This document shows, piece after piece, positions 1-64,000 of a stretch of DNA of 64,000 nt (positions are counted from its first letter, which is position 1; each line of letters starts with the position of its first letter). The DNA is from a virus (taxonomy: Duplodnaviria > Caudoviricetes). A program made the translations under genes and the position numbers. The notes below the pieces were generated by a model, which did no database searches, was not told where the DNA came from, and saw only the letters and a list, made by a program, of their open reading frames with translations. Where the stretch lies: IMG/VR virus record IMGVR_UViG_3300014203_000001, positions 160,001 to 224,000 of that record, one strand, 5' to 3'.

Positions 1-1
1 A

Positions 2-1366
2 GATTTCTGTATTGGATCGGTATTCTATACCGATACTAAAGATTTTGATATCATGTCTAAGTATAACAAAACCGCATTAGACTCACATACTTCTCCTGGT
101 AAGATTCTGTGCAGAACTCCTGGAATAACAGATGTTATAGGAGTCGGAGTGGATTATGGTAATAATCTAATAACCATCTATAGCAATGGTAAACCATTCT
201 ATACGATTACTCCATCGTTATTTAAGATAAATGAAGAAGAAGATTTTTATTTTTGTATATGGGGAAACGTAAAGTGTTCTTTAAAAGGATATATAAACTT
301 TGGTAAGAGTGGAGTATTATATTTACCATCTGGGTATAGCTCGCTATATGGAGAATATTATAGACAATCTGCTAGTATTGATAATATATCTGGAAGTATA
401 ACTGTAAATGATATAACTCACGAGAAAGAATCTTCTGCTATATCTGGAATTATCATAGTTACTAATACACTAAAAGGAGACGGATCTCTAACTTTAGTTT
501 CTAAAACCGCTACTATAACAGATAGATTTGAATATACTCTTCCTACTATAACTAGTAATAATTATCTAGTAGATGGAGGAAATGTATTTTGCAATCTTCC
601 TATACCATATAGCCAAAAAATATATGTAGAGTTGTATGTAAAAGATGGAGTATTATCAGACGATTCTATTATAGGGATTCCTGCATCTATTGGTATCAGT
701 GGATCTATTAATGAAATAACAACTAAATCTATGAGAATGCCACTATATCATAAACAATGGCATAACTATACGTATACAGAAGTAAGCAATTCTAATCCTA
801 ATGTAACTCAAATAAGCGACGTGGATACTTCTATACCTAATGTGCAGGGTAAACTTATAGGATTGCTTTTCAATCTAGCTGAGAATGAGATCACTGTATT
901 AGTAGATAAAGTAGAATTATATACTGTTAAAGCTACTAGTTTAGACTTTAGTAAACCTAATACTTTAGCTTATTTATTTCTACATGATGAAGGAGCATAC
1001 AAAAATTCTATCACTGGGAGCTTTAATCTAGGGGAATATGATTTCATGGATGATATTCCAGATGGATATATGTCGCTATATCAGTATTATAATCTGTTCT
1101 ATCTAATAGAATCTCCTCCTAAGTATATAAATGGAACAATAACAGTTACTCCTTATATAGTGCCAAAAGCAGATTATCTATCTGGTTCTATTATAGTTCC
1201 AGAAGATCCAGATCCTACCGATGAATCGGGAACTATATTGAATAGACTAATGAAAACTTATAATGGAGTTACTGATGTGGAAGCACATGAAACTACAGAT
1301 ACAAGTTTAAATTATCTAGTATATTTGATTAAGAATAACAATAATGGATATACTATAGACGATTAG
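2..1366 (+). CDS. SPRY/B30.2-repeat virion (tail) protein, 5' partial
   Basis: The frame is open from position 2. Two SPRY-like units are present (DVIGVGVD..ITIYSNGK..YINFG..YLPSGY and LIGLLFN..ITVLVDK..SFNLG..DIPDGY). Confidence 0.65.
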   Translation, partial: DFCIGSVFYTDTKDFDIMSKYNKTALDSHTSPGKILCRTPGITDVIGVGVDYGNNLITIYSNGKPFYTITPSLFKINEEEDFYFCIWGNVKCSLKGYINFGKSGVLYLPSGYSSLYGEYYRQSASIDNISGSITVNDITHEKESSAISGIIIVTNTLKGDGSLTLVSKTATITDRFEYTLPTITSNNYLVDGGNVFCNLPIPYSQKIYVELYVKDGVLSDDSIIGIPASIGISGSINEITTKSMRMPLYHKQWHNYTYTEVSNSNPNVTQISDVDTSIPNVQGKLIGLLFNLAENEITVLVDKVELYTVKATSLDFSKPNTLAYLFLHDEGAYKNSITGSFNLGEYDFMDDIPDGYMSLYQYYNLFYLIESPPKYINGTITVTPYIVPKADYLSGSIIVPEDPDPTDESGTILNRLMKTYNGVTDVEAHETTDTSLNYLVYLIKNNNNGYTIDD

Positions 1367-1369
1367 ATT

Positions 1370-1393
1370 AAGAGTGCACAATTGTGCACTCTT
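1370..1393 (+). terminator. Intrinsic terminator-like hairpin
   Basis: Perfect palindrome aagagtgcacaattgtgcactctt just after the stop codon. Confidence 0.6.
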
Positions 1394-1405
1394 ATCATCT
1401 TTGAA

Positions 1406-1445
1406 TTATATATTATATAGATGAGTACAAATATATGATACTCGT
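1406..1445 (+). promoter_or_regulatory. Early promoter-like motif plus leader hairpin (copy 1)
   Basis: TTATATATTATA-taga-TGAG followed by GAGTAC..G-A-TACTC stem, then an RBS. Confidence 0.75.
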
Positions 1446-1466
1446 AAAATATAAGGGGGATTTATA

Positions 1467-2078
1467 ATGGGTAATAAAAATAATGAATTGGCAAAGGCAA
1501 TTGAGTTGCTGCACAAAAATGGAAAATTATTCGAGGTTTCAAAAATATGCATTCCTGTAGAATCAGAGGCGAAAGATATACCTTTTACTGTATATTACGA
1601 TTTAGCAGCAGATATTATCGATAGGGGGAGTACCATAATCGATATACCCGCTATTTTAATAGCTGCTGAGGAGTTCAAAAAGAAACAAGTGTATAATGAA
1701 ATGGATATTATTCGATTAGCTAATTCTATAACACAAATACTAGAGGATATATTAACTAAACGCAAAGAATATAAGAAAAGCCTTATATTAATAAATGAAC
1801 TTGCTGAGGCTCTGGCTAAGCTTTCTGATGAAAATAAGATTAGTATTCTTCATAAAAAAGAAGGATATGTTATTTATTATTCGGATGTGGCTAGGGAGAT
1901 AGTAGAAGGGAAAGGGTTAGATATAGATAATATTGCAAGTTATAACGCACAGTTTGATATTATGCCTCCAGAAATTATTTTATTAGAAACAGAGAATTAT
2001 AGTATATCTAAACGCCCTAACAAACCTGTTGACCTTAAAGACGCCATTATAAAGATGCTCTTAAACGAAGCCAAGTAA
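1467..2078 (+). CDS. Hypothetical protein (early cassette)
   Basis: 203 aa ORF with RBS aaggggga; no recognisable motif. Confidence 0.7.
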   Translation: MGNKNNELAKAIELLHKNGKLFEVSKICIPVESEAKDIPFTVYYDLAADIIDRGSTIIDIPAILIAAEEFKKKQVYNEMDIIRLANSITQILEDILTKRKEYKKSLILINELAEALAKLSDENKISILHKKEGYVIYYSDVAREIVEGKGLDIDNIASYNAQFDIMPPEIILLETENYSISKRPNKPVDLKDAIIKMLLNEAK

Positions 2079-2089
2079 ACAATATAATA
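2078..2089 (+). promoter_or_regulatory. Late/non-virion RNAP promoter-like motif AACA-N6-TA
   Basis: AACA-ATATAA-TA upstream of the 842 aa structural gene; matches the AR9 late promoter consensus. Confidence 0.5.
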
Positions 2090-2137
2090 AAGAGTGTAAT
2101 TATCGCACTCTTTATTTTTTATAAAGGGAGTGATTTA

Positions 2138-4666
2138 ATGTCTTATGATTTAGAAAATAAAATAACGATGGATGAGCTAGCTCCGTCATTGCAGAAAAGA
2201 TTAGTTGATCTTAGAACAGATTTATCAAATACTGAATTGGAGCTTGCTACTCATGAAACCAACAATTCGATACACGTTACTCAAGATCTTAAAGATAAGA
2301 TTACTAATAGTTCGACTGAATTAGCTGAGCATGAAGCCAATTCGAGTATTCATGTAGCTCCAACTGATAGGACTAATTGGAATAATAAATTGGACTCTAG
2401 CGCATTAGCTACTACAATAACTACAGTAATGGATTTGAATGATAGGACTAAAGAGAATACAATACGGGATTATATTGATTCTTATGATTTTTTAAACTTT
2501 AATCCTAAAATAGGCTTCTTAGATCAAACTAAAGCCAACCTATCAGCTGCGTTTAATATGTCATATTCGCCAATAAATAACAGACGACCATACCATATCA
2601 TCTCTGATTTTGAGGGTAGGTTAAATCTATATTTCCCTGCATCCAATGATCCATCCACCCCTACAAAACTATATAAAGCATATAGGATGAGTGATAGTGG
2701 AGCATGGGTATTTGAAAACGATCCAATTAAACCTCCATATTTTGGAACTAACGATTATGCAATTGATGTTAGAGCTGCTGGGTATAATTATATAATTATA
2801 CAAGCAAACGTGGGCGGTGCTAATGTATATCATTTAATATTACATAACGGTACAGGCAATGTCTCTAAATGGACCACATATAGAAATATAACATCATTGG
2901 TTAATAGTGTTAATATTGATAATTTAATATATTTTTCAGAATATGATACATTAGCTGCGGTATATTGGGATTCGTCTAAAATATTATGGTTAGCTGTATA
3001 TAATGCTACTACGTTTAGCTTAATAAAAAAAGTGCAATTGTTTAGTAAAGCTAACATAATATATTCTAGTTGGTGGGTTGATCATCCGTTAGATTTAGTC
3101 GTTTGTTCATACACTTATGTAAATACTAAATCACAACTAATAATTGAAACTGGTTGTTGGTGGAATGTTGCTCTTAATTCTGATGGTTTGCATCGAGCTA
3201 CCCCATCAATATTAGCTCATATATTTAATATCCCACCAATATTTTTTAAAGATGGTAGTGGAACCATTTCCAGCGCAATAGATTTGAATACTGAGTATAA
3301 GTTTGATGGTAGTGGTGATGGTATTGTACAATACCATCATAGGTTTTCAGCTTTAACATATGATTATTATGATGATTGTATATATGTAGGATGGAGATTT
3401 ATAGATGATGTATCGAACTGTTTTGGTCGAATAGATGTCAAGACAGCGCCTATGAGTAAATTATATATCCTTCCAACCCAACAGATATTAAACCCTCCAG
3501 ATACTTGCCCATGGGCTAAAGTACAAAGAGAGCCATTTTTAATGGGTAATAATTGGTATTTCAGATGTTTCTCAAATAAATATGGAGAACAAGTATGTCA
3601 TGTAAATTATAAAAAGAATGGTACTAGTAATAAACTAGAAGTTATCGGTGGGTTATGGTCTATATATGATAATACATTAGACAAATATGCTATAGACTGT
3701 GTGCGATATAGCGACTCTAATGTAAAATGGAACTATATTAATACTGGAGATAATACAATCACTGAAGTAAACTTTTCTGGTAAAGATATAAGTTTATCTA
3801 ATACTCCAATATTAACAATTCCATCTTTACCGTCTGGTATACAGAATATCAGATGCTGGTACAATCCTATAAATAATAAAATATATGCAATGGTTATAGA
3901 TATAACATCTACAGATGCAACTAAACAGGGTTTAGCATATATTCTAGAATACGATTGCGCAACTGGAGTGTATAAAAGTCATAAAAATGTTTCTGTTGGA
4001 TGGATGGAATTTTTTAATAATTCGATTGGACAATTAAAAACATATGCACAAATGGGCATATATTCTAATATATTTATAAATTCAGATGAGTCTATGTATT
4101 TTTATATATACTACTCAGGTACAGTATCTAATGGTAAAAGACTTGTTAAATTATCTCCTCAACCTGATGGGACCTTATTATTTACAGACTTTTCTATAAA
4201 TATTACATTGCTATATTCTCAATCTTATATTGGATATGATTCTAACTTTGGTGTATTTACTACGAATAAGTTCAATTTATGGACAACCTCTGCTATTTCT
4301 TGCACTCGCGATTATGTAAATGGAGGGGCGGATAAATCTATAGACACCACTTTTAATGGTAATGGGTATTTATTTTATTTTGGATTGAATGGTTCTACTG
4401 GATTGGTAGCATACTTACAGGATACTCCGATATTCTTAGGCGGTTATTATTCTACCATTCCGTCACAGGAGATATATCTAAATCCAAATAGTGATAATTA
4501 TATTTATTTCAGTAGAGACAAATCTGATAGAACTAAAGTAAATATAAATAATTTTCCAAAACTAATGGGAGATCCGACTTCAATTCAATTTAGTAGAGTA
4601 TTGGCTGGTAAGATAACTACAGACGCTGCCAATCCGACTTCGCAAACATTATACAATATAGGATAA
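2138..4666 (+). CDS. Tail fibre / receptor-binding-like virion protein
   Basis: Duplicated N-terminal EL(A)xHExNxSIHV fibre-type His motif, followed by a beta-rich aromatic body; 842 aa. Confidence 0.6.
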   Translation: MSYDLENKITMDELAPSLQKRLVDLRTDLSNTELELATHETNNSIHVTQDLKDKITNSSTELAEHEANSSIHVAPTDRTNWNNKLDSSALATTITTVMDLNDRTKENTIRDYIDSYDFLNFNPKIGFLDQTKANLSAAFNMSYSPINNRRPYHIISDFEGRLNLYFPASNDPSTPTKLYKAYRMSDSGAWVFENDPIKPPYFGTNDYAIDVRAAGYNYIIIQANVGGANVYHLILHNGTGNVSKWTTYRNITSLVNSVNIDNLIYFSEYDTLAAVYWDSSKILWLAVYNATTFSLIKKVQLFSKANIIYSSWWVDHPLDLVVCSYTYVNTKSQLIIETGCWWNVALNSDGLHRATPSILAHIFNIPPIFFKDGSGTISSAIDLNTEYKFDGSGDGIVQYHHRFSALTYDYYDDCIYVGWRFIDDVSNCFGRIDVKTAPMSKLYILPTQQILNPPDTCPWAKVQREPFLMGNNWYFRCFSNKYGEQVCHVNYKKNGTSNKLEVIGGLWSIYDNTLDKYAIDCVRYSDSNVKWNYINTGDNTITEVNFSGKDISLSNTPILTIPSLPSGIQNIRCWYNPINNKIYAMVIDITSTDATKQGLAYILEYDCATGVYKSHKNVSVGWMEFFNNSIGQLKTYAQMGIYSNIFINSDESMYFYIYYSGTVSNGKRLVKLSPQPDGTLLFTDFSINITLLYSQSYIGYDSNFGVFTTNKFNLWTTSAISCTRDYVNGGADKSIDTTFNGNGYLFYFGLNGSTGLVAYLQDTPIFLGGYYSTIPSQEIYLNPNSDNYIYFSRDKSDRTKVNINNFPKLMGDPTSIQFSRVLAGKITTDAANPTSQTLYNIG

Positions 4667-4670
4667 AATA

Positions 4671-4703
4671 TATACCCCTATACTAAATTAGTATAGGGGT
4701 ATA
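4671..4703 (+). terminator. Intrinsic terminator-like hairpin
   Basis: tatacccctatactaa-a-ttagtataggggtata inverted repeat after the stop codon. Confidence 0.6.
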
Positions 4704-4779
4704 TAATATTGATTTTTATATCAATATATACAATCTTATAAGATAGAGGAGGGCGGAATGAAATATTAAAATAGTACGA

Positions 4780-4799
4780 TTATATATTATATACATGAG
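4780..4799 (+). promoter_or_regulatory. Early promoter-like motif (copy 2)
   Basis: TTATATATTATA-taca-TGAG. Confidence 0.75.
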
Positions 4800-4825
4800 C
4801 AATATTAAAAGGAGATGTATATAAT

Positions 4826-5323
4826 ATGGAAAAGATAAGTATTCCAAACTTAGAGCCTGATGTGATAGACGCTATATTCAATTGTTTATATAAAACTAGC
4901 ACTAAAGAAACACCAGCTCTATTATTTGGTACTCCAGAGAGTAGAGAAAGAAGATCAGCATTCTTATTAGCACATGGAACGCCAGAAGGTAATATTATAA
5001 TTAACGGAGTAGAAAGAAACACTAAAGATACTCTAGAAGAGTTAATCTCTTCTGGATTGTTAGATGCTACATATTTTACTAAAGTATATACTATTAGCTG
5101 TCATGGAGGAGAACAACTATACGCTACTAATAACGGAGTCAGTATAGAAAGTATACACAATTCTTCAGATCAGATTGATATTATGATAGATGTAAATAAT
5201 AATATCTTAAATATCTGCATTGGTATGCCTAAGTGGGAAAGACTAGTTAGAAATGTATGGGGAACTATTATATTCCCAGTATTAAACTGGATTAATAATA
5301 AAAATAAGAAAGGGATAGGATAA
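4826..5323 (+). CDS. Putative minimal clan-CD (caspase-fold) cysteine peptidase
   Basis: Hydrophobic strand plus HG (FLLAHG) and hydrophobic strand plus SC (VYTISCH). Confidence 0.4.
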   Translation: MEKISIPNLEPDVIDAIFNCLYKTSTKETPALLFGTPESRERRSAFLLAHGTPEGNIIINGVERNTKDTLEELISSGLLDATYFTKVYTISCHGGEQLYATNNGVSIESIHNSSDQIDIMIDVNNNILNICIGMPKWERLVRNVWGTIIFPVLNWINNKNKKGIG

Positions 5324-5655
5324 TGGTTAAGATATGGACAGCTAGAGTAGATTATAAAGGAGAAGACAGATTAGATATAACTATTAAGAAAGATATAAAT
5401 CCAGCATTTACTCCTACATGGAAGATGGTATCTGGTCATAAGAATAAGATAATATCATGGGAAGAATATACTAGATTATATCTAGAAAAGATGAGAGTAT
5501 CTTATATGCATAATAGAGTAGAATGGAATAAGATACTTAATATGGAAGAAGTAACATTCGTTTGTTTTTGTAAGGCTAAGCAATGTCATAGATATTTATT
5601 AGCAGATTTGTTTGTAAATCTAGGAGCAACTTATATGGGAGAAAGGAAGGTATAA
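5323..5655 (+). CDS. DUF488-like protein
   Basis: FTPTWKMV..ISWEEYTRLY..VTFVCFC....CHRYLLA pattern. Confidence 0.6.
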   Translation: MVKIWTARVDYKGEDRLDITIKKDINPAFTPTWKMVSGHKNKIISWEEYTRLYLEKMRVSYMHNRVEWNKILNMEEVTFVCFCKAKQCHRYLLADLFVNLGATYMGERKV

Positions 5656-5656
5656 A

Positions 5657-5833
5657 ATGAAATTAGTAGTACACTGGGTAGGAGATAATGTTGTTGAGGA
5701 ATTTGACCAGCTGGTGAGTATAAACGTTGTTTATAATACATGTTTACATGCAAAGTTCAAATGCGACCCGAAGGATATGATAATACCATTATATAACATT
5801 AAATATTATTACATTGAAAAGGATGATGAATAA
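5657..5833 (+). CDS. Small hypothetical protein (58 aa, not in ORF track)
   Basis: RBS ggaagg, ATG at 5657, and its TAA overlaps the next ATG (TAATG). Confidence 0.6.
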   Translation: MKLVVHWVGDNVVEEFDQLVSINVVYNTCLHAKFKCDPKDMIIPLYNIKYYYIEKDDE

Positions 5834-6257
5834 TGGATAACAAGATCGCAGGATTTATAGGGTATTATCGTTTTCTAAGTAATTTCTACTCAGCTAGAGT
5901 AGAAGTAGATGGATTTGTATTCTTAAATAATGAAGCAGCTTTCCAAAGCTATAAATGTAAATGGTCAAACGCGCACAATTCTTCTGTAGTTTAAATCCAT
6001 CTGAAGCTAAGAGAGCTGGTAGAAGAGCTATATTAAGAAAAGATTGGGAAGAGATAAAAGAAGATGTTATGTATAAAGTAGTTCTTGCTAAGTTTGTGCA
6101 GAACGAAGAATTAAAGTACAAATTACTAGATACAGGATCTGCCGAATTAATAGAAGAGAATAATTGGGGGGATAGAATATGGGGTACTGTAAATGGTAAA
6201 GGAAGAAATTTATTAGGTAAGATTTTAATGAGAGTTAGAGAAGAATTAAAAGAGTAG
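5833..6257 (+). pseudogene. NADAR/YbiA family protein with a frameshift
   Basis: The 5833 frame gives YRFLSNFY..EAAFQ; the frame listed as 5961 gives SEAKRAGR..DWEE..AKFVQN..LLDTG..WGDRIWG..GRNLLGKILMRVREEL. The shift is near 5950-5961. Confidence 0.8.
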
Positions 6258-6262
6258 ATATA

Positions 6263-6296
6263 AGGGTATGCAATTTGCATACCCTATTTATTTTTT
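6263..6296. terminator. Bidirectional terminator between convergent operons
   Basis: agggtatgc-aattt-gcataccct followed by a T-rich tail. Confidence 0.7.
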
Positions 6297-6510
6297 ATAA
6301 TCCACAACAATATAATTGGCATATATTAATATTGGCATTTATAATAGGCTGAGGATTTGTATCCCATGTATCTTCTGTTGTGTTCCATGCTACTATTTTA
6401 GTTTCATTGTCTAAAGTATTTGGGTAAACTGCAGATTCGGTAATATTAGTAGCAAAATCAAATACGTCTGGAAGTGTTTGCCATCTTACTATTCTAGTTT
6501 CATCATTCAT
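6295..6510 (-). CDS. Small tail-cluster protein
   Basis: RBS gaggtg; the C-terminal CQLxxxGL is shared with 7592..8035. Confidence 0.6.
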   Translation of the reverse strand: MNDETRIVRWQTLPDVFDFATNITESAVYPNTLDNETKIVAWNTTEDTWDTNPQPIINANINICQLYCCGL

Positions 6511-6522
6511 ATTATATCACCT

Positions 6523-7569
6523 CTACAATGCCAAACGGCTGCATACCGTAGTAGATAATGTTTTTTCATCGTTACAGAAAATACCAGTATATGTACATAT
6601 ATTACTAGTCGCACTATTTACTTGAGTGGTATACGCGTATATCCCTGTAGATGGAGTTGCGGTGTAATCATATAGCCCACAACTAGCAACCGCACTCGTT
6701 GCCGATGGAAAAAATCCACCATTTGGGTCGGTATTTATATTTTTAATAAACCCACTAGCACTAGGAACAGTACACAAATCAATATATCCAGTTCCTGAAT
6801 TGTTATAATATTTATTTGACACTTTTATCGTTCCAGTACTATTTAATATACCATCGTATATCATATGATGAGGTCCAAATAAATTTTCTATTCCTCTATA
6901 AGTCATAGGTTTAGTATATGAAGTTCCCGAAGTTATTCCATATGTATTACTATTATTTCCATCTACCAATGTCGTTCCAGTTGTATCTGCAGTAATTAAA
7001 CCATGCCCAAGCATTGACTGACTATCAGGATTACCAAATTCGGTAATGTATATCATTTGGAGAGCATTTAATAAATAATAATCGAAAAAGCAATATCCTA
7101 ATCCCATAGTTTTTGCTGCAGTTCTAAGTCCTGTAATATTATTAGAGGTTGGAGTTTTACCTGGTATACTTCTATATCTGCCCAACACATCAGTGTACCC
7201 TACGAACGCTCCAATATATCTATATGGAACTTCTACCGCAACTGCTGTAGAATCATCACATGCTTTTGTTTGGTCTTTGAAAAATGCTGGGTGTATTTCC
7301 CATTCATTCGCCGATATAGTAGGAGTATCTTTTATTACACTAGACACCCCGAAGTAAAAAGATTGCGTATTAGCATCCCACTTTTTACAAAAGTAGAATT
7401 TAGGTATTTGTACCATTACATTTTGCCCAGTACTTTCTACTACTGCCCAGTCAACTGCCGTTCCGTCCATTTTATAATTAGAATTATTCGGATCTAAAAA
7501 ATACGCTACTGTTTTATCTGGATTCATAATACACCGTACCATTGCACCATATGGATTTCCTAAAGCCAT
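6523..7569 (-). CDS. Tail fibre / C-type-lectin-fold (Mtd-like) receptor-binding protein
   Basis: VMVQIPKFY..IHPAF..YIGAF..YRGIENLFG..SRL pattern typical of phage tail proteins with a CLec/FGE-like fold. Confidence 0.65.
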   Translation of the reverse strand: MALGNPYGAMVRCIMNPDKTVAYFLDPNNSNYKMDGTAVDWAVVESTGQNVMVQIPKFYFCKKWDANTQSFYFGVSSVIKDTPTISANEWEIHPAFFKDQTKACDDSTAVAVEVPYRYIGAFVGYTDVLGRYRSIPGKTPTSNNITGLRTAAKTMGLGYCFFDYYLLNALQMIYITEFGNPDSQSMLGHGLITADTTGTTLVDGNNSNTYGITSGTSYTKPMTYRGIENLFGPHHMIYDGILNSTGTIKVSNKYYNNSGTGYIDLCTVPSASGFIKNINTDPNGGFFPSATSAVASCGLYDYTATPSTGIYAYTTQVNSATSNICTYTGIFCNDEKTLSTTVCSRLAL

Positions 7570-7591
7570 TTTAAATACACATCCTTATTTT

Positions 7592-8035
7592 TTATAATCC
7601 ACTTGTAAATAATTGGCAATTTACCTCTGGTATTTCGATTATGCTAATATCCATAGCATCCAATACAACAGCTTTGTCTGTATTATTAACAATTGTTAGA
7701 ACATGTTGTGTATTGGTTAAATTTAATGCTTCATATGATACAACCTTAACTCCTATATCAGAATGCGATACAATAGATTGAATTCCATCTATTGTATACG
7801 TGACACTATTACTATGATTAACTGTACCATATGATATAATTCTAATACCCACCCCAATAAAAGTTACAGTTGCTGTCGCGCCAATAGTATATGTATACGA
7901 CATACCGCTGCCTGTATATGCAGGATCTGCACCGCTATGCACCCAATCGGTAGAATAAGCAACAATAGAATCAGTATCTTCATATCGTACCCATCCAGCT
8001 TCTGGAGTTGGTAAGTATTCCCCTATATTAGCCAT
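7592..8035 (-). CDS. Carbohydrate-binding-like tail accessory protein
   Basis: Beta-sandwich pattern (ATVTFIGVGI..IDG..HVLTI..LDAMDI); the N-terminus MANIG..PE.GW.RY is shared with 9604..11433. Confidence 0.55.
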   Translation of the reverse strand: MANIGEYLPTPEAGWVRYEDTDSIVAYSTDWVHSGADPAYTGSGMSYTYTIGATATVTFIGVGIRIISYGTVNHSNSVTYTIDGIQSIVSHSDIGVKVVSYEALNLTNTQHVLTIVNNTDKAVVLDAMDISIIEIPEVNCQLFTSGL

Positions 8036-8056
8036 ACATTAACCTCCTTTTATAAA

Positions 8057-8089
8057 ATAGATAGTACTAGATTATCTAGTACTATCTAT
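8057..8089 (-). terminator. Intergenic hairpin
   Basis: atagatagtactaga-tta-tctagtactatctat. Confidence 0.55.
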
Positions 8090-8096
8090 CATTATT

Positions 8097-8654
8097 TTAT
8101 ACTTCTGTCCACACAACAGCATCTACTTCTTCTATAGTAGTTGCTGCTTCCAATGTTACATCGCATAGTGTTCTGTATGTCTCATGTAATTTGCCTTTAG
8201 TAATAGCGATAGCTATAGGCGCTTCAGCTAGTTGCTGAGCAGTCAACTCTATAGTGGAATTGTCTTTTAATGTCCAAGTAATATTACTAAACACTGTATT
8301 ATTTATAATAGCAGTTTGCGCTGCGGTTACTGCTACCATTAATCTAGTAATACTCCTATCATCAGAATCAAAAGTTTTTTCTAAATAAACAAATCCATCA
8401 TTAGCTTCTTTAAAATCTCTTATCGATTTTAAAGAGGTTTTCTTTTCAGTTTTAGCATCTGCTAAAGTTCTTACATATGGTGCGGGTGGCTCTGGTGGTA
8501 TGATGGGAGTTAATATATCATTAATATAATCATTACTAGTCCAATCAATACATGACCCATCAGTAAATCCAATGAATCCAGATGGGCATTCCTCACTTAT
8601 AGAAGTTTCTATAGGTTTCTTTCCGCCATTAAATTTATACCAATACTTATTCAT
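8097..8654 (-). CDS. DUF4376-like tail fibre assembly protein
   Basis: TLADAKTEKK..FDSD..WTLKDNS..AATTIEEVDAVVW pattern; lies downstream of a fibre gene. Confidence 0.7.
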   Translation of the reverse strand: MNKYWYKFNGGKKPIETSISEECPSGFIGFTDGSCIDWTSNDYINDILTPIIPPEPPAPYVRTLADAKTEKKTSLKSIRDFKEANDGFVYLEKTFDSDDRSITRLMVAVTAAQTAIINNTVFSNITWTLKDNSTIELTAQQLAEAPIAIAITKGKLHETYRTLCDVTLEAATTIEEVDAVVWTEV

Positions 8655-8666
8655 CTAAACTCCTCC

Positions 8667-9521
8667 TTATCTATTTGCCCATTTTTGATTAATTGTTAAA
8701 CTACAAGCTGACAATCCAGCACCAGTAACAGTATACTGAAACTTATCATCTTCTGTCCCTGTAATAGTGCCAGTCCATGTAGTAAGACCAGCAGCAGATA
8801 TACTTGCTGTGGCTACCACAACATCATTTTGTTTAACGGTTATAGTTGTAGCTGCAGTTGGTGTGCCAACACAGTAGAAGTTAATCTGTGATAGTGTTCC
8901 GTTTCTACCTAATGGTAAAATATGAGAAGTAAAAGCATCCGCTGGATTAGTAATCAAAAATGGCATATTCCATTTTAGACTCCACAGCTTAGTTAAAGAA
9001 GCGTGAATAATACCATCCCAACTTGCATTTCCAATTATCTCTTTAAATCTTTTGGTAAACATACTTAGAAATGGGAGAAGTTTATTAGTGTTGCTATATG
9101 CTGTAGTTATAGAATCGTCTACAGTTCTATTACCAATAGCATCATCACTAATAGAATCAGCTACAATAATAGCGTCCTGCCCAGCAACACCAGGATCGCC
9201 TTTTTCTCCTGGAATGCCTTGAATACCTGGTTCACCCTGTATACCCTGGGGACCTTGCAATCCAACATTCTCTTCCCAGTCAGTATCAGAAGTAGTATTG
9301 CCAGCTGGATTAGTAATTAATTTATATTCTTTACCATTTTCAATAACGGCTACACTCATTAATATTTCTCTTCTATCTGCAGTTATATTATTGCGTTCTA
9401 TTAGAGTATCGACTGTTCTGTGACCACCTTTACCATATTTAGCTTGATGAGTAGCAAAAGGATCTTGATCTGTGAAAGGCAACAGTGTTGCCGCAACATT
9501 TGTACCTGCTAAATTAGCCAT
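8667..9521 (-). CDS. Collagen-like tail fibre protein
   Basis: Gly-X-Y run GLQGPQGIQGEPGIQGIPGEKGDPGVAGQD; the N-terminal ~85 aa are paralogous to 14311..15414. Confidence 0.7.
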   Translation of the reverse strand: MANLAGTNVAATLLPFTDQDPFATHQAKYGKGGHRTVDTLIERNNITADRREILMSVAVIENGKEYKLITNPAGNTTSDTDWEENVGLQGPQGIQGEPGIQGIPGEKGDPGVAGQDAIIVADSISDDAIGNRTVDDSITTAYSNTNKLLPFLSMFTKRFKEIIGNASWDGIIHASLTKLWSLKWNMPFLITNPADAFTSHILPLGRNGTLSQINFYCVGTPTAATTITVKQNDVVVATASISAAGLTTWTGTITGTEDDKFQYTVTGAGLSACSLTINQKWANR

Positions 9522-9566
9522 TTTATTTCCTCCTTTAGATGTATTATTAATAGGTTAGCAATATAA

Positions 9567-9594
9567 AGAGAGTACTTCTTTAGAAGTACTCTCT
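9567..9594 (-). terminator. Terminator separating the two minus-strand tail operons
   Basis: agagagtacttct-tt-agaagtactctct. Confidence 0.6.
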
Positions 9595-9603
9595 ATAAAT
9601 ATT

Positions 9604-11433
9604 CTAAAAATTGATCTTAGCTTTATAATTTCCTGTAATAAATTTAACTTCTAGTTTACTAGGAGAATTATATCTTACTTCATAATCAATACCATTAACT
9701 GCTTGTTTCCATACTGCTAATCCATCATATTGATATGCTATATTATCATTGAACAAAGAATCTGTAGTTTTATCCATATCAAAGATAGTGGCAAATCTAA
9801 CAAGTCTATTATTTAATGCAATACTAATATCATTCCATGGTAGAGCATCGAAATTTGTTTTGTCTAATCCATCTGATAATAATCTAGTCATAGCTTCCGT
9901 GGTAGGAACAAATCTATCTCCTACTATAGAGCCATCTAAAACATTAGCCGTGTCTAGAATATTTATAAATGCTCCATCTTTATAAGTCTTCCAAGTAACG
10001 CCTTTATCCACACTAAAGATGTACTTAGCCATACTATTGCCAGTAACACTATTAGCAATACCATTGTTAATATGAACCCAATCTAAATTACTAGCATTAG
10101 TAAGATCTATATCTCCAGTAGCATATATAAATTGAGATTTAGGAGTAGCTACTATTGAAGGGGTGTAAGTATCAGGTAAGGTAGTCTTAAAAGGAACTTC
10201 ATTAATTACCACTTTATTAGATACAGCACTATCGGTGAATACTAATAACGTGAAGTTGATTAAACCCTCTAGTTCTGATACTGGTGGGAATTCACTAGAG
10301 GTAAATAAAGCTTGTTTTTCTGTATTAGTAAGAGTACTAAAACTAGAAGAAACTTCTGTTAAAACCCCACTTATAGTAGAATATGCTTTATCTTCTTTAA
10401 TAATAAGAAAAGTTGCATTTTTTTGTTCTACTAAAAGTACTGGACGGAATCCACTCTCTAATTGATTTATGATATTAGTTGCTATATAACTACTTCCAGA
10501 TATACTGCTATACCCTCTTACTGTTACATATCCCGCTCCATAGGTATTTCCCGAGGAAGTACCACTCCAACAATTAGTTGCATTCCATATAGAGTTGCCA
10601 CCAGCTATAATTGTATTATTTAAAGCTGATTCTACTATAATTTTATCCCATTCATTATCTTTATCAGTATTATTAACACCGCCAGATAATAACCTAAGAG
10701 TATATCCAGGCACACCATCTATATCAATATGTAAACCGCTACTACTTGCAACACCTGCGGTATTTAATGTGTCCCATGAAATACTATGCTGAATGTTTCT
10801 ATCAGGAACCAATTTCATTCTTCCTAATGAATCATACCCAACCATAATAAAATATGCTGTTCCATCTGGAGTTCCAGATGAAGATACTGGTATTTCTTCC
10901 GCCGCAGAAGTGCCTAATTGATCGATAGTTCCGAATGTATTAACAGTATCTGCTTTGTAATGAAATGCTATTCTATCTCCAATTATCATGCTGTTTGTAT
11001 CAGTTTTTGTTCTATATAACCAATGCCCAGCAAGCACGGCAGTAGATGCAATCTCAACTGCATATATACCAAAATACGCTGCTGATGTAGTAGTCACTGG
11101 TGTTATGATAACAGTGTGTAGTGTGTCAGCCAATCCAGTAATATTAAAAACTAATGTGTTTTCCTGATTCTTTGTATTAACGACAACATCTGGATATCGT
11201 ACACCATCGATAGATACAGCTAAAGTATATCTATCGCTCCAAGCACAATGTATTAAACGCATCATAGTTCCTGTGAATTCAAACTTTATTTTAGCATCTG
11301 CAATAGTGCTAGTTACATAGTCATGTGTATCATCAAACCAATTTATCCCATAATACTCTATATTAGCGTTATTATATAGATATCTAGACCATCCAGTTTC
11401 TGGACTTAATAATTGATCTCCTATATTAGCCAT
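9604..11433 (-). CDS. Multidomain tail / receptor-binding protein
   Basis: MANIG beta-sandwich domain plus a lectin-like domain (DRNIQHSISWDTLN..NEWDKII..GFRPVL) shared with 12920..13972. Confidence 0.65.
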   Translation of the reverse strand: MANIGDQLLSPETGWSRYLYNNANIEYYGINWFDDTHDYVTSTIADAKIKFEFTGTMMRLIHCAWSDRYTLAVSIDGVRYPDVVVNTKNQENTLVFNITGLADTLHTVIITPVTTTSAAYFGIYAVEIASTAVLAGHWLYRTKTDTNSMIIGDRIAFHYKADTVNTFGTIDQLGTSAAEEIPVSSSGTPDGTAYFIMVGYDSLGRMKLVPDRNIQHSISWDTLNTAGVASSSGLHIDIDGVPGYTLRLLSGGVNNTDKDNEWDKIIVESALNNTIIAGGNSIWNATNCWSGTSSGNTYGAGYVTVRGYSSISGSSYIATNIINQLESGFRPVLLVEQKNATFLIIKEDKAYSTISGVLTEVSSSFSTLTNTEKQALFTSSEFPPVSELEGLINFTLLVFTDSAVSNKVVINEVPFKTTLPDTYTPSIVATPKSQFIYATGDIDLTNASNLDWVHINNGIANSVTGNSMAKYIFSVDKGVTWKTYKDGAFINILDTANVLDGSIVGDRFVPTTEAMTRLLSDGLDKTNFDALPWNDISIALNNRLVRFATIFDMDKTTDSLFNDNIAYQYDGLAVWKQAVNGIDYEVRYNSPSKLEVKFITGNYKAKINF

Positions 11434-11450
11434 TTAATATTCACTCCTTT

Positions 11451-11503
11451 CTAATAAAATAAATTACTTGCTTTAGAATTTGTTTCTAAGTATTGGAATA
11501 CTG
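11451..11503 (-). repeat. 53-bp direct repeat, copy A (orphaned gene 3' end)
   Basis: 51/53 identical to 12920..12972; encodes VFQYLETNSKASNLFY*. Confidence 0.95.
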
Positions 11504-11522
11504 TTATACGAATCACGACCAA

Positions 11523-12911
11523 TCATCTCCCGTTGAATTTTTTATGCTCATTTTCTAAAATAGAATCGATATTATTGAATTCCCAATATGGAATTCGAAT
11601 TAATATTATATTATTATTAGAGCAGTATTCATTTTTAATATTATCGTGTTTTATTTGCCTTTCAAATTTTTCTTTTATTTTTATTTCATCCTTTTCACCA
11701 AAAGATACAGGGGAAAAATGATGCTCTCCATCATATTCTATTAAATATTGCAATTTATCATTATCAAATACAGCAAAATCAAATGGGAGAGGGTTTATGT
11801 TTTTGCAGTTTTCTATAATATATTGTGTTTTGTATTGAGAATTATTAGTTTCTAAATACTTTGTTATTATTTTTTCTCCATTAGAAATATTATGATAATT
11901 ACATTGTCGTTTGTTGTTATTTTTGAAGAGGTCATACGTGGCGTTAAAAATATTACCACAGTGGCATTTTATTTCTAACGGTTCTATGCTTCCTAGATAT
12001 TCTCCACTTATTAAAATACAACTACTACAACTTTCAATTTCTATGAAATTTTTGACTTCCTCATAGGTAGCCATTCGATTTTTCATAGAGCAAGAATAAC
12101 ACCATGCCTTTTTTCTTTCTTTTAATCTTCGCAAATTAGTTTCAAATGTTTCATGTTTACATACACTACATAACAAGATTAAAGTAACTTCATTAGGCGA
12201 TATATTATTTTCCCACACTTGAGTTTTGTATTCACTCTCACACGTTAACAGTATGCACCCACTTATATTTTCAACTTCATATTTTAAATCTTCAAATGAA
12301 CGGACTCTGTATCCCCTTCTGCTACCCAATCCACAGTTATCACATTGTTTTTTACTATGCTTCCCATCGTAACTGCAAAATTTACTAAAAGATGTTTCGA
12401 ATATTTCACCACACTTGCATCGAATTTGTAATATAGAAGAATTATTTTCAAATTCTATACTAGTAGATATTAGTATACACTCGCTTCCACTATCTATTTC
12501 TATAAATTCCTTGATTTCTTGAAAAGTGATACCCTTCTTATTATTTCTACATTTTCGGCATTTATTAATGCCTTTTTTGAAATGAGAAAATGTAGTCTCG
12601 AAGTTGTTTCCACATGAACATTGCACTTCTATTTTAGAATTTACGCCTTGATAGTTTTCACTGGATGTAATTAGTTCACATCCAGCTTGTTGTATCGTAT
12701 CGATTACTGTATTTATATTAATAAAACTACCCGAACATTGTTTACATCTAATCTGATTTTTATTTTTAAACCGATTAAATGTTGTTATATATTCTTCACC
12801 GCACGAACATCGTACGGTGATATCTGAAAGTATATCTTTATACTCTCCGACTAAGTTACAACCTACATCATTTATATATTTTTTAATATCCTCTAAATTA
12901 AATTTTTTCAT
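11523..12911 (-). mobile_element. Free-standing putative homing endonuclease: Zn-ribbon repeats plus PD-(D/E)XK/Vsr-like domain
   Basis: Five CxC/CxxC..F..F..CxxC repeats; C-terminal LPFDFAV..LIEYDGEHH..HDNIKNEYC..LIRIPYW; flanked by 53-bp direct repeats. Confidence 0.8.
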
Positions 12912-12919
12912 TGTCGCTC

Positions 12920-12972
12920 CTAATAAAATAAATTACTTGCTTTAGCGTTTGTTTCTAAGTATTGGAATACTG
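12920..12972 (-). repeat. 53-bp direct repeat, copy B (functional gene 3' end)
   Basis: Encodes VFQYLETNAKASNLFY*. Confidence 0.95.
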
Positions 12973-13972
12973 GTCTGAAACCTATAGTATTATTAGAGGT
13001 AGCAGACGCTATCTGATTAAACGAATCTTGTTTTCTATTTACCCTATTAGTAGAAGCTCCAATATTTAGAATAGGAGTATCTTGCATCCAACTTGATATA
13101 GTATCGTGATGCCATAAATTTGGATCATTTGATTTTTTAATATATTTGTCCCATTCATTGTTATTAGGAAAAGCTCCTAGGTTTTGATCCGTTAATGATG
13201 ATTTACCATCTAGCCCTAGATAAGCATTACCGCCAGTAATGGAACGAATTAAACAATCATTAAATATAAGAGAACTTATTCCATCTATTGCTACTTCAGA
13301 AATACCCAAATTTGCGTTAACGATGGTATTTTTGATATCGTAAATCTTTACAAAGTTACAAGTAGCTGTAATTGCATATGATTGCTGAGTGTATGAATCA
13401 ATTGCCTTACTCCCCGCGCTAGTCCATGTAGAACCATCAATAGATGTCAATACCTCAAATGAGTTCATTCCTGTCTCGACTCTTATTGTAATATTAAAAG
13501 AATCAACTTGCTTACCCAATTTAAACGTTATACTTCTTTGTTCTGCAGTATAAGATGATATATTTCCCTGATAAATTAACCCCATGTAAGCAAAACTAGT
13601 TGTACTTCCATCACATATACTAGTTAAAGGATAAGTAGTGGAAAATTGTGATGGAGAGTAAGGATACTGCATGTGGGGATATCCTTGAATTAATTTAGCT
13701 GCGTTTAATACATCCCATGAAATATTAGTTTGAACGACTCTATCACATATAGCTAAACCTTTATCTACTTTAACTGCATATGCATAGCCATTAGGAGCAT
13801 TAGTTCCAATAATAGGTATTTCATTAGCTTGAGCGATAGCTAAATCGGCACCTATATCTGATATTATTGGAGCTGCACCACTAGCGCCTACTGCTTTAAA
13901 TGCTATATAATCTCCTATTTGCATATCTTCCATTTTAGTTCTAAATTGTCCTGATGTTGCAGGAATTGGCAT
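12920..13972 (-). CDS. Tail protein with lectin-like scaffold and inserted discoidin/F5-8-type-C-like domain
   Basis: ISWDVLN..[FEVLTSIDGSTWT..ISEVAIDG insert]..NNEWDKYI..GFRPVF. Confidence 0.6.
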   Translation of the reverse strand: MPIPATSGQFRTKMEDMQIGDYIAFKAVGASGAAPIISDIGADLAIAQANEIPIIGTNAPNGYAYAVKVDKGLAICDRVVQTNISWDVLNAAKLIQGYPHMQYPYSPSQFSTTYPLTSICDGSTTSFAYMGLIYQGNISSYTAEQRSITFKLGKQVDSFNITIRVETGMNSFEVLTSIDGSTWTSAGSKAIDSYTQQSYAITATCNFVKIYDIKNTIVNANLGISEVAIDGISSLIFNDCLIRSITGGNAYLGLDGKSSLTDQNLGAFPNNNEWDKYIKKSNDPNLWHHDTISSWMQDTPILNIGASTNRVNRKQDSFNQIASATSNNTIGFRPVFQYLETNAKASNLFY

Positions 13973-13983
13973 AATAATCCCTC

Positions 13984-14310
13984 CTAAATTTCTACTATAT
14001 TGATACTATTTACTTTTGCATATATACTCAGATCTATATCTAATGTTTTACAAGAACCGCTATCTAAAGGCATATCTGCAGAGATATTATTTTCTACAGA
14101 TATTGAATCTGCTTGTTTAGATGCCAATACATCAATATTATCAGCACCGGTTAATGTAACTAATGCTTGAAAGTTAGTTATACTTACACTAGTAACTCCA
14201 CTTTTAATAAACATAGAATCTGTTGGTTCTCCATTTCCTAATACGGTCCACGTTGTTCCATTAAAAGTATAGATATCTAAATTGGGTGTTTGAAAAAGAA
14301 ACTTATTCAT
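13984..14310 (-). CDS. Small tail-cluster protein
   Basis: 108 aa, packed within the operon. Confidence 0.6.
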   Translation of the reverse strand: MNKFLFQTPNLDIYTFNGTTWTVLGNGEPTDSMFIKSGVTSVSITNFQALVTLTGADNIDVLASKQADSISVENNISADMPLDSGSCKTLDIDLSIYAKVNSINIVEI

Positions 14311-15414
14311 TTATAACACCACACTTTCTATATTCTTATATTTAGAAATGTTTATATTACTTCTATAATATAAACAATCTGGATTTGTGGTTACTGGAGT
14401 TTTTGCTAAAGCAAAATTAGTTTTTAATTGCATTTTTCCTCCACTAAACTCTACGAACTCACTATCATAGTTAAAGCTACTAGCTTCCCCATTATTAAAC
14501 TCATTTACTGTAGCCACTATATCTTGTGAGCCTTGCTCCTCTACTAATACAGTAGGTGCAATAAAGTTATAATTAGGGGTATTTGTCAGATCTAATACTT
14601 TTTTCGATCCTGGTAATATTACACTAGCGCTAGACCATTGAGCATTAGCTCCTAAACCACCAGCAACCACTGTTCCAGCAGAATATCTATCATAGAAAGA
14701 TCCTATAAATGTATAAGTATAAGTCGTAGCATTGTACGTATAGTATGTTCTTTCACCATTGTTATTTTCATCTGCTGTTACTATATAATTGTAACCATCT
14801 GTAGGATTGGATAAATTGAATAGATCTTGATATGTAGCGAATTCTCCACCCCGCACTCCAGCACTAGAAGTCAATGGCTCCCATTTAGCATTAATTAAAC
14901 GATAAGAGCAAGGAGTCCCATCTATATCAGATACTACAGTTACCATCATTCCTTCATGTTTAACATTAGAAGGAATAGCATCTCTAGCTGCTAGGTTAGC
15001 TACCTCATGATAACCACCAACAATCATACTAGAATCATGAGTAGTAGGATGAATATATGGAGTAGGAAGAGAATTCGATTCCACAACAGTATTATCAGAT
15101 TTGGTAATAACAATCTTATTATCAGAAACTGCAACCGATTGGATATCTACACCTGCTGTATTTTCTTCTCCCCAGTCGGTATTGGTAGTATTACCTTCTG
15201 GGTTTGTTTTTAAAGTATATGTTTTGTTATCTTCTAATACTGATACTTTCATTAATACTTTTCTTCTCTCTACAGAGATAGTATTACGTTCGGCGATTGT
15301 AGATACTACTCTATATCCACCTTTACCATAGGTGTCTTCATGTGTTGCAAAAGGATCTTGATCTGTAAAAGGAACTATTTGTGCTGCTACATTCGTTCCT
15401 CGTAAATTAGCCAT
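14311..15414 (-). CDS. Tail fibre-like protein
   Basis: N-terminal MANLRGTNVAA..PFTDQDPFATH anchor shared with 8667..9521; internal repeat of the GGYhxV..xAER/ARDAI motif; YIHPTTH. Confidence 0.65.
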   Translation of the reverse strand: MANLRGTNVAAQIVPFTDQDPFATHEDTYGKGGYRVVSTIAERNTISVERRKVLMKVSVLEDNKTYTLKTNPEGNTTNTDWGEENTAGVDIQSVAVSDNKIVITKSDNTVVESNSLPTPYIHPTTHDSSMIVGGYHEVANLAARDAIPSNVKHEGMMVTVVSDIDGTPCSYRLINAKWEPLTSSAGVRGGEFATYQDLFNLSNPTDGYNYIVTADENNNGERTYYTYNATTYTYTFIGSFYDRYSAGTVVAGGLGANAQWSSASVILPGSKKVLDLTNTPNYNFIAPTVLVEEQGSQDIVATVNEFNNGEASSFNYDSEFVEFSGGKMQLKTNFALAKTPVTTNPDCLYYRSNINISKYKNIESVVL

Positions 15415-15438
15415 TTAGTTAGCCTCCTTTATATGTAT

Positions 15439-15507
15439 TATTAATATGTGCCATGAAAATATATACTGAATGTATTAAGATTTCATTTACAAGCATACAA
15501 ATTAATA
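15439..15507. promoter_or_regulatory. Divergent pair of NACA-N6-TA promoter-like motifs
   Basis: CACA-TATTAA-TA on minus (15439..15450) and TACA-AATTAA-TA on plus (15496..15507). Confidence 0.5.
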
Positions 15508-15529
15508 ATATAAAAGGGGGACGATAAAT

Positions 15530-16366
15530 ATGTATAACGAGCAGACAGAAAACAAATCATTCTTAGAAATGAGCAAATTTCTAAAGATGTCAGGTGTAAA
15601 GAATAATATGTTTATGCTAGAGTAGAGTAAATCTTTGCCAGATCCGCATAGCTCGCCACAATCTGAAAGAGAAGATATAATAAATGAATGTAAAAATAAT
15701 ATCTGGTACTTCTTACGAGAAGTAGTAAGAATACCACAACCTAACGGAGGATCTAGTAGATTTGAACTGAACCCTGCTAATATGGCTACCATATTTCTTC
15801 TATTAAAAGGAGTAAATATATACGAATTGGGATGTAGACAAACATCGCATAAAACAATTACTACTTTATTATATATGGTATGGAAGGAAAATCTTATAAT
15901 TTTTGATAAAAGTCATAGTATTAAACACCACGAATCTATGATAATAAATATCTATAGATATCTACCGTCTTATATTAAAGATTCGCAAATGCCTAGACTA
16001 TTCATAAACCCAAAAGATAAACCTTTATATTGGTACGATGAAGCCGAAACTATTGGTAAGGATTTAAACCAATTAGAGCTATCGCACATATCAGAAGAAA
16101 CTAAAGAGAATCAGATTATTATAACAACAACCGTTGGGAAAGAAGAAAATATTGCACTATCAAATATAAGAAATAAATGCAAACCATTCTTTCTTAAATG
16201 GTATGATGCTACAGACAATGGCGTATTTCCTGACTGGGTATTATTAGAATTCAATGCCGACGCCCTTGGTAAGACAGAACAGTGGAAAGATGATATATTT
16301 AGATATTTAAATACCGATCGAGAATCGTATAATAGAGAAATATTATTAATCAGAGAAGGAGAATAA
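15530..16366 (+). pseudogene. Terminase large subunit ATPase-domain paralog with an in-frame TAG
   Basis: RBS aaggggg, ATG 15530, NKSFLEM..GVKNNMFMLE, TAG at 15623-15625, then ECKNNIWYFLREVVRIP, degenerate Walker A CRQTSHKT, Walker B WYDEAE, IIITTT and REILL; no nuclease domain. Confidence 0.7.
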
Positions 16367-16896
16367 TGATGCCAAATATAAACTGGAAAGAAATAATAGA
16401 GAAGATAAATTCTATTATTGACTACGGAAAATGTGCTGATACTTTTTCCAGTTCAATGTATGGATTTTTGATAGTAACCAAATCTCCAGTAGAATCGTTG
16501 GATGTAGTATTAGAGTATGGGTTTAAAGGATTACAATGGGAAAATGTAATATATAATTTCAATATGATGGTACAAGAATTTACTATAAGAATTCATATAC
16601 CTAAGAATGTATACGAAAGAAATGTATTTGAATCTTTATTAAAAGAGAACGATGAAAATCTTACATATGAAGATACATTTAATTTATTTTACATATTGAC
16701 TAATAATACTTGTCTAAAAGTAACGGGAGCTTATCACATTCCTAGATCTTTTATAACTTCTATAAAAGATACAATAGTAGAAGATACTATTGTATTAGAT
16801 TTAGGATTTGAAGGTGTTCCTATTTCTGGTGATGATATAGTTCAAGTAGCGCAAACTGTTATAGATAGGATAAATAAAGACACCGTGTTTAATTAG
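16366..16896 (+). CDS. Hypothetical protein
   Basis: 176 aa; translationally coupled to the upstream gene. Confidence 0.7.
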   Translation: MMPNINWKEIIEKINSIIDYGKCADTFSSSMYGFLIVTKSPVESLDVVLEYGFKGLQWENVIYNFNMMVQEFTIRIHIPKNVYERNVFESLLKENDENLTYEDTFNLFYILTNNTCLKVTGAYHIPRSFITSIKDTIVEDTIVLDLGFEGVPISGDDIVQVAQTVIDRINKDTVFN

Positions 16897-16906
16897 AAAT
16901 AATCAG

Positions 16907-16926
16907 TTATATATTATATATGTGAA
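16907..16926 (+). promoter_or_regulatory. Early promoter-like motif (copy 3)
   Basis: TTATATATTATA-tatg-TGAA. Confidence 0.7.
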
Positions 16927-16949
16927 TATAATATAGGAGGTTTAGTAAA

Positions 16950-17171
16950 ATGAAAAAGTTTATCTTATTATTAACCTTGGTATCTCTGCAGTATAATGTA
17001 CTAGAAGGAGATACTATACAAAGCATTGCAGAGAAGTTCTGTAATAGCAATAACAAAATTGAAGTTGCTATTTTCCGAGAAGGGATACGTGAAATTAATT
17101 ACGATATCATTGGGAATAGAGAAGTAACAAAAGGTATTACACTTCAGATCAATAGATTCGAGGAGATGTAA
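16950..17171 (+). CDS. LysM-like small protein with hydrophobic N-terminus
   Basis: YNVLEGDTIQSIAEKF..IREIN..GITLQI. Confidence 0.7.
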   Translation: MKKFILLLTLVSLQYNVLEGDTIQSIAEKFCNSNNKIEVAIFREGIREINYDIIGNREVTKGITLQINRFEEM

Positions 17172-17172
17172 T

Positions 17173-17403
17173 ATGAGCAATGTTAGCAAGAGCCAAAGAG
17201 AGGATAAGATCAGAAGCCAAATGGCTGAATTGTTTGCAAAACTAACTCTATTAGAAAGTGATGGCTCTATGGGTATATCAAACTTTCTAATGAATAGAGG
17301 AGTACACTATAAAGATGCTAGAGATAGGGCTAATCAAAAGTTTAATATCAGAAAGAAAATAGAATTTCTTAAAAGAAAATTAACAAAACTGGAAGGAATG
17401 TAA
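17173..17403 (+). CDS. Hypothetical basic protein
   Basis: RBS gaggag; 76 aa. Confidence 0.65.
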   Translation: MSNVSKSQREDKIRSQMAELFAKLTLLESDGSMGISNFLMNRGVHYKDARDRANQKFNIRKKIEFLKRKLTKLEGM

Positions 17404-17405
17404 AC

Positions 17406-17831
17406 ATGCTAAATAGATACAAAACAAATAAAGTTAGTGCCATTCTAGGAATAAACGCTGGATATGATTGCGGTAAACCTTTAAATGATGCACGCAGTAT
17501 ATTATGCGATATATCTGCAAGATATCAACGTATTGCGGAAAAGAACTTCTTGGAATATAAGAAAGAAACTGGATTTGAGTGCTACGTATCAGCAGTTATA
17601 TCTGATGTAAATTGTACTGTATATAGAGAAGAATGGGGATGCCCAAAAGGAGGAGAAGCTACCTTTTCTATTGAATGTACTAGAAACCCACAGTTTATTT
17701 CCGATAATGAATTATATGAAGAAATGGCTACTAAGAATATTCTAGAACTGAAAGACGAATTAAAACAATCTACAGTTCTAATAGAGTATCATGAGATTGC
17801 TTGTTCCTACGTAACTGCACAAAATAAATAA
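17406..17831 (+). CDS. Hypothetical protein, paralog family P1
   Basis: Aligns by eye with 51133, 53084 and 53516. Confidence 0.7.
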   Translation: MLNRYKTNKVSAILGINAGYDCGKPLNDARSILCDISARYQRIAEKNFLEYKKETGFECYVSAVISDVNCTVYREEWGCPKGGEATFSIECTRNPQFISDNELYEEMATKNILELKDELKQSTVLIEYHEIACSYVTAQNK

Positions 17832-17834
17832 TGC

Positions 17835-17880
17835 TTATATATTATAGTTATGAACCAGTATACAATTTGTATACTGGTTA
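17835..17880 (+). promoter_or_regulatory. Early promoter-like motif (copy 4) plus perfect hairpin
   Basis: TTATATATTATA-gtta-TGAA followed by aaccagtatac-aattt-gtatactggtt. Confidence 0.65.
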
Positions 17881-17901
17881 CTTTATTTTTGGGAGGAATA
17901 T

Positions 17902-18204
17902 ATGCATATATGCAGTAGAAATGAATGTAAAGACTTTGAATCTTGTGGTAAAGTAAACTGGTGTAATCGTGGCAACAAACCAATAGGATTTACAATCAAT
18001 ATGCTAAATGGAAATCAATTATCCTTCCACGAAAGAGTATTCTTATTGCTTAAGAAACTCGAAGGAAGTGGATATTTACTACGTTCCAGGTCAGCTGGAT
18101 ACGATGTTAATACTGGATTATGCCCAATTTGTGGTAAAAGAGATTCACATACTAACGAATGTGAATTAGGTAAATTATTAGAAGAGTGTAAAGGGGATAA
18201 ATAA
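17902..18204 (+). CDS. Cys/His-rich putative Zn-binding protein
   Basis: N-terminal Cys cluster and CPIC..H...C. Confidence 0.65.
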   Translation: MHICSRNECKDFESCGKVNWCNRGNKPIGFTINMLNGNQLSFHERVFLLLKKLEGSGYLLRSRSAGYDVNTGLCPICGKRDSHTNECELGKLLEECKGDK

Positions 18205-18206
18205 TA

Positions 18207-18584
18207 ATGAATAAAGAAAAAGTAATTGTTTTAGATGAAAATGGATTGCCTATATACGAGGAGTGCTCATATATTAAAGTATGTAATGATAATCTAAGCG
18301 ATGTTGAAGATTTCTTAGATGCCAATAATATTCCATATAAATCATTTGCTGAAGCAGGAAGAGCTTTCTGTGAAGACGAAGCTGAGTTCAGATTCAGATC
18401 TGAGATCAGGGAAACTGAAAAAGATGAGATGGCAGTATACCAAAAAGCTATCAATATGAAAGATGAAAATAAAGATCTTTTATTTGATATACTTTGTGAT
18501 GGTGGAATGTTAGACGACGATTATATTTGTACAGTAATATCAGATATATTTAAAGATAATATGGAGAGTGATGAAGATGATTAA
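18207..18584 (+). CDS. Acidic hypothetical protein, tandem paralog of 18577
   Basis: FLDANNIPYKSFAEAGRAFCEDEAE. Confidence 0.7.
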   Translation: MNKEKVIVLDENGLPIYEECSYIKVCNDNLSDVEDFLDANNIPYKSFAEAGRAFCEDEAEFRFRSEIRETEKDEMAVYQKAINMKDENKDLLFDILCDGGMLDDDYICTVISDIFKDNMESDEDD

Positions 18585-19122
18585 ACTTACAGACGTTCAC
18601 GGAATAAGTAGAGCTGAAAAGACAATTTATATTCAGGTGAATTCTAGCGAACAACATGAAGCGACAAAACTATTAGTAGATAATAATATATCTTATAAAA
18701 CATTTGATACTGCTAGTCATGCTTTTTGTGAAAAACTAGCAGAAGCGGAATTAAGAGGAATTGCCCAGTCTGAGGGGTTCACTGAAGACACACAAGATTT
18801 AATGGCTATATTTTATCGCGATCAGGTAGGAAAGGGTTTAACTGAAAATATAGGCTCTTTTATAGATAATGGATTAGTTTCTAATATAGCAACTGATATT
18901 TATTATGAAGATATAGTAGAAAGAGTTGAAGTGGGATCTGATGAGGCTTTAGAATTAGCTAAAAAATTAAAAGAGAACTTCGAAAAACAATATAATGAAG
19001 TAAAAGATAAAACTGGAAAAGAATTGGATATTACTACCAAAAGTATAACAGAAGTAATTCCTAATTGTCTTAGAAAAATTGAAGCTATATTATCTAAACC
19101 AGCTGAAAATTCTAAGGTGTAA
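18577..19122 (+). CDS. Hypothetical protein, tandem paralog of 18207
   Basis: LLVDNNISYKTFDTASHAFCEKLAE. Confidence 0.7.
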   Translation: MIKLTDVHGISRAEKTIYIQVNSSEQHEATKLLVDNNISYKTFDTASHAFCEKLAEAELRGIAQSEGFTEDTQDLMAIFYRDQVGKGLTENIGSFIDNGLVSNIATDIYYEDIVERVEVGSDEALELAKKLKENFEKQYNEVKDKTGKELDITTKSITEVIPNCLRKIEAILSKPAENSKV

Positions 19123-19218
19123 CATAAATAATATATAAAAGGTATTACACTCGTAATACCTTTATTTTTTATCTTCAAGAATATACAATGATACAATACG
19201 TAGTGTATAATTTTTGAG

Positions 19219-19238
19219 TTATATATTATATAACTGAG
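19219..19238 (+). promoter_or_regulatory. Early promoter-like motif (copy 5)
   Basis: TTATATATTATA-taac-TGAG. Confidence 0.75.
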
Positions 19239-19260
19239 TAAAAATATTAGGAGGATTACA

Positions 19261-19521
19261 ATGAACGAATTAGTAAAATTATTAAATCAAATTGAGGCGG
19301 ATACCTCTATCGAGGATATCAAAACCTCAAAGGAAAATCCTTTAGTAAAGAAAGCCGTATCCGTGGCTAATAGAGTATTAGCAATACCACCAAAACCATC
19401 TGTAGAAATTATAATGAAAATGCAGAAAGCTGGATATGTAGTATATCCAGGGGAAAGAGATTCGTTCGGATGGGTAATCGGTTGTATAGAAACGAAGAAA
19501 GGTACTATTGTATTCGGATAA
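19261..19521 (+). CDS. Hypothetical protein
   Basis: RBS aggagg; GERDSFGWVIGCIETKKG. Confidence 0.7.
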   Translation: MNELVKLLNQIEADTSIEDIKTSKENPLVKKAVSVANRVLAIPPKPSVEIIMKMQKAGYVVYPGERDSFGWVIGCIETKKGTIVFG

Positions 19522-19528
19522 GGAGAGA

Positions 19529-19717
19529 ATGCAAATTTACATAAAGGTGTTGTTTTTATTGTTAATGATAGCTTTTACTATTGAAATGATATTGATACGA
19601 TTCATAATCTTTGCCATAAAAGATATATTCCATAAAAATAAAACTGAATGTACATATAAAGTATACACTTATAATAGAGAGTCTAAAGAAGACATCATCA
19701 AAATAAGTGATGAATAA
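19529..19717 (+). CDS. Small membrane protein
   Basis: RBS aggag before ATG 19529; long hydrophobic N-terminal segment. Confidence 0.55.
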   Translation: MQIYIKVLFLLLMIAFTIEMILIRFIIFAIKDIFHKNKTECTYKVYTYNRESKEDIIKISDE

Positions 19718-19729
19718 GGAGGTGATTAA

Positions 19730-20035
19730 ATGGGGAAATACACAATAAAATTTTCTAGTAACAATCCAGGATACCCAGGAATATATCTAACAAATAACAA
19801 TAAAAGATTAGAGTTCGATACTCTGGAAGAAGCTAAGAGAAATGCTGCATTGTATAGTAAAATTATCGATGATCTAGTTTCCGAGTATTACTATGGTAAT
19901 ACTAATGTGCTTAATAATGAAGCACTACATAATATATTAGTAGCTGCAGTGGTAAGCACTAATATAAAAGATGGGGTTATTAAGAAACACTACCACTTAA
20001 ATGCGTGTATATCAGATAAGAGAGTATGTGAATAG
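19730..20035 (+). CDS. Hypothetical protein
   Basis: RBS aaggaggtg. Confidence 0.7.
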   Translation: MGKYTIKFSSNNPGYPGIYLTNNNKRLEFDTLEEAKRNAALYSKIIDDLVSEYYYGNTNVLNNEALHNILVAAVVSTNIKDGVIKKHYHLNACISDKRVCE

Positions 20036-20071
20036 CATACTCTCTATATTCTGTCTAAGGGGGAATTATAC

Positions 20072-20704
20072 ATGTACAAATTTAACAATACTAGTGTTGT
20101 CACGGCTGACGAAACGGTGCTATTATCGGTAGAGAAAGGAGAAAACAAACATAAGACATATGTGTTAAACAAAGACTTCGATGCCACAGATATTTATTTT
20201 GATGAGGAATATATTGATTTGTTGACTAAGCTGGTCAATGCTAGAAGAATGGATCTTCTAGAAAATATACTTCCTTTAAATGATAAATATCAATTTATGA
20301 AAGCTATAATAATATCAGGGAACGTTCCAGCTTTCATAAAATATAAGCATACTGAGTTTGAATGTATTGGTATGCGTAAGAAGTTAGACAATGCTATACT
20401 ATTTAGAATGGCATTTGAAAACGGATCTATTCCTATATTAAACTATTTATTTCATCCATCTCACAATGAGATAACAACTAAGCAGCTAGGTAATATCATA
20501 TTCAATATAGACTCTGAATGCAGTATCAAAAAATCTCTTCAGAGTTTAACTTGGCTAATGGATAATGGGCATATTCCTATAGATTTTAGATATAAAGATC
20601 AATCTGTATTGGAGTATTTACTCAAGTTACAATCCTATGATTACATAACAGACAAAGATTCTATAGATAGTATGACAAAATATATAAATAATAAAAGCAA
20701 CTAA
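20072..20704 (+). CDS. Ankyrin-repeat-like protein
   Basis: FMKAIIISGN, LFRMAFENGSIPILNYLF, WLMDNGH..KDQSVLEYL. Confidence 0.45.
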   Translation: MYKFNNTSVVTADETVLLSVEKGENKHKTYVLNKDFDATDIYFDEEYIDLLTKLVNARRMDLLENILPLNDKYQFMKAIIISGNVPAFIKYKHTEFECIGMRKKLDNAILFRMAFENGSIPILNYLFHPSHNEITTKQLGNIIFNIDSECSIKKSLQSLTWLMDNGHIPIDFRYKDQSVLEYLLKLQSYDYITDKDSIDSMTKYINNKSN

Positions 20705-20706
20705 AT

Positions 20707-20742
20707 AGGAGAGTATGCTAAATGCATACTCTCTTTATTTTT
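20707..20742. terminator. Bidirectional terminator
   Basis: ggagagtatgc-taaat-gcatactctct plus T tail, between convergent genes. Confidence 0.7.
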
Positions 20743-23561
20743 TATATATCATTAAGATTTTCAGTAGTTGTATTCCATGTAGATTTGGTAGGATACATAC
20801 TTTTCAGTTCAGATATTAATGGAGAACACCCAATAACGGTTAGATCATATCTTCTTTGAATATCTTTCTTAACTTTAAGAAGGTTATTTGAAATATCCAA
20901 TAATTCAGATTTAGCAACCTTCTTACCATTAACAAATACCATACATAGTTCTTTATTAAAGTTCCTATCTATGTTATCTAAACAGATATATCCAGATTTA
21001 GAAAGATATGCACATGCTCCGTTATCAATACCACCAATGTAAAAGAATGTAAAGGTTAGAGTTCTGGTTATAGAAGTAGATAAAGGAGATGATAAAGTAA
21101 CTTTTAAATTCTTATCGTCTATACTATATCTCTCTCTATCTAGATACATAGTTCCGCGTGTTAGGGTCATACGATTAGATAGATTTACAATACGATTAAA
21201 TGGAGTAGGAATATCTACAACCGTTTGATTAGCAGGAACTTCTACATGTATTTGTTTCTTTTCTATTAAAGAGAATCCACTATTATGAACAAACGTAAAC
21301 TTCATTATTCGTCCAGCTTTTAATACCTCTCCAGAGTTTATGATAATATTATCTCCCGATACTACGTATCTATCGTCCCCAAAGAATGTACTACCCATGG
21401 TTATAAAGAATTTCATGTCTTTATAATTTGGGAATGGATATGGTATAGCGAACGTTCCTTGACCTGTATATGTTATAGGAACCTCTACTTCTTGGAATTT
21501 TATTTTTTCTCTATTTAAAAGAGATACGTTTGTATTGACAACACCATTATCATCCCATATAGATTTGAAACACGGAAAAAGAAATAGTAGTTCTAATCCA
21601 GCTTCGATGTGCATTCCATCAGTAAATATTATATCTTCTCCATCTAGTATATATCTTGCTTTGTCGATATAAGTACTGCCTTTAATACAGAAGAAGCTAT
21701 CTATATTTCTAGGATAGTTGGCAAATGGATAAGGAACTCTAAATCTAGTTTGTCCAGTAGTATTAGCATTCACTTTTATACAATGAGTTAGAAGATCTTG
21801 ACTAACTCGAACTTTGTTTGTAATAGTAGGACCTACATAGAATACATCCACTCTATCTCCCGCTTTGAAGGTTCTCATTGTATATATAGCCCTTTTGGTT
21901 ATACTACTATTATTTAGAGAAGGAACTAAAACTCTATAAAATGCACTATTTATTAGCTTGCCGTTTACAAATACCATATATTTACTACCATTAAATCCAG
22001 TTCTGAATTTAGTAGAAAGTTCTAGCATGTTTGTATTAGTAGGTATACTATAGTTCTCATATAACATCTGTCGTCTAGATCCTAAATATAGCTGAGCCTC
22101 TAGGTATCTAGGATTGGAAAGAACTATATTACTATTAGCATCTATACTATAGTTTATAGGGAATAGATTTTGTTCTCCTCTGCATGCGCTGTATACAATA
22201 AGATCTTCTCTAGGAATACCACAATCTTTTATATTAAGATAATCACTATCAGCCTTATGTGATAGATCTAATTTAATAAGAGTATTGTTAATATTTCTAA
22301 AGTATACTATCTCAAACGTACCAGTGCTTCCGTTTGGTAATTGTATATTGAACGAATTTTGATCATATACTGTATCTTTGTAGTAACTGGGAACCATTCC
22401 ATTATGAAAGAATATGGGGAACGATTCGCTGTCATCTCCACTATACACATCTTTCAGCATTGTTAATGTATTATTAACCAAATACCTTTTATCTAGAGCT
22501 GATATGTCATACTCTATGATATTTACCTGTTTATTATCCTCGAATATCTTATCTAGCTTATTCTCATCTTCTCTAAATACATAGTTCAAACTATTAGAAA
22601 TATTAGAAGGGTAATCTAGAGATTTAATATGTGTAAAATCAAACTTATCTAAGATTAGATTTCGTACATCGCCAGAAGATCCATTTATTATTTCTTTCTC
22701 AAATCTTTCATTTAACCCTCTTGTATTATTGCTTTCGTTTAGATTAGACAAACTACTATATATACAGCATAAATAATATTTTGTATTAGGTTGAGATGTA
22801 GTTAAGAGATTATTATTTTTTATATCGATAACAAGATCCTTATCTAGCTCCCCAATAGAATTGAATGCAATAATATTGTCTCTATTTAGTAATACTTTAT
22901 ATGATATATTCATATCAAAGTTTACATAACTATTTTCAGAGAAAGAATATGTTTGTGTATTATCATCTTCTGGATATACAAATATGGAAGAACCATAACC
23001 ATATGTACCATCTTTACGAAACCTAAACATGGTCCGCTTATCAGCTAACTCATCTTCATCTTCACCATAAATGATCTGAAATGGTATGGATAATATCTGT
23101 ACATCGGTTACAGGAATATCTTTATCCATATCAGAAATAAGAAGTGATATATTAAAATCACTTCTTACTATAGTTATTCTAGACCAAGCAATATGAACTT
23201 TATTAACAAACAAAAGGAATGGTTGCAATATTCCATTATCATATCCATCTTTCATCTTTGTATAAAAGAATCTTCCTCCATCTTCGTTTAAGAATATATT
23301 ATTCACTATGCCATTTACATGAATACAAGTCTCAAAGTAATCTCTAGATACCACATATGCATTATCTTTAAAATAGGTATCTGTTTTATTCCATGTTAAA
23401 TCTAAAAATTGTGGTATCAATCCCTTCTGTAGATTAGACACTGCTGTTCTTGTATTACATCGTTTCCACTCAATAAGCTTATTGATATTCTCCTGCTGTG
23501 AATACTCCTTCTCTGGTTTTTCTACATAGACATCTGTATCATCTATAGAAAAGTCTACCAT
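20742..23561 (-). CDS. Large virion structural protein
   Basis: 939 aa with repeated beta-domains (GQTRFRVPYPF, GQGTFAIPYPF, NQTVVDIPTPF; MVFVNGK twice). Confidence 0.6.
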   Translation of the reverse strand: MVDFSIDDTDVYVEKPEKEYSQQENINKLIEWKRCNTRTAVSNLQKGLIPQFLDLTWNKTDTYFKDNAYVVSRDYFETCIHVNGIVNNIFLNEDGGRFFYTKMKDGYDNGILQPFLLFVNKVHIAWSRITIVRSDFNISLLISDMDKDIPVTDVQILSIPFQIIYGEDEDELADKRTMFRFRKDGTYGYGSSIFVYPEDDNTQTYSFSENSYVNFDMNISYKVLLNRDNIIAFNSIGELDKDLVIDIKNNNLLTTSQPNTKYYLCCIYSSLSNLNESNNTRGLNERFEKEIINGSSGDVRNLILDKFDFTHIKSLDYPSNISNSLNYVFREDENKLDKIFEDNKQVNIIEYDISALDKRYLVNNTLTMLKDVYSGDDSESFPIFFHNGMVPSYYKDTVYDQNSFNIQLPNGSTGTFEIVYFRNINNTLIKLDLSHKADSDYLNIKDCGIPREDLIVYSACRGEQNLFPINYSIDANSNIVLSNPRYLEAQLYLGSRRQMLYENYSIPTNTNMLELSTKFRTGFNGSKYMVFVNGKLINSAFYRVLVPSLNNSSITKRAIYTMRTFKAGDRVDVFYVGPTITNKVRVSQDLLTHCIKVNANTTGQTRFRVPYPFANYPRNIDSFFCIKGSTYIDKARYILDGEDIIFTDGMHIEAGLELLFLFPCFKSIWDDNGVVNTNVSLLNREKIKFQEVEVPITYTGQGTFAIPYPFPNYKDMKFFITMGSTFFGDDRYVVSGDNIIINSGEVLKAGRIMKFTFVHNSGFSLIEKKQIHVEVPANQTVVDIPTPFNRIVNLSNRMTLTRGTMYLDRERYSIDDKNLKVTLSSPLSTSITRTLTFTFFYIGGIDNGACAYLSKSGYICLDNIDRNFNKELCMVFVNGKKVAKSELLDISNNLLKVKKDIQRRYDLTVIGCSPLISELKSMYPTKSTWNTTTENLNDI

Positions 23562-23572
23562 TCGAGATCACC

Positions 23573-24517
23573 TCATATTCCAAGATCATAAATTACTGAT
23601 TTGGCATAGTCTATCATATATCTGCCACATACTTTATCTATCGTCTTTTGGTTATTTATATAAGCTCCTGTATAAGCATCAGTTAACATAGCAGAGAATG
23701 CTGGATAAAATTCCAACCCAAATGCTGTTCCTTCACCATATAGATACATCCATTTTTCTACAATTACATCTGCCGTAATACCTTCTATTTTGAATATCTC
23801 TCTAAGTAAAGCGCAAAACTCTTTAATATCTAAGAATGGGTTTTTATCATTCCTGGTAATAATAAAGTCATATGTATTTTCTTTCGTTTCCGTAATACCA
23901 GCAATCTTTCTAGAAAGATCTCTAATAGTAGTTTCGCTTTCTAGCATAAGAATATTAGTTAGATAATATCTAGCAGCCAAATATAAACATTTGTCTCTAG
24001 CCCCCTCTACAATACTAATCTTGCCAATATAATCTACTATATGAGTAAGCATAGAAGAAAAACAATTAGCCCCTAGCTCACGCAGTTTAGAGTTATTAAT
24101 TACCATTGTTGGTTTCAATGCATATATCATAGCTACTTCTGCATTGACTAAGTAAGATACAAGAACTCCTTCGTTTACTCTATAACCATTAGTATCTTGA
24201 GTAATGGCATTAGAACAATCAATAAATACTTTAACTGTATCTCTATCTTCTTTCGCATCTTTAGCACAAAATACTTTAAAAGATTTAGGTAATGGATGCG
24301 GAGGAATAATAAGCTGTGTATTCTTAGATGTAAGAACTTTAAGCAAACTGCTACTAACCCTAGTACGTTTTACTTCATATATCACATCTTCAAATTCTTT
24401 AGCCTCTTTATCTATTCTATCACTAACCATAATAGCCTCTGTTAAAACTGCATTGTATGCTGGGTGTTTCTTATAAAGGAAACAATCTGCGTAGGTTTTA
24501 TTAATTTTATTTATCAT
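23573..24517 (-). CDS. Putative virion protein (314 aa)
   Basis: Better start is ATG 24517 with RBS aggtgg; AACA-TATTAA-TA motif at 24544..24555; co-oriented with the 939 aa gene. Confidence 0.55.
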   Translation of the reverse strand: MINKINKTYADCFLYKKHPAYNAVLTEAIMVSDRIDKEAKEFEDVIYEVKRTRVSSSLLKVLTSKNTQLIIPPHPLPKSFKVFCAKDAKEDRDTVKVFIDCSNAITQDTNGYRVNEGVLVSYLVNAEVAMIYALKPTMVINNSKLRELGANCFSSMLTHIVDYIGKISIVEGARDKCLYLAARYYLTNILMLESETTIRDLSRKIAGITETKENTYDFIITRNDKNPFLDIKEFCALLREIFKIEGITADVIVEKWMYLYGEGTAFGLEFYPAFSAMLTDAYTGAYINNQKTIDKVCGRYMIDYAKSVIYDLGI

Positions 24518-24631
24518 TTGTATTTCCACCTTTCGTCTAAGTTTATTAATATGTTTAGAGTAGGTATATTTAGACAACTTTTACAAAGTTAATTTGTTAA
24601 GGACTAATAAATAAGAAGGGGGAGAAGAAAA

Positions 24632-25327
24632 ATGAATATGGAATCTTTAAAAGATATAGATTTAGGAAAAATAAATAGCATGTATACATATAAAGGTAGA
24701 GTAATACCAAGGGTAACTAGTATCTTAAGTAAAATGATCCATGAAGATTATCTCTTATATTGGGCTAACTCTCTTGGGTTTAAAAGAAAAGGATATAAAC
24801 AAACTTTGGGAGAAGCTGCAGATTACGGCGCCAGAACCCACAAAGGTATAGAAGAATTCTTACAAGAAAAAGAAGTTCCTAACAATACTCCCACAAATCC
24901 AATTGAAGCATTTAAACGTTGGTGGAACATAGTAAATTCTACTAACAAGGTTAAAATATTAGGACAAGAAGTATCTTTAACATGTCCTTGGTTTGGTGGT
25001 ACATATGATCTTCTTATAGAGATAAACGGAGCTATATACTTAGTAGATTTTAAGACTAGTAATAGACTATCATACAAATACTGCTTACAGTTAGCAGCAT
25101 ATAATTATATGGTGAAATTCAATAATCTACCAAATATATCAGGAGTGATTGTACTTAGATTAAAGAAAGACATTCCAGATTTTGAAGAGCTTGTATTGGA
25201 TTTTACTAATCCTAATACTTTAGATTTCTTTAATATGTGCGAAAGAACTTATCTTTCTTTAGTGCATTCATATTACCATATATCAGAAGTAGAACGACGT
25301 TATAAGATAATAGGGGAGGAAGATTGA
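24632..25327 (+). CDS. PD-(D/E)XK exonuclease (Cas4/RecB-like)
   Basis: PRVTSIL, GARTHKGIE, GGTYDLL..LVDFKTS, QLAAY. Confidence 0.85.
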   Translation: MNMESLKDIDLGKINSMYTYKGRVIPRVTSILSKMIHEDYLLYWANSLGFKRKGYKQTLGEAADYGARTHKGIEEFLQEKEVPNNTPTNPIEAFKRWWNIVNSTNKVKILGQEVSLTCPWFGGTYDLLIEINGAIYLVDFKTSNRLSYKYCLQLAAYNYMVKFNNLPNISGVIVLRLKKDIPDFEELVLDFTNPNTLDFFNMCERTYLSLVHSYYHISEVERRYKIIGEED

Positions 25328-25872
25328 TGTTCGTGCTTATCAAATTATTCAATGAAATATTATTAACTGTAGGAAAAAACCAAAGTGCTCTTAGGAGAGT
25401 ATTTATACTCCCATTTGTGTATCTTTGGTATATGATAAAAGTAAAATTATTGATAAAAATGTATATTGATAGACCTAACGATATACTAGACTTCAGATCT
25501 CTAATAATAGAATATGTCAATTTTCTAACCGTTATGAAAAATTTACCTCCAGCCCAAGGAGATATAAATAATATAATTCGGTATGATAATAGTAAGATAA
25601 CTGTTATATATGATGAGTATAACAATGCTAAATCTATAGACTATTATTTTAAAAAAAGTAGTGTATATAGCGATATTTCTATAAAAGTTACAGTGAATGA
25701 AAATAAATTGCTATATATAGAATTAGCAACAGAGCATGGTAGTACGTCTTTTAGTTATAATTCTCTTATAGATGCTAGGCTGATAGGGGTGAAGGATAAC
25801 ATAGAACGAATTGTAAGAACGGATATAGCCGCCAATACAGAGTATATTTTATTACATAAATGGAGGAGATAG
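25324..25872 (+). CDS. Hypothetical protein
   Basis: RBS ggggagg; possibly a distant paralog of 25877. Confidence 0.65.
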   Translation: MMFVLIKLFNEILLTVGKNQSALRRVFILPFVYLWYMIKVKLLIKMYIDRPNDILDFRSLIIEYVNFLTVMKNLPPAQGDINNIIRYDNSKITVIYDEYNNAKSIDYYFKKSSVYSDISIKVTVNENKLLYIELATEHGSTSFSYNSLIDARLIGVKDNIERIVRTDIAANTEYILLHKWRR

Positions 25873-25876
25873 AGAT

Positions 25877-26353
25877 ATGGAATTTGCAAACTTTGAATGG
25901 GCTAAGCGTAATGAATTTATTCAAATGCTCAACAATCCTATACCTAATATAGTAAAGAAGATGTGGTTTAAATATAAACTTAAGAAACGTCTAAAGTTAT
26001 TATCCCCAGGCTTTAATTGTATGGTGGATATAGCAGAGTTTTTGTATTACCTAGATCTTCTATATCTATTTGAGAATGATGCCGATATTAATGGTATCTC
26101 TGGAGTGCTGAAATCTAATCTGAAACAGTGTACAATTATAGTTAAACCTAATAAAGCCCAGACCATAAAGATAACACTAACGGCTCCAAACTATATTACT
26201 ATAGAGACAGCAAACAATGGTAAGCTTAGAAATAAGATATCGTTCGAAGATGGTGAAGCAGAAGTTGATACTATATATAGGCGCAAATTATTCCTAACAA
26301 TCATAGATTGTCTAATGGATTCATTTACGAAAGTTTTACTTAAATACATTTAA
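25877..26353 (+). CDS. Hypothetical protein
   Basis: RBS ggaggag. Confidence 0.65.
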   Translation: MEFANFEWAKRNEFIQMLNNPIPNIVKKMWFKYKLKKRLKLLSPGFNCMVDIAEFLYYLDLLYLFENDADINGISGVLKSNLKQCTIIVKPNKAQTIKITLTAPNYITIETANNGKLRNKISFEDGEAEVDTIYRRKLFLTIIDCLMDSFTKVLLKYI

Positions 26354-26443
26354 ATTATATATGGGATAGAGAAATCTATCCCATATTCTTTTTGAAATAT
26401 GAGCCTACACTATTGTAATCGAACAAGAACGGAGGCAATCAAG

Positions 26444-27607
26444 ATGCTTACAGAGATAGCGACAAGGGTAAATACAGTGAATAAATTATTTGTGGAGGTA
26501 CATATTGCAGATTTACATTTCGGAGTTTTGAACCCATTATTACAATTTAATATACTCAGGGATCAGTTCTTAAACTACCTAGAAAATATGGCTATTATCG
26601 ACATAGTATCCATAAATGGAGATATATTCGAGCATAAGTTTATGGCTAATTCGGATGCTATTATGTATGCGTGTTATTTCATAGAAGCATTGGTTGATAT
26701 ATGTAGAAGAAAAGGCGCTACTCTTGTTATAGTCGATGGTACAACCTCACATGAAGGGGATCAGTTAAAATTATTCTATCCATACGTTGGAGTAGATAAA
26801 GGTGTAGACGTTAGAATAGTAGAAGAAGTACGATTTGAATATATTAAAGGTAAAAAGGTTCTAATCATACCAGAGATGTATGGTAAAGGTAAAGAATACT
26901 ATGAGAAGTTTCTATATCATAGTGGGATATATGATGCGGTTTATATGCATGGTACATTCAAAGGAACTATATATGGAAAAGACCAAGCAGATCTAGATTC
27001 GGATAGAGAACCAGTGTTCTCTATAGAACATTTCATCAATTGTGCAGGTCCTATTATGTCAGGGCACAGGCATACTCCAGGATGTTTTAGTACATATTTC
27101 TATTACTGTGGAACTCCAATTAGAGATAAGTTTGGAGAAGAAGAAGATAAAGGATTCATGATCCTAATACATAATACAGATTCGAGAGAACACTACGTTC
27201 ATTTCGAACCAATAGAGTCGTTTAGATATGATACTATTAACCTGGATGATATCATCGATAACGATCCTAAGGACGTTATATTTTACATAAAGAATCTACA
27301 GGCTAATGGGATACATAATATACGGGTACAACTTACAAAGAACAATGAAGATAATATAAATATACTTAAGTCTCACTTTAGAGGGAATTCTTCTATAAAA
27401 ATAGATGCTAACTTTAAGAATGAACAAGTAATAGAGAATATGAAAAGTCTAGATGCCAAATATAAAGAGAACCAATATGTCTATAACAAAGACCTATCAG
27501 AATATGATAAGCTAAGCAGATATATAAACCAAAACAAAGGCTATGTGTACATTACAGCTCAAGGATTAGAAGAATTTATTGCAAAAATTACAGACTCTAC
27601 ATTTTAA
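26444..27607 (+). CDS. sbcD: SbcD/Mre11-like metallophosphoesterase nuclease
   Basis: ADLHFG, NGDIFE, GTTSHE, MHG, SGHRH, YCGTP; start 26444 has RBS ggagg and a TACA-CTATTG-TA motif at 26406. Confidence 0.8.
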   Translation: MLTEIATRVNTVNKLFVEVHIADLHFGVLNPLLQFNILRDQFLNYLENMAIIDIVSINGDIFEHKFMANSDAIMYACYFIEALVDICRRKGATLVIVDGTTSHEGDQLKLFYPYVGVDKGVDVRIVEEVRFEYIKGKKVLIIPEMYGKGKEYYEKFLYHSGIYDAVYMHGTFKGTIYGKDQADLDSDREPVFSIEHFINCAGPIMSGHRHTPGCFSTYFYYCGTPIRDKFGEEEDKGFMILIHNTDSREHYVHFEPIESFRYDTINLDDIIDNDPKDVIFYIKNLQANGIHNIRVQLTKNNEDNINILKSHFRGNSSIKIDANFKNEQVIENMKSLDAKYKENQYVYNKDLSEYDKLSRYINQNKGYVYITAQGLEEFIAKITDSTF

Positions 27608-27639
27608 GTAATAGAATAGAGAATAGGGGAGAGAATAGA

Positions 27640-29460
27640 ATGAATCTTAAAGATCGAAAGGCAAAATATGAACCAAAGAAAAAACCACCTGAAGGTATTA
27701 AATTTAACTTTGATTTGACTATGATGAATACATTCTGCTCATATTGTTTATCTGAGAACACTGCAGTACATAGGAATTCTCTTGTAAACCTAAATACTAT
27801 TTTTAGTAAAATAGACGAGGCTATGTTCGAAAGCAACCAAGAGCTTATTATTAGATTCAGATTCTGTAAAGCTGCATTACATACTAAACTAGAGAAGAAA
27901 GTAACTAAAAGAGAATATGTTCTTAGAGATATTTATGGTATGATAGGATCGCAATTCGAATCACTCGATCAAAACAATTTCCAAGAATTAGCAAATACTG
28001 AGATTTCTTGGGTTGAAGAGATGATATCATCTTGTATGGATATAACTTTCATAAATAACAAAGTATCAGATCTGCAATATACTTGCACAGAGTATAACGG
28101 GGCTAGCTATGCTAGTAAAATGGGCATTGTAAATAAATTGAAGACACAGATAAATGAGATACAGACTCAATTTAGAAGAAATGATATTGAGAAAGACGGA
28201 GAGAATGACACATTCAAATTATCCCAAGCAGGACCCGCCGTGTATGCTATATGTAATAAAAAGAATAGACCTTCTTATAAATTAGCCACTGGAATGCAAG
28301 GGTTTAATGATATACTTGCGGGAGGATTTGAGGGGGGTAGGGTATATTGTTTATTTGGTCTTCCTGGAGAGGGAAAAACTATCACTTTACTAAACTTATT
28401 ATTCCAGCTTAAGAAGTATAATAGAAATTATGTCTGTAAAGATAAAACAAAACGCCCATGTATCGTTCTGCTAACGATGGAAAACCAAACAGAAGAAGGT
28501 ATTCAAACTATGTTTAATATTGCCTGCTCATCTGAGGATCTTTCATCATACCCTCCAGAAGTAGCTCTTCAGTTAATGATGGCTAAAGAATTAGCTGTAA
28601 CAATGGATTCCCCTATAGATATCGTCATTAAGTACAAGCCAATCAATTCAGTAAATACCAACTACCTATATAAATTAACAGAAGATCTTGAGGATGAAGG
28701 ATACGAAGTTATCGCAATGCTTCAAGACTACATAAAACGAATCAAACCTATGGATGAAAACAAAGAAGAAAGATTTAGATTAGGTAATGTAATCAATGAC
28801 TTCAAAAACTTTGCTATATATAAAGAGATACCTGTTATCACCGCTTCCCAATTCAACCGAGAAGCTGCTAGAATAGTAGATGAGAGCCGTGGTAGTAATA
28901 AAAACGACCTAGTTAAGAAACTAGGCAGAGCCAATATTGGAGAGTCTTCATTGATTGATGAAAATCTAGATGCCACTATATTTATTACCCCTGAATGGGT
29001 AGGAAATCAAAAATATATGGGCTTCAAAATAAGTAAGCACCGATACAAAATGTTCACGAAAGTAGCCGCATTTTATCAACCATTCGAAGAAGGAAATGAA
29101 GTTAGACTTATGGAGGATGAAGGATTAACACGACCTCTATATAAAGAAAGTCTTGTTAGGGATGCAGACGAAATCAAGAAAACCTTCGGTGATACTATAC
29201 GCTTCTCAACAGTTAGAGAGATTAAGGACATAGAAGAGTTAGAAGCAAATGAAAGTAAGCTAATTACTAGCGGAACTGTATATGGGGAAAATAAACAAGC
29301 CGCATATACTACATATAAAGATCCTGTATATACGATTATAGCAGAAAGGGTGCCAATTCCACCTAAACCTGTATTAACTACTATTGTTGAAAGAGTACCT
29401 ATTCCTCAGCCTAAATTAACTATTATTGCAGAGAGGGTAAAGATACCAGGTGTAGCATAA
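27640..29460 (+). CDS. dnaB: DnaB-like replicative helicase
   Basis: TGMQGFNDILAGGF, Walker A GLPGEGKT, LTMEN, QDYI, PVITASQFNR. Confidence 0.9.
   Translation: MNLKDRKAKYEPKKKPPEGIKFNFDLTMMNTFCSYCLSENTAVHRNSLVNLNTIFSKIDEAMFESNQELIIRFRFCKAALHTKLEKKVTKREYVLRDIYGMIGSQFESLDQNNFQELANTEISWVEEMISSCMDITFINNKVSDLQYTCTEYNGASYASKMGIVNKLKTQINEIQTQFRRNDIEKDGENDTFKLSQAGPAVYAICNKKNRPSYKLATGMQGFNDILAGGFEGGRVYCLFGLPGEGKTITLLNLLFQLKKYNRNYVCKDKTKRPCIVLLTMENQTEEGIQTMFNIACSSEDLSSYPPEVALQLMMAKELAVTMDSPIDIVIKYKPINSVNTNYLYKLTEDLEDEGYEVIAMLQDYIKRIKPMDENKEERFRLGNVINDFKNFAIYKEIPVITASQFNREAARIVDESRGSNKNDLVKKLGRANIGESSLIDENLDATIFITPEWVGNQKYMGFKISKHRYKMFTKVAAFYQPFEEGNEVRLMEDEGLTRPLYKESLVRDADEIKKTFGDTIRFSTVREIKDIEELEANESKLITSGTVYGENKQAAYTTYKDPVYTIIAERVPIPPKPVLTTIVERVPIPQPKLTIIAERVKIPGVA
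29320..29457 (+). repeat. Three imperfect peptide repeats in the helicase C-terminal tail
   Basis: PVYTIIAERVPIP / KPVLTTIVERVPIP / PKLTIIAERVKIP. Confidence 0.9.
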
Positions 29461-29475
29461 CTACACCTGCGTATA

Positions 29476-29904
29476 TTAAGAATGAAGTCCATTGTATGTT
29501 TCTATTGCTGCCCTTTCAGCATCATATATCATTGGTATATACTTTGCCATATCATCTTTATGCAGCATCTTAATACTGCTATTAGTAAACTCTTTCACAT
29601 CACACATATCGTTTATCATCAGAATTACATACCAAAGCTCTGTAGTATCATAGATATCAGATGATAATATCTTTGGTCTATAGAAGTACTTATTCTGTTC
29701 ACTCTCATTCAATACTACAACTTTAGCCACATTCTTAAGTTCAAAAAGATAATCGTTTAGAATATTCTTTACTGGAAATTCTATACCATTTCTCTTCTCT
29801 ATAAATGATAATTTAGGATATGTTATTACAGACGAATCTGCCATTGTGGATAGGAATTCACTAAGAGTATGTGCTTGTCTAGGATCTGTAACTATACCAG
29901 CCAT
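29476..29904 (-). CDS. Baseplate wedge / gp53-LysM-like protein
   Basis: YRPKILSSDIYDTTELWYVILMIND motif. Confidence 0.65.
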   Translation of the reverse strand: MAGIVTDPRQAHTLSEFLSTMADSSVITYPKLSFIEKRNGIEFPVKNILNDYLFELKNVAKVVVLNESEQNKYFYRPKILSSDIYDTTELWYVILMINDMCDVKEFTNSSIKMLHKDDMAKYIPMIYDAERAAIETYNGLHS

Positions 29905-30242
29905 TAGAATTCCCTCCCAACAATAATAGGTTTTGTTATATCGCCACTAGTAAACCCTACTATAAATCTAGTTCCTGGTGGTATGTATTTGGTAGGATAA
30001 TTAGCAGTTACCTCTTTGGGTATCTCTAGTTCTATCTCACTAGATGTTGTAGCTTCAGATACTGGAAGAATAGATGGATCTGCATTTAAAAGATGAGACG
30101 TACTAATCCTTTCAGTTTCTGTTGTAGTAGAGTTCTCTTGCAACCCAAGTATAGACTGTAGCCTAAACGTTTGAGTTCCAGGAGAATATTTGTTACAAGT
30201 CGTAAGTAATATAGCTACTTCGTTAGATAAAAAATCAGGCAT
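29904..30242 (-). CDS. Small baseplate-associated protein (gp5/Vgr OB-fold-like)
   Basis: IPPGTRFIVGFTSGDITKPIIVGR resembles the spike N-terminal OB-fold motif. Confidence 0.5.
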   Translation of the reverse strand: MPDFLSNEVAILLTTCNKYSPGTQTFRLQSILGLQENSTTTETERISTSHLLNADPSILPVSEATTSSEIELEIPKEVTANYPTKYIPPGTRFIVGFTSGDITKPIIVGREF

Positions 30243-30271
30243 ATTTATTTACCCCCTTTAAGCAAATATGA

Positions 30272-30323
30272 TTATATATTATATAAGTGACAAGGAATTA
30301 ATCGTTAGATTAATTTACTGTTA
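30272..30323 (+). promoter_or_regulatory. Early promoter-like motif (copy 6) plus long leader hairpin
   Basis: TTATATATTATA-taag-TGAC; gtgaca..gaattaatc-gtta-gattaattt..tgttat. Confidence 0.7.
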
Positions 30324-30346
30324 TAAAATTCATTTTAAAGGGGATA

Positions 30347-30886
30347 GTGTATATGGCTAGAATAAGTGCTAAACGACAATTATTAGAAGAGCAACAGAGA
30401 TTATTAGAAGAACAAACTTTACAGAAAAACTCATTTGATTGTGCGAATTTCTTAATGCAACGAATGGAGTTAGAAGTAGATGATAAAACTGGTTTCCTCG
30501 CTAGATATAATGAAGATACTGAAGAATTATCTGAAATTATATTTGATGGTAAGAAATGTAAAGATTTAAGAGCACCTATAGATCCTAGAAAAGAAATGCC
30601 GTTTGATCCGTATAATAATATTAAGCTATGCTGTGGTTTATTACAGTACTATGTAAATGAATATATGGGCAAAGATACCCAAATTATGTATCTATCAAAC
30701 AAAACAAGTAACGACGAGGGTACTCTTACATTAGTATTTGAAAATGGTCAGAGTGTAATAGGAAATCCGTATAATAAGGATACCCTAAAATATATTGATA
30801 TGATTGTTCTGTTAGATGGAGGAAATGCCATTGATAATAGGACAATAAAAGGAATGGATGTAAATGCCAATACATTTAAACGATGA
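30347..30886 (+). CDS. Hypothetical protein
   Basis: 179 aa ORF with RBS. Confidence 0.7.
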   Translation: MYMARISAKRQLLEEQQRLLEEQTLQKNSFDCANFLMQRMELEVDDKTGFLARYNEDTEELSEIIFDGKKCKDLRAPIDPRKEMPFDPYNNIKLCCGLLQYYVNEYMGKDTQIMYLSNKTSNDEGTLTLVFENGQSVIGNPYNKDTLKYIDMIVLLDGGNAIDNRTIKGMDVNANTFKR

Positions 30887-32045
30887 GCAAGAGGATATTG
30901 TTAATAAAGCTATCGATTTTTATCTAAACAGTTCTGAGCTTGTATTCCAATTTGATGGAAAAGCAGGCACGGGTAAATCTGTAGTAATGAATGAAATATA
31001 CCGAAGGTTGAATCTTACCATGGCAGATATAGCTCCTATGAGTTACATAGGAGCTGCTGCTATTGTTATGAGACTAAAAGGTTTAACTAATGCCAAGACT
31101 ATACACTCTTGGCTCTTTGAGCCTAAGATCGTATATGATATGGAGAATATGGACAATTATCTAAACAAACCTAAAGCCCGTTTAATTTTTGTGCCTAAAC
31201 CATTAGGAAACAAGAAATTGATATTTATAGACGAGGCTGGTTCTGTTCCGTATTCATTAAAGAAAGAATTAGAATCTAGAGGAGTTAAAATAATAGCAGC
31301 AGGAGATCTGAATCAGCTTCCTCCTCCATGTGACAAACCAGCATATCTATATTCAGGTAAGGTGCATCATCTTAATCAAGTTATGAGGCAGAGTTCACAG
31401 AATGCTATTATATATTTAGCTAATAGAATCTTAGAAGGGTATTCTATAGAGCCAGGATTTTATGGTAATGTATATGCTTTATATGATAGTCAGCTTACGT
31501 CTGATATGATTTCTAATAGTCAAGTTATCGTATGCGGTAAGAATAAGACTAGGGATAAGTTTAATAAGTATATACGAAAGACATTCTTTAACATAGACTC
31601 GACTTTACCATCTCATGGCGAAAGAGTTGTATGCAGAAAGAATAACTGGAAAGTAGATGCTGATGGGATAAACTTAGCAAATGGATTAATAGGCACAGTA
31701 GCTAACTATCCTAGTGTATATGGGTTTAATGGTAAAACATTTGAAATAGACTTCAAACCAGATTTATTTGATGGGGTATTCGAATCTTTAGAATGTGACT
31801 TTAAGTACTTCAATGCTCCACACGATGAAAGAGATAAGATAAAGAAGAGTCCTTTTAGCGAAGGTGAAAAGTTTGAATTGGCATACGCTATTACAACTCA
31901 TATAGCTCAAGGTTCTCAGTATAGGAATGGTATATACTTTGAAGAGTACCTAAATAAGGCTATAAATAAGAACCTAAACTATACTGGGATAACACGTTTT
32001 TCTGACTGGTGCTTCTATGTAATTCCGACACCTAAATATTTTTGA
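30864..32045 (+). CDS. SF1B Dda/RecD2-like helicase
   Basis: GKAGTGKS, TIHSW, FIDEAG, GDLNQLPP, AYAITTHIAQGSQY. Confidence 0.9.
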   Translation: MPIHLNDEQEDIVNKAIDFYLNSSELVFQFDGKAGTGKSVVMNEIYRRLNLTMADIAPMSYIGAAAIVMRLKGLTNAKTIHSWLFEPKIVYDMENMDNYLNKPKARLIFVPKPLGNKKLIFIDEAGSVPYSLKKELESRGVKIIAAGDLNQLPPPCDKPAYLYSGKVHHLNQVMRQSSQNAIIYLANRILEGYSIEPGFYGNVYALYDSQLTSDMISNSQVIVCGKNKTRDKFNKYIRKTFFNIDSTLPSHGERVVCRKNNWKVDADGINLANGLIGTVANYPSVYGFNGKTFEIDFKPDLFDGVFESLECDFKYFNAPHDERDKIKKSPFSEGEKFELAYAITTHIAQGSQYRNGIYFEEYLNKAINKNLNYTGITRFSDWCFYVIPTPKYF

Positions 32046-32063
32046 CAGCATAGATATTTATGA

Positions 32064-32101
32064 TTATATATTATATAGATGAGTACAAATACTTAAGACT
32101 C
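32064..32101 (+). promoter_or_regulatory. Early promoter-like motif (copy 7) plus leader hairpin
   Basis: TTATATATTATA-taga-TGAG; gagt..actc. Confidence 0.75.
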
Positions 32102-32123
32102 AAAATAAGGGGAGGAATTTATA

Positions 32124-32579
32124 ATGATTATTAAACCACTAATGCAAATCGTAACACGTATTAACCCACTAACAGGTAAAGAGGAAGCACCAAAAACCCC
32201 GCCTGAGCTTAAACAGTATCTACTGTTGTTACATTTCATCGAGGATACCAATAAGGAAGCTAAGGATTTTGAAATCATCACTGGAAGAAAAGAGACATTT
32301 GATTATCTACTTGAGAATATCGATTCTATCGATCTTACCCAAAGTCATGTAATGTCTCAGAATACCCCATTAGAAAATGCAATCACCGTATATAGTTTCT
32401 TACGCTTATGCTTAGAAAAGCATATGAACGAATCAGAAAAAGAAACTATTGACTACGATGAAACTATGCTTAATGAGCATATGGTAAACTTCTATGACAG
32501 CATGTCTGAAGAAGAACTAGATGCTCTTTATGAGGAAGAAATCAATCAAGCTTTTAAACCATATAATGGTGAAGAGTAA
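32124..32579 (+). CDS. Acidic hypothetical protein
   Basis: D/E-rich C-terminal third; N-terminal KPLMQIVTRI. Confidence 0.7.
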   Translation: MIIKPLMQIVTRINPLTGKEEAPKTPPELKQYLLLLHFIEDTNKEAKDFEIITGRKETFDYLLENIDSIDLTQSHVMSQNTPLENAITVYSFLRLCLEKHMNESEKETIDYDETMLNEHMVNFYDSMSEEELDALYEEEINQAFKPYNGEE

Positions 32580-32594
32580 TAGGAGGATTAGTAT

Positions 32595-33050
32595 ATGAAA
32601 CCTATGAGAAATAATAATCCATATAAAAAGAAAAGTGCTTTCTTCGACTACTTTCTAAAGCAAAGTGGAGAAGATTTTCTTATGAAGGAAAACATGGTTA
32701 ATCTTAAAAGAAGATCGACCATGTTCTTCCGAGATATGGCTAATGGTTCTTTTGATATAGAGAAGCATGGTCAATACATATCGAATGATTACTTGCTTAA
32801 TATCATGCTAAAAGAAGCAATGATAAAAGTAAAGTATTATTCTATCCATTGCCATTTTTCAGGAACTGTATTACAAGACCATCCAGAGTATAATAGTGAT
32901 GATGTGCAGAGTGCCATTAAAGCAGATTATGATAGCCTAACTGCATATACTATTATACGTGATGGATTACTTAATTTAATACAAACTAGAAACTTAGGAT
33001 ACCTAGCAATGATAGCAAATCAAATGCGGTATTTTAAGTATAGTTTATGA
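32595..33050 (+). CDS. Hypothetical protein
   Basis: RBS aggagg. Confidence 0.7.
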   Translation: MKPMRNNNPYKKKSAFFDYFLKQSGEDFLMKENMVNLKRRSTMFFRDMANGSFDIEKHGQYISNDYLLNIMLKEAMIKVKYYSIHCHFSGTVLQDHPEYNSDDVQSAIKADYDSLTAYTIIRDGLLNLIQTRNLGYLAMIANQMRYFKYSL

Positions 33051-33118
33051 AAACCACAACAGTATGATAATAAAAAGGGATATCTTTGATATCTCTTTTA
33101 TTTTTTCTAAGGAGGCGT

Positions 33119-33517
33119 TTGTCGTGCAAGAATTATGTTCTTTTCTTAGACAATTATAACTTAGCAGAATCGAATCATTTAAGTAAGCGTATTAAAGAAC
33201 GTACAGGTTTACCAAAAAGAGCGCATAAAAGATTTATTAACAGATTCGTTCAAAAGGGATTAAACGCAATAGAATTAAAAAAGAATGGTTTAGACTTATA
33301 CTATTATCTAATGAGTATAACTAGGAGTGGATATGTGCTTAAAGTATTAGACATATACATACTAGTGACATCCATCAATGGTGTAGGTGTTACTATTCTA
33401 AATATACCAAAAGAATATATTAATAAAAAGGGAGGCAATAATAATGGACACACCTCAGGTAATAGAGCTGCGAGATTTTGTGCACGGGATAAAACACAAG
33501 AATTTAAACGACGGTAA
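33119..33517 (+). CDS. Basic protein, DUF4258/RelE(BECR)-fold-like
   Basis: SNHLSKRIKERTG..YILV..GVTILN; TTG start after aaggagg. Confidence 0.45.
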   Translation: MSCKNYVLFLDNYNLAESNHLSKRIKERTGLPKRAHKRFINRFVQKGLNAIELKKNGLDLYYYLMSITRSGYVLKVLDIYILVTSINGVGVTILNIPKEYINKKGGNNNGHTSGNRAARFCARDKTQEFKRR

Positions 33518-33881
33518 AGAAAGACCGCTTACTCTTATGATATTGGTAGACAATGCATATGGGTTTTTTAACGAAGCAATTCATATCGTAAGATGGGACG
33601 ATGCAAAAGAACGTTTTTATGTATTTGGGTATAACAGTGTAGGAACTAATCCTAATATGGGAAGTAAAAACCCCACTGGATTTGGAGAACTATCTATCGT
33701 TGATTATGGGCAAATCCAACAGTTTAAAGTAGTATTATCAGAAGTAGATTTTGATGCTGTATGTACTGCATTGGGATCATCTCTAATGCCAGACGATGTT
33801 AGAGAAAATACTAGAATGAAACTGTTCACCACTACAGATCCTGCATATTATATCAAGAAGGATCAAGAAACCCACTACTAA
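33444..33881 (+). CDS. Hypothetical protein
   Basis: RBS gggagg. Confidence 0.7.
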   Translation: MDTPQVIELRDFVHGIKHKNLNDGKERPLTLMILVDNAYGFFNEAIHIVRWDDAKERFYVFGYNSVGTNPNMGSKNPTGFGELSIVDYGQIQQFKVVLSEVDFDAVCTALGSSLMPDDVRENTRMKLFTTTDPAYYIKKDQETHY

Positions 33882-33902
33882 AAGTAGAAAATTACACAGG
33901 GT

Positions 33903-33956
33903 AAACATTAAGATAATTATATATTATAATGGTGAGACTCAATAGTTTGAAGTCAT
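33903..33956 (+). promoter_or_regulatory. Stacked AACA-N6-TA and early motif (copy 8) with bulged-A leader hairpin
   Basis: AACA-TTAAGA-TA at 33903; TTATATATTATA-atgg-TGAG at 33917; GACT-CAA..TTG-A-AGTC. Confidence 0.7.
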
Positions 33957-33988
33957 AAACTAATAAAAAATAAAGGGGAAATGAAATT

Positions 33989-34864
33989 ATGTGGAACAAT
34001 AACTCTTGGGGAAATAATGGTATGGGTGCAAATATGGGAACAGGATTTGCTAATACCAATACCCAAACCATTCCAATGAACCAAACTTTAACAAAAGAAG
34101 AATGCATTAAACTGCAAGAGAAAGGTCCTAAATTCTCATTCAACTTGACTGAGACTGAATACCTTCGTGCTATTTGTGCACACAAAGATCCTGTAAATGG
34201 AAATATCTCATTGAAAGATAATAATGATGGTACACATACTTGTGGGATTTGCCATGAAACATTTACTCTATTAGATCCAGATAAATTTGATCGCGCTGCA
34301 ATTGAAGATATCTGCGCTGATTTCAATGATCTATTCCAAACGATTAAAACTATGTATGGTCCTGTGCCAATTGAAGCTGGTCGTGACTTCTACTCATTCG
34401 TAGGATTTATTCCTCATATACCTGAATTATACGAAGTAGCTTCAGAGTACTTTGGTAAGATTGAAAACACTGGTAGAGGTGTTACTGATAATCGTTCTAT
34501 GCATGGAGCTAATCTTCTTTATGCAATGATGAATCCTCAGTATCCAATGGGAGTTCCTATGGGAGCTGCAGTAAATGCACCGCCAAATGCAGATGCTAAT
34601 TTCCAACAATACCAACAATGGTTAGCATCTCAACAACAAGCCCAACAACAGGGTCAACCACAATTCCAACAACCAACACAAAGTCAATTTGGTAGTGTAC
34701 AAACACCAAATGCCAACTTTGCGGCAGGACAACCAAATCCAGCATATGCACCACAAAATAATGGATTTGTAAACCCAATCGGATTTGTCGAAGAAAATCA
34801 AACAGCCGCAGTAGGAGCACCTCCTACACCAGCAGCAAATGTAACCTCAGGATTTAGAAGCTAA
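33989..34864 (+). CDS. Zn-binding protein with Q/N/P-rich low-complexity termini
   Basis: CAHK..HTCGICH; C-terminal QQQAQQQGQPQFQQP tract. Confidence 0.7.
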   Translation: MWNNNSWGNNGMGANMGTGFANTNTQTIPMNQTLTKEECIKLQEKGPKFSFNLTETEYLRAICAHKDPVNGNISLKDNNDGTHTCGICHETFTLLDPDKFDRAAIEDICADFNDLFQTIKTMYGPVPIEAGRDFYSFVGFIPHIPELYEVASEYFGKIENTGRGVTDNRSMHGANLLYAMMNPQYPMGVPMGAAVNAPPNADANFQQYQQWLASQQQAQQQGQPQFQQPTQSQFGSVQTPNANFAAGQPNPAYAPQNNGFVNPIGFVEENQTAAVGAPPTPAANVTSGFRS

Positions 34865-34951
34865 AATATGATATAGACAGTAGATATATATCTACTGTCT
34901 ATATTCTTTGTTTAAAAGAAATACCAAATTTTTTATACAGGAGGCAATGAT

Positions 34952-37315
34952 ATGCCTAGAGAAAAACTAACCAAAGAACAAATTGAAAACATAAGAGGAT
35001 ATGCTACTCAGATAAGAACTATCAGCGACTTCTCTTTAGCTGTAAGACAAAACCCAGGACAATATATTGGCTATCTAAACAATAGAGGTTTTATCAATAT
35101 GATACGAGAAGTGTATCAGAATAGTATGGATGAGTTACAAAAAGATGATTCTCCGTGTACTACGATTAGATTAGAATATTATGAGGCTAATCATACTGTT
35201 ATCGTATCAGATAACGGTAGAGGCGTTCCTCACGATAACATGAAACGTATTTTTACGGAACCAAATACTTCATCTAACTATGATAAGAAAGATGGAGAAT
35301 TCTCTGCAGGATTGCATGGTGTAGGTTCTAAAGTTACAAATGCTTTAAGTTCTGAGTTCTTTGCAGAATCTTATCTATGTAAAGAAGCTTCTCTATCTGG
35401 CAAACCAGAAGCGCGAAGAATCGAATTTATAGATGCGATTGCATGGGAAGAAGGAGGAGAATTAGGTGAACTCCCAATTCCAAATGAGAATAACTTACAA
35501 GGAACAAAGGTAGAGTTTAGACCTTCATACGAAATTATGGGAGAGATAACTACTACATGTGAAGATGTTCTTTCTCTTATAACTTCATTGTTGCCTCTTA
35601 TGAAAATAGGAGCAGTAACTGACTTCTATGGTATTAAAGAGAATGGAACCATCATAGATCAACATATTGTGAACGAAGATGGAATTGTTTCGTTCTTGGT
35701 CTGCAATACAGACAACCCACTTTTCGAACCAGTTGTTCTAAGCAGAACAACTAAAAATATGAAAGCTGATATTGCTTTCACGTATGACTGCGCTGACACA
35801 CATGGAGTCGCCAACATACTTTCATTTGCAAATACATGTCCAACTGTTAATACTAATGATAGTACACATGTTAGTGGATTTACGGATGCACTAACAAACT
35901 ACTTTAGGAATTATATGAATAAGATATATCTTAATAAATCTAAAACAGTAGTTGTAAACAACGATATAAAATATGGACTACGGGCGGTAGTGTCTGTGTC
36001 TCATATTAAACCGTTGTTTAGTGGACAAGCCAAGGAAATATTCTCTAATAGAGATATAATTCCTTTCATCAAAAGTTTGATGATAGAAGGGCTTGATGAA
36101 TGGTGTAAAGCCAGATCATCCGATTTGCAAAAAGTATGTATGCACTTCAAAGGTGCCGCAGATCTGCGTATGAAAAGTGATAAAGAAAAAGTTAATATGG
36201 CTAAGAGATACACAGCCTCGGCATTAACTGGTTTACCAGCAAAATATGATAAACCAAATGGCGATAAGAATTTAGAGTTGATTATAGTAGAAGGGGATTC
36301 TGCTAAAGGACCTTGTGAAACTGCTAGATGTGCAGAAAGACAAGGTATCTTTCCGTTAAAAGGGAAACCGCCTAATGCTATGGTAAAATCGACTAAAGAT
36401 TTCATCGAGAATGATGAAGCTAATGGCATTATGCATATCTTAGGCGGAACATATGGTAAGAACTTCGATATCAATAAGTGTAAGTTTGAGAAGATCATTA
36501 TACTTTGCGATGCAGATTTAGATGGTCTACATATTAGAACATTGCTTCTTAAAATGTTCTTAGTTTACTATGTTCCATTGGTAGAAGCAGGTAGAATATA
36601 TGGTGCAGTTCCGCCATTATACCATACAATCATTAATAAAAAATCAGTTTACTTCCCATCCAAACATGACCTTATCAAATATACTCAGTCTAAGTTTAGT
36701 ATAGAGAATAAAGTATTTGATATTAACAAAAAACATTTGAGTGGTACTGATTTAGTTGGAATACTATCTAGAAATTCTAATTATATTAGAGATCTAAATA
36801 TAGTAGCTGATAACTATGCGATAGATCCTTATCTGTTAGAGTTTGTACTCTCTATCAGAAATCTTCAGTTCAATGAGTTTAAGAAGAGGATCAAATCAAA
36901 CTATAGATTCTTGAACGTTGAATTACAGAATGGCACACCAGTATTAGATGGCTTACTGGGAGAAAAATGCCCAACCGTTATTCTAAATCAAAATCTATTA
37001 GATGCTTGTGCTCCAGTGTTACATTATATAGATGGTGAACATTTATATTACAATATTAATGGAGAGCAAACTAGTCTATATGGTCTAATGAATAAATTTA
37101 GTGCATACCAACCAGCTAAAATAGACCGTTTTAAAGGATTAGGCGAGATGTCACCACAACAATTAAGAGAATCTACCCTACATCCAGATTACAATAGAAC
37201 GCTATTACGCTATACTGTAAATGATATCAAGCGAGAAATCGAAGAGATCAGAGAAATAGAGTGTAATAAGAATTTGCTATTCAAAGATATAGATATTGCT
37301 GCGTATGAATTTTAA
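34952..37315 (+). CDS. gyrB: Type IIA topoisomerase subunit B (GyrB/ParE)
   Basis: EVYQNSMDE, DNGRGVP, GLHGVG, VEGDSA, PLKGK, DADLDG, RFKGLGEM. Confidence 0.95.
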   Translation: MPREKLTKEQIENIRGYATQIRTISDFSLAVRQNPGQYIGYLNNRGFINMIREVYQNSMDELQKDDSPCTTIRLEYYEANHTVIVSDNGRGVPHDNMKRIFTEPNTSSNYDKKDGEFSAGLHGVGSKVTNALSSEFFAESYLCKEASLSGKPEARRIEFIDAIAWEEGGELGELPIPNENNLQGTKVEFRPSYEIMGEITTTCEDVLSLITSLLPLMKIGAVTDFYGIKENGTIIDQHIVNEDGIVSFLVCNTDNPLFEPVVLSRTTKNMKADIAFTYDCADTHGVANILSFANTCPTVNTNDSTHVSGFTDALTNYFRNYMNKIYLNKSKTVVVNNDIKYGLRAVVSVSHIKPLFSGQAKEIFSNRDIIPFIKSLMIEGLDEWCKARSSDLQKVCMHFKGAADLRMKSDKEKVNMAKRYTASALTGLPAKYDKPNGDKNLELIIVEGDSAKGPCETARCAERQGIFPLKGKPPNAMVKSTKDFIENDEANGIMHILGGTYGKNFDINKCKFEKIIILCDADLDGLHIRTLLLKMFLVYYVPLVEAGRIYGAVPPLYHTIINKKSVYFPSKHDLIKYTQSKFSIENKVFDINKKHLSGTDLVGILSRNSNYIRDLNIVADNYAIDPYLLEFVLSIRNLQFNEFKKRIKSNYRFLNVELQNGTPVLDGLLGEKCPTVILNQNLLDACAPVLHYIDGEHLYYNINGEQTSLYGLMNKFSAYQPAKIDRFKGLGEMSPQQLRESTLHPDYNRTLLRYTVNDIKREIEEIREIECNKNLLFKDIDIAAYEF

Positions 37316-37321
37316 GATATA

Positions 37322-37360
37322 CCCCTTATCCCAAGTGGATAAGGGGATACTTTTATTTTA
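37322..37360 (+). terminator. Intrinsic terminator
   Basis: ccccttatcc-caagt-ggataagggg plus T-rich tail. Confidence 0.7.
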
Positions 37361-37395
37361 CTTATCAAGAGGTAATTAATAATGATTCTAGTTTA

Positions 37396-37472
37396 TACAT
37401 TTTCTTATGTATAAGAGAATATGGATTTTTATGTAAAGATTAAATGATTACATAACCGTATACATTTTCATA
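37396..37472 (+). promoter_or_regulatory. Cluster of three TACA-N6-TA motifs upstream of the DHH-nrdD operon
   Basis: TACA-TTTTCT-TA (37396), TACA-TAACCG-TA (37449), TACA-TTTTCA-TA (37461). Confidence 0.45.
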
Positions 37473-37512
37473 AGGCAGAATAAATAACCGAATAAAGAGA
37501 GGAAGAATAAGT

Positions 37513-38469
37513 ATGTTAAAAAAGATTTATGATGGAGAAAGATTAGTAAGAGTAGTTTCAGACAACGTAGGAAAGGCTCTAAAGTTCTTTAGAACTCAAG
37601 AGAAGATAGTAGTATTTCATCATGATGATGCAGATGGAAAACTAGGAGGAAGAATGGTCTATGAAGCTTTTAGATTAGATAATACTAAAAGATTTCATTG
37701 CTGTAACTATGGAACAAAAATGCCAAATCCAAATATGGTAAAAGAGGGAGATGTAGTATTTATTGTAGACTATTGTATCCCAACAGATCAGTTAAGAGAA
37801 ATTACAGAAGTTGCTAGTTTAGTAGTATTCCTAGATCATCACAAGACTGCTATGGATATGGTAGCCAAAGACTTCGAATACTATTCTAAATTAGTAGAAG
37901 AAGATAAACTTATCATTGACTTAGATATGGGACGATGTGGCGCTAAAATTGCAAGCGAATATTTTATTAGCATTGGACTAGATAAAGGATGGAACGAAAA
38001 AGTTGTTGATTTAGTAGATAAGTATGATAGATGGACAAAAGAAGATCCGAGAGCAGATTACTTAAATCAGTTCATCTATAACAGCAGTATGTCATATGTG
38101 AATTCTCAAATGTGGTATGATCTACTATATGACGAAGAATATTTCCAGAGAGCAATCTCTATTGGTAAAGAATTCTTCGATATCAATCTACATAAGAACG
38201 AATTAACGTTTAGAAGCTTTGCTAAAGAAACTGAGTTCCATGGATTGAAAATCTCTGTTATTGAAGGATTTGGAAATTCTCAATTATTCGGAGATCATAT
38301 CGATGATTATGATGCAGTTTGCGTATTTCATATTACCAATAACGGCAAATGGCAGCATTCAATCTATTCATCCAAACCAGGATCTGGTTTGAATAAGATC
38401 GCAGAAATATATGGTGGGGGTGGTCACAAATCAGCCGCAGGTTTCATATTGGACGAAAGGATATTCTAG
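37513..38469 (+). CDS. DHH/DHHA1 phosphoesterase
   Basis: HHDDADG, IVDY, LDHH, GGGGHKSAAGF. Confidence 0.9.
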   Translation: MLKKIYDGERLVRVVSDNVGKALKFFRTQEKIVVFHHDDADGKLGGRMVYEAFRLDNTKRFHCCNYGTKMPNPNMVKEGDVVFIVDYCIPTDQLREITEVASLVVFLDHHKTAMDMVAKDFEYYSKLVEEDKLIIDLDMGRCGAKIASEYFISIGLDKGWNEKVVDLVDKYDRWTKEDPRADYLNQFIYNSSMSYVNSQMWYDLLYDEEYFQRAISIGKEFFDINLHKNELTFRSFAKETEFHGLKISVIEGFGNSQLFGDHIDDYDAVCVFHITNNGKWQHSIYSSKPGSGLNKIAEIYGGGGHKSAAGFILDERIF

Positions 38470-38531
38470 ATTACATACAAAAAGGCATCGTTAAGATGCC
38501 TTTATTTTTTATAAATAAAGGAGATACTACC

Positions 38532-39491
38532 ATGATTACTTATATTAAAAAAAGAGACGGTAAAGTAACGGACTTCAATGAAAGAAAAATCTCCAATGCA
38601 ATTCTAGGAGCAATGAAAGAAGTATGGGGAAAAGAAATTAAAGCATCTACTCAAGCTAATAGAGCTGCTAGTATTGCTAAAGATATAGCTAATGCTATGG
38701 AAGAATCAGTTGTAGAAGTAGAGAAAATTCAAGACTTAGTAGAAGATAAACTAATGAAGAAATTCCCTGAAGTTGCTAAAGCATATATTAAATATAGACA
38801 AGAACGTACTCGTATTAGAGAGATGAATAGCGATATCAATAAGCATATTAAAGAAGCATTGAGCTGTTCTAATGTGCAAAATTCTAATGCTAATTTAGAT
38901 GAATATTCATTTGGCGGTAGAAAGAACGAAGCATCTAATATTATTCAAAAAGAGTTGGCATTGAGAGATTTCATTTCTCCAGACGTAGCAGATGCTCATA
39001 GAAATAATGATCTTTATATACATGATTTATCTGAATATACAGTTGGCATGAGCAATTGCATGTTTATCGATTTTGGGAGATTGCTACGTTGTGGGTTTGG
39101 TACTAGAAATGGCGATGTACGACCAGCTAATACATTTGCAACTGCTTGCCAACTAGTGGCAGTAATAGCACAATGCACAAGTCAAACTATCTTTGGCGGT
39201 GTAGCTAGTTCTAGTTTAGATCATGAGTTAGCACCATATGTAAGAAAAAGTTTCTTGAAGCATTACAAAAAAGGTTTAAAATATGCCGATAGAAGAAAGT
39301 CAAAAACGTGGAAAGATTTTGATATACTTTATAATCGTGTATCTAAAACAGCTTCTATTATTGCTAAAGGTAATATTTTTAAAAATTATTCTAATGCCGC
39401 ATATGAATATGCTATAGATCTTTTAGAAGAAGAGGGATTACAAGCCACACAGGCATTATACCATAACTTAAATACTTTGGAATCTCGTGCT
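38532..39491 (+). CDS. nrdD: Anaerobic ribonucleoside-triphosphate reductase, exon 1
   Basis: ATP-cone IKKRDG..F, YIHDL, ..LYHNLNTLESRA; RBS aaggag before ATG 38532. Confidence 0.95.
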
Positions 39492-40811
39492 TAACGTTGA
39501 GCGTGGGCACCTTATACGGCGACGTATATGTAAAAACTCGTGAACGTAGAAATCTACGGTGTGTTATCGAATATTTCATTTGTATTAACTGCAGGAAATG
39601 GCAGCTAACGATAATGCTAACTGGGAACGTTTAAGTTTTTATATGGTATTATACATCATATAAAAATAAAATAATCCAGTGCTAAGCTGTATTGTAGTGA
39701 GAGGTGTAGTAAAAATGGCATCGATACCATTAAAAGAATCAGACTATGTAGGAAAGATTTATGGGAATCTTACAGTATTAAAATTCGATGGATACCGAGG
39801 AAACTCAACTAGTTTATGCGTATCAGTAGAATGTAAATGTGGAAATACCAAGTCTGTCCAACTTGGTAGTTTAAAACGCGGAACAACTAGAAGCTGTGGC
39901 TGTTTGAACAGAGTTAAAGTGGATGATTATATAGGAAAAACATATAATCGACTAACTGTTTTTGGGCATCATAGAAACGAGACGGGAGACTTATTCCTAG
40001 ATTGTGATTGTAAGTGTGGGAATACAGCATCTATCCGATTTTATGATGTACTCAGATCAGCGACTAAAAGCTGTGGGTGTTTAATTGCGGAAACGAATTC
40101 TATAAATAACAAAGCTAGAAAACAATATAATGAATTCGAATATATAGATGAAGATACTGTTAAAGTATGGCTATCTAACTGCAATGAATTTATGATCTGC
40201 GACTCTTCAACTTGGGATGTATTACGATATTATCTGTGGAGAAAACATCACGAAGGATATGCCACTGCCGATTTAGATGACGGTAGGATAGTTGCGTATC
40301 ATGTTGTAATATTAGAATGCCCAACTGGATATGTAAGAGATCATATAAATCGAAATAGATTAGATAATAGATATTCTAATTTAAGAGTTGTAACACCTAC
40401 AGCCAATGCTATAAATAGAACGCTTCTAGATAAAAACAAATCTGGACATCCTGGGGTCTATTTCGATAAATCTCGTAATAGATGGAGAAGTTTTTACGCA
40501 GATCCCATAACTAAACAAACAAAATTTTCTGATTTTACTACATATGAAGATGCTCTAAAAGATAGAATAGAAAAAGAGCAAACTTACTATAAGATAGAAA
40601 GTCTAACGACTAACAAAATTATTAATATCCCCATAGTTAGTAGAATAATAGCAGAACGGGTTAATATTAATAAGAGTAGATAGCTTAAGGGTGAAATTCC
40701 CTTAGGTGAAGCGCGAGACTCTCATGGTAGTCATTTGTATCATGAGATGATGATATAGTCTATTCCCCTAATAAATATCGGGAAACCGAGGGTACAACGA
40801 GAAGGAATAAG
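39492..40811 (+). mobile_element. Group I self-splicing intron in nrdD (1320 nt)
   Basis: 5' splice site GCU|UAA; IGS GGCAC (39506-39510) pairs exon GUGCU with a U.G pair; GUUGAGCGU pairs the 3' exon GCGCUCAAC (P10); P7 strands AACGACUA / GAUAUAGUC; omega-G at 40811. Splicing restores ESRA-GAQLPFSSI in frame. Confidence 0.95.
39715..40683 (+). CDS. Intron-encoded HNH homing endonuclease (Zn repeats + HNH + AP2-like)
   Basis: Two CKCG..SCGC repeats, DHINRNRLDNRYSNLR, SGHPGVYFDKSRNRW; RBS gaggtg. Confidence 0.9.
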   Translation: MASIPLKESDYVGKIYGNLTVLKFDGYRGNSTSLCVSVECKCGNTKSVQLGSLKRGTTRSCGCLNRVKVDDYIGKTYNRLTVFGHHRNETGDLFLDCDCKCGNTASIRFYDVLRSATKSCGCLIAETNSINNKARKQYNEFEYIDEDTVKVWLSNCNEFMICDSSTWDVLRYYLWRKHHEGYATADLDDGRIVAYHVVILECPTGYVRDHINRNRLDNRYSNLRVVTPTANAINRTLLDKNKSGHPGVYFDKSRNRWRSFYADPITKQTKFSDFTTYEDALKDRIEKEQTYYKIESLTTNKIINIPIVSRIIAERVNINKSR

Positions 40812-42476
40812 GGCGCTCAACTCCCCTTCTCATCAATTGATTTCGGAGATGATACTTCATTCGAAGGTAGAAAAATTACAGAGTGGTGTTTACGCGCTTC
40901 TATTGAAGGAATAGGAGAATTTCACCAAACTCCGATTTTTCCAATCTCAGTTTTTAAGCATAAGAAGGATATTAATGACAGACCAGGAACACCTAATTAT
41001 GATCTAAAACAGTTAGCAATAAAATCTTTATGTAAATCTATATATCCTAATATGGTAAATAGTGATTGGTCTATGAACTGTGCAGATAAATTACTTACTC
41101 AATATATTATTTCAGATGATAACATTCCAAAGGATGCCCTACTTAATATTAGAATCGGAAATAAATTTCATAAAAGAATAAAAGCTAACGAGTTATGGGA
41201 TAAAATTGTAGAATTAGATGATGCTAAGATTAGCCATACTTATCATATAAATGGCACTATATCTATAGATTTGAGATTTACTGATACTATTGTTTGCATC
41301 GATGATAAAAATAGTCAATATAAAGATTATTCATTATCTGTAGATGAATGTATGGCTAAGATAAACTATATTTCAATGGATAAATTTTCTTATAGTATAA
41401 CTACTGATAGTTTTGGATTTGATTATAATGAAAACGAACACTATCAACATCCAATTCCCGATTATGATTATGATACAGAAATGGCAACTATGGGATGCAG
41501 AACTTTAATAGGATATGATGTTAATGGCATGGGATATAAAAAAACAGGTAGAGGAAATGTAACTCCTGTTACTATTAACTTAGCTAAGATCGGTCTGGAC
41601 TATGGTATTGCACTAGGTAAAAGAGCAGAAGCGGATATCGATGGGTTTGCGACCAAACTAAACTGTATGTTAGAACTAGCAGAAAAGGCTTTATTAAATA
41701 GATTTAATTATATATGCTCTCAGAATTATAAATCTGGTAGGTTTATGTATGTAAATGGCGTAATAGCCGATTCTAAAGCTAGTATAGAAAAAGGTATATT
41801 TGAATCTATGAAACATGGAACTAATGCCATTGGTTATATTGGTGTTGGCGAAGCGATGTACGCACTTTTTGGTAAATATCATAACCAAGACAAGATAGTA
41901 TTAGAATTTGCAATTAAAGTTGTAGAAACTATACATAATTATGCTAAAGATGCTACTGCTCGTAATCACCTTAATTTCAGTGCATATGCGACTCCCGCCG
42001 AGGGCGCAAGTCATACTATATGTAAAAACTTACAAAAAGAATATGGTAAAATCTCTGGTGTTTGTGATAGAGAATATATCACAAATTCACATCACGTGCC
42101 AGTATTTGAACACGTATCAATATACGATAAAATTGATATTGAAAGCAAGTTTACTAAATACCCAGGCGGCGGGTGTATTACATATATTGAGATGGAATCT
42201 AATGTAATGAATAACCCATCTGCGGTGGAGAAAGTAATAAACTTTGCTATGAGTAAAGATATACCATACTTCGCAATTAATTTTCCAATAGATAATTGTA
42301 CTGAATGTGGATTCTCTTCAGAGATAGAAAATACTTGCCCTAAATGTGGCGCATCTTCTATATCTCGTCTACGCAGAGTTTCGGGCTACCTATCGACTTC
42401 CGTAGACAAGTTCAATAAAGGAAAACAAGCTGAGTGTAAGGATAGGTATAAACACTCTAAGAAAACAAAATTATAA
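40812..42476 (+). CDS. nrdD: Anaerobic ribonucleoside-triphosphate reductase, exon 2
   Basis: GAQLPFSSI, TPIFPI, MGCRT, GRGNV, YITNSHH, CTECG..CPKCG, glycyl-radical RVSGYL. Confidence 0.95.
   Translation, partial: GAQLPFSSIDFGDDTSFEGRKITEWCLRASIEGIGEFHQTPIFPISVFKHKKDINDRPGTPNYDLKQLAIKSLCKSIYPNMVNSDWSMNCADKLLTQYIISDDNIPKDALLNIRIGNKFHKRIKANELWDKIVELDDAKISHTYHINGTISIDLRFTDTIVCIDDKNSQYKDYSLSVDECMAKINYISMDKFSYSITTDSFGFDYNENEHYQHPIPDYDYDTEMATMGCRTLIGYDVNGMGYKKTGRGNVTPVTINLAKIGLDYGIALGKRAEADIDGFATKLNCMLELAEKALLNRFNYICSQNYKSGRFMYVNGVIADSKASIEKGIFESMKHGTNAIGYIGVGEAMYALFGKYHNQDKIVLEFAIKVVETIHNYAKDATARNHLNFSAYATPAEGASHTICKNLQKEYGKISGVCDREYITNSHHVPVFEHVSIYDKIDIESKFTKYPGGGCITYIEMESNVMNNPSAVEKVINFAMSKDIPYFAINFPIDNCTECGFSSEIENTCPKCGASSISRLRRVSGYLSTSVDKFNKGKQAECKDRYKHSKKTKL
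41079..41450 (+). other. In-frame 124 aa intein-like (probably degenerate) insert in NrdD
   Basis: Starts with Cys; ends SYSITTDSFGFDYN..HYQH, resembling intein blocks F/G but lacking the terminal Asn and a +1 nucleophile. Confidence 0.5.
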
Positions 42477-42520
42477 GATATACCCATGTAGATTATCTAC
42501 ATGGGTATTCTTCTCTATAG

Positions 42521-42562
42521 TTATATATTATATAGATGAGCAATATTAAATTGCATCAAACT
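42521..42562 (+). promoter_or_regulatory. Early promoter-like motif (copy 9) plus bulged-A hairpin
   Basis: TTATATATTATA-taga-TGA; TGA-GCAAT..ATTGC-A-TCA. Confidence 0.75.
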
Positions 42563-42578
42563 TTAGGAGAGATGTAAA

Positions 42579-43343
42579 ATGGAATTAGTTGTAGTAGGAA
42601 AGGATAATAAAGAAGAGATTGTTGAAAAGCTAAACAAATTCATCGGTACTCCAATTTTATTTTCTGGATTTGGGAGTATCAGGTATATATCCTCTGGAGA
42701 GGCGGCTAAAGACAAAACTAAAATAATAACATCTGGTAGTTCATATATGACTAGGGAAAGACCGATAGACAAAATACTCAAAATCGATATATCCAATGTT
42801 ATCAATTTGTTTACCACAGATATGCCTATACCATATAAGATATATGAAGGATCAATATTAGAAATTTACGATGATTTATTAATCGCACATCACAATCCAA
42901 TATCTGATAAATGGACAACTTCCACTTTTAATTTTACAGGGAAATCTATGTTTGATATTAGTAAGATTTCTCTTGTAGAAGTTAGTGAAGTCACTATTGA
43001 TACTTTAGTAGAAAAACTAAATATTTTTGTTGGTAAAAAATCTAGAATCGTTAGTTTTACTGATAATCTTATCATCAATACAGATGACAATAATAGAGTT
43101 ACTGATATTCATAACGATAATATATTTTCTGTAACAAAACAAAAAGAATTTGGAAAATTAATAGCTATAGAAAAATGTGATATATTAGGTGCTTTTAATA
43201 TAACAATGAAGTATGATAATAAAAAGGATAAAATATGTATAGATATGATATATGGTGGTGATGTGGTAGAGGTACATGAAAATTATATTGTTATTCACCG
43301 TAAAGATTCATGTATAATCAATACTTTATATTTTAACGATTAA
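42579..43343 (+). CDS. Two-domain member of paralog family P2
   Basis: Internal duplication IVEKLNKFIG / LVEKLNIFVG. Confidence 0.7.
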   Translation: MELVVVGKDNKEEIVEKLNKFIGTPILFSGFGSIRYISSGEAAKDKTKIITSGSSYMTRERPIDKILKIDISNVINLFTTDMPIPYKIYEGSILEIYDDLLIAHHNPISDKWTTSTFNFTGKSMFDISKISLVEVSEVTIDTLVEKLNIFVGKKSRIVSFTDNLIINTDDNNRVTDIHNDNIFSVTKQKEFGKLIAIEKCDILGAFNITMKYDNKKDKICIDMIYGGDVVEVHENYIVIHRKDSCIINTLYFND

Positions 43344-43392
43344 AAGAAAGGGAATATTCCCTTTCTTTTTTATTTTTAGGAGGTTAATTAAT

Positions 43393-43899
43393 ATGAAATA
43401 TGCCGATATATATTATGACGATATCGCTAATGGAGAAGGTGTAAGAGCTGTACTATTTGTTAGTGGATGTAATCATAAATGTAAAGGATGCCATAATAAA
43501 AAGACATGGGACTTTAATTACGGAGAAGAGTTTACTATAGAACAACAAAATGAAATTATAGAATATTGTAAGAGAGAATATGTGAGCGGAATCACCGTCA
43601 GTGGAGGAGATCCGATGTACTCTGCTAAAGAACTCATTCTTTTTGTAAAGAGATTTAAGAAGGAATGCCCTGATAAAGATATATGGATTTACAGCGGGTT
43701 TGATTATATGGATATATTAGAAGATAAGAATATGAAATCACTACTAAAGCTATGCGATGTTCTAGTCGATGGACCATACAAAAAAGAACTAAAAGATGAA
43801 ACTCTATCTTTTAAAGGATCTTATAATCAACGTATAATAGACATACGAGCTTCGCTATCTTTGAAATCAATTATTAATTGGGCTAGTACATTTTCATAA
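43393..43899 (+). CDS. nrdG: Anaerobic RNR activase (radical SAM)
   Basis: NGEGVR, CNHKCKGCHN, SGGDP, DVLVDG, GSYNQR. Confidence 0.95.
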   Translation: MKYADIYYDDIANGEGVRAVLFVSGCNHKCKGCHNKKTWDFNYGEEFTIEQQNEIIEYCKREYVSGITVSGGDPMYSAKELILFVKRFKKECPDKDIWIYSGFDYMDILEDKNMKSLLKLCDVLVDGPYKKELKDETLSFKGSYNQRIIDIRASLSLKSIINWASTFS

Positions 43900-43932
43900 T
43901 GGATAGAGAATGTCCACATAATAAAAGAGGAG

Positions 43933-44460
43933 ATGTTTATAATGAAATTTGAAAAAATTGGTGTTGAAACTTTCGCAGCGTTCTTATCTAGCAAAGGTGA
44001 TGCTATGGAGTCAACGCAACAACGGGAAGAAAAGATTACATATTTTTTAGAAGAGTTACCTTTACCTAAACGTGGCAGTGCTACTTCTGCGGGTTACGAT
44101 TTCACTTGCCCAGTAGATGTATATATCGAACCAGGAAAGAGAGTACTTATTCCTACAGGTATTAAAGTACAATTAGGTATTGATAAGATTCTTAGCTTAT
44201 ACCCACGTAGCAGCTTAGGAACCAAATCAGATTGTATGCTAGCTAACACGGTTGGTATCATCGATTCTGATTATTATGGTAATGAGAATAATGAAGGTCA
44301 TATCTTAGCTATGATCAAAAACAATTCAGATGTGGCTGTTCAAATTAAACAAGGTGATAGATTCTGCCAAGGTATCATTAATCAATTCTTTACAGTTGAA
44401 GGTGATACTATCGGAGAAGGAAAGAAAAGAATGGGTGGCTTAGGTAGTACAGGTAAATAA
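43933..44460 (+). CDS. dut: Trimeric dUTPase
   Basis: SAGYD, PRSSLG, GIIDSDYY, GDRFCQG, RMGGLGSTG. Confidence 0.95.
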   Translation: MFIMKFEKIGVETFAAFLSSKGDAMESTQQREEKITYFLEELPLPKRGSATSAGYDFTCPVDVYIEPGKRVLIPTGIKVQLGIDKILSLYPRSSLGTKSDCMLANTVGIIDSDYYGNENNEGHILAMIKNNSDVAVQIKQGDRFCQGIINQFFTVEGDTIGEGKKRMGGLGSTGK

Positions 44461-44477
44461 TTATAATAAATAAAAAT

Positions 44478-44514
44478 ATAGTGGACTAGTCTATAATGGC
44501 TAGTCCACTATTTC
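44478..44514 (+). terminator. Intrinsic terminator
   Basis: atagtggactag..ctagtccactat. Confidence 0.65.
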
Positions 44515-44531
44515 TGTATATAATTTCTCAA

Positions 44532-44571
44532 TTATATATTATATAGGTGAGTACAAATATATGATACTCAT
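44532..44571 (+). promoter_or_regulatory. Early promoter-like motif (copy 10) plus leader hairpin nearly identical to copy 1
   Basis: tgagtacaaatatatgatactc is shared with 1422..1443. Confidence 0.8.
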
Positions 44572-44592
44572 AAAATATAGGAGGTGTATGAA

Positions 44593-45120
44593 ATGAGTAA
44601 AAAGTATGAATTGACTAATACGACTAAAGAAATAAATGGTAGTAAAGTATACCAAATAAGGGCATTAAAAGACTTTGGTGGTGTAAAGACAGGAGATCTA
44701 GGTGGGTGGATAGAAAAAGAATCTAATCTATCTCATGAAGGAAATGCTTGGGTATATGGTAATGCTAAAGTATATGATAATAGTAAAGTATATTGTAATG
44801 CCATAGTATATGGTAATGCCTGGGTAAGTGGTAATGCTAAAGTATATGGTAATGCTAGAGTACATGGCGATGCTAGAGTACATGGTAATGCTAGAGTACA
44901 TGGTAAAGACGATATATTTTGGATATCTAATATAGGATCGGAAGGTGATACATTAACAGCTTATTTGGATAAAGATAATAATATATTAATTACTAGAGGA
45001 TGTTTTATAGGAACTATAGAAGAATTCGAAAAAGCTGTAGAGAAAACCCATGGTAATAATAAATATGGCGAGTTTTATAAAATGTTAATACCGCTCATTA
45101 CCCTAAAACTTAAATCATAA
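44593..45120 (+). CDS. Hexapeptide-repeat (left-handed beta-helix) protein
   Basis: IRALKDFG..GDLGGWIEKESNL followed by about nine [GD]NA[KRW]V[YH] hexapeptides. Confidence 0.85.
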   Translation: MSKKYELTNTTKEINGSKVYQIRALKDFGGVKTGDLGGWIEKESNLSHEGNAWVYGNAKVYDNSKVYCNAIVYGNAWVSGNAKVYGNARVHGDARVHGNARVHGKDDIFWISNIGSEGDTLTAYLDKDNNILITRGCFIGTIEEFEKAVEKTHGNNKYGEFYKMLIPLITLKLKS

Positions 45121-45137
45121 AGGTGGTAAACGAACCA

Positions 45138-47486
45138 ATGGAAACAATAAAGAATGTAAATGTTGCAACGCAACACAATGATGATTACAGAGGCTATGCC
45201 ATTTATGTAATCAGACAAAGAGCAATTCCAGATTATCGGGATGGATTAAAGTTAGTCCATAGAAGGATTCTATTTGCTATGTATCATGATCTTAGAGCTA
45301 CGCATAGCAAGATTAAAACACTTAGAGTTATTGGAGAGGTATTAGGAAAATATCATCCCCACGGAGATTCATCTGTAAACGATGCTATCAAACCAATGGT
45401 AAACTGGTTCGAGATTTATATGCCTTTAATAGAAGCTCATGGTAGCTTTGGTAATGCTATGGGCGCTAGAGCATCAGATCCAAGATATACAGGAGTATCA
45501 TTGAATAAATTTACAGTAGATTGTGTTATTTCTGAACTGCAAGAAGCTGCCAACTCTGTAGATTGGAAGAATAACTACGATGATGAATTTCTAGAACCAG
45601 TGTTCTTACCAGCTGCAGTTCCACTACTTTTAATTAACGGGGCATTTGGTATTGCCGTAGGGATGAAAACCCAAGTACCTAAGCATAATATCTCAGAAGT
45701 AATAGATGCTACTATTAGACTGATAGATCATCCTAATGCTGATATCGTATTAGTACCAGATAATCCTATGGGTAGTGATATTATCGAAACTGATTTCGCT
45801 TCTATCTCAAGAACAGGTAGAGGTAAATACATAGTCAGAGGAAGAATTGAAATAGGTGAGTACAAAGGCAAGCCAGCTTTGTATGTAAAATCCCTTCCAG
45901 ACATGGTATTCTTTAATTCTATCGAAGAGAAATTGGAAAAGATTATATTGGCAAATGGTTTACCTCAAGTCTCTGCAATAGAGAAACTATCATCTCTAGA
46001 TAAGGGTGGTAATGAAATATTCTCAGCTGTTATCGTTTTGAAGAAGGGGTCCGATCCTGAGTTCGTAAAGAATATTGTATATAATGCTACTGATATGCAG
46101 AAGGTTATTCCTGTTAACTTCGAAGTTATACAGAATGATACTCCTGTTCTTATGAACTATAAACAGTATCTTTTAAACTTCTTAGAGTTTAGAAGACAGA
46201 CCAAGTATAGAATGTATAGTAATAGATTACAAGAAGTTAAGACTAAAGTTCACGAAATCTATCTATATATCTTAGCTATGGAATCTGGAGAGATCGATAA
46301 TATTATTCAGATGATTCGTACCCAAAAAGGTACAGATAGAAATGAGAATATCGAATATCTTGTAAAGAAATTAAAAGTAACTACTTTGCAGGCTAAGTTT
46401 ATACTAAGTACTAATTTAGAGAAATTCTCTGCTGGTTATCTAGCAAAATATAAACAAGAAGTAGCTAAGAATGAAGAGAAGGTACAAGAATTTATTCAAA
46501 AGATTACTATTCCTGGAGAGATTGATAAAGAACTTAGAGAAGAGTTAATGATGTTCAAAAAGAAATATGGATGCCCCAGAAGAAGCAAAATTATTTCTCA
46601 ATCAGAGGTATCAGGAATTCCAGAGGGTATATTCAAATTAGTATTCACAAAGAATAACTTTATCAAGAAGATAGGAGAGCATGAGAATATTGGATCTATG
46701 AGTGGAGATGAAGTACGATATATCTTCACTGCTAACAATACAGATAATCTTCTTATGTTTGATAGTGCAGGTAAAGTATACAAATTACCAGTACATAAGA
46801 TTCCATTTGCAGCTAAAGGTTCTAATGGTATTGATATTAGAATGATTAATAAATACTTTAGTGCTAATATCTGCTGCATTGTAACAGAGTCTATGGTAGC
46901 CAGTATTGCTAAGAATAAGCAAAACTTTATCTACGTTATTACTGAAAACGGATTCATTAAGAGAATGGATCTAGATGATTTCTTAACAGTCCAGTTTAGC
47001 GGTACTATATTCGTTAAATTAGAAGATGGTGATATGGTTAAAGATATTATCTTCATGCCAGAGCAATGTGATATTCTTATATACTCTAGACATAAAGTAT
47101 TAAGAATCAACGGATCTGAAGCTCCTCATCTAAGAAGAATTACCAAAGGTAATAAAGCTATGGATACAAATTATCAAATAGATGGGTTTAGTTGTTTATA
47201 TCCTGGAGCTACAGATATAGTAGTTGTTACCGAATCTGGTAGAATAAATAGAGTATCGATACATGGAGTTCCTTTATCTACTAGAGCAAGAGCAGGACAA
47301 AGCATTATTAAGCTAGGTAAGACAGATAATATCAAAAAAATACTTGTATGTAAACCTAGCAATGTAGTAAAGATCACAGTTAATAATGAGATCAAAAGAA
47401 TTCCAGTATGTGATATCCCAGAAGGATCTTCTATTAGTGCTGGAAACAAAATGGTTTCAAATCCACTTAAAGTGGAGTTGGAGTAG
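45138..47486 (+). CDS. gyrA: Type IIA topoisomerase subunit A (GyrA/ParC)
   Basis: RAIPDYRDGLK, YHPHGDSS, catalytic PRYT, GIAVGM, C-terminal beta-pinwheel repeats. Confidence 0.95.
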   Translation: METIKNVNVATQHNDDYRGYAIYVIRQRAIPDYRDGLKLVHRRILFAMYHDLRATHSKIKTLRVIGEVLGKYHPHGDSSVNDAIKPMVNWFEIYMPLIEAHGSFGNAMGARASDPRYTGVSLNKFTVDCVISELQEAANSVDWKNNYDDEFLEPVFLPAAVPLLLINGAFGIAVGMKTQVPKHNISEVIDATIRLIDHPNADIVLVPDNPMGSDIIETDFASISRTGRGKYIVRGRIEIGEYKGKPALYVKSLPDMVFFNSIEEKLEKIILANGLPQVSAIEKLSSLDKGGNEIFSAVIVLKKGSDPEFVKNIVYNATDMQKVIPVNFEVIQNDTPVLMNYKQYLLNFLEFRRQTKYRMYSNRLQEVKTKVHEIYLYILAMESGEIDNIIQMIRTQKGTDRNENIEYLVKKLKVTTLQAKFILSTNLEKFSAGYLAKYKQEVAKNEEKVQEFIQKITIPGEIDKELREELMMFKKKYGCPRRSKIISQSEVSGIPEGIFKLVFTKNNFIKKIGEHENIGSMSGDEVRYIFTANNTDNLLMFDSAGKVYKLPVHKIPFAAKGSNGIDIRMINKYFSANICCIVTESMVASIAKNKQNFIYVITENGFIKRMDLDDFLTVQFSGTIFVKLEDGDMVKDIIFMPEQCDILIYSRHKVLRINGSEAPHLRRITKGNKAMDTNYQIDGFSCLYPGATDIVVVTESGRINRVSIHGVPLSTRARAGQSIIKLGKTDNIKKILVCKPSNVVKITVNNEIKRIPVCDIPEGSSISAGNKMVSNPLKVELE

Positions 47487-47487
47487 A

Positions 47488-47619
47488 ATGGGAGAGATAT
47501 CAATTGTAGAACTTTTAAAATTTTCCCTTCTGTTAGCAATACCATCCACTATACTTATAATTATACATGTATTTCTTATACTATTAATAGTAAAACTATT
47601 TTTAAAGGATAACTTTTAA
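47488..47619 (+). CDS. Small membrane protein (43 aa)
   Basis: RBS ggag; single long hydrophobic helix. Confidence 0.5.
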   Translation: MGEISIVELLKFSLLLAIPSTILIIIHVFLILLIVKLFLKDNF

Positions 47620-47643
47620 AAGTTATCCTTTTATTTTAAGGAG

Positions 47644-48045
47644 ATGAATAATATGGATAATTGTATTAAGATAAATATGAATACTATATTAGAAGTTTTT
47701 GGTATATTAAAATCATTAGAAGGAAATAAATTTAATAAAGAAGCTTACTTATTTCAGCAAACAACATATCATAATATTGAAGAAATAATAGAAGAGTATG
47801 TGAGTAAAGATAAATTCGAACCAAATGAAGAGATTACTGTTACCGAAGTGGCAATGACAGATTTTAATAGGAGAATAGTTTTAGATTTTGACGACGGATC
47901 TACTGAAAATATAGATATAGATCTCGGGACTATATTAGACGATGAAAATTATATGGAAATCAGAAATACTAATAACTGTATTATTATCATTTTAAAGCAA
48001 TGGAAATATGGTAGACTCGTAAAGCTTTATATGAGTGATAAATAA
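47644..48045 (+). CDS. Hypothetical protein, likely family P2
   Basis: LDFDDGSTENIDIDLGTIL resembles LTLSDGSTTEIHMGNTL of 51583. Confidence 0.65.
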   Translation: MNNMDNCIKINMNTILEVFGILKSLEGNKFNKEAYLFQQTTYHNIEEIIEEYVSKDKFEPNEEITVTEVAMTDFNRRIVLDFDDGSTENIDIDLGTILDDENYMEIRNTNNCIIIILKQWKYGRLVKLYMSDK

Positions 48046-48590
48046 ATGAAAACACGATATAGAATTTTTAGGATTAAAGATGATCGTAGTTTAGTATTAG
48101 CAAAATTTCATAATACAGAGAATGGGTTTTCTTCACATGAAGAGGCAGAGAAAGCTTTAGAAAAGCTTCTAGATAAGGAAACCCAAGTCACTTATCTTAT
48201 TATGCCAGCGTATAGCTATAATAAAATTGTTAAATCAGAGAAAGCAACTATTTATACATTCAAAGATATGCATAAATGTATAGAAAAAATAAATGAATTT
48301 ATACAGCAATCAGAATATGTATCTTGGGCATATGGAATTTTTAGTGATGACAAATTTGATATATTGAAAGGACCAACTAAGATAAAAATCTATAGCTATC
48401 AATTAGTACTATAGATGGTACTCATCTATTCTATGAAATTAAGGACCGTGATAGAAACCAAAGGGGATGTATCCAATCAAGAATAAAAGAACCCGCTATA
48501 TGTATAATGATACGAGGAAATACAATATACATTCCTACTGGAGCAGATGATCCTTCTGAACACTATTCATTTACATTATTAGAAGATTAG
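48046..48590 (+). pseudogene. Hypothetical gene with an apparent frameshift near 48395
   Basis: An alternative frame is open from 48399 to 48590 (SISTIDGTHLFYEIK..YSFTLLED*) and ends just before the terminator at about 48601. Confidence 0.55.
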
Positions 48591-48653
48591 GTGATAATAT
48601 AAGAGATAGTAAATAGCTATCTCTTTATTTTTTGTAATACTTAGTTATTTTAG

Positions 48654-48710
48654 TCATATATTATATAAGTGAGCAATAATAAAATATTGTATCTTATATT
48701 GAGGTGATAT
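48654..48710 (+). promoter_or_regulatory. Early promoter/leader cassette (copy 11)
   Basis: About 55 bp, near-identical to 57956.. and 59511.. Confidence 0.8.
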
Positions 48711-48711
48711 T

Positions 48712-49140
48712 ATGATTAATATTGTAGACTTTAAAGGTGTTAAATTTTCCATGGATGATGAAGAGCATTCATTACATTGTGCTAATAATGAGATGCTCTT
48801 TGTGGTATTATTAAACCAAGGACTTAGCAACGATCCTAATGGTATTGCATGGGCTTTATACAATGACGAATGCAACTCTGCATTCGATGAGATATTCGCG
48901 GCTCATAGAATATTAGGACAAGAGGATATCTTTAAATCCAGAGGAGGATCTATCACCGTTAGTTTAAATGGTCATACCTTCAAAAGTGAAGGATATGATG
49001 AAACTTCAATGGTACTTGATGGTGGCACTATAGCTACTATAGTATCTCTATCCACTACAAGAGGATATACTATTGATACCTTATATGAATTCCACGATAT
49101 CATTAAAGAATTCTTAATCGCAAATATCATATCAATATAA
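48712..49140 (+). CDS. Hypothetical protein
   Basis: RBS gaggtg. Confidence 0.7.
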   Translation: MINIVDFKGVKFSMDDEEHSLHCANNEMLFVVLLNQGLSNDPNGIAWALYNDECNSAFDEIFAAHRILGQEDIFKSRGGSITVSLNGHTFKSEGYDETSMVLDGGTIATIVSLSTTRGYTIDTLYEFHDIIKEFLIANIISI

Positions 49141-49154
49141 AGGAGGAGTTTATA

Positions 49155-49304
49155 ATGGATGTCAAAGAAAAACAAGAAAAAGAAGAGTTAGAAAAAGAGG
49201 CATGGAAAGAATTAAAGGATCAATTCAGTATTACTCCTAGATTTAAAACCATGGAAGAGTTCAATGAGTTCTTCGACGATCCTAATTCAGTATTAAAACT
49301 ATAA
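49155..49304 (+). CDS. Small charged protein (49 aa, not in ORF track)
   Basis: RBS aaggagg; MDVKEKQEKEELEKEAW..NSVLKL*; terminator follows. Confidence 0.65.
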   Translation: MDVKEKQEKEELEKEAWKELKDQFSITPRFKTMEEFNEFFDDPNSVLKL

Positions 49305-49371
49305 TTATAGAGGCGAGCAATCGCCTTTATTTTTTCTAATATACACATCTATTTAAAGGCGGTGTTTATAA

Positions 49372-50547
49372 TTGAAATCAACAGAGTCAATTTTAAAAAT
49401 ATTATATCCTAAAGTGGAGAAATCTTTAACTAAGAATACTCCTAAATTTAAACAAGTAATATCTAAGTTTATGAATGATAGGAATGCTCAGATATTTGAT
49501 ACTTGCCCATGCGATAGAATATACTATGGTGAGAATGATGAGAACGAAATGCTACACGCTTTAGATATTACTAAAGCAGAAATAAAAGAAGCAGTAGAAG
49601 GAACGTACTATTATCCCATTACTGCGTTTAATCCTAGAGCAGCGAAGGACGAACTTACTGTTCTTATGCTTACAGTAATTAGATATTTCATTAAGAAGAA
49701 AGATCAACAGAATACTGAATTGGCTATGATCTACTTAGCATTCTCTGGGAAGTTCTATCCATCGGTACACTATATGGCTTTTCCTAAAGTTCAGCCTTCG
49801 GAATATAGACATGTAATGGAATATGTAATAAACTCTATGCTTAGTAACAAATTTGATCTAAAGACTAAAGGATCTGTGTTTGGTGCTATAAAGAGTGTAG
49901 GTTTAACATGGTTAGATTCGTATGATGATATGTTTAAGAGCTATGATGATGAAGATGTAGTATATCTTATACAGCAATTACATAATAGAATAAAATCCTT
50001 TATGAAGAATATAGCTGAGTTGTATTATAAAGCATATGCAGATAAAGACTATATTACTTATGATAGTGATTCATTAGACGATTCTGATTATCATCTAGCA
50101 GATAGCGATTCATTAAAAGCAGAACGTATTATAGAAAGGTCTATGGAGAAGATAAATAGCACATCTGTAGATTATAAACTATGTAAAATGTCTGCTGATA
50201 ATAATGTAAGAACAGAAGAGATAAAATCTATAGTAGAAGCTATCTTGAATAGTAAAGATAATATACTAGAAGTTAAAGAACTTGTAAGAGCTTTAGTATA
50301 TACGTACTTTGCTCAGGCTAACACTAAAGAAGTATCTGATATAGCATTTATAACATTCTCTATATCTCCTAAACCTAATACCAAAGACCCTCATATTCTT
50401 AGAATTAAAGAGATCTTAGAAGGATGGTTAGAAGACAACTCTATTTCATATAGAAAGAGAAAGAAACGATTAGCTACAAGGAATAGCTATAACAAAGCAA
50501 TACTTATGTATTTTACACTAGTAGTCCATATCGCGAATAAATCATGA
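49372..50547 (+). CDS. Uncharacterised protein (391 aa), probable core gene
   Basis: TTG start with RBS aaggcggtg; CACA-TCTATT-TA motif at 49344. Confidence 0.7.
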   Translation: MKSTESILKILYPKVEKSLTKNTPKFKQVISKFMNDRNAQIFDTCPCDRIYYGENDENEMLHALDITKAEIKEAVEGTYYYPITAFNPRAAKDELTVLMLTVIRYFIKKKDQQNTELAMIYLAFSGKFYPSVHYMAFPKVQPSEYRHVMEYVINSMLSNKFDLKTKGSVFGAIKSVGLTWLDSYDDMFKSYDDEDVVYLIQQLHNRIKSFMKNIAELYYKAYADKDYITYDSDSLDDSDYHLADSDSLKAERIIERSMEKINSTSVDYKLCKMSADNNVRTEEIKSIVEAILNSKDNILEVKELVRALVYTYFAQANTKEVSDIAFITFSISPKPNTKDPHILRIKEILEGWLEDNSISYRKRKKRLATRNSYNKAILMYFTLVVHIANKS

Positions 50548-51044
50548 TTACTACTACATATTTAAAAGTATCTGAAATAGAACCTGAGGGTATTAGATAT
50601 TTTATGATTGATAGATTACATGATGAGCTAAAAGATATAAATTATCCTGGATTTGAAAAATGGTTCTACAATACAGTATTACCAGAGATAAAAGATGGGA
50701 GAAGAGATATAATACTTTCTTTATCTAAACTAGACAATGGCAGAACAGTTCTATCTGGAATTGCAATAGTTAAAAATCATGATACTGAAAAGAAAATCTG
50801 CACATTCAAGATAAATGAGAATTATAGAGGATTAGGCGTAGGTAAAGGATTATTCGAAACTTGCTTTGAATATCTTGGGACTAGATCGCCAGTCTTCACT
50901 GTATCTCATAATAAGAAAGATATGTTTTCTAAACTTCTTGATATGTTTTCTTTTAAAGAAACTCAGTGTTTAAAAGATTATTATATTAGTGGATTAGATG
51001 AATACGTATATAACGGAAAATTAAATAAGAGGGATAGCTATTAG
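50544..51044 (+). CDS. GNAT acetyltransferase
   Basis: KICTFKINENYRGLGVGKGL acetyl-CoA motif. Confidence 0.8.
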   Translation: MITTTYLKVSEIEPEGIRYFMIDRLHDELKDINYPGFEKWFYNTVLPEIKDGRRDIILSLSKLDNGRTVLSGIAIVKNHDTEKKICTFKINENYRGLGVGKGLFETCFEYLGTRSPVFTVSHNKKDMFSKLLDMFSFKETQCLKDYYISGLDEYVYNGKLNKRDSY

Positions 51045-51053
51045 CTATCCCTC
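51029..51053 (+). terminator. GGATAGC-family hairpin
   Basis: gagggatagc-tatta-gctatccctc. Confidence 0.65.
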
Positions 51054-51073
51054 GATATAGTTTGCTTTTTGAA

Positions 51074-51112
51074 TTATATATTATATAGGTGAGAACAATT
51101 AAGCTATTCTCG
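51074..51112 (+). promoter_or_regulatory. Early promoter-like motif (copy 12) plus leader hairpin
   Basis: TTATATATTATA-tagg-TGAG; GAGAA..TTCTC. Confidence 0.75.
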
Positions 51113-51132
51113 AATTAAAGGAGGAATTTATA

Positions 51133-51570
51133 ATGACAATCGAAATTAAAAGAATGGTATTTGAAAACCCAATGCAGAGAGATCTATGTTTTACTCTAGG
51201 AATCCTAGAAAGTTTCTTTGATACTAAAGGAGAAAAGGATGTCTATACACAAATATGCGAAGCCTGGAAAACTCTCAATGATAAGGCTGTTGCTGAGGGG
51301 AATCCATCATTAAATGTAAATATCAGTAAAGCAAAATATGCGTATTCCATGCAAGGAAGCATTTTATTAAAAGATGAGCGGACTAATATTGAAGAAACCA
51401 TCTTAATAGAAGGTGGAATTGATTATATGATCTATATGTACTACCCAGATGAGAGTAAATTAGTTAGTTATATCGCAGCTAGATGTACTGAATTGAAAGA
51501 GTATTTAAAATTAAATACTGAGTTGGTATTACAATTTAAATATGAAGATACATATTTATACGGAGTATGA
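51133..51570 (+). CDS. Hypothetical protein, family P1
   Basis: ICEAWKTLNDK..ELKEYLKL..LVLQFKY. Confidence 0.7.
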   Translation: MTIEIKRMVFENPMQRDLCFTLGILESFFDTKGEKDVYTQICEAWKTLNDKAVAEGNPSLNVNISKAKYAYSMQGSILLKDERTNIEETILIEGGIDYMIYMYYPDESKLVSYIAARCTELKEYLKLNTELVLQFKYEDTYLYGV

Positions 51571-51582
51571 GGAGGAATAGAA

Positions 51583-51903
51583 ATGTTAACGATTAAATTG
51601 ACAAAAGAAAATAGTGCTAAAATTATTGAAGACCTAGAAAAGAGCTTATGTGATAATCTAAGGATTTACCATATCTATTCAGATAAAGAAGAATTTAGTG
51701 TTAGTCATAATATTGGTACTCTTAAAGGTATAGCAGTAGACATGGAGTATGGAGATATCAGATTAACACTATCTGATGGGTCTACTACAGAAATCCATAT
51801 GGGGAATACCTTATTAGCTGATGGAGACAGGCAGATAATTTCTATACGCAAAGATGAGATATCTGAGTCGAAGACAGTAATCTATCTAAAGAAAAACAAA
51901 TAG
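51583..51903 (+). CDS. Hypothetical protein, family P2
   Basis: KLTKENSAKIIEDLEKSL..EIHMGNTL. Confidence 0.7.
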   Translation: MLTIKLTKENSAKIIEDLEKSLCDNLRIYHIYSDKEEFSVSHNIGTLKGIAVDMEYGDIRLTLSDGSTTEIHMGNTLLADGDRQIISIRKDEISESKTVIYLKKNK

Positions 51904-51950
51904 AGAGAAGGCTAAATTAGCCTTCTCTTTTTTATTAAGGGGAAATTATA

Positions 51951-52301
51951 ATGATAGAGAAGATTGTAATTACTAAAGAAAACTTAGATATGTGCGCCGA
52001 CGAGATTATTAATGCATTAGAGAATGCTAGACTAAAAGTGATTTCTTATTGTCATAGCGATGATGATTATACAGCAAACTATTACAAAGGAAGATTTAGT
52101 GAAGTTTTAGAACCCGTAGATCCAAATGATAATTCTCTGGATATATGTATAATAGCTACTCATACATATTTTATTACATTAACTATAGGGGATATCATTA
52201 TTATTAAAGATAATCAAGTAGTATTTTCTAAAGCTCCTACAGTTATTGGTAATGAAGAGGTTACTATTATTAACGTTAGTAAGAAAGGAGAATCTAAATG
52301 A
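51951..52301 (+). CDS. Hypothetical protein, family P2
   Basis: VITKENLDMCADEIINAL..TLTIGDIIIIKDN. Confidence 0.7.
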   Translation: MIEKIVITKENLDMCADEIINALENARLKVISYCHSDDDYTANYYKGRFSEVLEPVDPNDNSLDICIIATHTYFITLTIGDIIIIKDNQVVFSKAPTVIGNEEVTIINVSKKGESK

Positions 52302-52672
52302 AAGAATTAGATCCTAATGGTAAGATAACTGAGCTAGTAAATTGTATAGTTTATAAACTATACAGAAAGAAGTTCTACAATGGGTTTAAGAAAGTCCAGG
52401 TTGGTAATTACTATGACGTAACGTTTACGCTATGCGATAAACAAGGCAATCCTATGAGACATATCTTAAAGAAATTAAAAATTGGATTCTTTAGAGATAA
52501 GATAAGTGTAATGATGATCGATATTTCTAACGATGTTATCGGGCAGTTTATCTTATCAACTCCAGAAGAGGAAGAAGCATTAATATTATATATTGTATCT
52601 TTTATCATTGAACATACTAAGGCATGTATCAAAGTAGACAATGTTAAAGCTGAATTATTTGGATTAAAATAA
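52298..52672 (+). CDS. Hypothetical protein
   Basis: RBS aaggag. Confidence 0.7.
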   Translation: MKELDPNGKITELVNCIVYKLYRKKFYNGFKKVQVGNYYDVTFTLCDKQGNPMRHILKKLKIGFFRDKISVMMIDISNDVIGQFILSTPEEEEALILYIVSFIIEHTKACIKVDNVKAELFGLK

Positions 52673-52685
52673 AGGAGGAATTATA

Positions 52686-53084
52686 ATGGAAGATACACCA
52701 AGAGAAAAGACTGAAGAAGAGGTAAGAAATGAATTTTTAGATTATATGTGGAATATTATAGACTATTGGGAGAAAGAGTCAAGAGCTGTAACGTCTAGAG
52801 AGAAACTATCTGGATTAATGCATTCGGTTCTTGCTACATTAGATGGATGTGCTATATCCATTCCAGGATTTATTGTAGCTCCTTCTCCTCATATAGAAGA
52901 TAAAGAATTTGATATATCAAAAGGAGAAAACTATTATCAGTATAATGGCGATTCTATTATAAAATGTGATATTGCTGGAGGGCTGTTGCATGAGTTATTT
53001 TATTCTAGAGAACCTAGTAGACGAAGAGCTGAGATGTTAGCGAGAGAAACATTGCTATCAACTCTAGATAAGGAGGAGAAATAA
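52686..53084 (+). CDS. Hypothetical protein
   Basis: RBS aaggagg. Confidence 0.7.
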   Translation: MEDTPREKTEEEVRNEFLDYMWNIIDYWEKESRAVTSREKLSGLMHSVLATLDGCAISIPGFIVAPSPHIEDKEFDISKGENYYQYNGDSIIKCDIAGGLLHELFYSREPSRRRAEMLARETLLSTLDKEEK

Positions 53085-53482
53085 TGGAGATTGTCAATAA
53101 GCCTCAATTCGGTATGATTCCTTTTAAGATATTATGTTGCAAACTAGCCTTTTCTGATTCTGATGTAAAAACTGATACTCCCATTACAAAAGATATAATT
53201 GCCAATTTATTAGCACGTATTAACGAGGAAAATTATAGTAATGGGGGAATTAGAATATATATCGAGGTATCTGAGTTTTTATCTATTGGTGCTGATAATA
53301 GATCCTCGTCTATAGAATCTAGGATTTTAATAGATAGCTGTAATAATAATATGGAGATAAGCAATGCTGCATATGTAGAAAACGTAAAGGCTACAATAGG
53401 TAAATTGAAAAGAGTATTGGGAATCGAGTCTTCAATACTATTGAATTTCTATTATAATGAGAATTATGTATTTTATGCATAA
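53084..53482 (+). CDS. Hypothetical protein, family P1
   Basis: NEENYSNGGIRIYIEVSEF..KLKRVLGI..LLNFYY. Confidence 0.7.
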   Translation: MEIVNKPQFGMIPFKILCCKLAFSDSDVKTDTPITKDIIANLLARINEENYSNGGIRIYIEVSEFLSIGADNRSSSIESRILIDSCNNNMEISNAAYVENVKATIGKLKRVLGIESSILLNFYYNENYVFYA

Positions 53483-53515
53483 TACTAGTCTACTATTAAA
53501 AGGAGGAATAAATTT

Positions 53516-53908
53516 ATGTCTAAAAGAGAACTAGCAACCTTTGCAGCTCCACCTGTAAAGGTATTATGTTTTAAACTATATATTACATATGGTTTGGAAA
53601 ATCCAATATTTAATTTGTGTACATTTGTAACTAATAAATGGTCCAAATGTAGTGAAAAGAATTATGATAATACTGGTGTTAAAATACGTGCCGAGACATC
53701 TGAATTCATTATGTCTGCTATAGAAGAGGATGGTATACTATGGAAATATAAGTGTGTTAATATAGAGGGATCGGATTTATCCTCTTCAGATGAAAATATA
53801 TTTATAGAAAATGTTCTTAATATTTGTAGAGATTTAAAGGTAGAATTATCATTAAAAGAATTAATCTTAGAATTCTTTTATCGAGAATCTCAGAAGTATA
53901 AGGTATAA
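53516..53908 (+). CDS. Hypothetical protein, family P1
   Basis: SEKNYDNTGVKIRAETSEF..DLKVELSL..ILEFFY. Confidence 0.7.
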   Translation: MSKRELATFAAPPVKVLCFKLYITYGLENPIFNLCTFVTNKWSKCSEKNYDNTGVKIRAETSEFIMSAIEEDGILWKYKCVNIEGSDLSSSDENIFIENVLNICRDLKVELSLKELILEFFYRESQKYKV

Positions 53909-53914
53909 AATTAT

Positions 53915-53950
53915 TATAAGAGGATAGCATTGCTATCCTCTTATATTTTT
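53915..53950 (+). terminator. GGATAGC-family hairpin
   Basis: tataagaggatagc-att-gctatcctcttata plus T tail. Confidence 0.65.
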
Positions 53951-53961
53951 AGGAGGGTAAG

Positions 53962-54471
53962 ATGAGACTGGGATATATTAAACCGAAAAGAACGCCATTA
54001 AATTTTAGGCTATTCAATTCCACTAAAAGCGATTTCAATTTAACTCTAAACGATAATATTATAATTTCTATAGATGCGAGCAAAGATTCTCTTCCTTTAT
54101 TATCAAAAAATATAGTAGGATTTGGTATAAAAGATTACGAATATTCAGAGAATCGTTCCACCCATTCTATATCAAAGTATACAAAGAGTACGATACAAAA
54201 TAATACAGAAGATAGTTTATTTATAATGATTAACAAATCATATGATGGTTATGGTTCTGACGTAGGTCTCGAAATATTATACAGTAGGATGGCAGATTTT
54301 TATAAAGCATCGGAAATACCAACACCTAGAATTATCGAGATACCTCCTAGCCAATCACGAGAAATAGACCTGTGTGCAACAATACATTCTACACATACAG
54401 ATAATCTTGTGAGTATTTATAGTGGAGGGAAATGGTCTTACCCTGATATATCAGATAGAGAAATATGGTAA
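53962..54471 (+). CDS. Hypothetical protein
   Basis: RBS aggaggg. Confidence 0.65.
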   Translation: MRLGYIKPKRTPLNFRLFNSTKSDFNLTLNDNIIISIDASKDSLPLLSKNIVGFGIKDYEYSENRSTHSISKYTKSTIQNNTEDSLFIMINKSYDGYGSDVGLEILYSRMADFYKASEIPTPRIIEIPPSQSREIDLCATIHSTHTDNLVSIYSGGKWSYPDISDREIW

Positions 54472-54503
54472 GAGAATAGCATTGCTATTCTCTTTTATTT
54501 TTT
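54470..54503. terminator. Bidirectional terminator
   Basis: aagagaatagc-att-gctattctctt plus T tail. Confidence 0.7.
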
Positions 54504-55630
54504 TCTAGTGCTAAGTTTATCTTATCTAAATTATATGTAGTTGATATGTACTTGCTAAATAAATCTCCTTCTTTGATATTGCTAAACATGAAACTAAAGT
54601 ATCCTTTTCTCGCAATATTATATTTAGGAGTTTTATCTATAACAGCATATTGTTTGGCTAGAAGATCTATATCTTTTATTTGTTTCTGTAGATCTTTCTT
54701 AAGTTCTGGAGGTAGAGTTTCATTATTTTTTATCTCATATTCTAATAGATTAACAGAGGTTTTCATTCTAGCCGCTAGCATGGGAGTATTACTAAACATA
54801 ACCTCTAATGAAGTATTGATTAATCCATAACTTAAATCTAATAGTTTAGCTATTTCTCCATTAGGATCTTTCTTCTTATTATATTCTATCTTAGATAATA
54901 CTGATGATAGTTCCACTCCATATCCATACATAGTAGCAAATTGATCTGCGAATTTCTCATCTATATATCTTCTCCTATCAGATGTTCTACCTATATACAT
55001 TATTAGATTCTTTGTGGTAGGAGAATCTGGAAAGAAGTTGTTTATAAAGTTAGGAGTATTAGTAACTATAAATCCGATGGTTTTAACTGTATCTGATATA
55101 ATAGGTAGTTCTTTTGTTTTTTGTGTAGCTACTGCCATGAATGAAGATATATGAGCTTGTAATGATTTTCTAAAAGTTTCGAAACAAACTTCTATAGGAA
55201 CCACTGCTTCAGTAAAGTTATGCCCAATCTCGTGTAATAATACCGCTACTATCTCACCATCTGTAATCTTATCACTAAAGAATAAAGTAGTAGTATATAC
55301 AACAAGAGTAGAATAATCTGTTTCCTTTTTATATCTAACTCCAGTAGAAGTAACCTCATATTTATCTACAAGATCACCATATTGCTTTTGCCTTACAGGA
55401 ACAGTATAGCAGTTATATTGTACTGCTTGATCAAACCCAAAATATACCTTACTAAACCCAAATGTTTTAGCTATCTTATTTTCGACTTCAGTTATAAGAC
55501 TATCATTTATAACTGTTTTGATTGGATCGTTTATATTATATTTCTTTCTTATCTTAGATATAGTCTTCTCTATATCTAATAGCTCGGGTGTTTTCCCAAA
55601 GTATGTTTCGTTAATAGGTTCAAAGAACAT
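54485..55630 (-). CDS. Zinc metalloprotease (gluzincin, M48-like), probable virion protein
   Basis: AVLLHEIGH plus EKFADQFA; preceded by CACA-TTAATA-TA. Confidence 0.7.
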   Translation of the reverse strand: MFFEPINETYFGKTPELLDIEKTISKIRKKYNINDPIKTVINDSLITEVENKIAKTFGFSKVYFGFDQAVQYNCYTVPVRQKQYGDLVDKYEVTSTGVRYKKETDYSTLVVYTTTLFFSDKITDGEIVAVLLHEIGHNFTEAVVPIEVCFETFRKSLQAHISSFMAVATQKTKELPIISDTVKTIGFIVTNTPNFINNFFPDSPTTKNLIMYIGRTSDRRRYIDEKFADQFATMYGYGVELSSVLSKIEYNKKKDPNGEIAKLLDLSYGLINTSLEVMFSNTPMLAARMKTSVNLLEYEIKNNETLPPELKKDLQKQIKDIDLLAKQYAVIDKTPKYNIARKGYFSFMFSNIKEGDLFSKYISTTYNLDKINLALEKNKRE

Positions 55631-55648
55631 TCTATATCACTCCTTCAT

Positions 55649-55681
55649 TATATTAATGTGATTTGTATCAACAACTATGTA
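55649..55681. promoter_or_regulatory. Divergent pair of NACA-N6-TA motifs
   Basis: CACA-TTAATA-TA on minus (55649..55660) and AACA-ACTATG-TA on plus (55670..55681). Confidence 0.55.
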
Positions 55682-55705
55682 AACTATTAAAGGGGGAATT
55701 TTAAT

Positions 55706-56344
55706 ATGTCTGAGCAAATTAATCTATCTGATATGACTAAAGTATCTTTAGCTGATATTAAACAAATGGTATTAGATGCTAAGGATATCCTAGAAGAAAA
55801 CGCTGCAGATCATGGTACTAGTTTAAAAGTTTATTTTCATTGGACGGCTGGGCACTATAGACAAGTGTTTGCAGATTATCATATGTCTATTATTGACGAT
55901 GGTGGCATTTATATACCTAGTGAAGATTTAACTATTACAAGAAATCATACGTATTATAGAAATCATGGCTCTATTGGTATTGGTATCTGCGCATGTGTTG
56001 GAGCTGTTAGTAACGATCTAGGAGAAGAACCACCTACTGATGCTCAAATAGAATCTATCGCTATGATAACGGCTGTTATTTCTGAAGCGTTGGGAACAGA
56101 AGTTACTATAGAGAACTATATGACGCATGGCGAAGCCGCAGATAATTTAGATGGATACGATCCAGGGTATCCAGATCATACTGGATATGAAGGAAATATC
56201 TATGGTCCTGATAGTACATGTGAACGTTGGGATTTAGCTATTCTAAAGAATGGTGATGAGTGGAAGTCTGGTGGGGATATTATCAGGGGTAAAGCTAATT
56301 GGTATTTGCAAGAGTATAAAGATGGGGTAGAAAATCATTTCTAA
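55706..56344 (+). CDS. N-acetylmuramoyl-L-alanine amidase (endolysin, Amidase_2-like)
   Basis: YFHWTAG, DYH, HTYYRN..SIGI, PTDAQIES, THGE. Confidence 0.8.
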   Translation: MSEQINLSDMTKVSLADIKQMVLDAKDILEENAADHGTSLKVYFHWTAGHYRQVFADYHMSIIDDGGIYIPSEDLTITRNHTYYRNHGSIGIGICACVGAVSNDLGEEPPTDAQIESIAMITAVISEALGTEVTIENYMTHGEAADNLDGYDPGYPDHTGYEGNIYGPDSTCERWDLAILKNGDEWKSGGDIIRGKANWYLQEYKDGVENHF

Positions 56345-56401
56345 AATACAAGGGATAGCGATATGCTATCCCTTTATTATAGTTTCTAATTTGCATTTTG
56401 A

Positions 56402-56439
56402 CTATATATTATATAAGTGAGCAATAATGTATTGCATCA
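56402..56439 (+). promoter_or_regulatory. Early promoter-like motif (copy 13) plus bulged-A hairpin
   Basis: TGA-GCAATA-atg-TATTGC-A-TCA. Confidence 0.75.
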
Positions 56440-56454
56440 AAGGAGGGAATTATT

Positions 56455-57201
56455 TTGTATAAAAATCTACCAGAAATGGTTAACTGTAAACTTATTCCTA
56501 GAAATTTTGGGCATATAGGGCATCTACCTGGAAGTAAAATGATCGATGTAACTGATAAGCTATTACATGAGAACGAGATAACTAAATTTACTGTATGTAA
56601 GAGAGATAAAGACGATTTAGTTATTATTACCGAAAAGATTGATGGGATGAACGCTGGAGTTGTTAAGAAGAATGGTATGCTATATCCTATAAATCGAAAA
56701 GGATATGATTCTAGAGAGATGGGAATACATTGTTCAGATTTGCAAGTATTAGGAGATACCTGGGCTGAATGGGTAGATCAATATTACAGCATATATGATG
56801 TTATGCTGAAAGAGGGCGAGAGATTAGTGTTTGAGAATTGTATTATACAGCATACTTTACAATACAAATTCAAGGACGATCCAGTATTTTTACTTGCTAA
56901 ATATAGTGCTGATAATAAAAGACTGGACTATAAAAGCCTTACCAGAATAGCCAAATATTATAAAATACCACAGCCTCCTCTGTTGAATATGGGTGCGGCT
57001 ATTCCGCCTCAAATTATTCTAAACCAATTTCCCAAGGGATGTGTTGGCGTTAGAGGGGAAATAGAAGGGATAGTATATACATACGAGCACAATGGACAAT
57101 TCGAATCTAACGCTAAATTCGTTAGTAATAAACTTATTGGAACAATTCATCCTCAGACTACAAAATTTAATAGATATAAAATATGGCAAGATATAGTATA
57201 A
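56455..57201 (+). CDS. RNA ligase family nucleotidyltransferase
   Basis: Motif I TEKIDG, motif IV EGIV, motif V AKFV. Confidence 0.75.
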   Translation: MYKNLPEMVNCKLIPRNFGHIGHLPGSKMIDVTDKLLHENEITKFTVCKRDKDDLVIITEKIDGMNAGVVKKNGMLYPINRKGYDSREMGIHCSDLQVLGDTWAEWVDQYYSIYDVMLKEGERLVFENCIIQHTLQYKFKDDPVFLLAKYSADNKRLDYKSLTRIAKYYKIPQPPLLNMGAAIPPQIILNQFPKGCVGVRGEIEGIVYTYEHNGQFESNAKFVSNKLIGTIHPQTTKFNRYKIWQDIV

Positions 57202-57219
57202 TAAAAAGGAGAGATTAGT

Positions 57220-57705
57220 ATGAATAAATTTTTTGATTTGTTTGACGATTCAGAGGAGTACCCGTCTAATGAAAGACTATTAAATGGAGTGCCAATGAAC
57301 ATGTTATTTGAGTATGTATCTGATACGTATCTAAACGGCTTTATTAACTACGTTGATATTAAGAAGGTATTATTAATACAAAGATATTGGAGTGAGAAAG
57401 AGTATGGACCATGGGACGAGTTTGTTAAAAAGGCAATAGAGAAAGGAAGCGATTTTCATACAGACTATAGAATTATTGAAGATGATGTGTTATTCTTAGC
57501 AGAAAGTGAATCTTCTTGGTGGTTCTTTTGGAATGATCGCGATTGTTCTGATTGTTTTATCGGACGTATTGATAAGACTAAGATTAGTTATGACGACTTA
57601 GAGAAAGCATTAATTGAGTTTATCGAAGAACACTTAGAAGATCCTAGTGATATTACTGGGGTGTATGCCGAACTACCTTTGCCGAGTGGATGGAAACGAT
57701 TATAA
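57220..57705 (+). CDS. Acidic, Trp-rich hypothetical protein
   Basis: RBS aaggag. Confidence 0.7.
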   Translation: MNKFFDLFDDSEEYPSNERLLNGVPMNMLFEYVSDTYLNGFINYVDIKKVLLIQRYWSEKEYGPWDEFVKKAIEKGSDFHTDYRIIEDDVLFLAESESSWWFFWNDRDCSDCFIGRIDKTKISYDDLEKALIEFIEEHLEDPSDITGVYAELPLPSGWKRL

Positions 57706-57727
57706 ATATAGAAGAGGAGTATTTAAT

Positions 57728-57916
57728 ATGGAAGATAAAGAGCCATCTCAGATGGAAGTAATTATTAAAATTAAAGGATTTATGGTAAAGCAAATATTCT
57801 TAGACAATATTGCAACTAGGGATTTGACCCAAGAAGATATAACAGTGGATAAAATAATTTCCACTGCAAACAAAACCTCTGGGGAGCTAACAATCAAATG
57901 GGATATTAATGAATAA
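57728..57916 (+). CDS. Small hypothetical protein
   Basis: RBS gaggag before ATG 57728. Confidence 0.6.
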   Translation: MEDKEPSQMEVIIKIKGFMVKQIFLDNIATRDLTQEDITVDKIISTANKTSGELTIKWDINE

Positions 57917-57955
57917 ATATAAGGGATAGCAATTTGCTATCCCTTTCTTTTTTGA

Positions 57956-58012
57956 TTATATATTATATAAGTGAGCAATAGTAAAATATTGTATCTTATA
58001 TTGAGGTGATAT
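57956..58012 (+). promoter_or_regulatory. Early promoter/leader cassette (copy 14)
   Basis: Near-identical to copy 11. Confidence 0.8.
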
Positions 58013-58015
58013 ATA

Positions 58016-58414
58016 ATGGATTATTTAATCCTACCAGCTGGATTTGTTAATAGTATATTAGAAAATTCAAAACTGACAATGATGTCTGTAAAAATAGCTA
58101 TCTATCTTGCAGATAAGTTAGGATTTGACGAGTACAAAACAATGCCACGTAGAACTGAAATTGCTAGGTATTTCAAAGTATCAACGACAACTGTAAATGA
58201 TAGCCTGACAGTATTAGACGATACCAAAATACTACTATCAGATCCTACCAACAATGCTCCTCGTAGATTTACTGGAAAATTTGTATTGTCTGGGTTGTAT
58301 ACTGTAGAAGTAGATGATCTAGATGAATACTTATCGACTCATAGTTTTGAAGAGGCTATAAATAATCCTAATATTAGAAGACATGACCTTATGTGCCGTA
58401 TTAATAAGAAATAG
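58016..58414 (+). CDS. Winged-helix HTH protein
   Basis: PRRTEIARYFKVSTTTVNDSLTVL. Confidence 0.7.
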   Translation: MDYLILPAGFVNSILENSKLTMMSVKIAIYLADKLGFDEYKTMPRRTEIARYFKVSTTTVNDSLTVLDDTKILLSDPTNNAPRRFTGKFVLSGLYTVEVDDLDEYLSTHSFEEAINNPNIRRHDLMCRINKK

Positions 58415-58480
58415 ACGCAATATATCCCATATATCGGTCGGCTATATAGGATATACCATTTTGAAAGGAGTTAATTTATA

Positions 58481-58672
58481 ATGGATTATATGATTGAGGA
58501 ACTAAGAGCTGCAATTGCTAATACTGAAGAGAGCAGTAAAAAATTAGCCCATCTTTTACGATATGATGTGATAGATGAAAAAGACAAACTGGCACTTTCT
58601 ACTAGTTTGGAAGTAAATGAAAGAATTATCAAAAATCTTAAACATAAACTTTTCGTGCTTCTTTCACTATAA
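58481..58672 (+). CDS. Small coiled-coil protein
   Basis: RBS aaggag; terminator follows. Confidence 0.6.
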   Translation: MDYMIEELRAAIANTEESSKKLAHLLRYDVIDEKDKLALSTSLEVNERIIKNLKHKLFVLLSL

Positions 58673-58731
58673 CTGGCTTAACGCCAGTTTATTTTTTCTC
58701 TTTTATACATTGATTTAAAGGAGATGATACG

Positions 58732-59457
58732 ATGTTTAAAGCTAGAAAAGAAGTAGAAGAATTAATATATAAAACTCTAGATATCCTAGACCCAACAGAA
58801 CAGAACTCTTCATTCTATAAAGCTAAGTTTGCTAAGATGAATGATGATGCTTTTATGCAATTCTTTAAACAAGACTTTGCTGTTAAGTTTCAAATGAAAC
58901 TATTTGAGATAGAACCTACAATGGGGAAAATTAGTAAAGCCTTAGATGTAATAGGAGTTCCTCTTATGGAGAAACTTAATATGCCATTCTTATATAGAAA
59001 TAAAGATGGCACTCCTGTAAAGACTGAACTTGCTATGGTTATTTATGATCCAATGAAGAAGATGAAGCAATTTATTAGTAAGAAGAACTCTATGTCTACC
59101 AATATATCTAAGAGAGATATGAAAACGGGTTTGCTATTAGATATAGATAAGAATGGTAATACATCTGATAGAGAAATAGAATGTTTAGCTGTTATGGGAT
59201 TGTATGCTACCATAGATGAGCTAGCTACATACAGAGCAGATTCTATGGATGCTAAAGCAGAGTTCTATAATAGCATTAATCTAACAGGTATGGTATCTCA
59301 GAAAGATATTAAAGTATATAAAGATGATTCTCTCTCAAGAAATATGCTAAGCACTTATCTATTAGGAGCATTGCTAAATAGTAATTTAGTTAATGAAGAA
59401 GATTACTTACCAATGACTCTTAAAAATAAAGAAAGAAAAACCCAAAGAGAAGTATAA
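58732..59457 (+). CDS. Split RNA polymerase beta-subunit C-terminal fragment (probably virion RNAP)
   Basis: KKMKQFISKKNSMS..RDMKTG..NGNTSDREIECLAVMG..ELATYRADS parallels the RpoB KLxHxxxxKxxxR..GQRFGEMEVWAL..ExLTxKSD region; TACA-TTGATT-TA at 58706. Confidence 0.65.
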   Translation: MFKARKEVEELIYKTLDILDPTEQNSSFYKAKFAKMNDDAFMQFFKQDFAVKFQMKLFEIEPTMGKISKALDVIGVPLMEKLNMPFLYRNKDGTPVKTELAMVIYDPMKKMKQFISKKNSMSTNISKRDMKTGLLLDIDKNGNTSDREIECLAVMGLYATIDELATYRADSMDAKAEFYNSINLTGMVSQKDIKVYKDDSLSRNMLSTYLLGALLNSNLVNEEDYLPMTLKNKERKTQREV

Positions 59458-59510
59458 GAATATATCCCTATCCATAACGGATAGGGATTTGTAATTTTAG
59501 ATAAACATAA

Positions 59511-59567
59511 TTATATATTATATAAGTGAGCAATATTAAAATATTGTATCTTGTAAAGAGGTGATAT
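59511..59567 (+). promoter_or_regulatory. Early promoter/leader cassette (copy 15)
   Basis: Near-identical to copies 11 and 14. Confidence 0.8.
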
Positions 59568-59570
59568 ATA

Positions 59571-60188
59571 ATGATAAATAAGTTGAAAAAAGCTATAGTT
59601 AGTTTAGAATCTATCAATAATAGTCTATCTGTAGAAATAACCGATGATGAAAAAAAGATACTAGCCCAAGCCAAATCTATATTAATTCGTGTGTATAATG
59701 AGGAAAATAAACAGGGGTGTTATATAAAGTATGAAGAATCTGGTATTGATAAGACTATAGTAGAAGCATTGTTTGAAAGGAGATTGTGTTTAGAAAAAGG
59801 TGCTGTACGCTACCTATTAAAAACACTATTCGGCTCTATAACTGATTGCCTTGATGATGTAAAGAATGAAACTACGATTGAAACGGTATCTTTTGAAAAT
59901 TGCAGATTTAAATTTATGGCTAGTATCAAATATATTAACGGTGAGTATATTACAGTATACAGTTTTGATAAAGATATCGATTCTTATCTATTAGCAAGTA
60001 TCAGAAATAGATCTAGGTTATTGTATTATATTGGTGAAAATAGTATAAAGTATAATATCAATCTTACACATGCTGAGTATTTCTTTGACTCGATTGTTGA
60101 TGAATGTTTAACGGCGGTAAAAAATTTTATCGATACCAACTCAATAGCGATGGAAGAATTTCTAGTAATGCTAAATGCAGACGAATAA
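59571..60188 (+). CDS. Hypothetical protein
   Basis: RBS gaggtg. Confidence 0.7.
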   Translation: MINKLKKAIVSLESINNSLSVEITDDEKKILAQAKSILIRVYNEENKQGCYIKYEESGIDKTIVEALFERRLCLEKGAVRYLLKTLFGSITDCLDDVKNETTIETVSFENCRFKFMASIKYINGEYITVYSFDKDIDSYLLASIRNRSRLLYYIGENSIKYNINLTHAEYFFDSIVDECLTAVKNFIDTNSIAMEEFLVMLNADE

Positions 60189-60206
60189 TAAAATATTTTA
60201 GGGAGA

Positions 60207-60767
60207 GTGTTTAATATGAGATTAGTATTTTGTAATGGTCATGTACTTCAGTTAGCTACAGTTAAGAATGGTAGAATAAATCTACAGAATCAAGGAAACT
60301 TGGAAACCGTTAATAGACAATATTCAAATAGGAGATGGTACAGAGCAGAGTTAACCGATGGTAAAGTATTTGAGGTAGGAAAGGAATCAGATCCTGGAAT
60401 AACGATCAGAAGTATAGCTGAAGTTGCTGGTGGTAAGATAATAAGTATTCATTATGATAAAGCTACATATGAAGTAGATACTGTAAATAAAGAAATTAGC
60501 TTTGGTGGGAAAGAATGCGATATCAAAGATAGAAAATTAATTTTCTATAGACCTACTCAAGCATTTGATATTGATGTATGTGTAGAATATCTTGATATTG
60601 GAACAAATATCATAAACTCCGAGATAATGATCGAAGTGCATTCTATCAAAGTACAATCTGGCGAGGTAATAATTAACTGCTCTGTTATGAAGAAAAGAGC
60701 TGTAACTTATAGAGAAAGGTTGCTTTTAGATAGAAGTAGTTTCGCGTCGTTATCTAGAGTTAAATAA
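60207..60767 (+). CDS. Hypothetical protein
   Basis: RBS gggag; ATG at 60216 is an alternative start. Confidence 0.7.
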   Translation: MFNMRLVFCNGHVLQLATVKNGRINLQNQGNLETVNRQYSNRRWYRAELTDGKVFEVGKESDPGITIRSIAEVAGGKIISIHYDKATYEVDTVNKEISFGGKECDIKDRKLIFYRPTQAFDIDVCVEYLDIGTNIINSEIMIEVHSIKVQSGEVIINCSVMKKRAVTYRERLLLDRSSFASLSRVK

Positions 60768-60804
60768 TACGAGGGGTAAAATCCCCTCTTTTATTTTTTT
60801 TCAG

Positions 60805-60824
60805 TTATATATTATAAATATGAG
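60805..60824 (+). promoter_or_regulatory. Early promoter-like motif (copy 16)
   Basis: TTATATATTATA-aata-TGAG. Confidence 0.75.
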
Positions 60825-60847
60825 TAAAATATAAGGAGGCATTTATA

Positions 60848-61276
60848 ATGTGTATAACTGAAGAAGAGGTAAAGAATAGTCTTGATAAATTAATACAAAC
60901 TTATGGTGCTAAGCAGGTAACGGAAACTATATATAATATATTAGTGACGGTCATTGAAGATGAATGTAGTAGCGATGGAGATCAATTAGAAATAGCGGAA
61001 ACATGGGTGAAAGAAAAGAATAATTTTGCTACTATGAATACAGCAGCAAAAGAAAATGGTAGAGAATATGCATTGACTAGAGTGAAAGCTTTAGAGATAG
61101 GAAAAGTTCATATTGAAGTTGGAGAATTAATAGATGAACAGCATAAAGATGGTGGACCACTATGGTATAATATATTCCTAAATGGAGGAATAGTAATGTC
61201 TGGCGGTACAATATTACAAACTCCAGAGGAAATTTTAGAGGACTATATATCTAATGGTGGAGATGTAACTGGCTAA
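60848..61276 (+). CDS. Acidic hypothetical protein
   Basis: RBS aaggagg. Confidence 0.7.
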   Translation: MCITEEEVKNSLDKLIQTYGAKQVTETIYNILVTVIEDECSSDGDQLEIAETWVKEKNNFATMNTAAKENGREYALTRVKALEIGKVHIEVGELIDEQHKDGGPLWYNIFLNGGIVMSGGTILQTPEEILEDYISNGGDVTG

Positions 61277-61327
61277 TAAATTTTTAATTTATAACTAACT
61301 TACAAATAATGATAGGGGGTGTTTAAA

Positions 61328-61474
61328 ATGTCAAATGATGGAAAAGTAGGAATCATTCATGAGATTGGAGACATGGGTCTTGGATTTACTGAGTTGTCTA
61401 AACAAGAACAACAGCAGTTACATGAAGGAAAATCAGAAGAAGAAAGACCTAAAGCAGAAGGAAGTAGAGGCTAA
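61328..61474 (+). CDS. Small protein (48 aa, not in ORF track)
   Basis: RBS gggggtg; MSNDGKVGIIHEIGDMGLGF..EGSRG*. Confidence 0.6.
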   Translation: MSNDGKVGIIHEIGDMGLGFTELSKQEQQQLHEGKSEEERPKAEGSRG

Positions 61475-61563
61475 AATTTTTAATAGCCTAATTAGTATAT
61501 ATAAGAGTTATACAATGTATAACTCTTATATCATATTTTCGTGATCTTTAAGGAGGAAATTTA

Positions 61564-62319
61564 ATGTATAAATTTAGAAAAGAAGGCGTTATGAATTTAT
61601 TGGTTGCTATCCTGTCTATATTCTTAATATTGACAAGCACTATTGCGTCGAATGTTATTAAAGAGGGAGAACAATCTAAAACACAAGTACAAATATTAGA
61701 AATTAAATTACAGGAAAAACAAGAGGCTTTAGATATAATCAATGAAAATATTAAAGTGTTACAGCAAGAACAAGAAGTGTTAAAACGTATGGAACAAGAA
61801 CGGCAAGAACTAGAGCAGAAAAGAACAAGAAGTGTATCAAACCTTCAGTCTAGAGGAGGATTTAGTAGATACAGCGATATTTCTGCAAATAGAGATTTAA
61901 CAGTAGAAGATATGAATCAAATTATAGATTTTTGGGATAATCATGTAAAAGGCGGGACACGTTTTAAAGGGCACGGAGAATCTTTTATCGCAGCTTCGAA
62001 AGCAAGCGGATTAAATCCGATTATTATATTATCACATGCGGCATCAGAATCCCAATGGGGAAATTCTTACATAGCTAGAGAAAAGAATAATTTCTTTGGC
62101 ATCAATTGCGTTGATAGCGATCCAGGTAAAGGTTATGTCATGGGAGACGATGTAAGATCTGGAATTATAAATGGATCTTTATGGATTAAGAAAAACTTTT
62201 ATATTAATGGGTATACATCGCTACAGTCTATGCTAGATGCTAATTACGCATCAGATAGCGAATGGGCTAGAACAATATTAAGTATTGCTAATGCATCTGT
62301 ACGAGTTTTACAGAGCTAA
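61564..62319 (+). CDS. Membrane-anchored GH73 glucosaminidase-like peptidoglycan hydrolase
   Basis: N-terminal TM/signal segment, coiled coil, HAASESQWG..KNNFFGI..YASDSEW. Confidence 0.85.
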   Translation: MYKFRKEGVMNLLVAILSIFLILTSTIASNVIKEGEQSKTQVQILEIKLQEKQEALDIINENIKVLQQEQEVLKRMEQERQELEQKRTRSVSNLQSRGGFSRYSDISANRDLTVEDMNQIIDFWDNHVKGGTRFKGHGESFIAASKASGLNPIIILSHAASESQWGNSYIAREKNNFFGINCVDSDPGKGYVMGDDVRSGIINGSLWIKKNFYINGYTSLQSMLDANYASDSEWARTILSIANASVRVLQS

Positions 62320-62390
62320 TACACATATACATAGGAGAGTATTATGCTCTCCTATTTTATTTTTTAATTCACGATTGACTTATATGTAAT

Positions 62391-62402
62391 CACATTAGAA
62401 TA
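62391..62402 (+). promoter_or_regulatory. NACA-N6-TA motif upstream of tubulin
   Basis: CACA-TTAGAA-TA. Confidence 0.45.
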
Positions 62403-62416
62403 AAATAAGAGGGAGA

Positions 62417-63586
62417 ATGATAATTATGTTACAAGCAAAAGTTATTGGTATTGGAGCTGCTGGAAATAAAGCTGCTATTAAATTAATCGAATCTGGAATT
62501 TTGGAAACTACTGATGTGCTTCTCTTAAATAGTACATTAAAAGATGTCCCATCTGCATATAAACAATATGCTATTGAATTCGTTAGCTCAAGTAAAGGTT
62601 GTGCTAAGGAAAGAGATTTAGCTAGCCAAATCACTATGGATAACATTGCAAATGGATCTATTAACTTAGATGGGTTCTTAGCTCCAGAGGATAAAATGGT
62701 TATTATCTTAAACAGTTCTGAAGGTGGTACTGGCTGTGGAGCAAGTACTGTTATTGCTAGATACTTTAGAGAAGTATTAGAAGTTAAAGTTCATATGTTC
62801 GTCTTTACAGGATTCGAAGATGATAGTAGAGGTTTGAAAAATACGGTAGATTACTTCAAAGAGTTAGATCCTAGTTATGTAGTAGAAGGCGTATCTAATA
62901 AGAAATTCCTAGATGAATTCTATGGTAATAAGATCAAAGCAGAGCAAGCTGCTAATGATGAATTCGTTAGTAGAATTACTATTCTATTAGGAAAATCTAT
63001 TGTAGAATCCGAGCAGAATATTGATGCTAAAGATTTACTAAAACTTACTACTACACCTGGATATATGTCTATGTGTTATGGTAACTTAGGTAAGATTAAG
63101 AATGTAGAAGACTTCAACAAAGTTGTTACCTCTATCATTGATAATAACAAGTCTTTGGATACTAATCCTGGCTGTGTATGTTTAGGAGTTATTCTAAATA
63201 TCACTGAGAAGACTAGTAATTATATCGATCATAGATTCAAAGTAATCAGAGATAGATTTGGTGAGCCTAAAGATACATTCTTCACCCACATTCAAAACGT
63301 GCACGAAGATGAATACATTCAAATTGTAGCCGCTGGTATGAAGATGCCTATTGATGAGATCAAAGCTGTATATGACGAGTTCTCTTCTCGTATGAATAGC
63401 ATGGATAGATCAAAAGATGAGTTCTTTGGAATGGACTTCGATACAAAGATTGACTCATTTGATGATGGTAGTAATAAAGTATCTGCGTCGAAGATTCAAG
63501 AGAATAAAGCAAACTTTCTAAGAAGCTTCGGAGCTAATCAACCTAAAGGAAAGATTATTAATACCAAAGTTTCAGATGAGATCTAG
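62417..63586 (+). CDS. Tubulin/FtsZ-family GTPase (PhuZ/TubZ-like)
   Basis: GIGAAGNK, GCAK, tubulin signature GGTGCG, T7-like NIDAKD. Confidence 0.9.
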   Translation: MIIMLQAKVIGIGAAGNKAAIKLIESGILETTDVLLLNSTLKDVPSAYKQYAIEFVSSSKGCAKERDLASQITMDNIANGSINLDGFLAPEDKMVIILNSSEGGTGCGASTVIARYFREVLEVKVHMFVFTGFEDDSRGLKNTVDYFKELDPSYVVEGVSNKKFLDEFYGNKIKAEQAANDEFVSRITILLGKSIVESEQNIDAKDLLKLTTTPGYMSMCYGNLGKIKNVEDFNKVVTSIIDNNKSLDTNPGCVCLGVILNITEKTSNYIDHRFKVIRDRFGEPKDTFFTHIQNVHEDEYIQIVAAGMKMPIDEIKAVYDEFSSRMNSMDRSKDEFFGMDFDTKIDSFDDGSNKVSASKIQENKANFLRSFGANQPKGKIINTKVSDEI

Positions 63587-63598
63587 GGAGGAATTAAA

Positions 63599-64000
63599 AT
63601 GTTTGAAAAGTTTATTGCTGATCTGAAAGCTAAATCTCAAGATGAAGAAAAACTAGTGCCAATCGATACTCAGCGTATTGTCGTGAGTCAAGCTAATGCT
63701 TTATTGTTAGATAAGCTTAAGAGTATAGATTCTATGAGTGAGAAAGAAGTATATAATATTCTAAGTAATTCTTATTCTATTATCTTATCAGAGTTCTTTA
63801 GAAGTAAGAATAAAGAATATAGATTCCTTCTTTCTTCTCCTAAGTTTATCTATATTCTAACTCAGATCACAAACGAGGTTACATTTACGCATGACGAGAA
63901 AGTACAATGTAATCGGTTTATCTATGAGTATACCGTGTATAACAATGAGGATAAGTATATAAGAACTCTTCTATTGTTATTAGGTGAAGCTGTAAATAAA
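63599..64000 (+). CDS. Hypothetical protein downstream of tubulin, 3' partial
   Basis: RBS gggagg, ATG 63599, frame open to the window end. Confidence 0.7.
   Translation, partial: MFEKFIADLKAKSQDEEKLVPIDTQRIVVSQANALLLDKLKSIDSMSEKEVYNILSNSYSIILSEFFRSKNKEYRFLLSSPKFIYILTQITNEVTFTHDEKVQCNRFIYEYTVYNNEDKYIRTLLLLLGEAVNK

What the first reader, a model, noticed from the sequence alone, without database searches (positions are those of the whole stretch)
1421..59547. Conserved 5'-leader RNA hairpin with a bulged A, built from different stem sequences, behind early promoters
Seen: a stem starts at or next to the TGA of the promoter motif. Its sequence varies but it keeps pairing and a single unpaired A on the 3' strand: GAGTA-C..G-A-TACTC (1423, 44549), GACT-CAA..TTG-A-AGTC (33936), TGA-GCAAT..ATTGC-A-TCA (42538), TGA-GCAATA..TATTGC-A-TCA (56418), GA-GCAATA..TATTGT-A-TC (48671, 57973, 59528). 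Related stems occur at 32081 (GAGT/ACTC) and 51091 (GAGAA/TTCTC). Known: bulged-A hairpins are classic protein-binding RNA operators (MS2 coat operator), and 5' hairpins hinder 5'-end-dependent decay. Inference: this may be an undescribed phage RNA tag marking early mRNAs for recognition by a phage protein (self/non-self protection during host shut-off, antitermination or translational control), or a structural element read by the virion RNAP.
Basis: partly seen in the sequence, partly recalled or inferred. Interest (0 to 1): 0.78.

Follow-up and report, generated by a model that had tools for sequence, protein, structure and literature searches.

The report
Hairpins starting early phage transcripts
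In this giant AR9-like phage, about half of the early genes are preceded by a promoter whose transcript is predicted to begin with a small hairpin; this is most likely ordinary protection of the mRNA 5' end, not a new recognition tag.

Summary
The stems exist at every listed site. The motif TATATATTAT-N6-G matches the mapped early (virion RNA polymerase) promoter of phage AR9, which puts the start at the G of TGAG, the base of the stem.

In this 245.7-kb phage and a relative about 71% identical in DNA, a 5'-terminal hairpin beats shuffles (p<=0.05) in 30 of 62 long leaders. By my count that is about 12 of 32 independent lineages. AR9 shows no enrichment. Two orthologous leader pairs carry five compensatory double changes. 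Pairing upstream of +1 is no better than chance.

The bulged A is not general. It belongs to one reused cassette (GAGCAAU-loop-AUUGY-A-UC, more than 20 copies before unrelated genes) and a few other stems. About 13 other hairpin lineages lack it. In the GU subfamily the bulge-forming extension is not in the minimum-energy fold.

The hairpin keeps a fixed distance to the transcript start but sits 1-13 nt from the ribosome site. Its loops vary. Long predicted late leaders often start with hairpins too.

Best reading: 5'-end protective stem-loops spread as promoter-leader cassettes (confidence about 0.5). A protein-recognised tag is not excluded for the main cassette (about 0.15). Nothing was tested by experiment, and the tool for finding sequencing runs was closed.

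The parts
1407..1443 (+). Early promoter (TATATATTAT+ATAGAT), inferred start at G1423, 5' hairpin 1423-1443 (GAGUA-C..G-A-UACUC, 3' bulged A after bp 5)
   Evidence: MFE -5.1, z -4.24
44533..44569 (+). Same promoter and same hairpin sequence as at 1423; start at 44549, hairpin 44549-44569
   Evidence: MFE -5.1, z -3.57
33918..33954 (+). Early promoter, start at 33934, hairpin 33936-33954 (GACU-CAA..UUG-A-AGUC), beginning at +3
   Evidence: the ortholog in relative L273 keeps GACU/AGUC but not the inner helix
42522..42557 (+). Early promoter plus main-cassette hairpin (GC subfamily) GAGCAAU-loop-AUUGC-A-UC; start at 42538
   Evidence: MFE -4.7
56403..56438 (+). Early promoter plus main-cassette hairpin (GC subfamily); start at 56419; the ribosome site follows 1 nt after the stem; the downstream gene is RNA-ligase-like
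   Evidence: MFE -5.3
48655..48693 (+). Early promoter plus main-cassette hairpin (GU subfamily) GAGCAAUA..UAUUGU-A-UC; the MFE pairs only 48673-48690
   Evidence: MFE -3.3, GA/UC extension not in the MFE
57957..57995 (+). Early promoter plus main-cassette hairpin (GU subfamily); start at 57973
   Evidence: MFE -4.2
59512..59550 (+). Early promoter plus main-cassette hairpin (GU subfamily); start at 59528
   Evidence: MFE -4.1
32065..32101 (+). Early promoter plus weak 4-bp terminal stem GAGU/ACUC; start at 32081
   Evidence: MFE -2.1, z -1.5
51075..51111 (+). Early promoter plus 5-bp terminal stem GAGAA/UUCUC; start at 51091
   Evidence: MFE -3.0; a relative has GAGAA-CC..GG-A-UUCUU (L274)
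17836..17890 (+). Early promoter, start at 17852, 12-bp perfect hairpin 17853-17879 followed by a U-run (terminator-like leader); no bulge
   Evidence: MFE -15.5, z -5.5; the ortholog in L271 has a different 8-bp stem from +1
30273..30322 (+). Early promoter, start at 30289, 13-bp hairpin from +1 with a 2x2 internal loop; no bulged A
   Evidence: MFE -9.5, z -3.3
4781..4808 (+). Early promoter with the 5' arm only (GAGCAAUA) and a 12-nt leader to the ribosome site; no hairpin
16908..16935 (+). Early promoter with a short unstructured leader (11 nt to the ribosome site)
19220..19249 (+). Early promoter with a short unstructured leader (13 nt to the ribosome site)
60806..60833 (+). Early promoter with a short unstructured leader (11 nt to the ribosome site)

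Best explanation
The motif is the early promoter read by the phage's injected multisubunit RNA polymerase. Transcription is inferred to start at the G of TGAG. In about half of the early units the first 20-35 nt of the mRNA fold into a stem-loop whose first base pair involves nucleotide +1 to +3. The most likely function is protection of the 5' end. A base-paired 5' terminus denies access to 5'-end-dependent decay enzymes (pyrophosphohydrolase RppH, RNase J1 or RNase E type), so early messages outlast host shut-off. The 5' arm is largely fixed by the preferred initial transcribed sequence (G-A-R-N-A-A), and the 3' arm has evolved to pair with it. One version, GAGCAAU-loop-AUUGY-A-UC, has spread together with its promoter as a roughly 70-bp cassette in front of unrelated accessory genes. 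What is shown: the promoter match, the position of the hairpins, the enrichment, the compensatory changes and the cassette reuse. What is inferred: the start site (by analogy with AR9), early timing and the stabilising effect.
For: The promoter matches AR9's mapped early consensus AAATATATATTAT-(6N)-G(+1). The exact 19-mer occurs 19 times in the genome against 0 for the reversed control. The genome has two RNA polymerase beta-like genes; the one tested (807 aa) has AR9/PBS1 as nearest annotated relatives at 34% aa identity. The motif precedes that gene, the homolog of the AR9 non-virion polymerase beta gene. The terminal hairpin beats shuffles in 30 of 62 leaders. The first paired base lies at +1..+3 in 27 of 39 and 14 of 23 leaders against 31% of shuffles. 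Adding promoter DNA upstream of +1 gives no gain beyond chance (1 of 48 at p<=0.05). In orthologous leaders, G000 230839 versus G001 17234 shows 3 double compensatory changes, and 20634(-) versus 54247(-) shows 2. In the cassette family 99.4% of cells pair, against 23-52% when the partner is slid, and the changes seen are G-C to G-U or A-U. Loop length varies and G-U pairs are tolerated, which argues against a DNA operator. Distance to the start is fixed at 0-2 nt, while distance to the ribosome site varies from 1 to 13 nt. Long predicted late leaders also start with hairpins in 9 of 17 cases, so the feature follows 5' ends and not one polymerase. Non-hairpin leaders share the same +1..+6 consensus. 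5'-terminal stem-loops are established stabilisers: ompA, papA and aprE, as listed among the references of PMC3997798.
Against: No start site or half-life has been measured for this uncultured phage. Most of the hairpins are weak (-3 to -5 kcal/mol), and in the GU subfamily G1 and A2 are unpaired in the minimum-energy fold, which is poor protection on its own. About half of the early leaders, and AR9 as a whole, manage without a hairpin. The exact stem sequence and the bulged A of the main cassette are conserved between phages whose genomes are about 71% identical. Simple stability does not require that. The host, and therefore its RNase set, is unknown.
Confidence: 0.5

Rival explanations
1. 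The main cassette hairpin (GAGCAAU-loop-AUUGY-A-UC) is a sequence-specific RNA operator. A phage protein binds it and co-regulates about 20 early accessory genes, through selective stabilisation, translational shut-off or antitermination.
For: Both arms and the bulged A are identical in more than 22 copies across two phages and a sister contig, while loops and flanks diverge. The hairpin is too weak to be a strong barrier by itself. 3' single-A bulges look over-represented compared with terminator hairpins. Some copies end 1-2 nt before the ribosome site.
Against: The loop sequence is not conserved. Spacing to the ribosome site varies from 1 to 13 nt. Conservation of the 5' arm is explained by the initial-transcribed-sequence preference, which copies with only the 5' arm also share, and the 3' arm then follows by pairing. 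Homologous downstream genes carry different hairpins or none. No candidate binding protein was identified.
Confidence: 0.15
2. The hairpin serves the virion polymerase co-transcriptionally. Folding of the nascent 5' end just after promoter escape would help clearance, prevent backtracking or keep the RNA off the template.
For: The helix begins exactly at +1. The +1..+6 sequence is conserved with the promoter. The hairpin would form when the RNA is about 20 nt long.
Against: Half of the promoters with the same core lack it. AR9 promoters of the same type lack it. Predicted late transcripts, made by the other polymerase, also start with hairpins.
Confidence: 0.12
3. The repeats matter as DNA. 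They could be inverted repeats bound by a repressor of early promoters, or simply homology blocks that drive cassette shuffling in the manner of T4-type PeSLs, with the RNA fold incidental.
For: Promoter-leader blocks of about 70 bp recur in front of unrelated genes, usually just after a terminator. PeSL cassettes are known to behave this way.
Against: Spacing between half-sites varies from 3 to 10 nt. G-U pairs (G-T mismatches in DNA) are kept at two positions while A-C pairs are not seen. Many unrelated stems show the same placement at +1, with compensatory changes.
Confidence: 0.08
4. The stems are chance pairings in AT-rich leaders.
For: Individual z-scores are modest (-1.5 to -2.5 for many).
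Against: The group-level enrichment is strong, and AR9 and shuffled controls show none. Orthologs carry compensatory changes.
Confidence: 0.03

Closest known systems
AR9 early (virion RNA polymerase) promoters, AAATATATATTAT-(6N)-G+1 (Lavysh et al. 2017, PMC5312081)
   Same: Same core motif, the same 6-nt spacer to a conserved G, and the same kind of phage (two multisubunit RNA polymerases; the beta subunit tested is 34% identical).
   Different: AR9 leaders are shorter (median 19 nt to the ribosome site against 30). They show no enrichment of 5' hairpins (4 of 16 against 26% in shuffles) and no GAGCAAU cassette. The AR9 paper mentions an unexplained 5'-UTR motif in early transcripts (its Fig. 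S3), which I could not read.
5'-terminal stem-loop mRNA stabilisers (E. coli ompA and papA, B. subtilis aprE leader; T7 phi10 leader from my own knowledge)
   Same: The hairpin sits at the extreme 5' end with 0-2 unpaired nucleotides, upstream of a strong ribosome site, and stem sequence is free to vary.
   Different: Function is untested here. Many of these stems are much weaker. One stem sequence is reused more than 20 times as a cassette.
PeSL (promoter-early stem-loop) cassettes of T4-type phages (PMC2839356, PMC4122927)
   Same: Short conserved promoter-plus-stem-loop modules are repeated in front of variable accessory genes.
   Different: The PeSL stem-loop is a terminator joined to a host-polymerase promoter. 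Here the stem-loop lies inside the transcript at +1, behind a phage-polymerase promoter.
Bulged-A operator hairpins (MS2 coat-protein operator) and lambda boxB
   Same: Small hairpin with one unpaired A, near the start of a phage message.
   Different: From my own knowledge, the MS2 bulge lies on the 5' strand, the loop is sequence-specific, and the site is single-copy and overlaps the start codon. Here the bulge lies on the 3' strand, loops vary, spacing to the ribosome site varies, and there are more than 20 copies.

Membership tests
AR9-type virion-polymerase early promoter | Consensus ATATATTAT, 6-nt spacer, conserved G at +1 | tested here: met
   51 copies with a ribosome site in the genome, 16 of them in the window; -1 is T and +1 is G by selection, and +2 is A in 75 of the 80 promoters of the two genomes, matching
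AR9-type virion-polymerase early promoter | The phage encodes two multisubunit RNA polymerases | tested here: inconclusive
   Two beta-like matches (PF00562), one over the cut-off and homologous to the AR9 non-virion beta subunit. The beta' model PF00623 gave no match, as expected for such diverged subunits
AR9-type virion-polymerase early promoter | Transcripts start at the G and appear early, independent of protein synthesis | not testable with these tools
5'-terminal stabiliser stem-loop | Helix begins within a few nucleotides of the 5' end | tested here: met
   First paired base at +1..+3 in 69% and 61% of long leaders against 31% of shuffles; no real extension upstream of +1; conditional on the inferred start site
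5'-terminal stabiliser stem-loop | Pairing, not sequence, is what is kept | tested here: met
   Five double compensatory changes in two orthologous pairs; more than 15 unrelated stem sequences. Within the main cassette the sequence itself is kept
5'-terminal stabiliser stem-loop | Lengthens mRNA half-life | not testable with these tools
   Needs reporter decay assays
Protein-binding operator hairpin (MS2 or boxB type) | Conserved loop and bulge nucleotides that a protein reads | tested here: not met
   Loops differ in length (3-7 nt or more) and in sequence. The bulged A is kept only inside the cassette family and a few other stems
Protein-binding operator hairpin (MS2 or boxB type) | A cognate binding protein | not testable with these tools
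   No candidate identified
PeSL-type mobile regulatory cassette | Near-identical promoter-plus-stem-loop block in front of non-homologous accessory genes | tested here: met
   No BLASTP hit at E<=1e-5 between any two of the downstream ORFs of the G000 cassette copies; block alignment
PeSL-type mobile regulatory cassette | The stem-loop is the terminator of the preceding unit | tested here: not met
   The hairpin lies downstream of +1; separate terminators sit upstream of most promoters
Any Rfam family | Match at the gathering score | tested here: not met
   0 matches in the whole window

The most novel reading that the evidence does not exclude
The GAGCAAU-loop-AUUGY-A-UC hairpin, with its invariant 3' bulged A two base pairs from the triphosphate end, is a dedicated operator. 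A phage-encoded RNA-binding protein would recognise it and control a post-transcriptional regulon of about 20 accessory genes transcribed by the virion polymerase, in a clade of AR9-like jumbo phages.
Probability: 0.15. Interest if true: 0.7.

Novelty: new member of a known kind. Interest (0 to 1): 0.35.

Why it matters
Regulation after transcription is almost unexplored in jumbo phages that bring their own RNA polymerase. If these hairpins protect early messages, they show one way such a phage could keep its first mRNAs alive while host RNA is lost. They would also provide compact promoter-leader parts for expression systems based on AR9-type polymerases. The practical value today is annotation: the motif plus hairpin marks early transcription units and their likely 5' ends in an uncultured 246-kb phage and its relatives.

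Tried and rejected
1. Broad pattern scans for more relatives failed. Only G001, a sister contig (L242) and two doubtful contigs were useful.
2. The search for related loci with the polymerase beta subunit found nothing.
3. The 64-kb contig that probably completes G001 is not held for the genome search. I reached relatives instead by protein identity.
5. A longer helix reaching into the promoter looked possible but was rejected, because shuffled 3' flanks pair equally well.
6. My first idea that late leaders are unstructured was wrong. They are mostly short, but 9 of 17 long ones also start with a hairpin.
7. Gene duplication does not explain the cassette copies, because their downstream proteins are unrelated.
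8. I did not build a covariance model. The main family shows almost no sequence variation, and the other stems are unrelated in sequence, so a model would only find its own training set. A regex search and pair counts answered the same questions.
9. The first version of the hairpin script forced non-canonical closing pairs. It was corrected.


Full report
WHAT THE WINDOW IS. The window is bases 160001-224000 of a 245,713-bp phage genome with direct terminal repeats and about 31% G+C. The genome has two RNA polymerase beta-like genes. For the one I tested (807 aa), the nearest annotated relatives are Bacillus phages AR9 and PBS1, at 34% amino-acid identity to the AR9 non-virion beta subunit. 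It is therefore a distant member of the AR9 group of jumbo phages, which carry a virion and a non-virion multisubunit polymerase.

THE PROMOTER AND THE START SITE. The repeated motif is TATATATTAT, then six bases (mostly ATARRT), then G. Primer extension and dRNA-seq in AR9 defined early promoters as AAATATATATTAT-(6N)-G, with the G as +1 (PMC5312081). By that rule the transcripts here start at the G of 'TGAG'.
- The exact 19-mer occurs 19 times in the genome against 0 for a reversed control.
- A looser search finds 51 copies followed by a ribosome-binding site, 16 of them in the window.
- One copy precedes the homolog of the AR9 non-virion polymerase beta gene.
- The start site and the early timing are inferences.

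CHECK OF THE OBSERVATION.
- The minimum-energy fold contains the 3' bulged A at 1423, 44549, 33934, 42538 and 56419.
- At 48671, 57973 and 59528 the fold pairs only from G3. The two-base-pair GA/UC extension that would create the bulge is about energetically neutral.
- 32081 and 51091 are weak.
- The T of 'TGA' is -1, so it cannot be part of the RNA helix. In the relative G001 the base opposite it is not complementary.
- A test of whether the leaders pair with the 16 nt of promoter DNA gave no excess over shuffled flanks: 1 of 48 at p<=0.05, with a median gain of -1.85 against -1.65 kcal/mol.
The helix therefore begins at +1.

IS IT MORE THAN CHANCE? I compared this genome (G000) with a relative, G001 (IMG/VR 3300014203_000012). 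G001 is 184 kb, syntenic and about 71% identical in DNA over 124 kb.
- Among 62 early leaders of at least 20 nt, the best hairpin starting at +1..+3 beats 200 shuffles at p<=0.05 in 30 cases and at p<=0.01 in 10 cases.
- When paralogous and orthologous copies are collapsed by hand, about 12 of 32 lineages pass, where 1.6 are expected.
- In unconstrained folds the first paired base is at +1..+3 in 27 of 39 leaders (G000) and 14 of 23 (G001), against 31% of shuffles.
- AR9, folded from its mapped start sites, shows no enrichment: 4 of 16 against 26%.

EVIDENCE THAT THE PAIRING IS SELECTED, AND AT THE RNA LEVEL.
- The orthologous leaders G000 230839 and G001 17234 precede proteins that are 77% identical. 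They have 12-bp and 9-bp stems from +1 that differ by three double compensatory changes and one G-U to G-C change.
- G000 20634(-) and G001 54247(-) precede proteins that are 70% identical. They differ by two double changes.
- Homologous downstream genes can carry quite different hairpins. One example is the leader at window 33934 against a main-cassette leader in G001. Another is the leader at window 17852 against an unrelated 8-bp stem in the syntenic contig L271.
- In the main cassette family 99.4% of alignment cells form standard pairs, against 23-52% when the partner column is slid. The changes seen are G-C to G-U or A-U. The few both-side changes come from two variant rows whose MAFFT register is doubtful.
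- G-U pairs are kept at two positions and A-C pairs are not seen.
- The distance between the two arms varies from 3 to about 10 nt.
The last two points argue against a dimeric DNA operator and for a single-strand fold of the sense strand.

THE MAIN CASSETTE. GAGCAAU(A)-loop-(U)AUUGC-A-UC and its GU variant with UAUUGU occur 15 times in G000, 6 times in G001 and in three sister contigs.
- They always sit at +1 of an early promoter. AR9 has none.
- No two of the downstream ORFs of the G000 copies match each other by BLASTP at E<=1e-5, so the roughly 70-bp promoter-leader block is reused as a module. Other first readers of this scan noted the same thing.
- Five further promoters carry the 5' arm GAGCAA(U/C)A without a 3' arm.
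- Hairpin-less leaders share the same start consensus G-A-R-N-A-A.
The 5' arm is therefore largely a property of the promoter or the initial transcribed sequence, and the 3' arm is constrained by pairing with it. This explains much of the apparent sequence conservation without invoking a reader protein. It does not explain the extra A.

THE BULGED A. A unified list of minimum-energy folds over six sources shows where a single 3' A bulge appears:
- the GC subfamily of the main cassette (after bp 2);
- the variant at G001 5338 (after bp 2);
- the 1423/44549 hairpin (after bp 5);
- 33934 (after bp 4).
By eye it also appears in a related leader of contig L274, GAGAA-CC..GG-A-UUCUU. It is absent from about 13 other hairpin lineages, several of them perfect helices: 17852, 30289, G000 230839 with G001 17234, G001 44757, L271 3552 and 2135, and L275 15007. 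Among 385 terminator-like hairpins of the two genomes, 6.2% have a 3' single-A bulge, and 43% of all single-base bulges are A. Four or five of about 18 lineages is thus a mild excess. I calculate p of about 0.01-0.02, post hoc, with the bulge position left free. The bulge is a trait of some families, not the defining feature of the class.

WHAT THE ELEMENT IS TIED TO. The hairpin has a fixed relation to the transcript start (0-2 nt) and a variable relation to the ribosome site (1-13 nt in the cassette family). The genome also has AR9-like late promoter motifs (AACA-N6-T-A/G). Most predicted late leaders are short (median 15.5 nt to the ribosome site). Of the 17 long ones, 9 also begin with a significant hairpin, and several of those double as the terminator of the upstream gene. 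Hairpins at 5' ends are therefore not peculiar to early transcripts or to the virion polymerase.

MECHANISM. The best fit is the classical 5'-terminal stem-loop that shields an mRNA from 5'-end-dependent decay. This is established for ompA and papA in E. coli and for the aprE leader in B. subtilis (references in PMC3997798), and for the T7 phi10 leader (my own knowledge).
- Weaknesses: most of the stems are only -3 to -5 kcal/mol, half of the early genes and all of AR9 do without one, and the host is unknown. A low-GC Gram-positive anaerobe is my guess, based on the strong AGGAGG ribosome sites and the anaerobic reductase and radical-SAM genes.
- Rivals: a specific protein partner for the main cassette, a co-transcriptional role for the virion polymerase, and DNA-level repeats that drive cassette shuffling as T4-type PeSLs do.
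- The window contains no Rfam family at gathering score.

VERDICT. This is a real and statistically supported feature. It is a modest extension of known biology and not a new kind of RNA tag. The bulged-A idea survives only as a minority hypothesis for one cassette family.

Noticed in passing
window 39679-42476 (core 40653-40802): The anaerobic ribonucleotide reductase (NrdD-like) gene is in two ORFs (39679-40683 and 41052-42476). Between them lie a weak group I intron match (RF00028, 18.2 bits, E 0.036, below gathering) and a 59-nt stretch that is 91-94% identical to segments in many Bacillus, Staphylococcus, Listeria and Enterococcus phages. A relative (L274) has an HNH gene inside its split nrdD. 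This is probably a group I intron.
   Followed up: partly
window 2079-2137, and 8 other places in the genome: AR9-like late promoter motifs (AACA-N6-T-A/G) are placed so that the predicted start abuts a hairpin that looks like the terminator of the upstream gene (here AAAGAGUG..CACUCUUU plus a U-run). 9 of 17 long predicted late leaders start with a significant hairpin.
   Followed up: partly
window 17836-17890; also G000 57922(-) = L263:17879-17922: An early promoter is followed at +2 by a strong hairpin (-15.5 kcal/mol) and a U-run, before the ribosome site. This is a terminator-like structure inside the leader and could be an attenuator or a shared 3'/5' end structure.
   Followed up: no
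L262:5592-5640 and L268:6072-6118 (G000 25592 and 146072): Two early leaders before unrelated genes share a second conserved block, CTGAGCTGGCAG..AACTAGCGAAAGG, that starts about 20 nt after the start site. Its function is unknown.
   Followed up: no
L264:9667-9715 (G000 69667) and G001 103834: Orthologous early leaders keep an internal structure, GCUGGUAAC..GGUAACAGC, that contains a direct GGUAAC repeat and is not at the 5' end.
   Followed up: no
L242, L271 (contigs Ga0172378_10000094 and ERZ27249489:k141_198558): A 64-kb contig from the same metagenome as G001 (184 kb) probably supplies G001's missing quarter (the sum is about 248 kb). An ENA contig that carries an identical 92-aa protein is syntenic with window 1-21000 at about 70% identity.
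   Followed up: partly
window 56455-57201: The gene behind the cassette leader at 56419 is RNA-ligase-like (PF09414, E 3e-9). Most other genes behind hairpin leaders have no Pfam match.
   Followed up: no

Follow-up and report, generated by a model that had tools for sequence, protein, structure and literature searches.

A genome-specific peptide tag on DNA- and RNA-acting proteins of an AR9-like giant phage, a candidate docking signal

The window, a 64,000-nt stretch of the 245,713-bp (245.7-kb) genome of an uncultured AR9-like giant phage, contains several genes whose products share one short peptide. The SbcD/Mre11-like phosphoesterase gene (26399-27607) encodes an N-terminal extension of ~25 residues, in which the tag MLTEIATRVNTV is found (26444..26479, plus strand; PSSM score 24.5). 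The AR9 orthologue gp002, annotated as SbcD-like, starts straight at the catalytic domain without an N-terminal extension; in relatives, the extension either bears its own tag variant or is absent. The DnaB-like replicative helicase (divDNAB; 606 aa; 27640..29460, plus strand; Pfam PF20307, 4.7e-28; PHROG 3213) shares ~31% identity with the AR9/PBS1 helicase over residues 25-508 only. Its homology stops near residue 480-505, beyond which lies a tail that bears the tag. The tail contains three proline-spaced copies, as read in the first-pass annotation: VYTIIAERVPIP (29326..29361, plus strand; score 30.7), VLTTIVERVPIP (29371..29406, plus strand; score 31.2) and KLTIIAERVKIP (29413..29448, plus strand; score 30.7), the last of which lies 6 residues before the C-terminus. 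A small acidic protein of 151 aa (gene 32124-32579) starts with MIIKPLMQIVTRINPL, whose likeness to the helicase repeats had also been noticed, and its N-terminal tag PLMQIVTRINPL (32136..32171, plus strand) scores 23.2. The orthologues of the acidic protein in six relatives start with the tag variant of their own genome.

The anaerobic ribonucleotide reductase gene nrdD is interrupted by a group I intron (39492..40811, plus strand), which was delimited by the reading frames and has U at 39491 and G at 40811 at its borders; the exon junction joins ...ESRA to GAQLPFSS.... The 3' core of the intron (40744-40802) shares 91-94% identity with introns from phages of the SPbeta, Twort and A9 types, and the Rfam model Intron_gpI gives only a partial match of 18.3 bits (gathering score 50). 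The intron encodes an HNH homing endonuclease (HNH_3 and AP2-like; 322 aa; 39715..40683, plus strand; Pfam PF13392, 7e-9; PHROG 374, 1.3e-35), whose family homology stops at approximately residue 304. The protein ends in ...IPIVSRIIAERVNINKSR and, as first described, has the tag near its C-terminus (VSRIIAERVNIN; 40636..40671, plus strand; score 25.8). In a DNA alignment with the homologous intron and HNH gene that are present on L024, a 32-nt insertion (~40628..40659, plus strand) encodes the HNH tag and shifts the frame beyond the former stop codon. The homologue P0129, 305 aa long and 67% identical, ends in ...TTNKIIDN and lacks both the insertion and the tag. The intron HNH thus acquired its tag via the 32-nt insertion. 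The tag is also present on both members of this HNH family in the genome and on three ORFs of the family in G001, a 184-kb relative. These three observations back the earlier proposal that a selfish nuclease mimics the peptide. The tag had further been placed in a peripheral stem-loop of the ribozyme. The 32-nt insertion does sit in the ORF-bearing intron loop, but not in a demonstrated ribozyme stem; the AU-rich hairpin at the tag region is an MFE fold only.

The hexamer IIAERV is one form of a tag with the pattern L-x-x-I-[AV]-[ET]-R-[VI]-[PN], in which positions i, i+3, i+4, i+6 and i+7 are conserved. The tag occurs in ~22 copies in ~17 proteins, always in terminal appendages, linkers or extensions outside conserved domains and almost always in terminal zones; internal copies are present at residue 234 of PolB-C and residue 109 of the ligase. 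A six-frame translation of all 245,713 bp contains the exact hexamer four times, and all four occurrences are in real ORFs and at most 35 residues from the C-terminus (twice in DnaB, once each in the HNH and an SF2 helicase). When residues were shuffled within proteins for 100 rounds, [IV][IV]AER[VI] was expected 0.03 times (5 observed), I[AV][ET]R[VI] 0.54 times (15 observed) and L..I[AV][ET]R[VI] 0.03 times (10 observed). A PSSM made from the tag matches yields 22 sites at a score of at least 19, compared with at most 0.1 expected per shuffled proteome, and these sites are set off from the next-lower scores by a clear gap. A chance match, thought unlikely at first pass, is thus disfavored by the counts. 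The codons differ between copies, as had been seen in part (Arg is agg, aga or cgg; Ser is AGT or TCC), and the tag is therefore repeated at the protein level, not the DNA level. The HNH and RNAP-beta tags have 22 of 30 bases in common. These observations support a non-chance peptide that is selected at the protein level. In favor of coincidental similarity, of a DNA-level repeat or of a structural constraint of the intron RNA is the AU-rich hairpin into which the HNH tag region is predicted to fold. This explanation is refuted by the shuffle statistics, the codon differences, the 16 carriers without an intron and the co-variation in relatives described below, and its probability is negligible. 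The HNH copy can be explained without RNA pairing.

Every tagged protein of assignable function acts on nucleic acid. Besides DnaB (three tags) and the SbcD-like nuclease, the carriers include the SF2 helicase, both halves of the split PolB (three tags on the exonuclease half), the NAD ligase (with its internal copy), an RNAP-associated protein, an AT-hook protein, a zinc-ribbon protein, both HNH endonucleases of the genome and several small proteins. The C-half of the non-virion RNA polymerase beta subunit carries five tags; its orthologue in AR9 is the non-virion beta C-half, relative to which it has an extra tail of 135 aa. The proteome scan that had been suggested thus recovered many further tagged proteins with strong enrichment on DNA- and RNA-acting proteins. 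In the same motif scan, UvsX, a Dda-like helicase and both topoisomerase II subunits were without a tag.

In related metagenomic phages, the tag keeps its place in the orthologues, and its sequence is specific to each genome. The tag is IVERV or IVTRV in L010, VV[DEM]R in L018 and LIxxVQ[IV] in L012, and it is IA[FYH]R in the SbcD, DnaB and acidic proteins of L011. In contig k119_244510, (V)AMTLV[DN]P is found in DnaB and four times in RNAP beta, together with NVMHVIDP in the acidic protein, TAMHLLD in the ligase and QVAVTLN in the zinc-ribbon protein. The best 8-mer scores between helicase and RNAP tails reach their maxima at same-genome pairs (32, 25 and 39), and 11 orthologues in G001 are tagged at the same ends. 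The check in relatives that accompanied the original proposal therefore yielded co-varying variants in the helicases and in other orthologues. In these comparisons, the tag changes in step across its carriers from phage to phage, and it is probably a docking site for one co-evolving partner. A processing or sorting signal (a degron for a host or phage protease, a prohead-protease site or a capsid-targeting sequence for virion loading) would fit the mostly terminal position of the tag and the resemblance of I-A-E to a T4-type (L/I)-x-E cleavage context. However, the Glu residue is lost in whole lineages (IA[FYH]R, VAMTLVDP), the carriers are replisome proteins and the non-virion RNA polymerase rather than virion proteins, some copies are internal (PolB-C residue 234, ligase residue 109), and tandem copies on essential enzymes fit a degron poorly. 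Such a signal is highly improbable.

A candidate partner is encoded beside the polymerase. An unannotated protein of 234 aa (G000:C1:242884-243588) is predicted to adopt a clamp fold. Its gene is translationally coupled to that of the PolB exonuclease half, with the start of the former overlapping the stop of the latter. Its ESM-Atlas model matches PCNA and beta-clamp clusters with TM values of 0.59-0.67 over ~200 of 234 residues, and, judged by features, gp45 clamps form the nearest named clusters. Our own model is poor overall (pLDDT 50.9) and does not resolve the second domain. For residues 1-131 of this model, the best 33 matches in a Foldseek-independent structure search are all clamps (Z 8.0-5.9, 105-120 residues aligned, rmsd 3.0-4.2), including T4 gp45 with a ligase peptide, UL44 and the ASFV clamp; a Z near 8 is a middling score. 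The best Foldseek matches of the model are 9-1-1, DnaN and PCNA, with a best E value of 6.5e-4. Against this candidate, Pfam clamp models gave no match, and no clamp loader was detectable. The clamp-fold protein is kept beside PolB in G001 at 38.6% identity, which falls in the lowest ~5% of a comparison with a median identity of 64% (117 reciprocal best hits). Two sequences of this clamp are known, both from R-type genomes. As far as this pair indicates, the 234-aa protein evolves unusually fast, as is expected of the reader of a drifting tag.

We consider it roughly 55% probable that the tag is a docking peptide with the clamp-fold protein as its likeliest partner. Through the tag, its carriers would dock on a single partner that the phage encodes and that co-evolves with the tag. 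Replication, repair, late transcription and homing nucleases would in this way be brought together on phage DNA. The identification of the partner with the 234-aa protein (G000:C1:242884-243588) is more tentative, at somewhat below even odds. The tag would then act as a clamp "toolbelt" peptide similar to the gp45-binding tails of T4, the PIP box and the beta-clamp motif, and selfish HNH nucleases would mimic it. The three to five tandem copies per chain are unusual for clamp clients and count against a clamp, and the untagged UvsX, Dda-like helicase and topoisomerase II subunits count against docking and the clamp alike. The first-pass interpretation is partly supported: the non-chance tag and the HNH mimicry are backed, and the stem-loop detail was not established. 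Among the hubs then envisaged, the clamp gained a concrete candidate in this cryptic, predicted clamp-fold protein, and for import into a compartment no chimallin or PicA was found.

A live rival, although an unlikely one, is that the tag is an address signal for a chimallin-independent replication compartment or condensate. Similar to an NLS or to the encapsulation peptides of microcompartments, it would let DNA-acting proteins into the viral factory or concentrate them there, and a shell, pore or scaffold protein would read it. The client list mirrors the imports of the Chimalliviridae phage nucleus (helicase, ligase and non-virion RNAP; PMC13282480), and tag number increases with machine size (five on RNAP beta, three each on DnaB and PolB-N). 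Selfish HNH nucleases gain the tag repeatedly, as if access to DNA were gated, and the hydrophobic spacing i, i+3, i+4, i+7 may resemble that of amphipathic encapsulation peptides. The genome also encodes a tubulin homologue and, in the replication module, a clade-specific zinc-ribbon-core protein with Q/N/G/Y-rich low-complexity tails. However, a genome search found neither chimallin, PicA/Imp1 homologues nor a BMC shell protein, AR9-like phages are considered non-nucleus-forming, and Chimalliviridae import proceeds without linear terminal signals (PMC13282480). Moreover, UvsX, Dda and topoisomerase II are untagged, and no candidate reader has support.

Docking on another hub, such as a cryptic single-strand-binding protein, a replisome organizer, or the host beta clamp or SSB, is somewhat less probable still. 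The evidence for a common partner leaves its identity unnamed. No SSB is recognizable in the genome, and one of the unknown ORFs must therefore encode it. The C-terminus of the AR9 helicase, DSGIPF, resembles a bacterial SSB tip, which shows that helicase tails serve protein docking in this group. In contrast, host hub pockets are very conserved and fit poorly with a drift from IAERVP to VAMTLVDP between related phages, and so far only the clamp-fold protein was found to have a hub-type fold.

Among known systems, the tag resembles microcompartment encapsulation peptides, encapsulin cargo-loading peptides and NLSs in being a portable peptide on a flexible linker at either terminus of unrelated enzymes. 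It is likewise sometimes multi-copy, with carriers that share a destination and a hydrophobic pattern like that of an amphipathic helix. Unlike in those systems, a shell, pore or importer is not recognizable here, and no compartment is known for AR9-like phages. The C-terminal tip of bacterial SSB (DDDIPF-type) and the acidic tails of T7 gp2.5 and gp4 also organize many DNA enzymes through a peptide-mediated hub, but the polarity is reversed, because the clients carry the peptide here, and the tag is hydrophobic and basic rather than acidic and aromatic.

In T4, the polymerase gp43, the ligase and two late-transcription proteins, gp33 and gp55, bind the clamp gp45 by their C-terminal tails. 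As with these tails and with PIP-box and beta-clamp motifs, one short peptide is found here at flexible ends of the polymerase, the ligase, nucleases, helicases and the machinery of late transcription, and the clamp-fold protein, here a predicted fold, is encoded beside the polymerase. The conserved tag positions 1, 4, 7 and 8 are spaced as in the PIP box. The tag nevertheless differs from known clamp motifs, matching neither Qxx[ILM]xx[FY][FY], QL[SD]LF nor the T4 tails, and occurs in up to five tandem copies per chain. Also different from these systems, the replicative helicase bears the tag, as does, directly, a core subunit of an RNA polymerase; moreover, no clamp loader was found, and the clamp is undetectable by sequence.

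A further comparison is with Rhc (RNase H-clamp) of Chimalliviridae, which two preprints describe as a clamp-derived third subunit of a homologous split B-family DNA polymerase and whose pull-down recovers non-virion RNAP subunits (10.64898/2026.09.30.755723, 10.64898/2026.10.01.755736). The AR9-like phage has the same kind of split polymerase (DNAP-N, DNAP-C) and a homologous non-virion RNAP, and the clamp-fold protein may be a stand-alone counterpart of the Rhc clamp domain. The two systems also differ. Here the clamp-fold protein is encoded separately from RNase H (231 aa, 124103-124798), and it has no sequence similarity to the Rhc clamp domain. PhiKZ Rhc binds the polymerase as a single subunit via a domain interface of ~1,800 square angstroms, not peptide tails, and no tag system is reported in the portions of the preprints that were consulted (10.64898/2026.09.30.755723, 10.64898/2026.10.01.755736). 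Rhc provides a precedent in the sister group for a clamp-derived protein that serves replication and associates with the non-virion RNAP.

The hexapeptide IIAERV occurs four times in the six-frame translation of the entire virus record (245,713 bp with terminal repeats, 32% G+C), each time no more than 35 residues from the C-terminus of a real ORF. A wider motif, L-x-x-I-[AV]-[ET]-R-[VI]-[PN] and often a following I-P, was derived by regular expressions and then by a PSSM trained on the regular-expression matches. This motif, the tag, reaches a PSSM score of at least 19 at 22 sites, compared with 0-0.1 expected per shuffled proteome, and no further site scores above 15. Chance recurrence shares the small remaining probability with the degron and packaging readings.

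The first-pass annotation had noted the peptide at three places, and all three observations hold. The DnaB-like helicase (window 27640-29460; PF20307, divDNAB) ends in three Pro-spaced tag copies, the HNH nuclease of the nrdD group I intron (window 39715-40683) ends in ...IVSRIIAERVNINKSR, which includes the tag, and a 151-aa acidic protein (window 32124) bears a related peptide at its N-terminus. A scan of the full proteome, as that annotation had proposed, places the tag on many more proteins, and all carriers to which a function can be assigned act on DNA or RNA. The tag sites are flexible termini and linkers; the DNA enzymes concerned include polymerase, ligase and nucleases. C-terminal tags are found on the fourth IIAERV carrier, an SF2 helicase (14392-15972; tandem copies), and on a 252-aa protein (genome 28539-29297), a free-standing HNH nuclease (genome 57222-57866), an 86-aa protein (84925-85185) and a 102-aa protein (158726-159034). 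N-terminal tags are carried by an RNAP-associated protein of PHROG 25005 (genome 35232-36863), an SbcD-like nuclease (window 26399; in an N-terminal extension), a 98-aa zinc-ribbon protein (234292-234588) and a 323-aa AT-hook protein (239359-240330, minus strand). The NAD ligase (228498-230786) has its tag at residue 109 in an N-terminal extension, and the PolB polymerase half (22983-24635) at residue 234 within an insert. Multiple copies are present in the tail of the PolB exonuclease half (240949-242883; three) and in a 135-aa extension of the RNAP beta C-half (225991-228414; about five). Genes beyond the window were called with a simple ORF caller.

Two of these carriers have additional features. 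The AT-hook of the 323-aa protein, KRRGRPPAKK, lies in a disordered N-terminal region and is kept in G001, a related 184-kb phage from IMG/VR. The PolB polymerase half is a single 697-aa ORF in G001 and is split here into pieces of 137 aa (21317-21730) and 550 aa (22983-24635), between which lies a 261-aa ORF (22005-22790). In G001 the homologue of this ORF sits at another place and has a tag-like peptide at its start. The split arrangement (G000:C1:21317-24635 in the whole genome) probably reflects a further intron or mobile insertion.

The codons of the tag vary between copies, and the Ser codons used in the HNH and RNAP tags are not interconvertible. This variation indicates selection at the peptide level and led to rejection of a DNA repeat as the source of the recurrence. 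A prohead-protease site or capsid-targeting signal was likewise rejected, because the RNAP subunit that bears the tags is orthologous to the non-virion beta C-half of AR9, which speaks against a virion-packaging signal. A degron reading was also rejected.

The intron HNH nuclease documents how a tag can be acquired. Its ORF (HNH_3 at 7e-9; PHROG 374) lies in a group I intron inserted in a conserved gene, nrdD, whose exons stand on both sides, and the intron core is 91-94% identical to known phage introns. The whole intron gave no Rfam match because the ORF splits the model; searched separately, the intron halves gave weak partial matches, one of 18.3 bits. Homology to the HNH family stops at about residue 304 of 322. 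The closest homologue, P0129 at 67% identity, has no tag and stops at ...TTNKIIDN. The contig that encodes this homologue (L024) matches the intron on either flank of the ORF. Relative to that contig, the window contains a 32-nt insertion (~40628-40659) that codes for the tag and takes the reading frame beyond the former stop. The first-pass annotation had placed the HNH tag in a stem-loop of the ribozyme; a local AU hairpin appears there in an MFE fold only. RNA structure or pairing is not required to account for the HNH copy, and this explanation was rejected. The only other member of the intron-HNH family in the genome also has a C-terminal tag, and three HNH-family ORFs of G001 end in tags. 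If the tag is a docking code, the 32-nt insertion would be a natural example, caught in the act, of a selfish homing endonuclease gaining a code of its host virus.

Further along the window, a series of small ORFs of ~105-145 aa (47644-53908, plus strand) includes several with visibly alike N-terminal halves. A 254-aa ORF (42579-43343) contains an internal duplication, and its N-terminal half resembles the small ORFs; together they look like a paralogous family.

The replication and transcription genes of the virus are ~30-34% identical to those of its distant relatives, the Bacillus phages AR9 and PBS1 and Staphylococcus S6-type jumbo phages. Helicase and RNA polymerase homologues reveal hundreds of closer relatives, all from metagenomes. 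Tail motifs are present in the orthologous helicases of relatives as genome-specific variants, in line with the earlier suggestion that they be sought there. Among 120 helicase homologue tails, close relatives bear the same kind of motif and more distant ones bear other hydrophobic motifs. The surroundings of the helicase in six relatives, and those of RNAP beta and ligase in one, were compared. Orthologous positions keep a tag, whose sequence is specific to the genome and common to the carriers of that genome. The tag reads IVERV or IVTRV in locus L010, IA[FYH]R on SbcD, DnaB and the acidic protein in L011, VV[DEM]R in L018, LIxxVQ[IV] in L012 and LxI[IM][SN][IL]V in L017. On contig k119_244510, DnaB has EVAMTLVDP and the RNAP beta tail four copies of (V)AMTLV[DN]P; the acidic protein starts with NVMHVIDP and the zinc-ribbon protein with QVAVTLN, and the ligase extension contains TAMHLLD. 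Eleven orthologues in G001 are tagged at the same ends in an IVERV flavour. When helicase tails were compared with RNAP tails in a 4x4 grid, three rows had the same-genome pair as their highest score (32, 25 and 39). The co-variation is seen across eight relatives, a sample not corrected for tree structure.

The tag is absent from the first 100 kb of AR9. The DnaB-like helicase of AR9 (gp007, L014:3583-5268) instead ends in ...DSGIPF, like the tip of bacterial SSB (DDDIPF or DDDLPF), and is alone among the ORFs of these 100 kb in having such an ending.

Concerted drift of this kind is the expected product of a peptide and one co-evolving reader, and it fits poorly with a conserved host hub. 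The tag is interpreted, with a probability of roughly 0.8, as a docking peptide for a single phage-encoded partner, in keeping with the docking role proposed in the first-pass annotation, including its mimicry by a selfish nuclease.

The main rival, judged unlikely, takes the tag as an address signal: a linear code that would admit or concentrate proteins of replication, repair and late transcription, along with parasitic homing nucleases, in a chimallin-independent replication compartment or condensate of AR9-like jumbo phages. The list of client proteins, the multivalency of the tags and their repeated capture by selfish nucleases suit such a signal. So do a gene for tubulin and a low-complexity zinc-ribbon protein restricted to the clade, but neither a shell nor an importer was found in the genome. 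Searches for chimallin and PicA/Imp1 with PhiKZ gp54 and gp69 (tblastn and phmmer) gave best E-values of 0.59-0.78, and the BMC shell family PF00936 had no match. According to a review (PMC13282480), AR9-like phages lack chimallin, and import in Chimalliviridae uses no terminal signals. If the address reading were true, this tag would be the first 'nuclear localisation signal' of linear type in a bacterial virus. The tubulin/FtsZ-like protein (window 62417-63586, plus strand; PF00091, 28 bits, under the cut-off) is followed by an unknown gene. The zinc-ribbon protein (291 aa, window 33989-34864, plus strand) has a conserved core with an invariant C-x-H...C-x2-C site between Q/N/G/Y/P-rich low-complexity tails, and conserved NP[IV]G[FY]VE and DV..F[KR]G peptides near its C-terminus. 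In relatives, its gene is invariably found upstream of topoisomerase II. It belongs to no Pfam or PHROG family, and 50,697 phage records contain no homologue of it. Its fold prediction was unusable (pLDDT 42.7) and the Atlas search uninformative; the protein could be a scaffold or SSB-like.

Returning to a docking peptide, its partner is tentatively sought in a 234-aa ORF (G000:C1:242884-243588) that is translationally coupled to the PolB exonuclease half, its start overlapping the stop of that gene. No Pfam or PHROG family covers the ORF. Its ESM-Atlas model aligns with clusters of PCNA and beta clamps (TM 0.59-0.67 over ~200 residues), and the top Foldseek matches are likewise clamps. In a Foldseek-independent VIA search with residues 1-131, each of the top 33 rows is a sliding clamp or a processivity factor of clamp fold (Z 8.0-5.9). 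A separate prediction, poor overall (pLDDT 50.9), shows beta-alpha-beta-beta-beta repeats as in a clamp domain. These models, of moderate quality, suggest a sliding clamp at the fold level only. The Pfam families PCNA_N, DNA_pol3_beta_2 and gp45-slide_C have no match in the genome, and published work describes this phage group as having no classical sliding clamp (Iyer et al. 2021, PMC7824862). No clamp loader (PF13177) was matched in the genome either; loader-independent clamp-fold processivity factors are known (UL42, UL44 and Rhc). A search for orthologues for a deeper alignment yielded one. In G001, the clamp-fold protein occupies the same place with 38.6% identity, compared with a median of 64% for 117 reciprocal best hits and 75% for the adjoining polymerase, and is among the fastest-evolving ~5% of conserved proteins. 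The hypothetical AR9 protein gp128 (L049:5163-5879, 238 aa) is syntenic, flanked by the PolB-N/RNase H genes on one side and by the same virion structural gene on the other. It is a possible AR9 clamp and a lead only, since its sequence similarity to the clamp-fold protein is undetectable.

Docking on some other hub protein is given a lower probability still than the address signal. Sequence searches of the genome for SSB, gp32 and PC4 found none (PC4 sub-threshold at 15.7 bits), and BRCT had no match. Complex prediction of the DnaB tail with three conserved neighbours of the helicase, the zinc-ribbon core (33989-34864), a 151-aa protein (32595-33050) and a 179-aa protein (30347-30886), gave an uninformative ipSAE of 0.00.

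A literature search found no previously described docking motif of jumbo phages. It appears that giant phages of a large, uncultured clade connect their replisome, repair enzymes and late RNA polymerase by means of one portable, fast-evolving peptide, and the DnaB or RNAP beta tail offers a bait for the organiser of replication and transcription. The clamp-fold protein is a testable candidate for this organiser. With this protein as the partner, the system would be a clamp 'toolbelt' of divergent type, with the late RNA polymerase among its clients and homing nucleases as later joiners.

Among known systems, tagged import and encapsulation differ from the present case in their accompanying genes. 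Import cargo of Chimalliviridae is accompanied by an encoded chimallin shell and PicA/Imp1, and enzymes with BMC encapsulation peptides by shell genes; neither set was found here. In sliding-clamp clients, PIP boxes, beta-clamp motifs or T4 gp45-binding tails likewise sit on flexible termini and linkers of DNA enzymes. The tag does not fit the clamp consensus motifs (Qxx[ILM]xx[FY][FY]; QL[SD]LF or QLxLxL; T4 tails) and resembles them only in the spacing of conserved positions. In Chimalliviridae, a sister group, the RNase H-clamp protein Rhc joins an N-terminal RNase H to a C-terminal clamp-derived domain and is the third subunit of a homologous split polymerase; its pull-down yields non-virion RNAP subunits, and late transcription requires it (two preprints of October 2026, 10.64898/2026.09.30.755723 and 10.64898/2026.10.01.755736). 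No such fusion was found in the present genome. The only match of PhiKZ gp155 (Rhc) is a stand-alone 231-aa RNase H gene (124103-124798; phmmer E 8e-5), which aligns with the N-terminal domain of gp155, and the clamp-fold ORF lacks an RNase H part and detectable similarity to gp155. The two parts of Rhc appear as separate genes here, and the clamp-fold protein, as organiser, would be a link between this group and Rhc, recently described from nucleus-forming phages. In T4, the late RNA polymerase enters the toolbelt via gp33 and gp55. Binding of the tag to the clamp-fold protein, if real, would mean that T4-type replication-coupled late transcription has arisen here in a different form, with the RNAP core itself as a clamp client.
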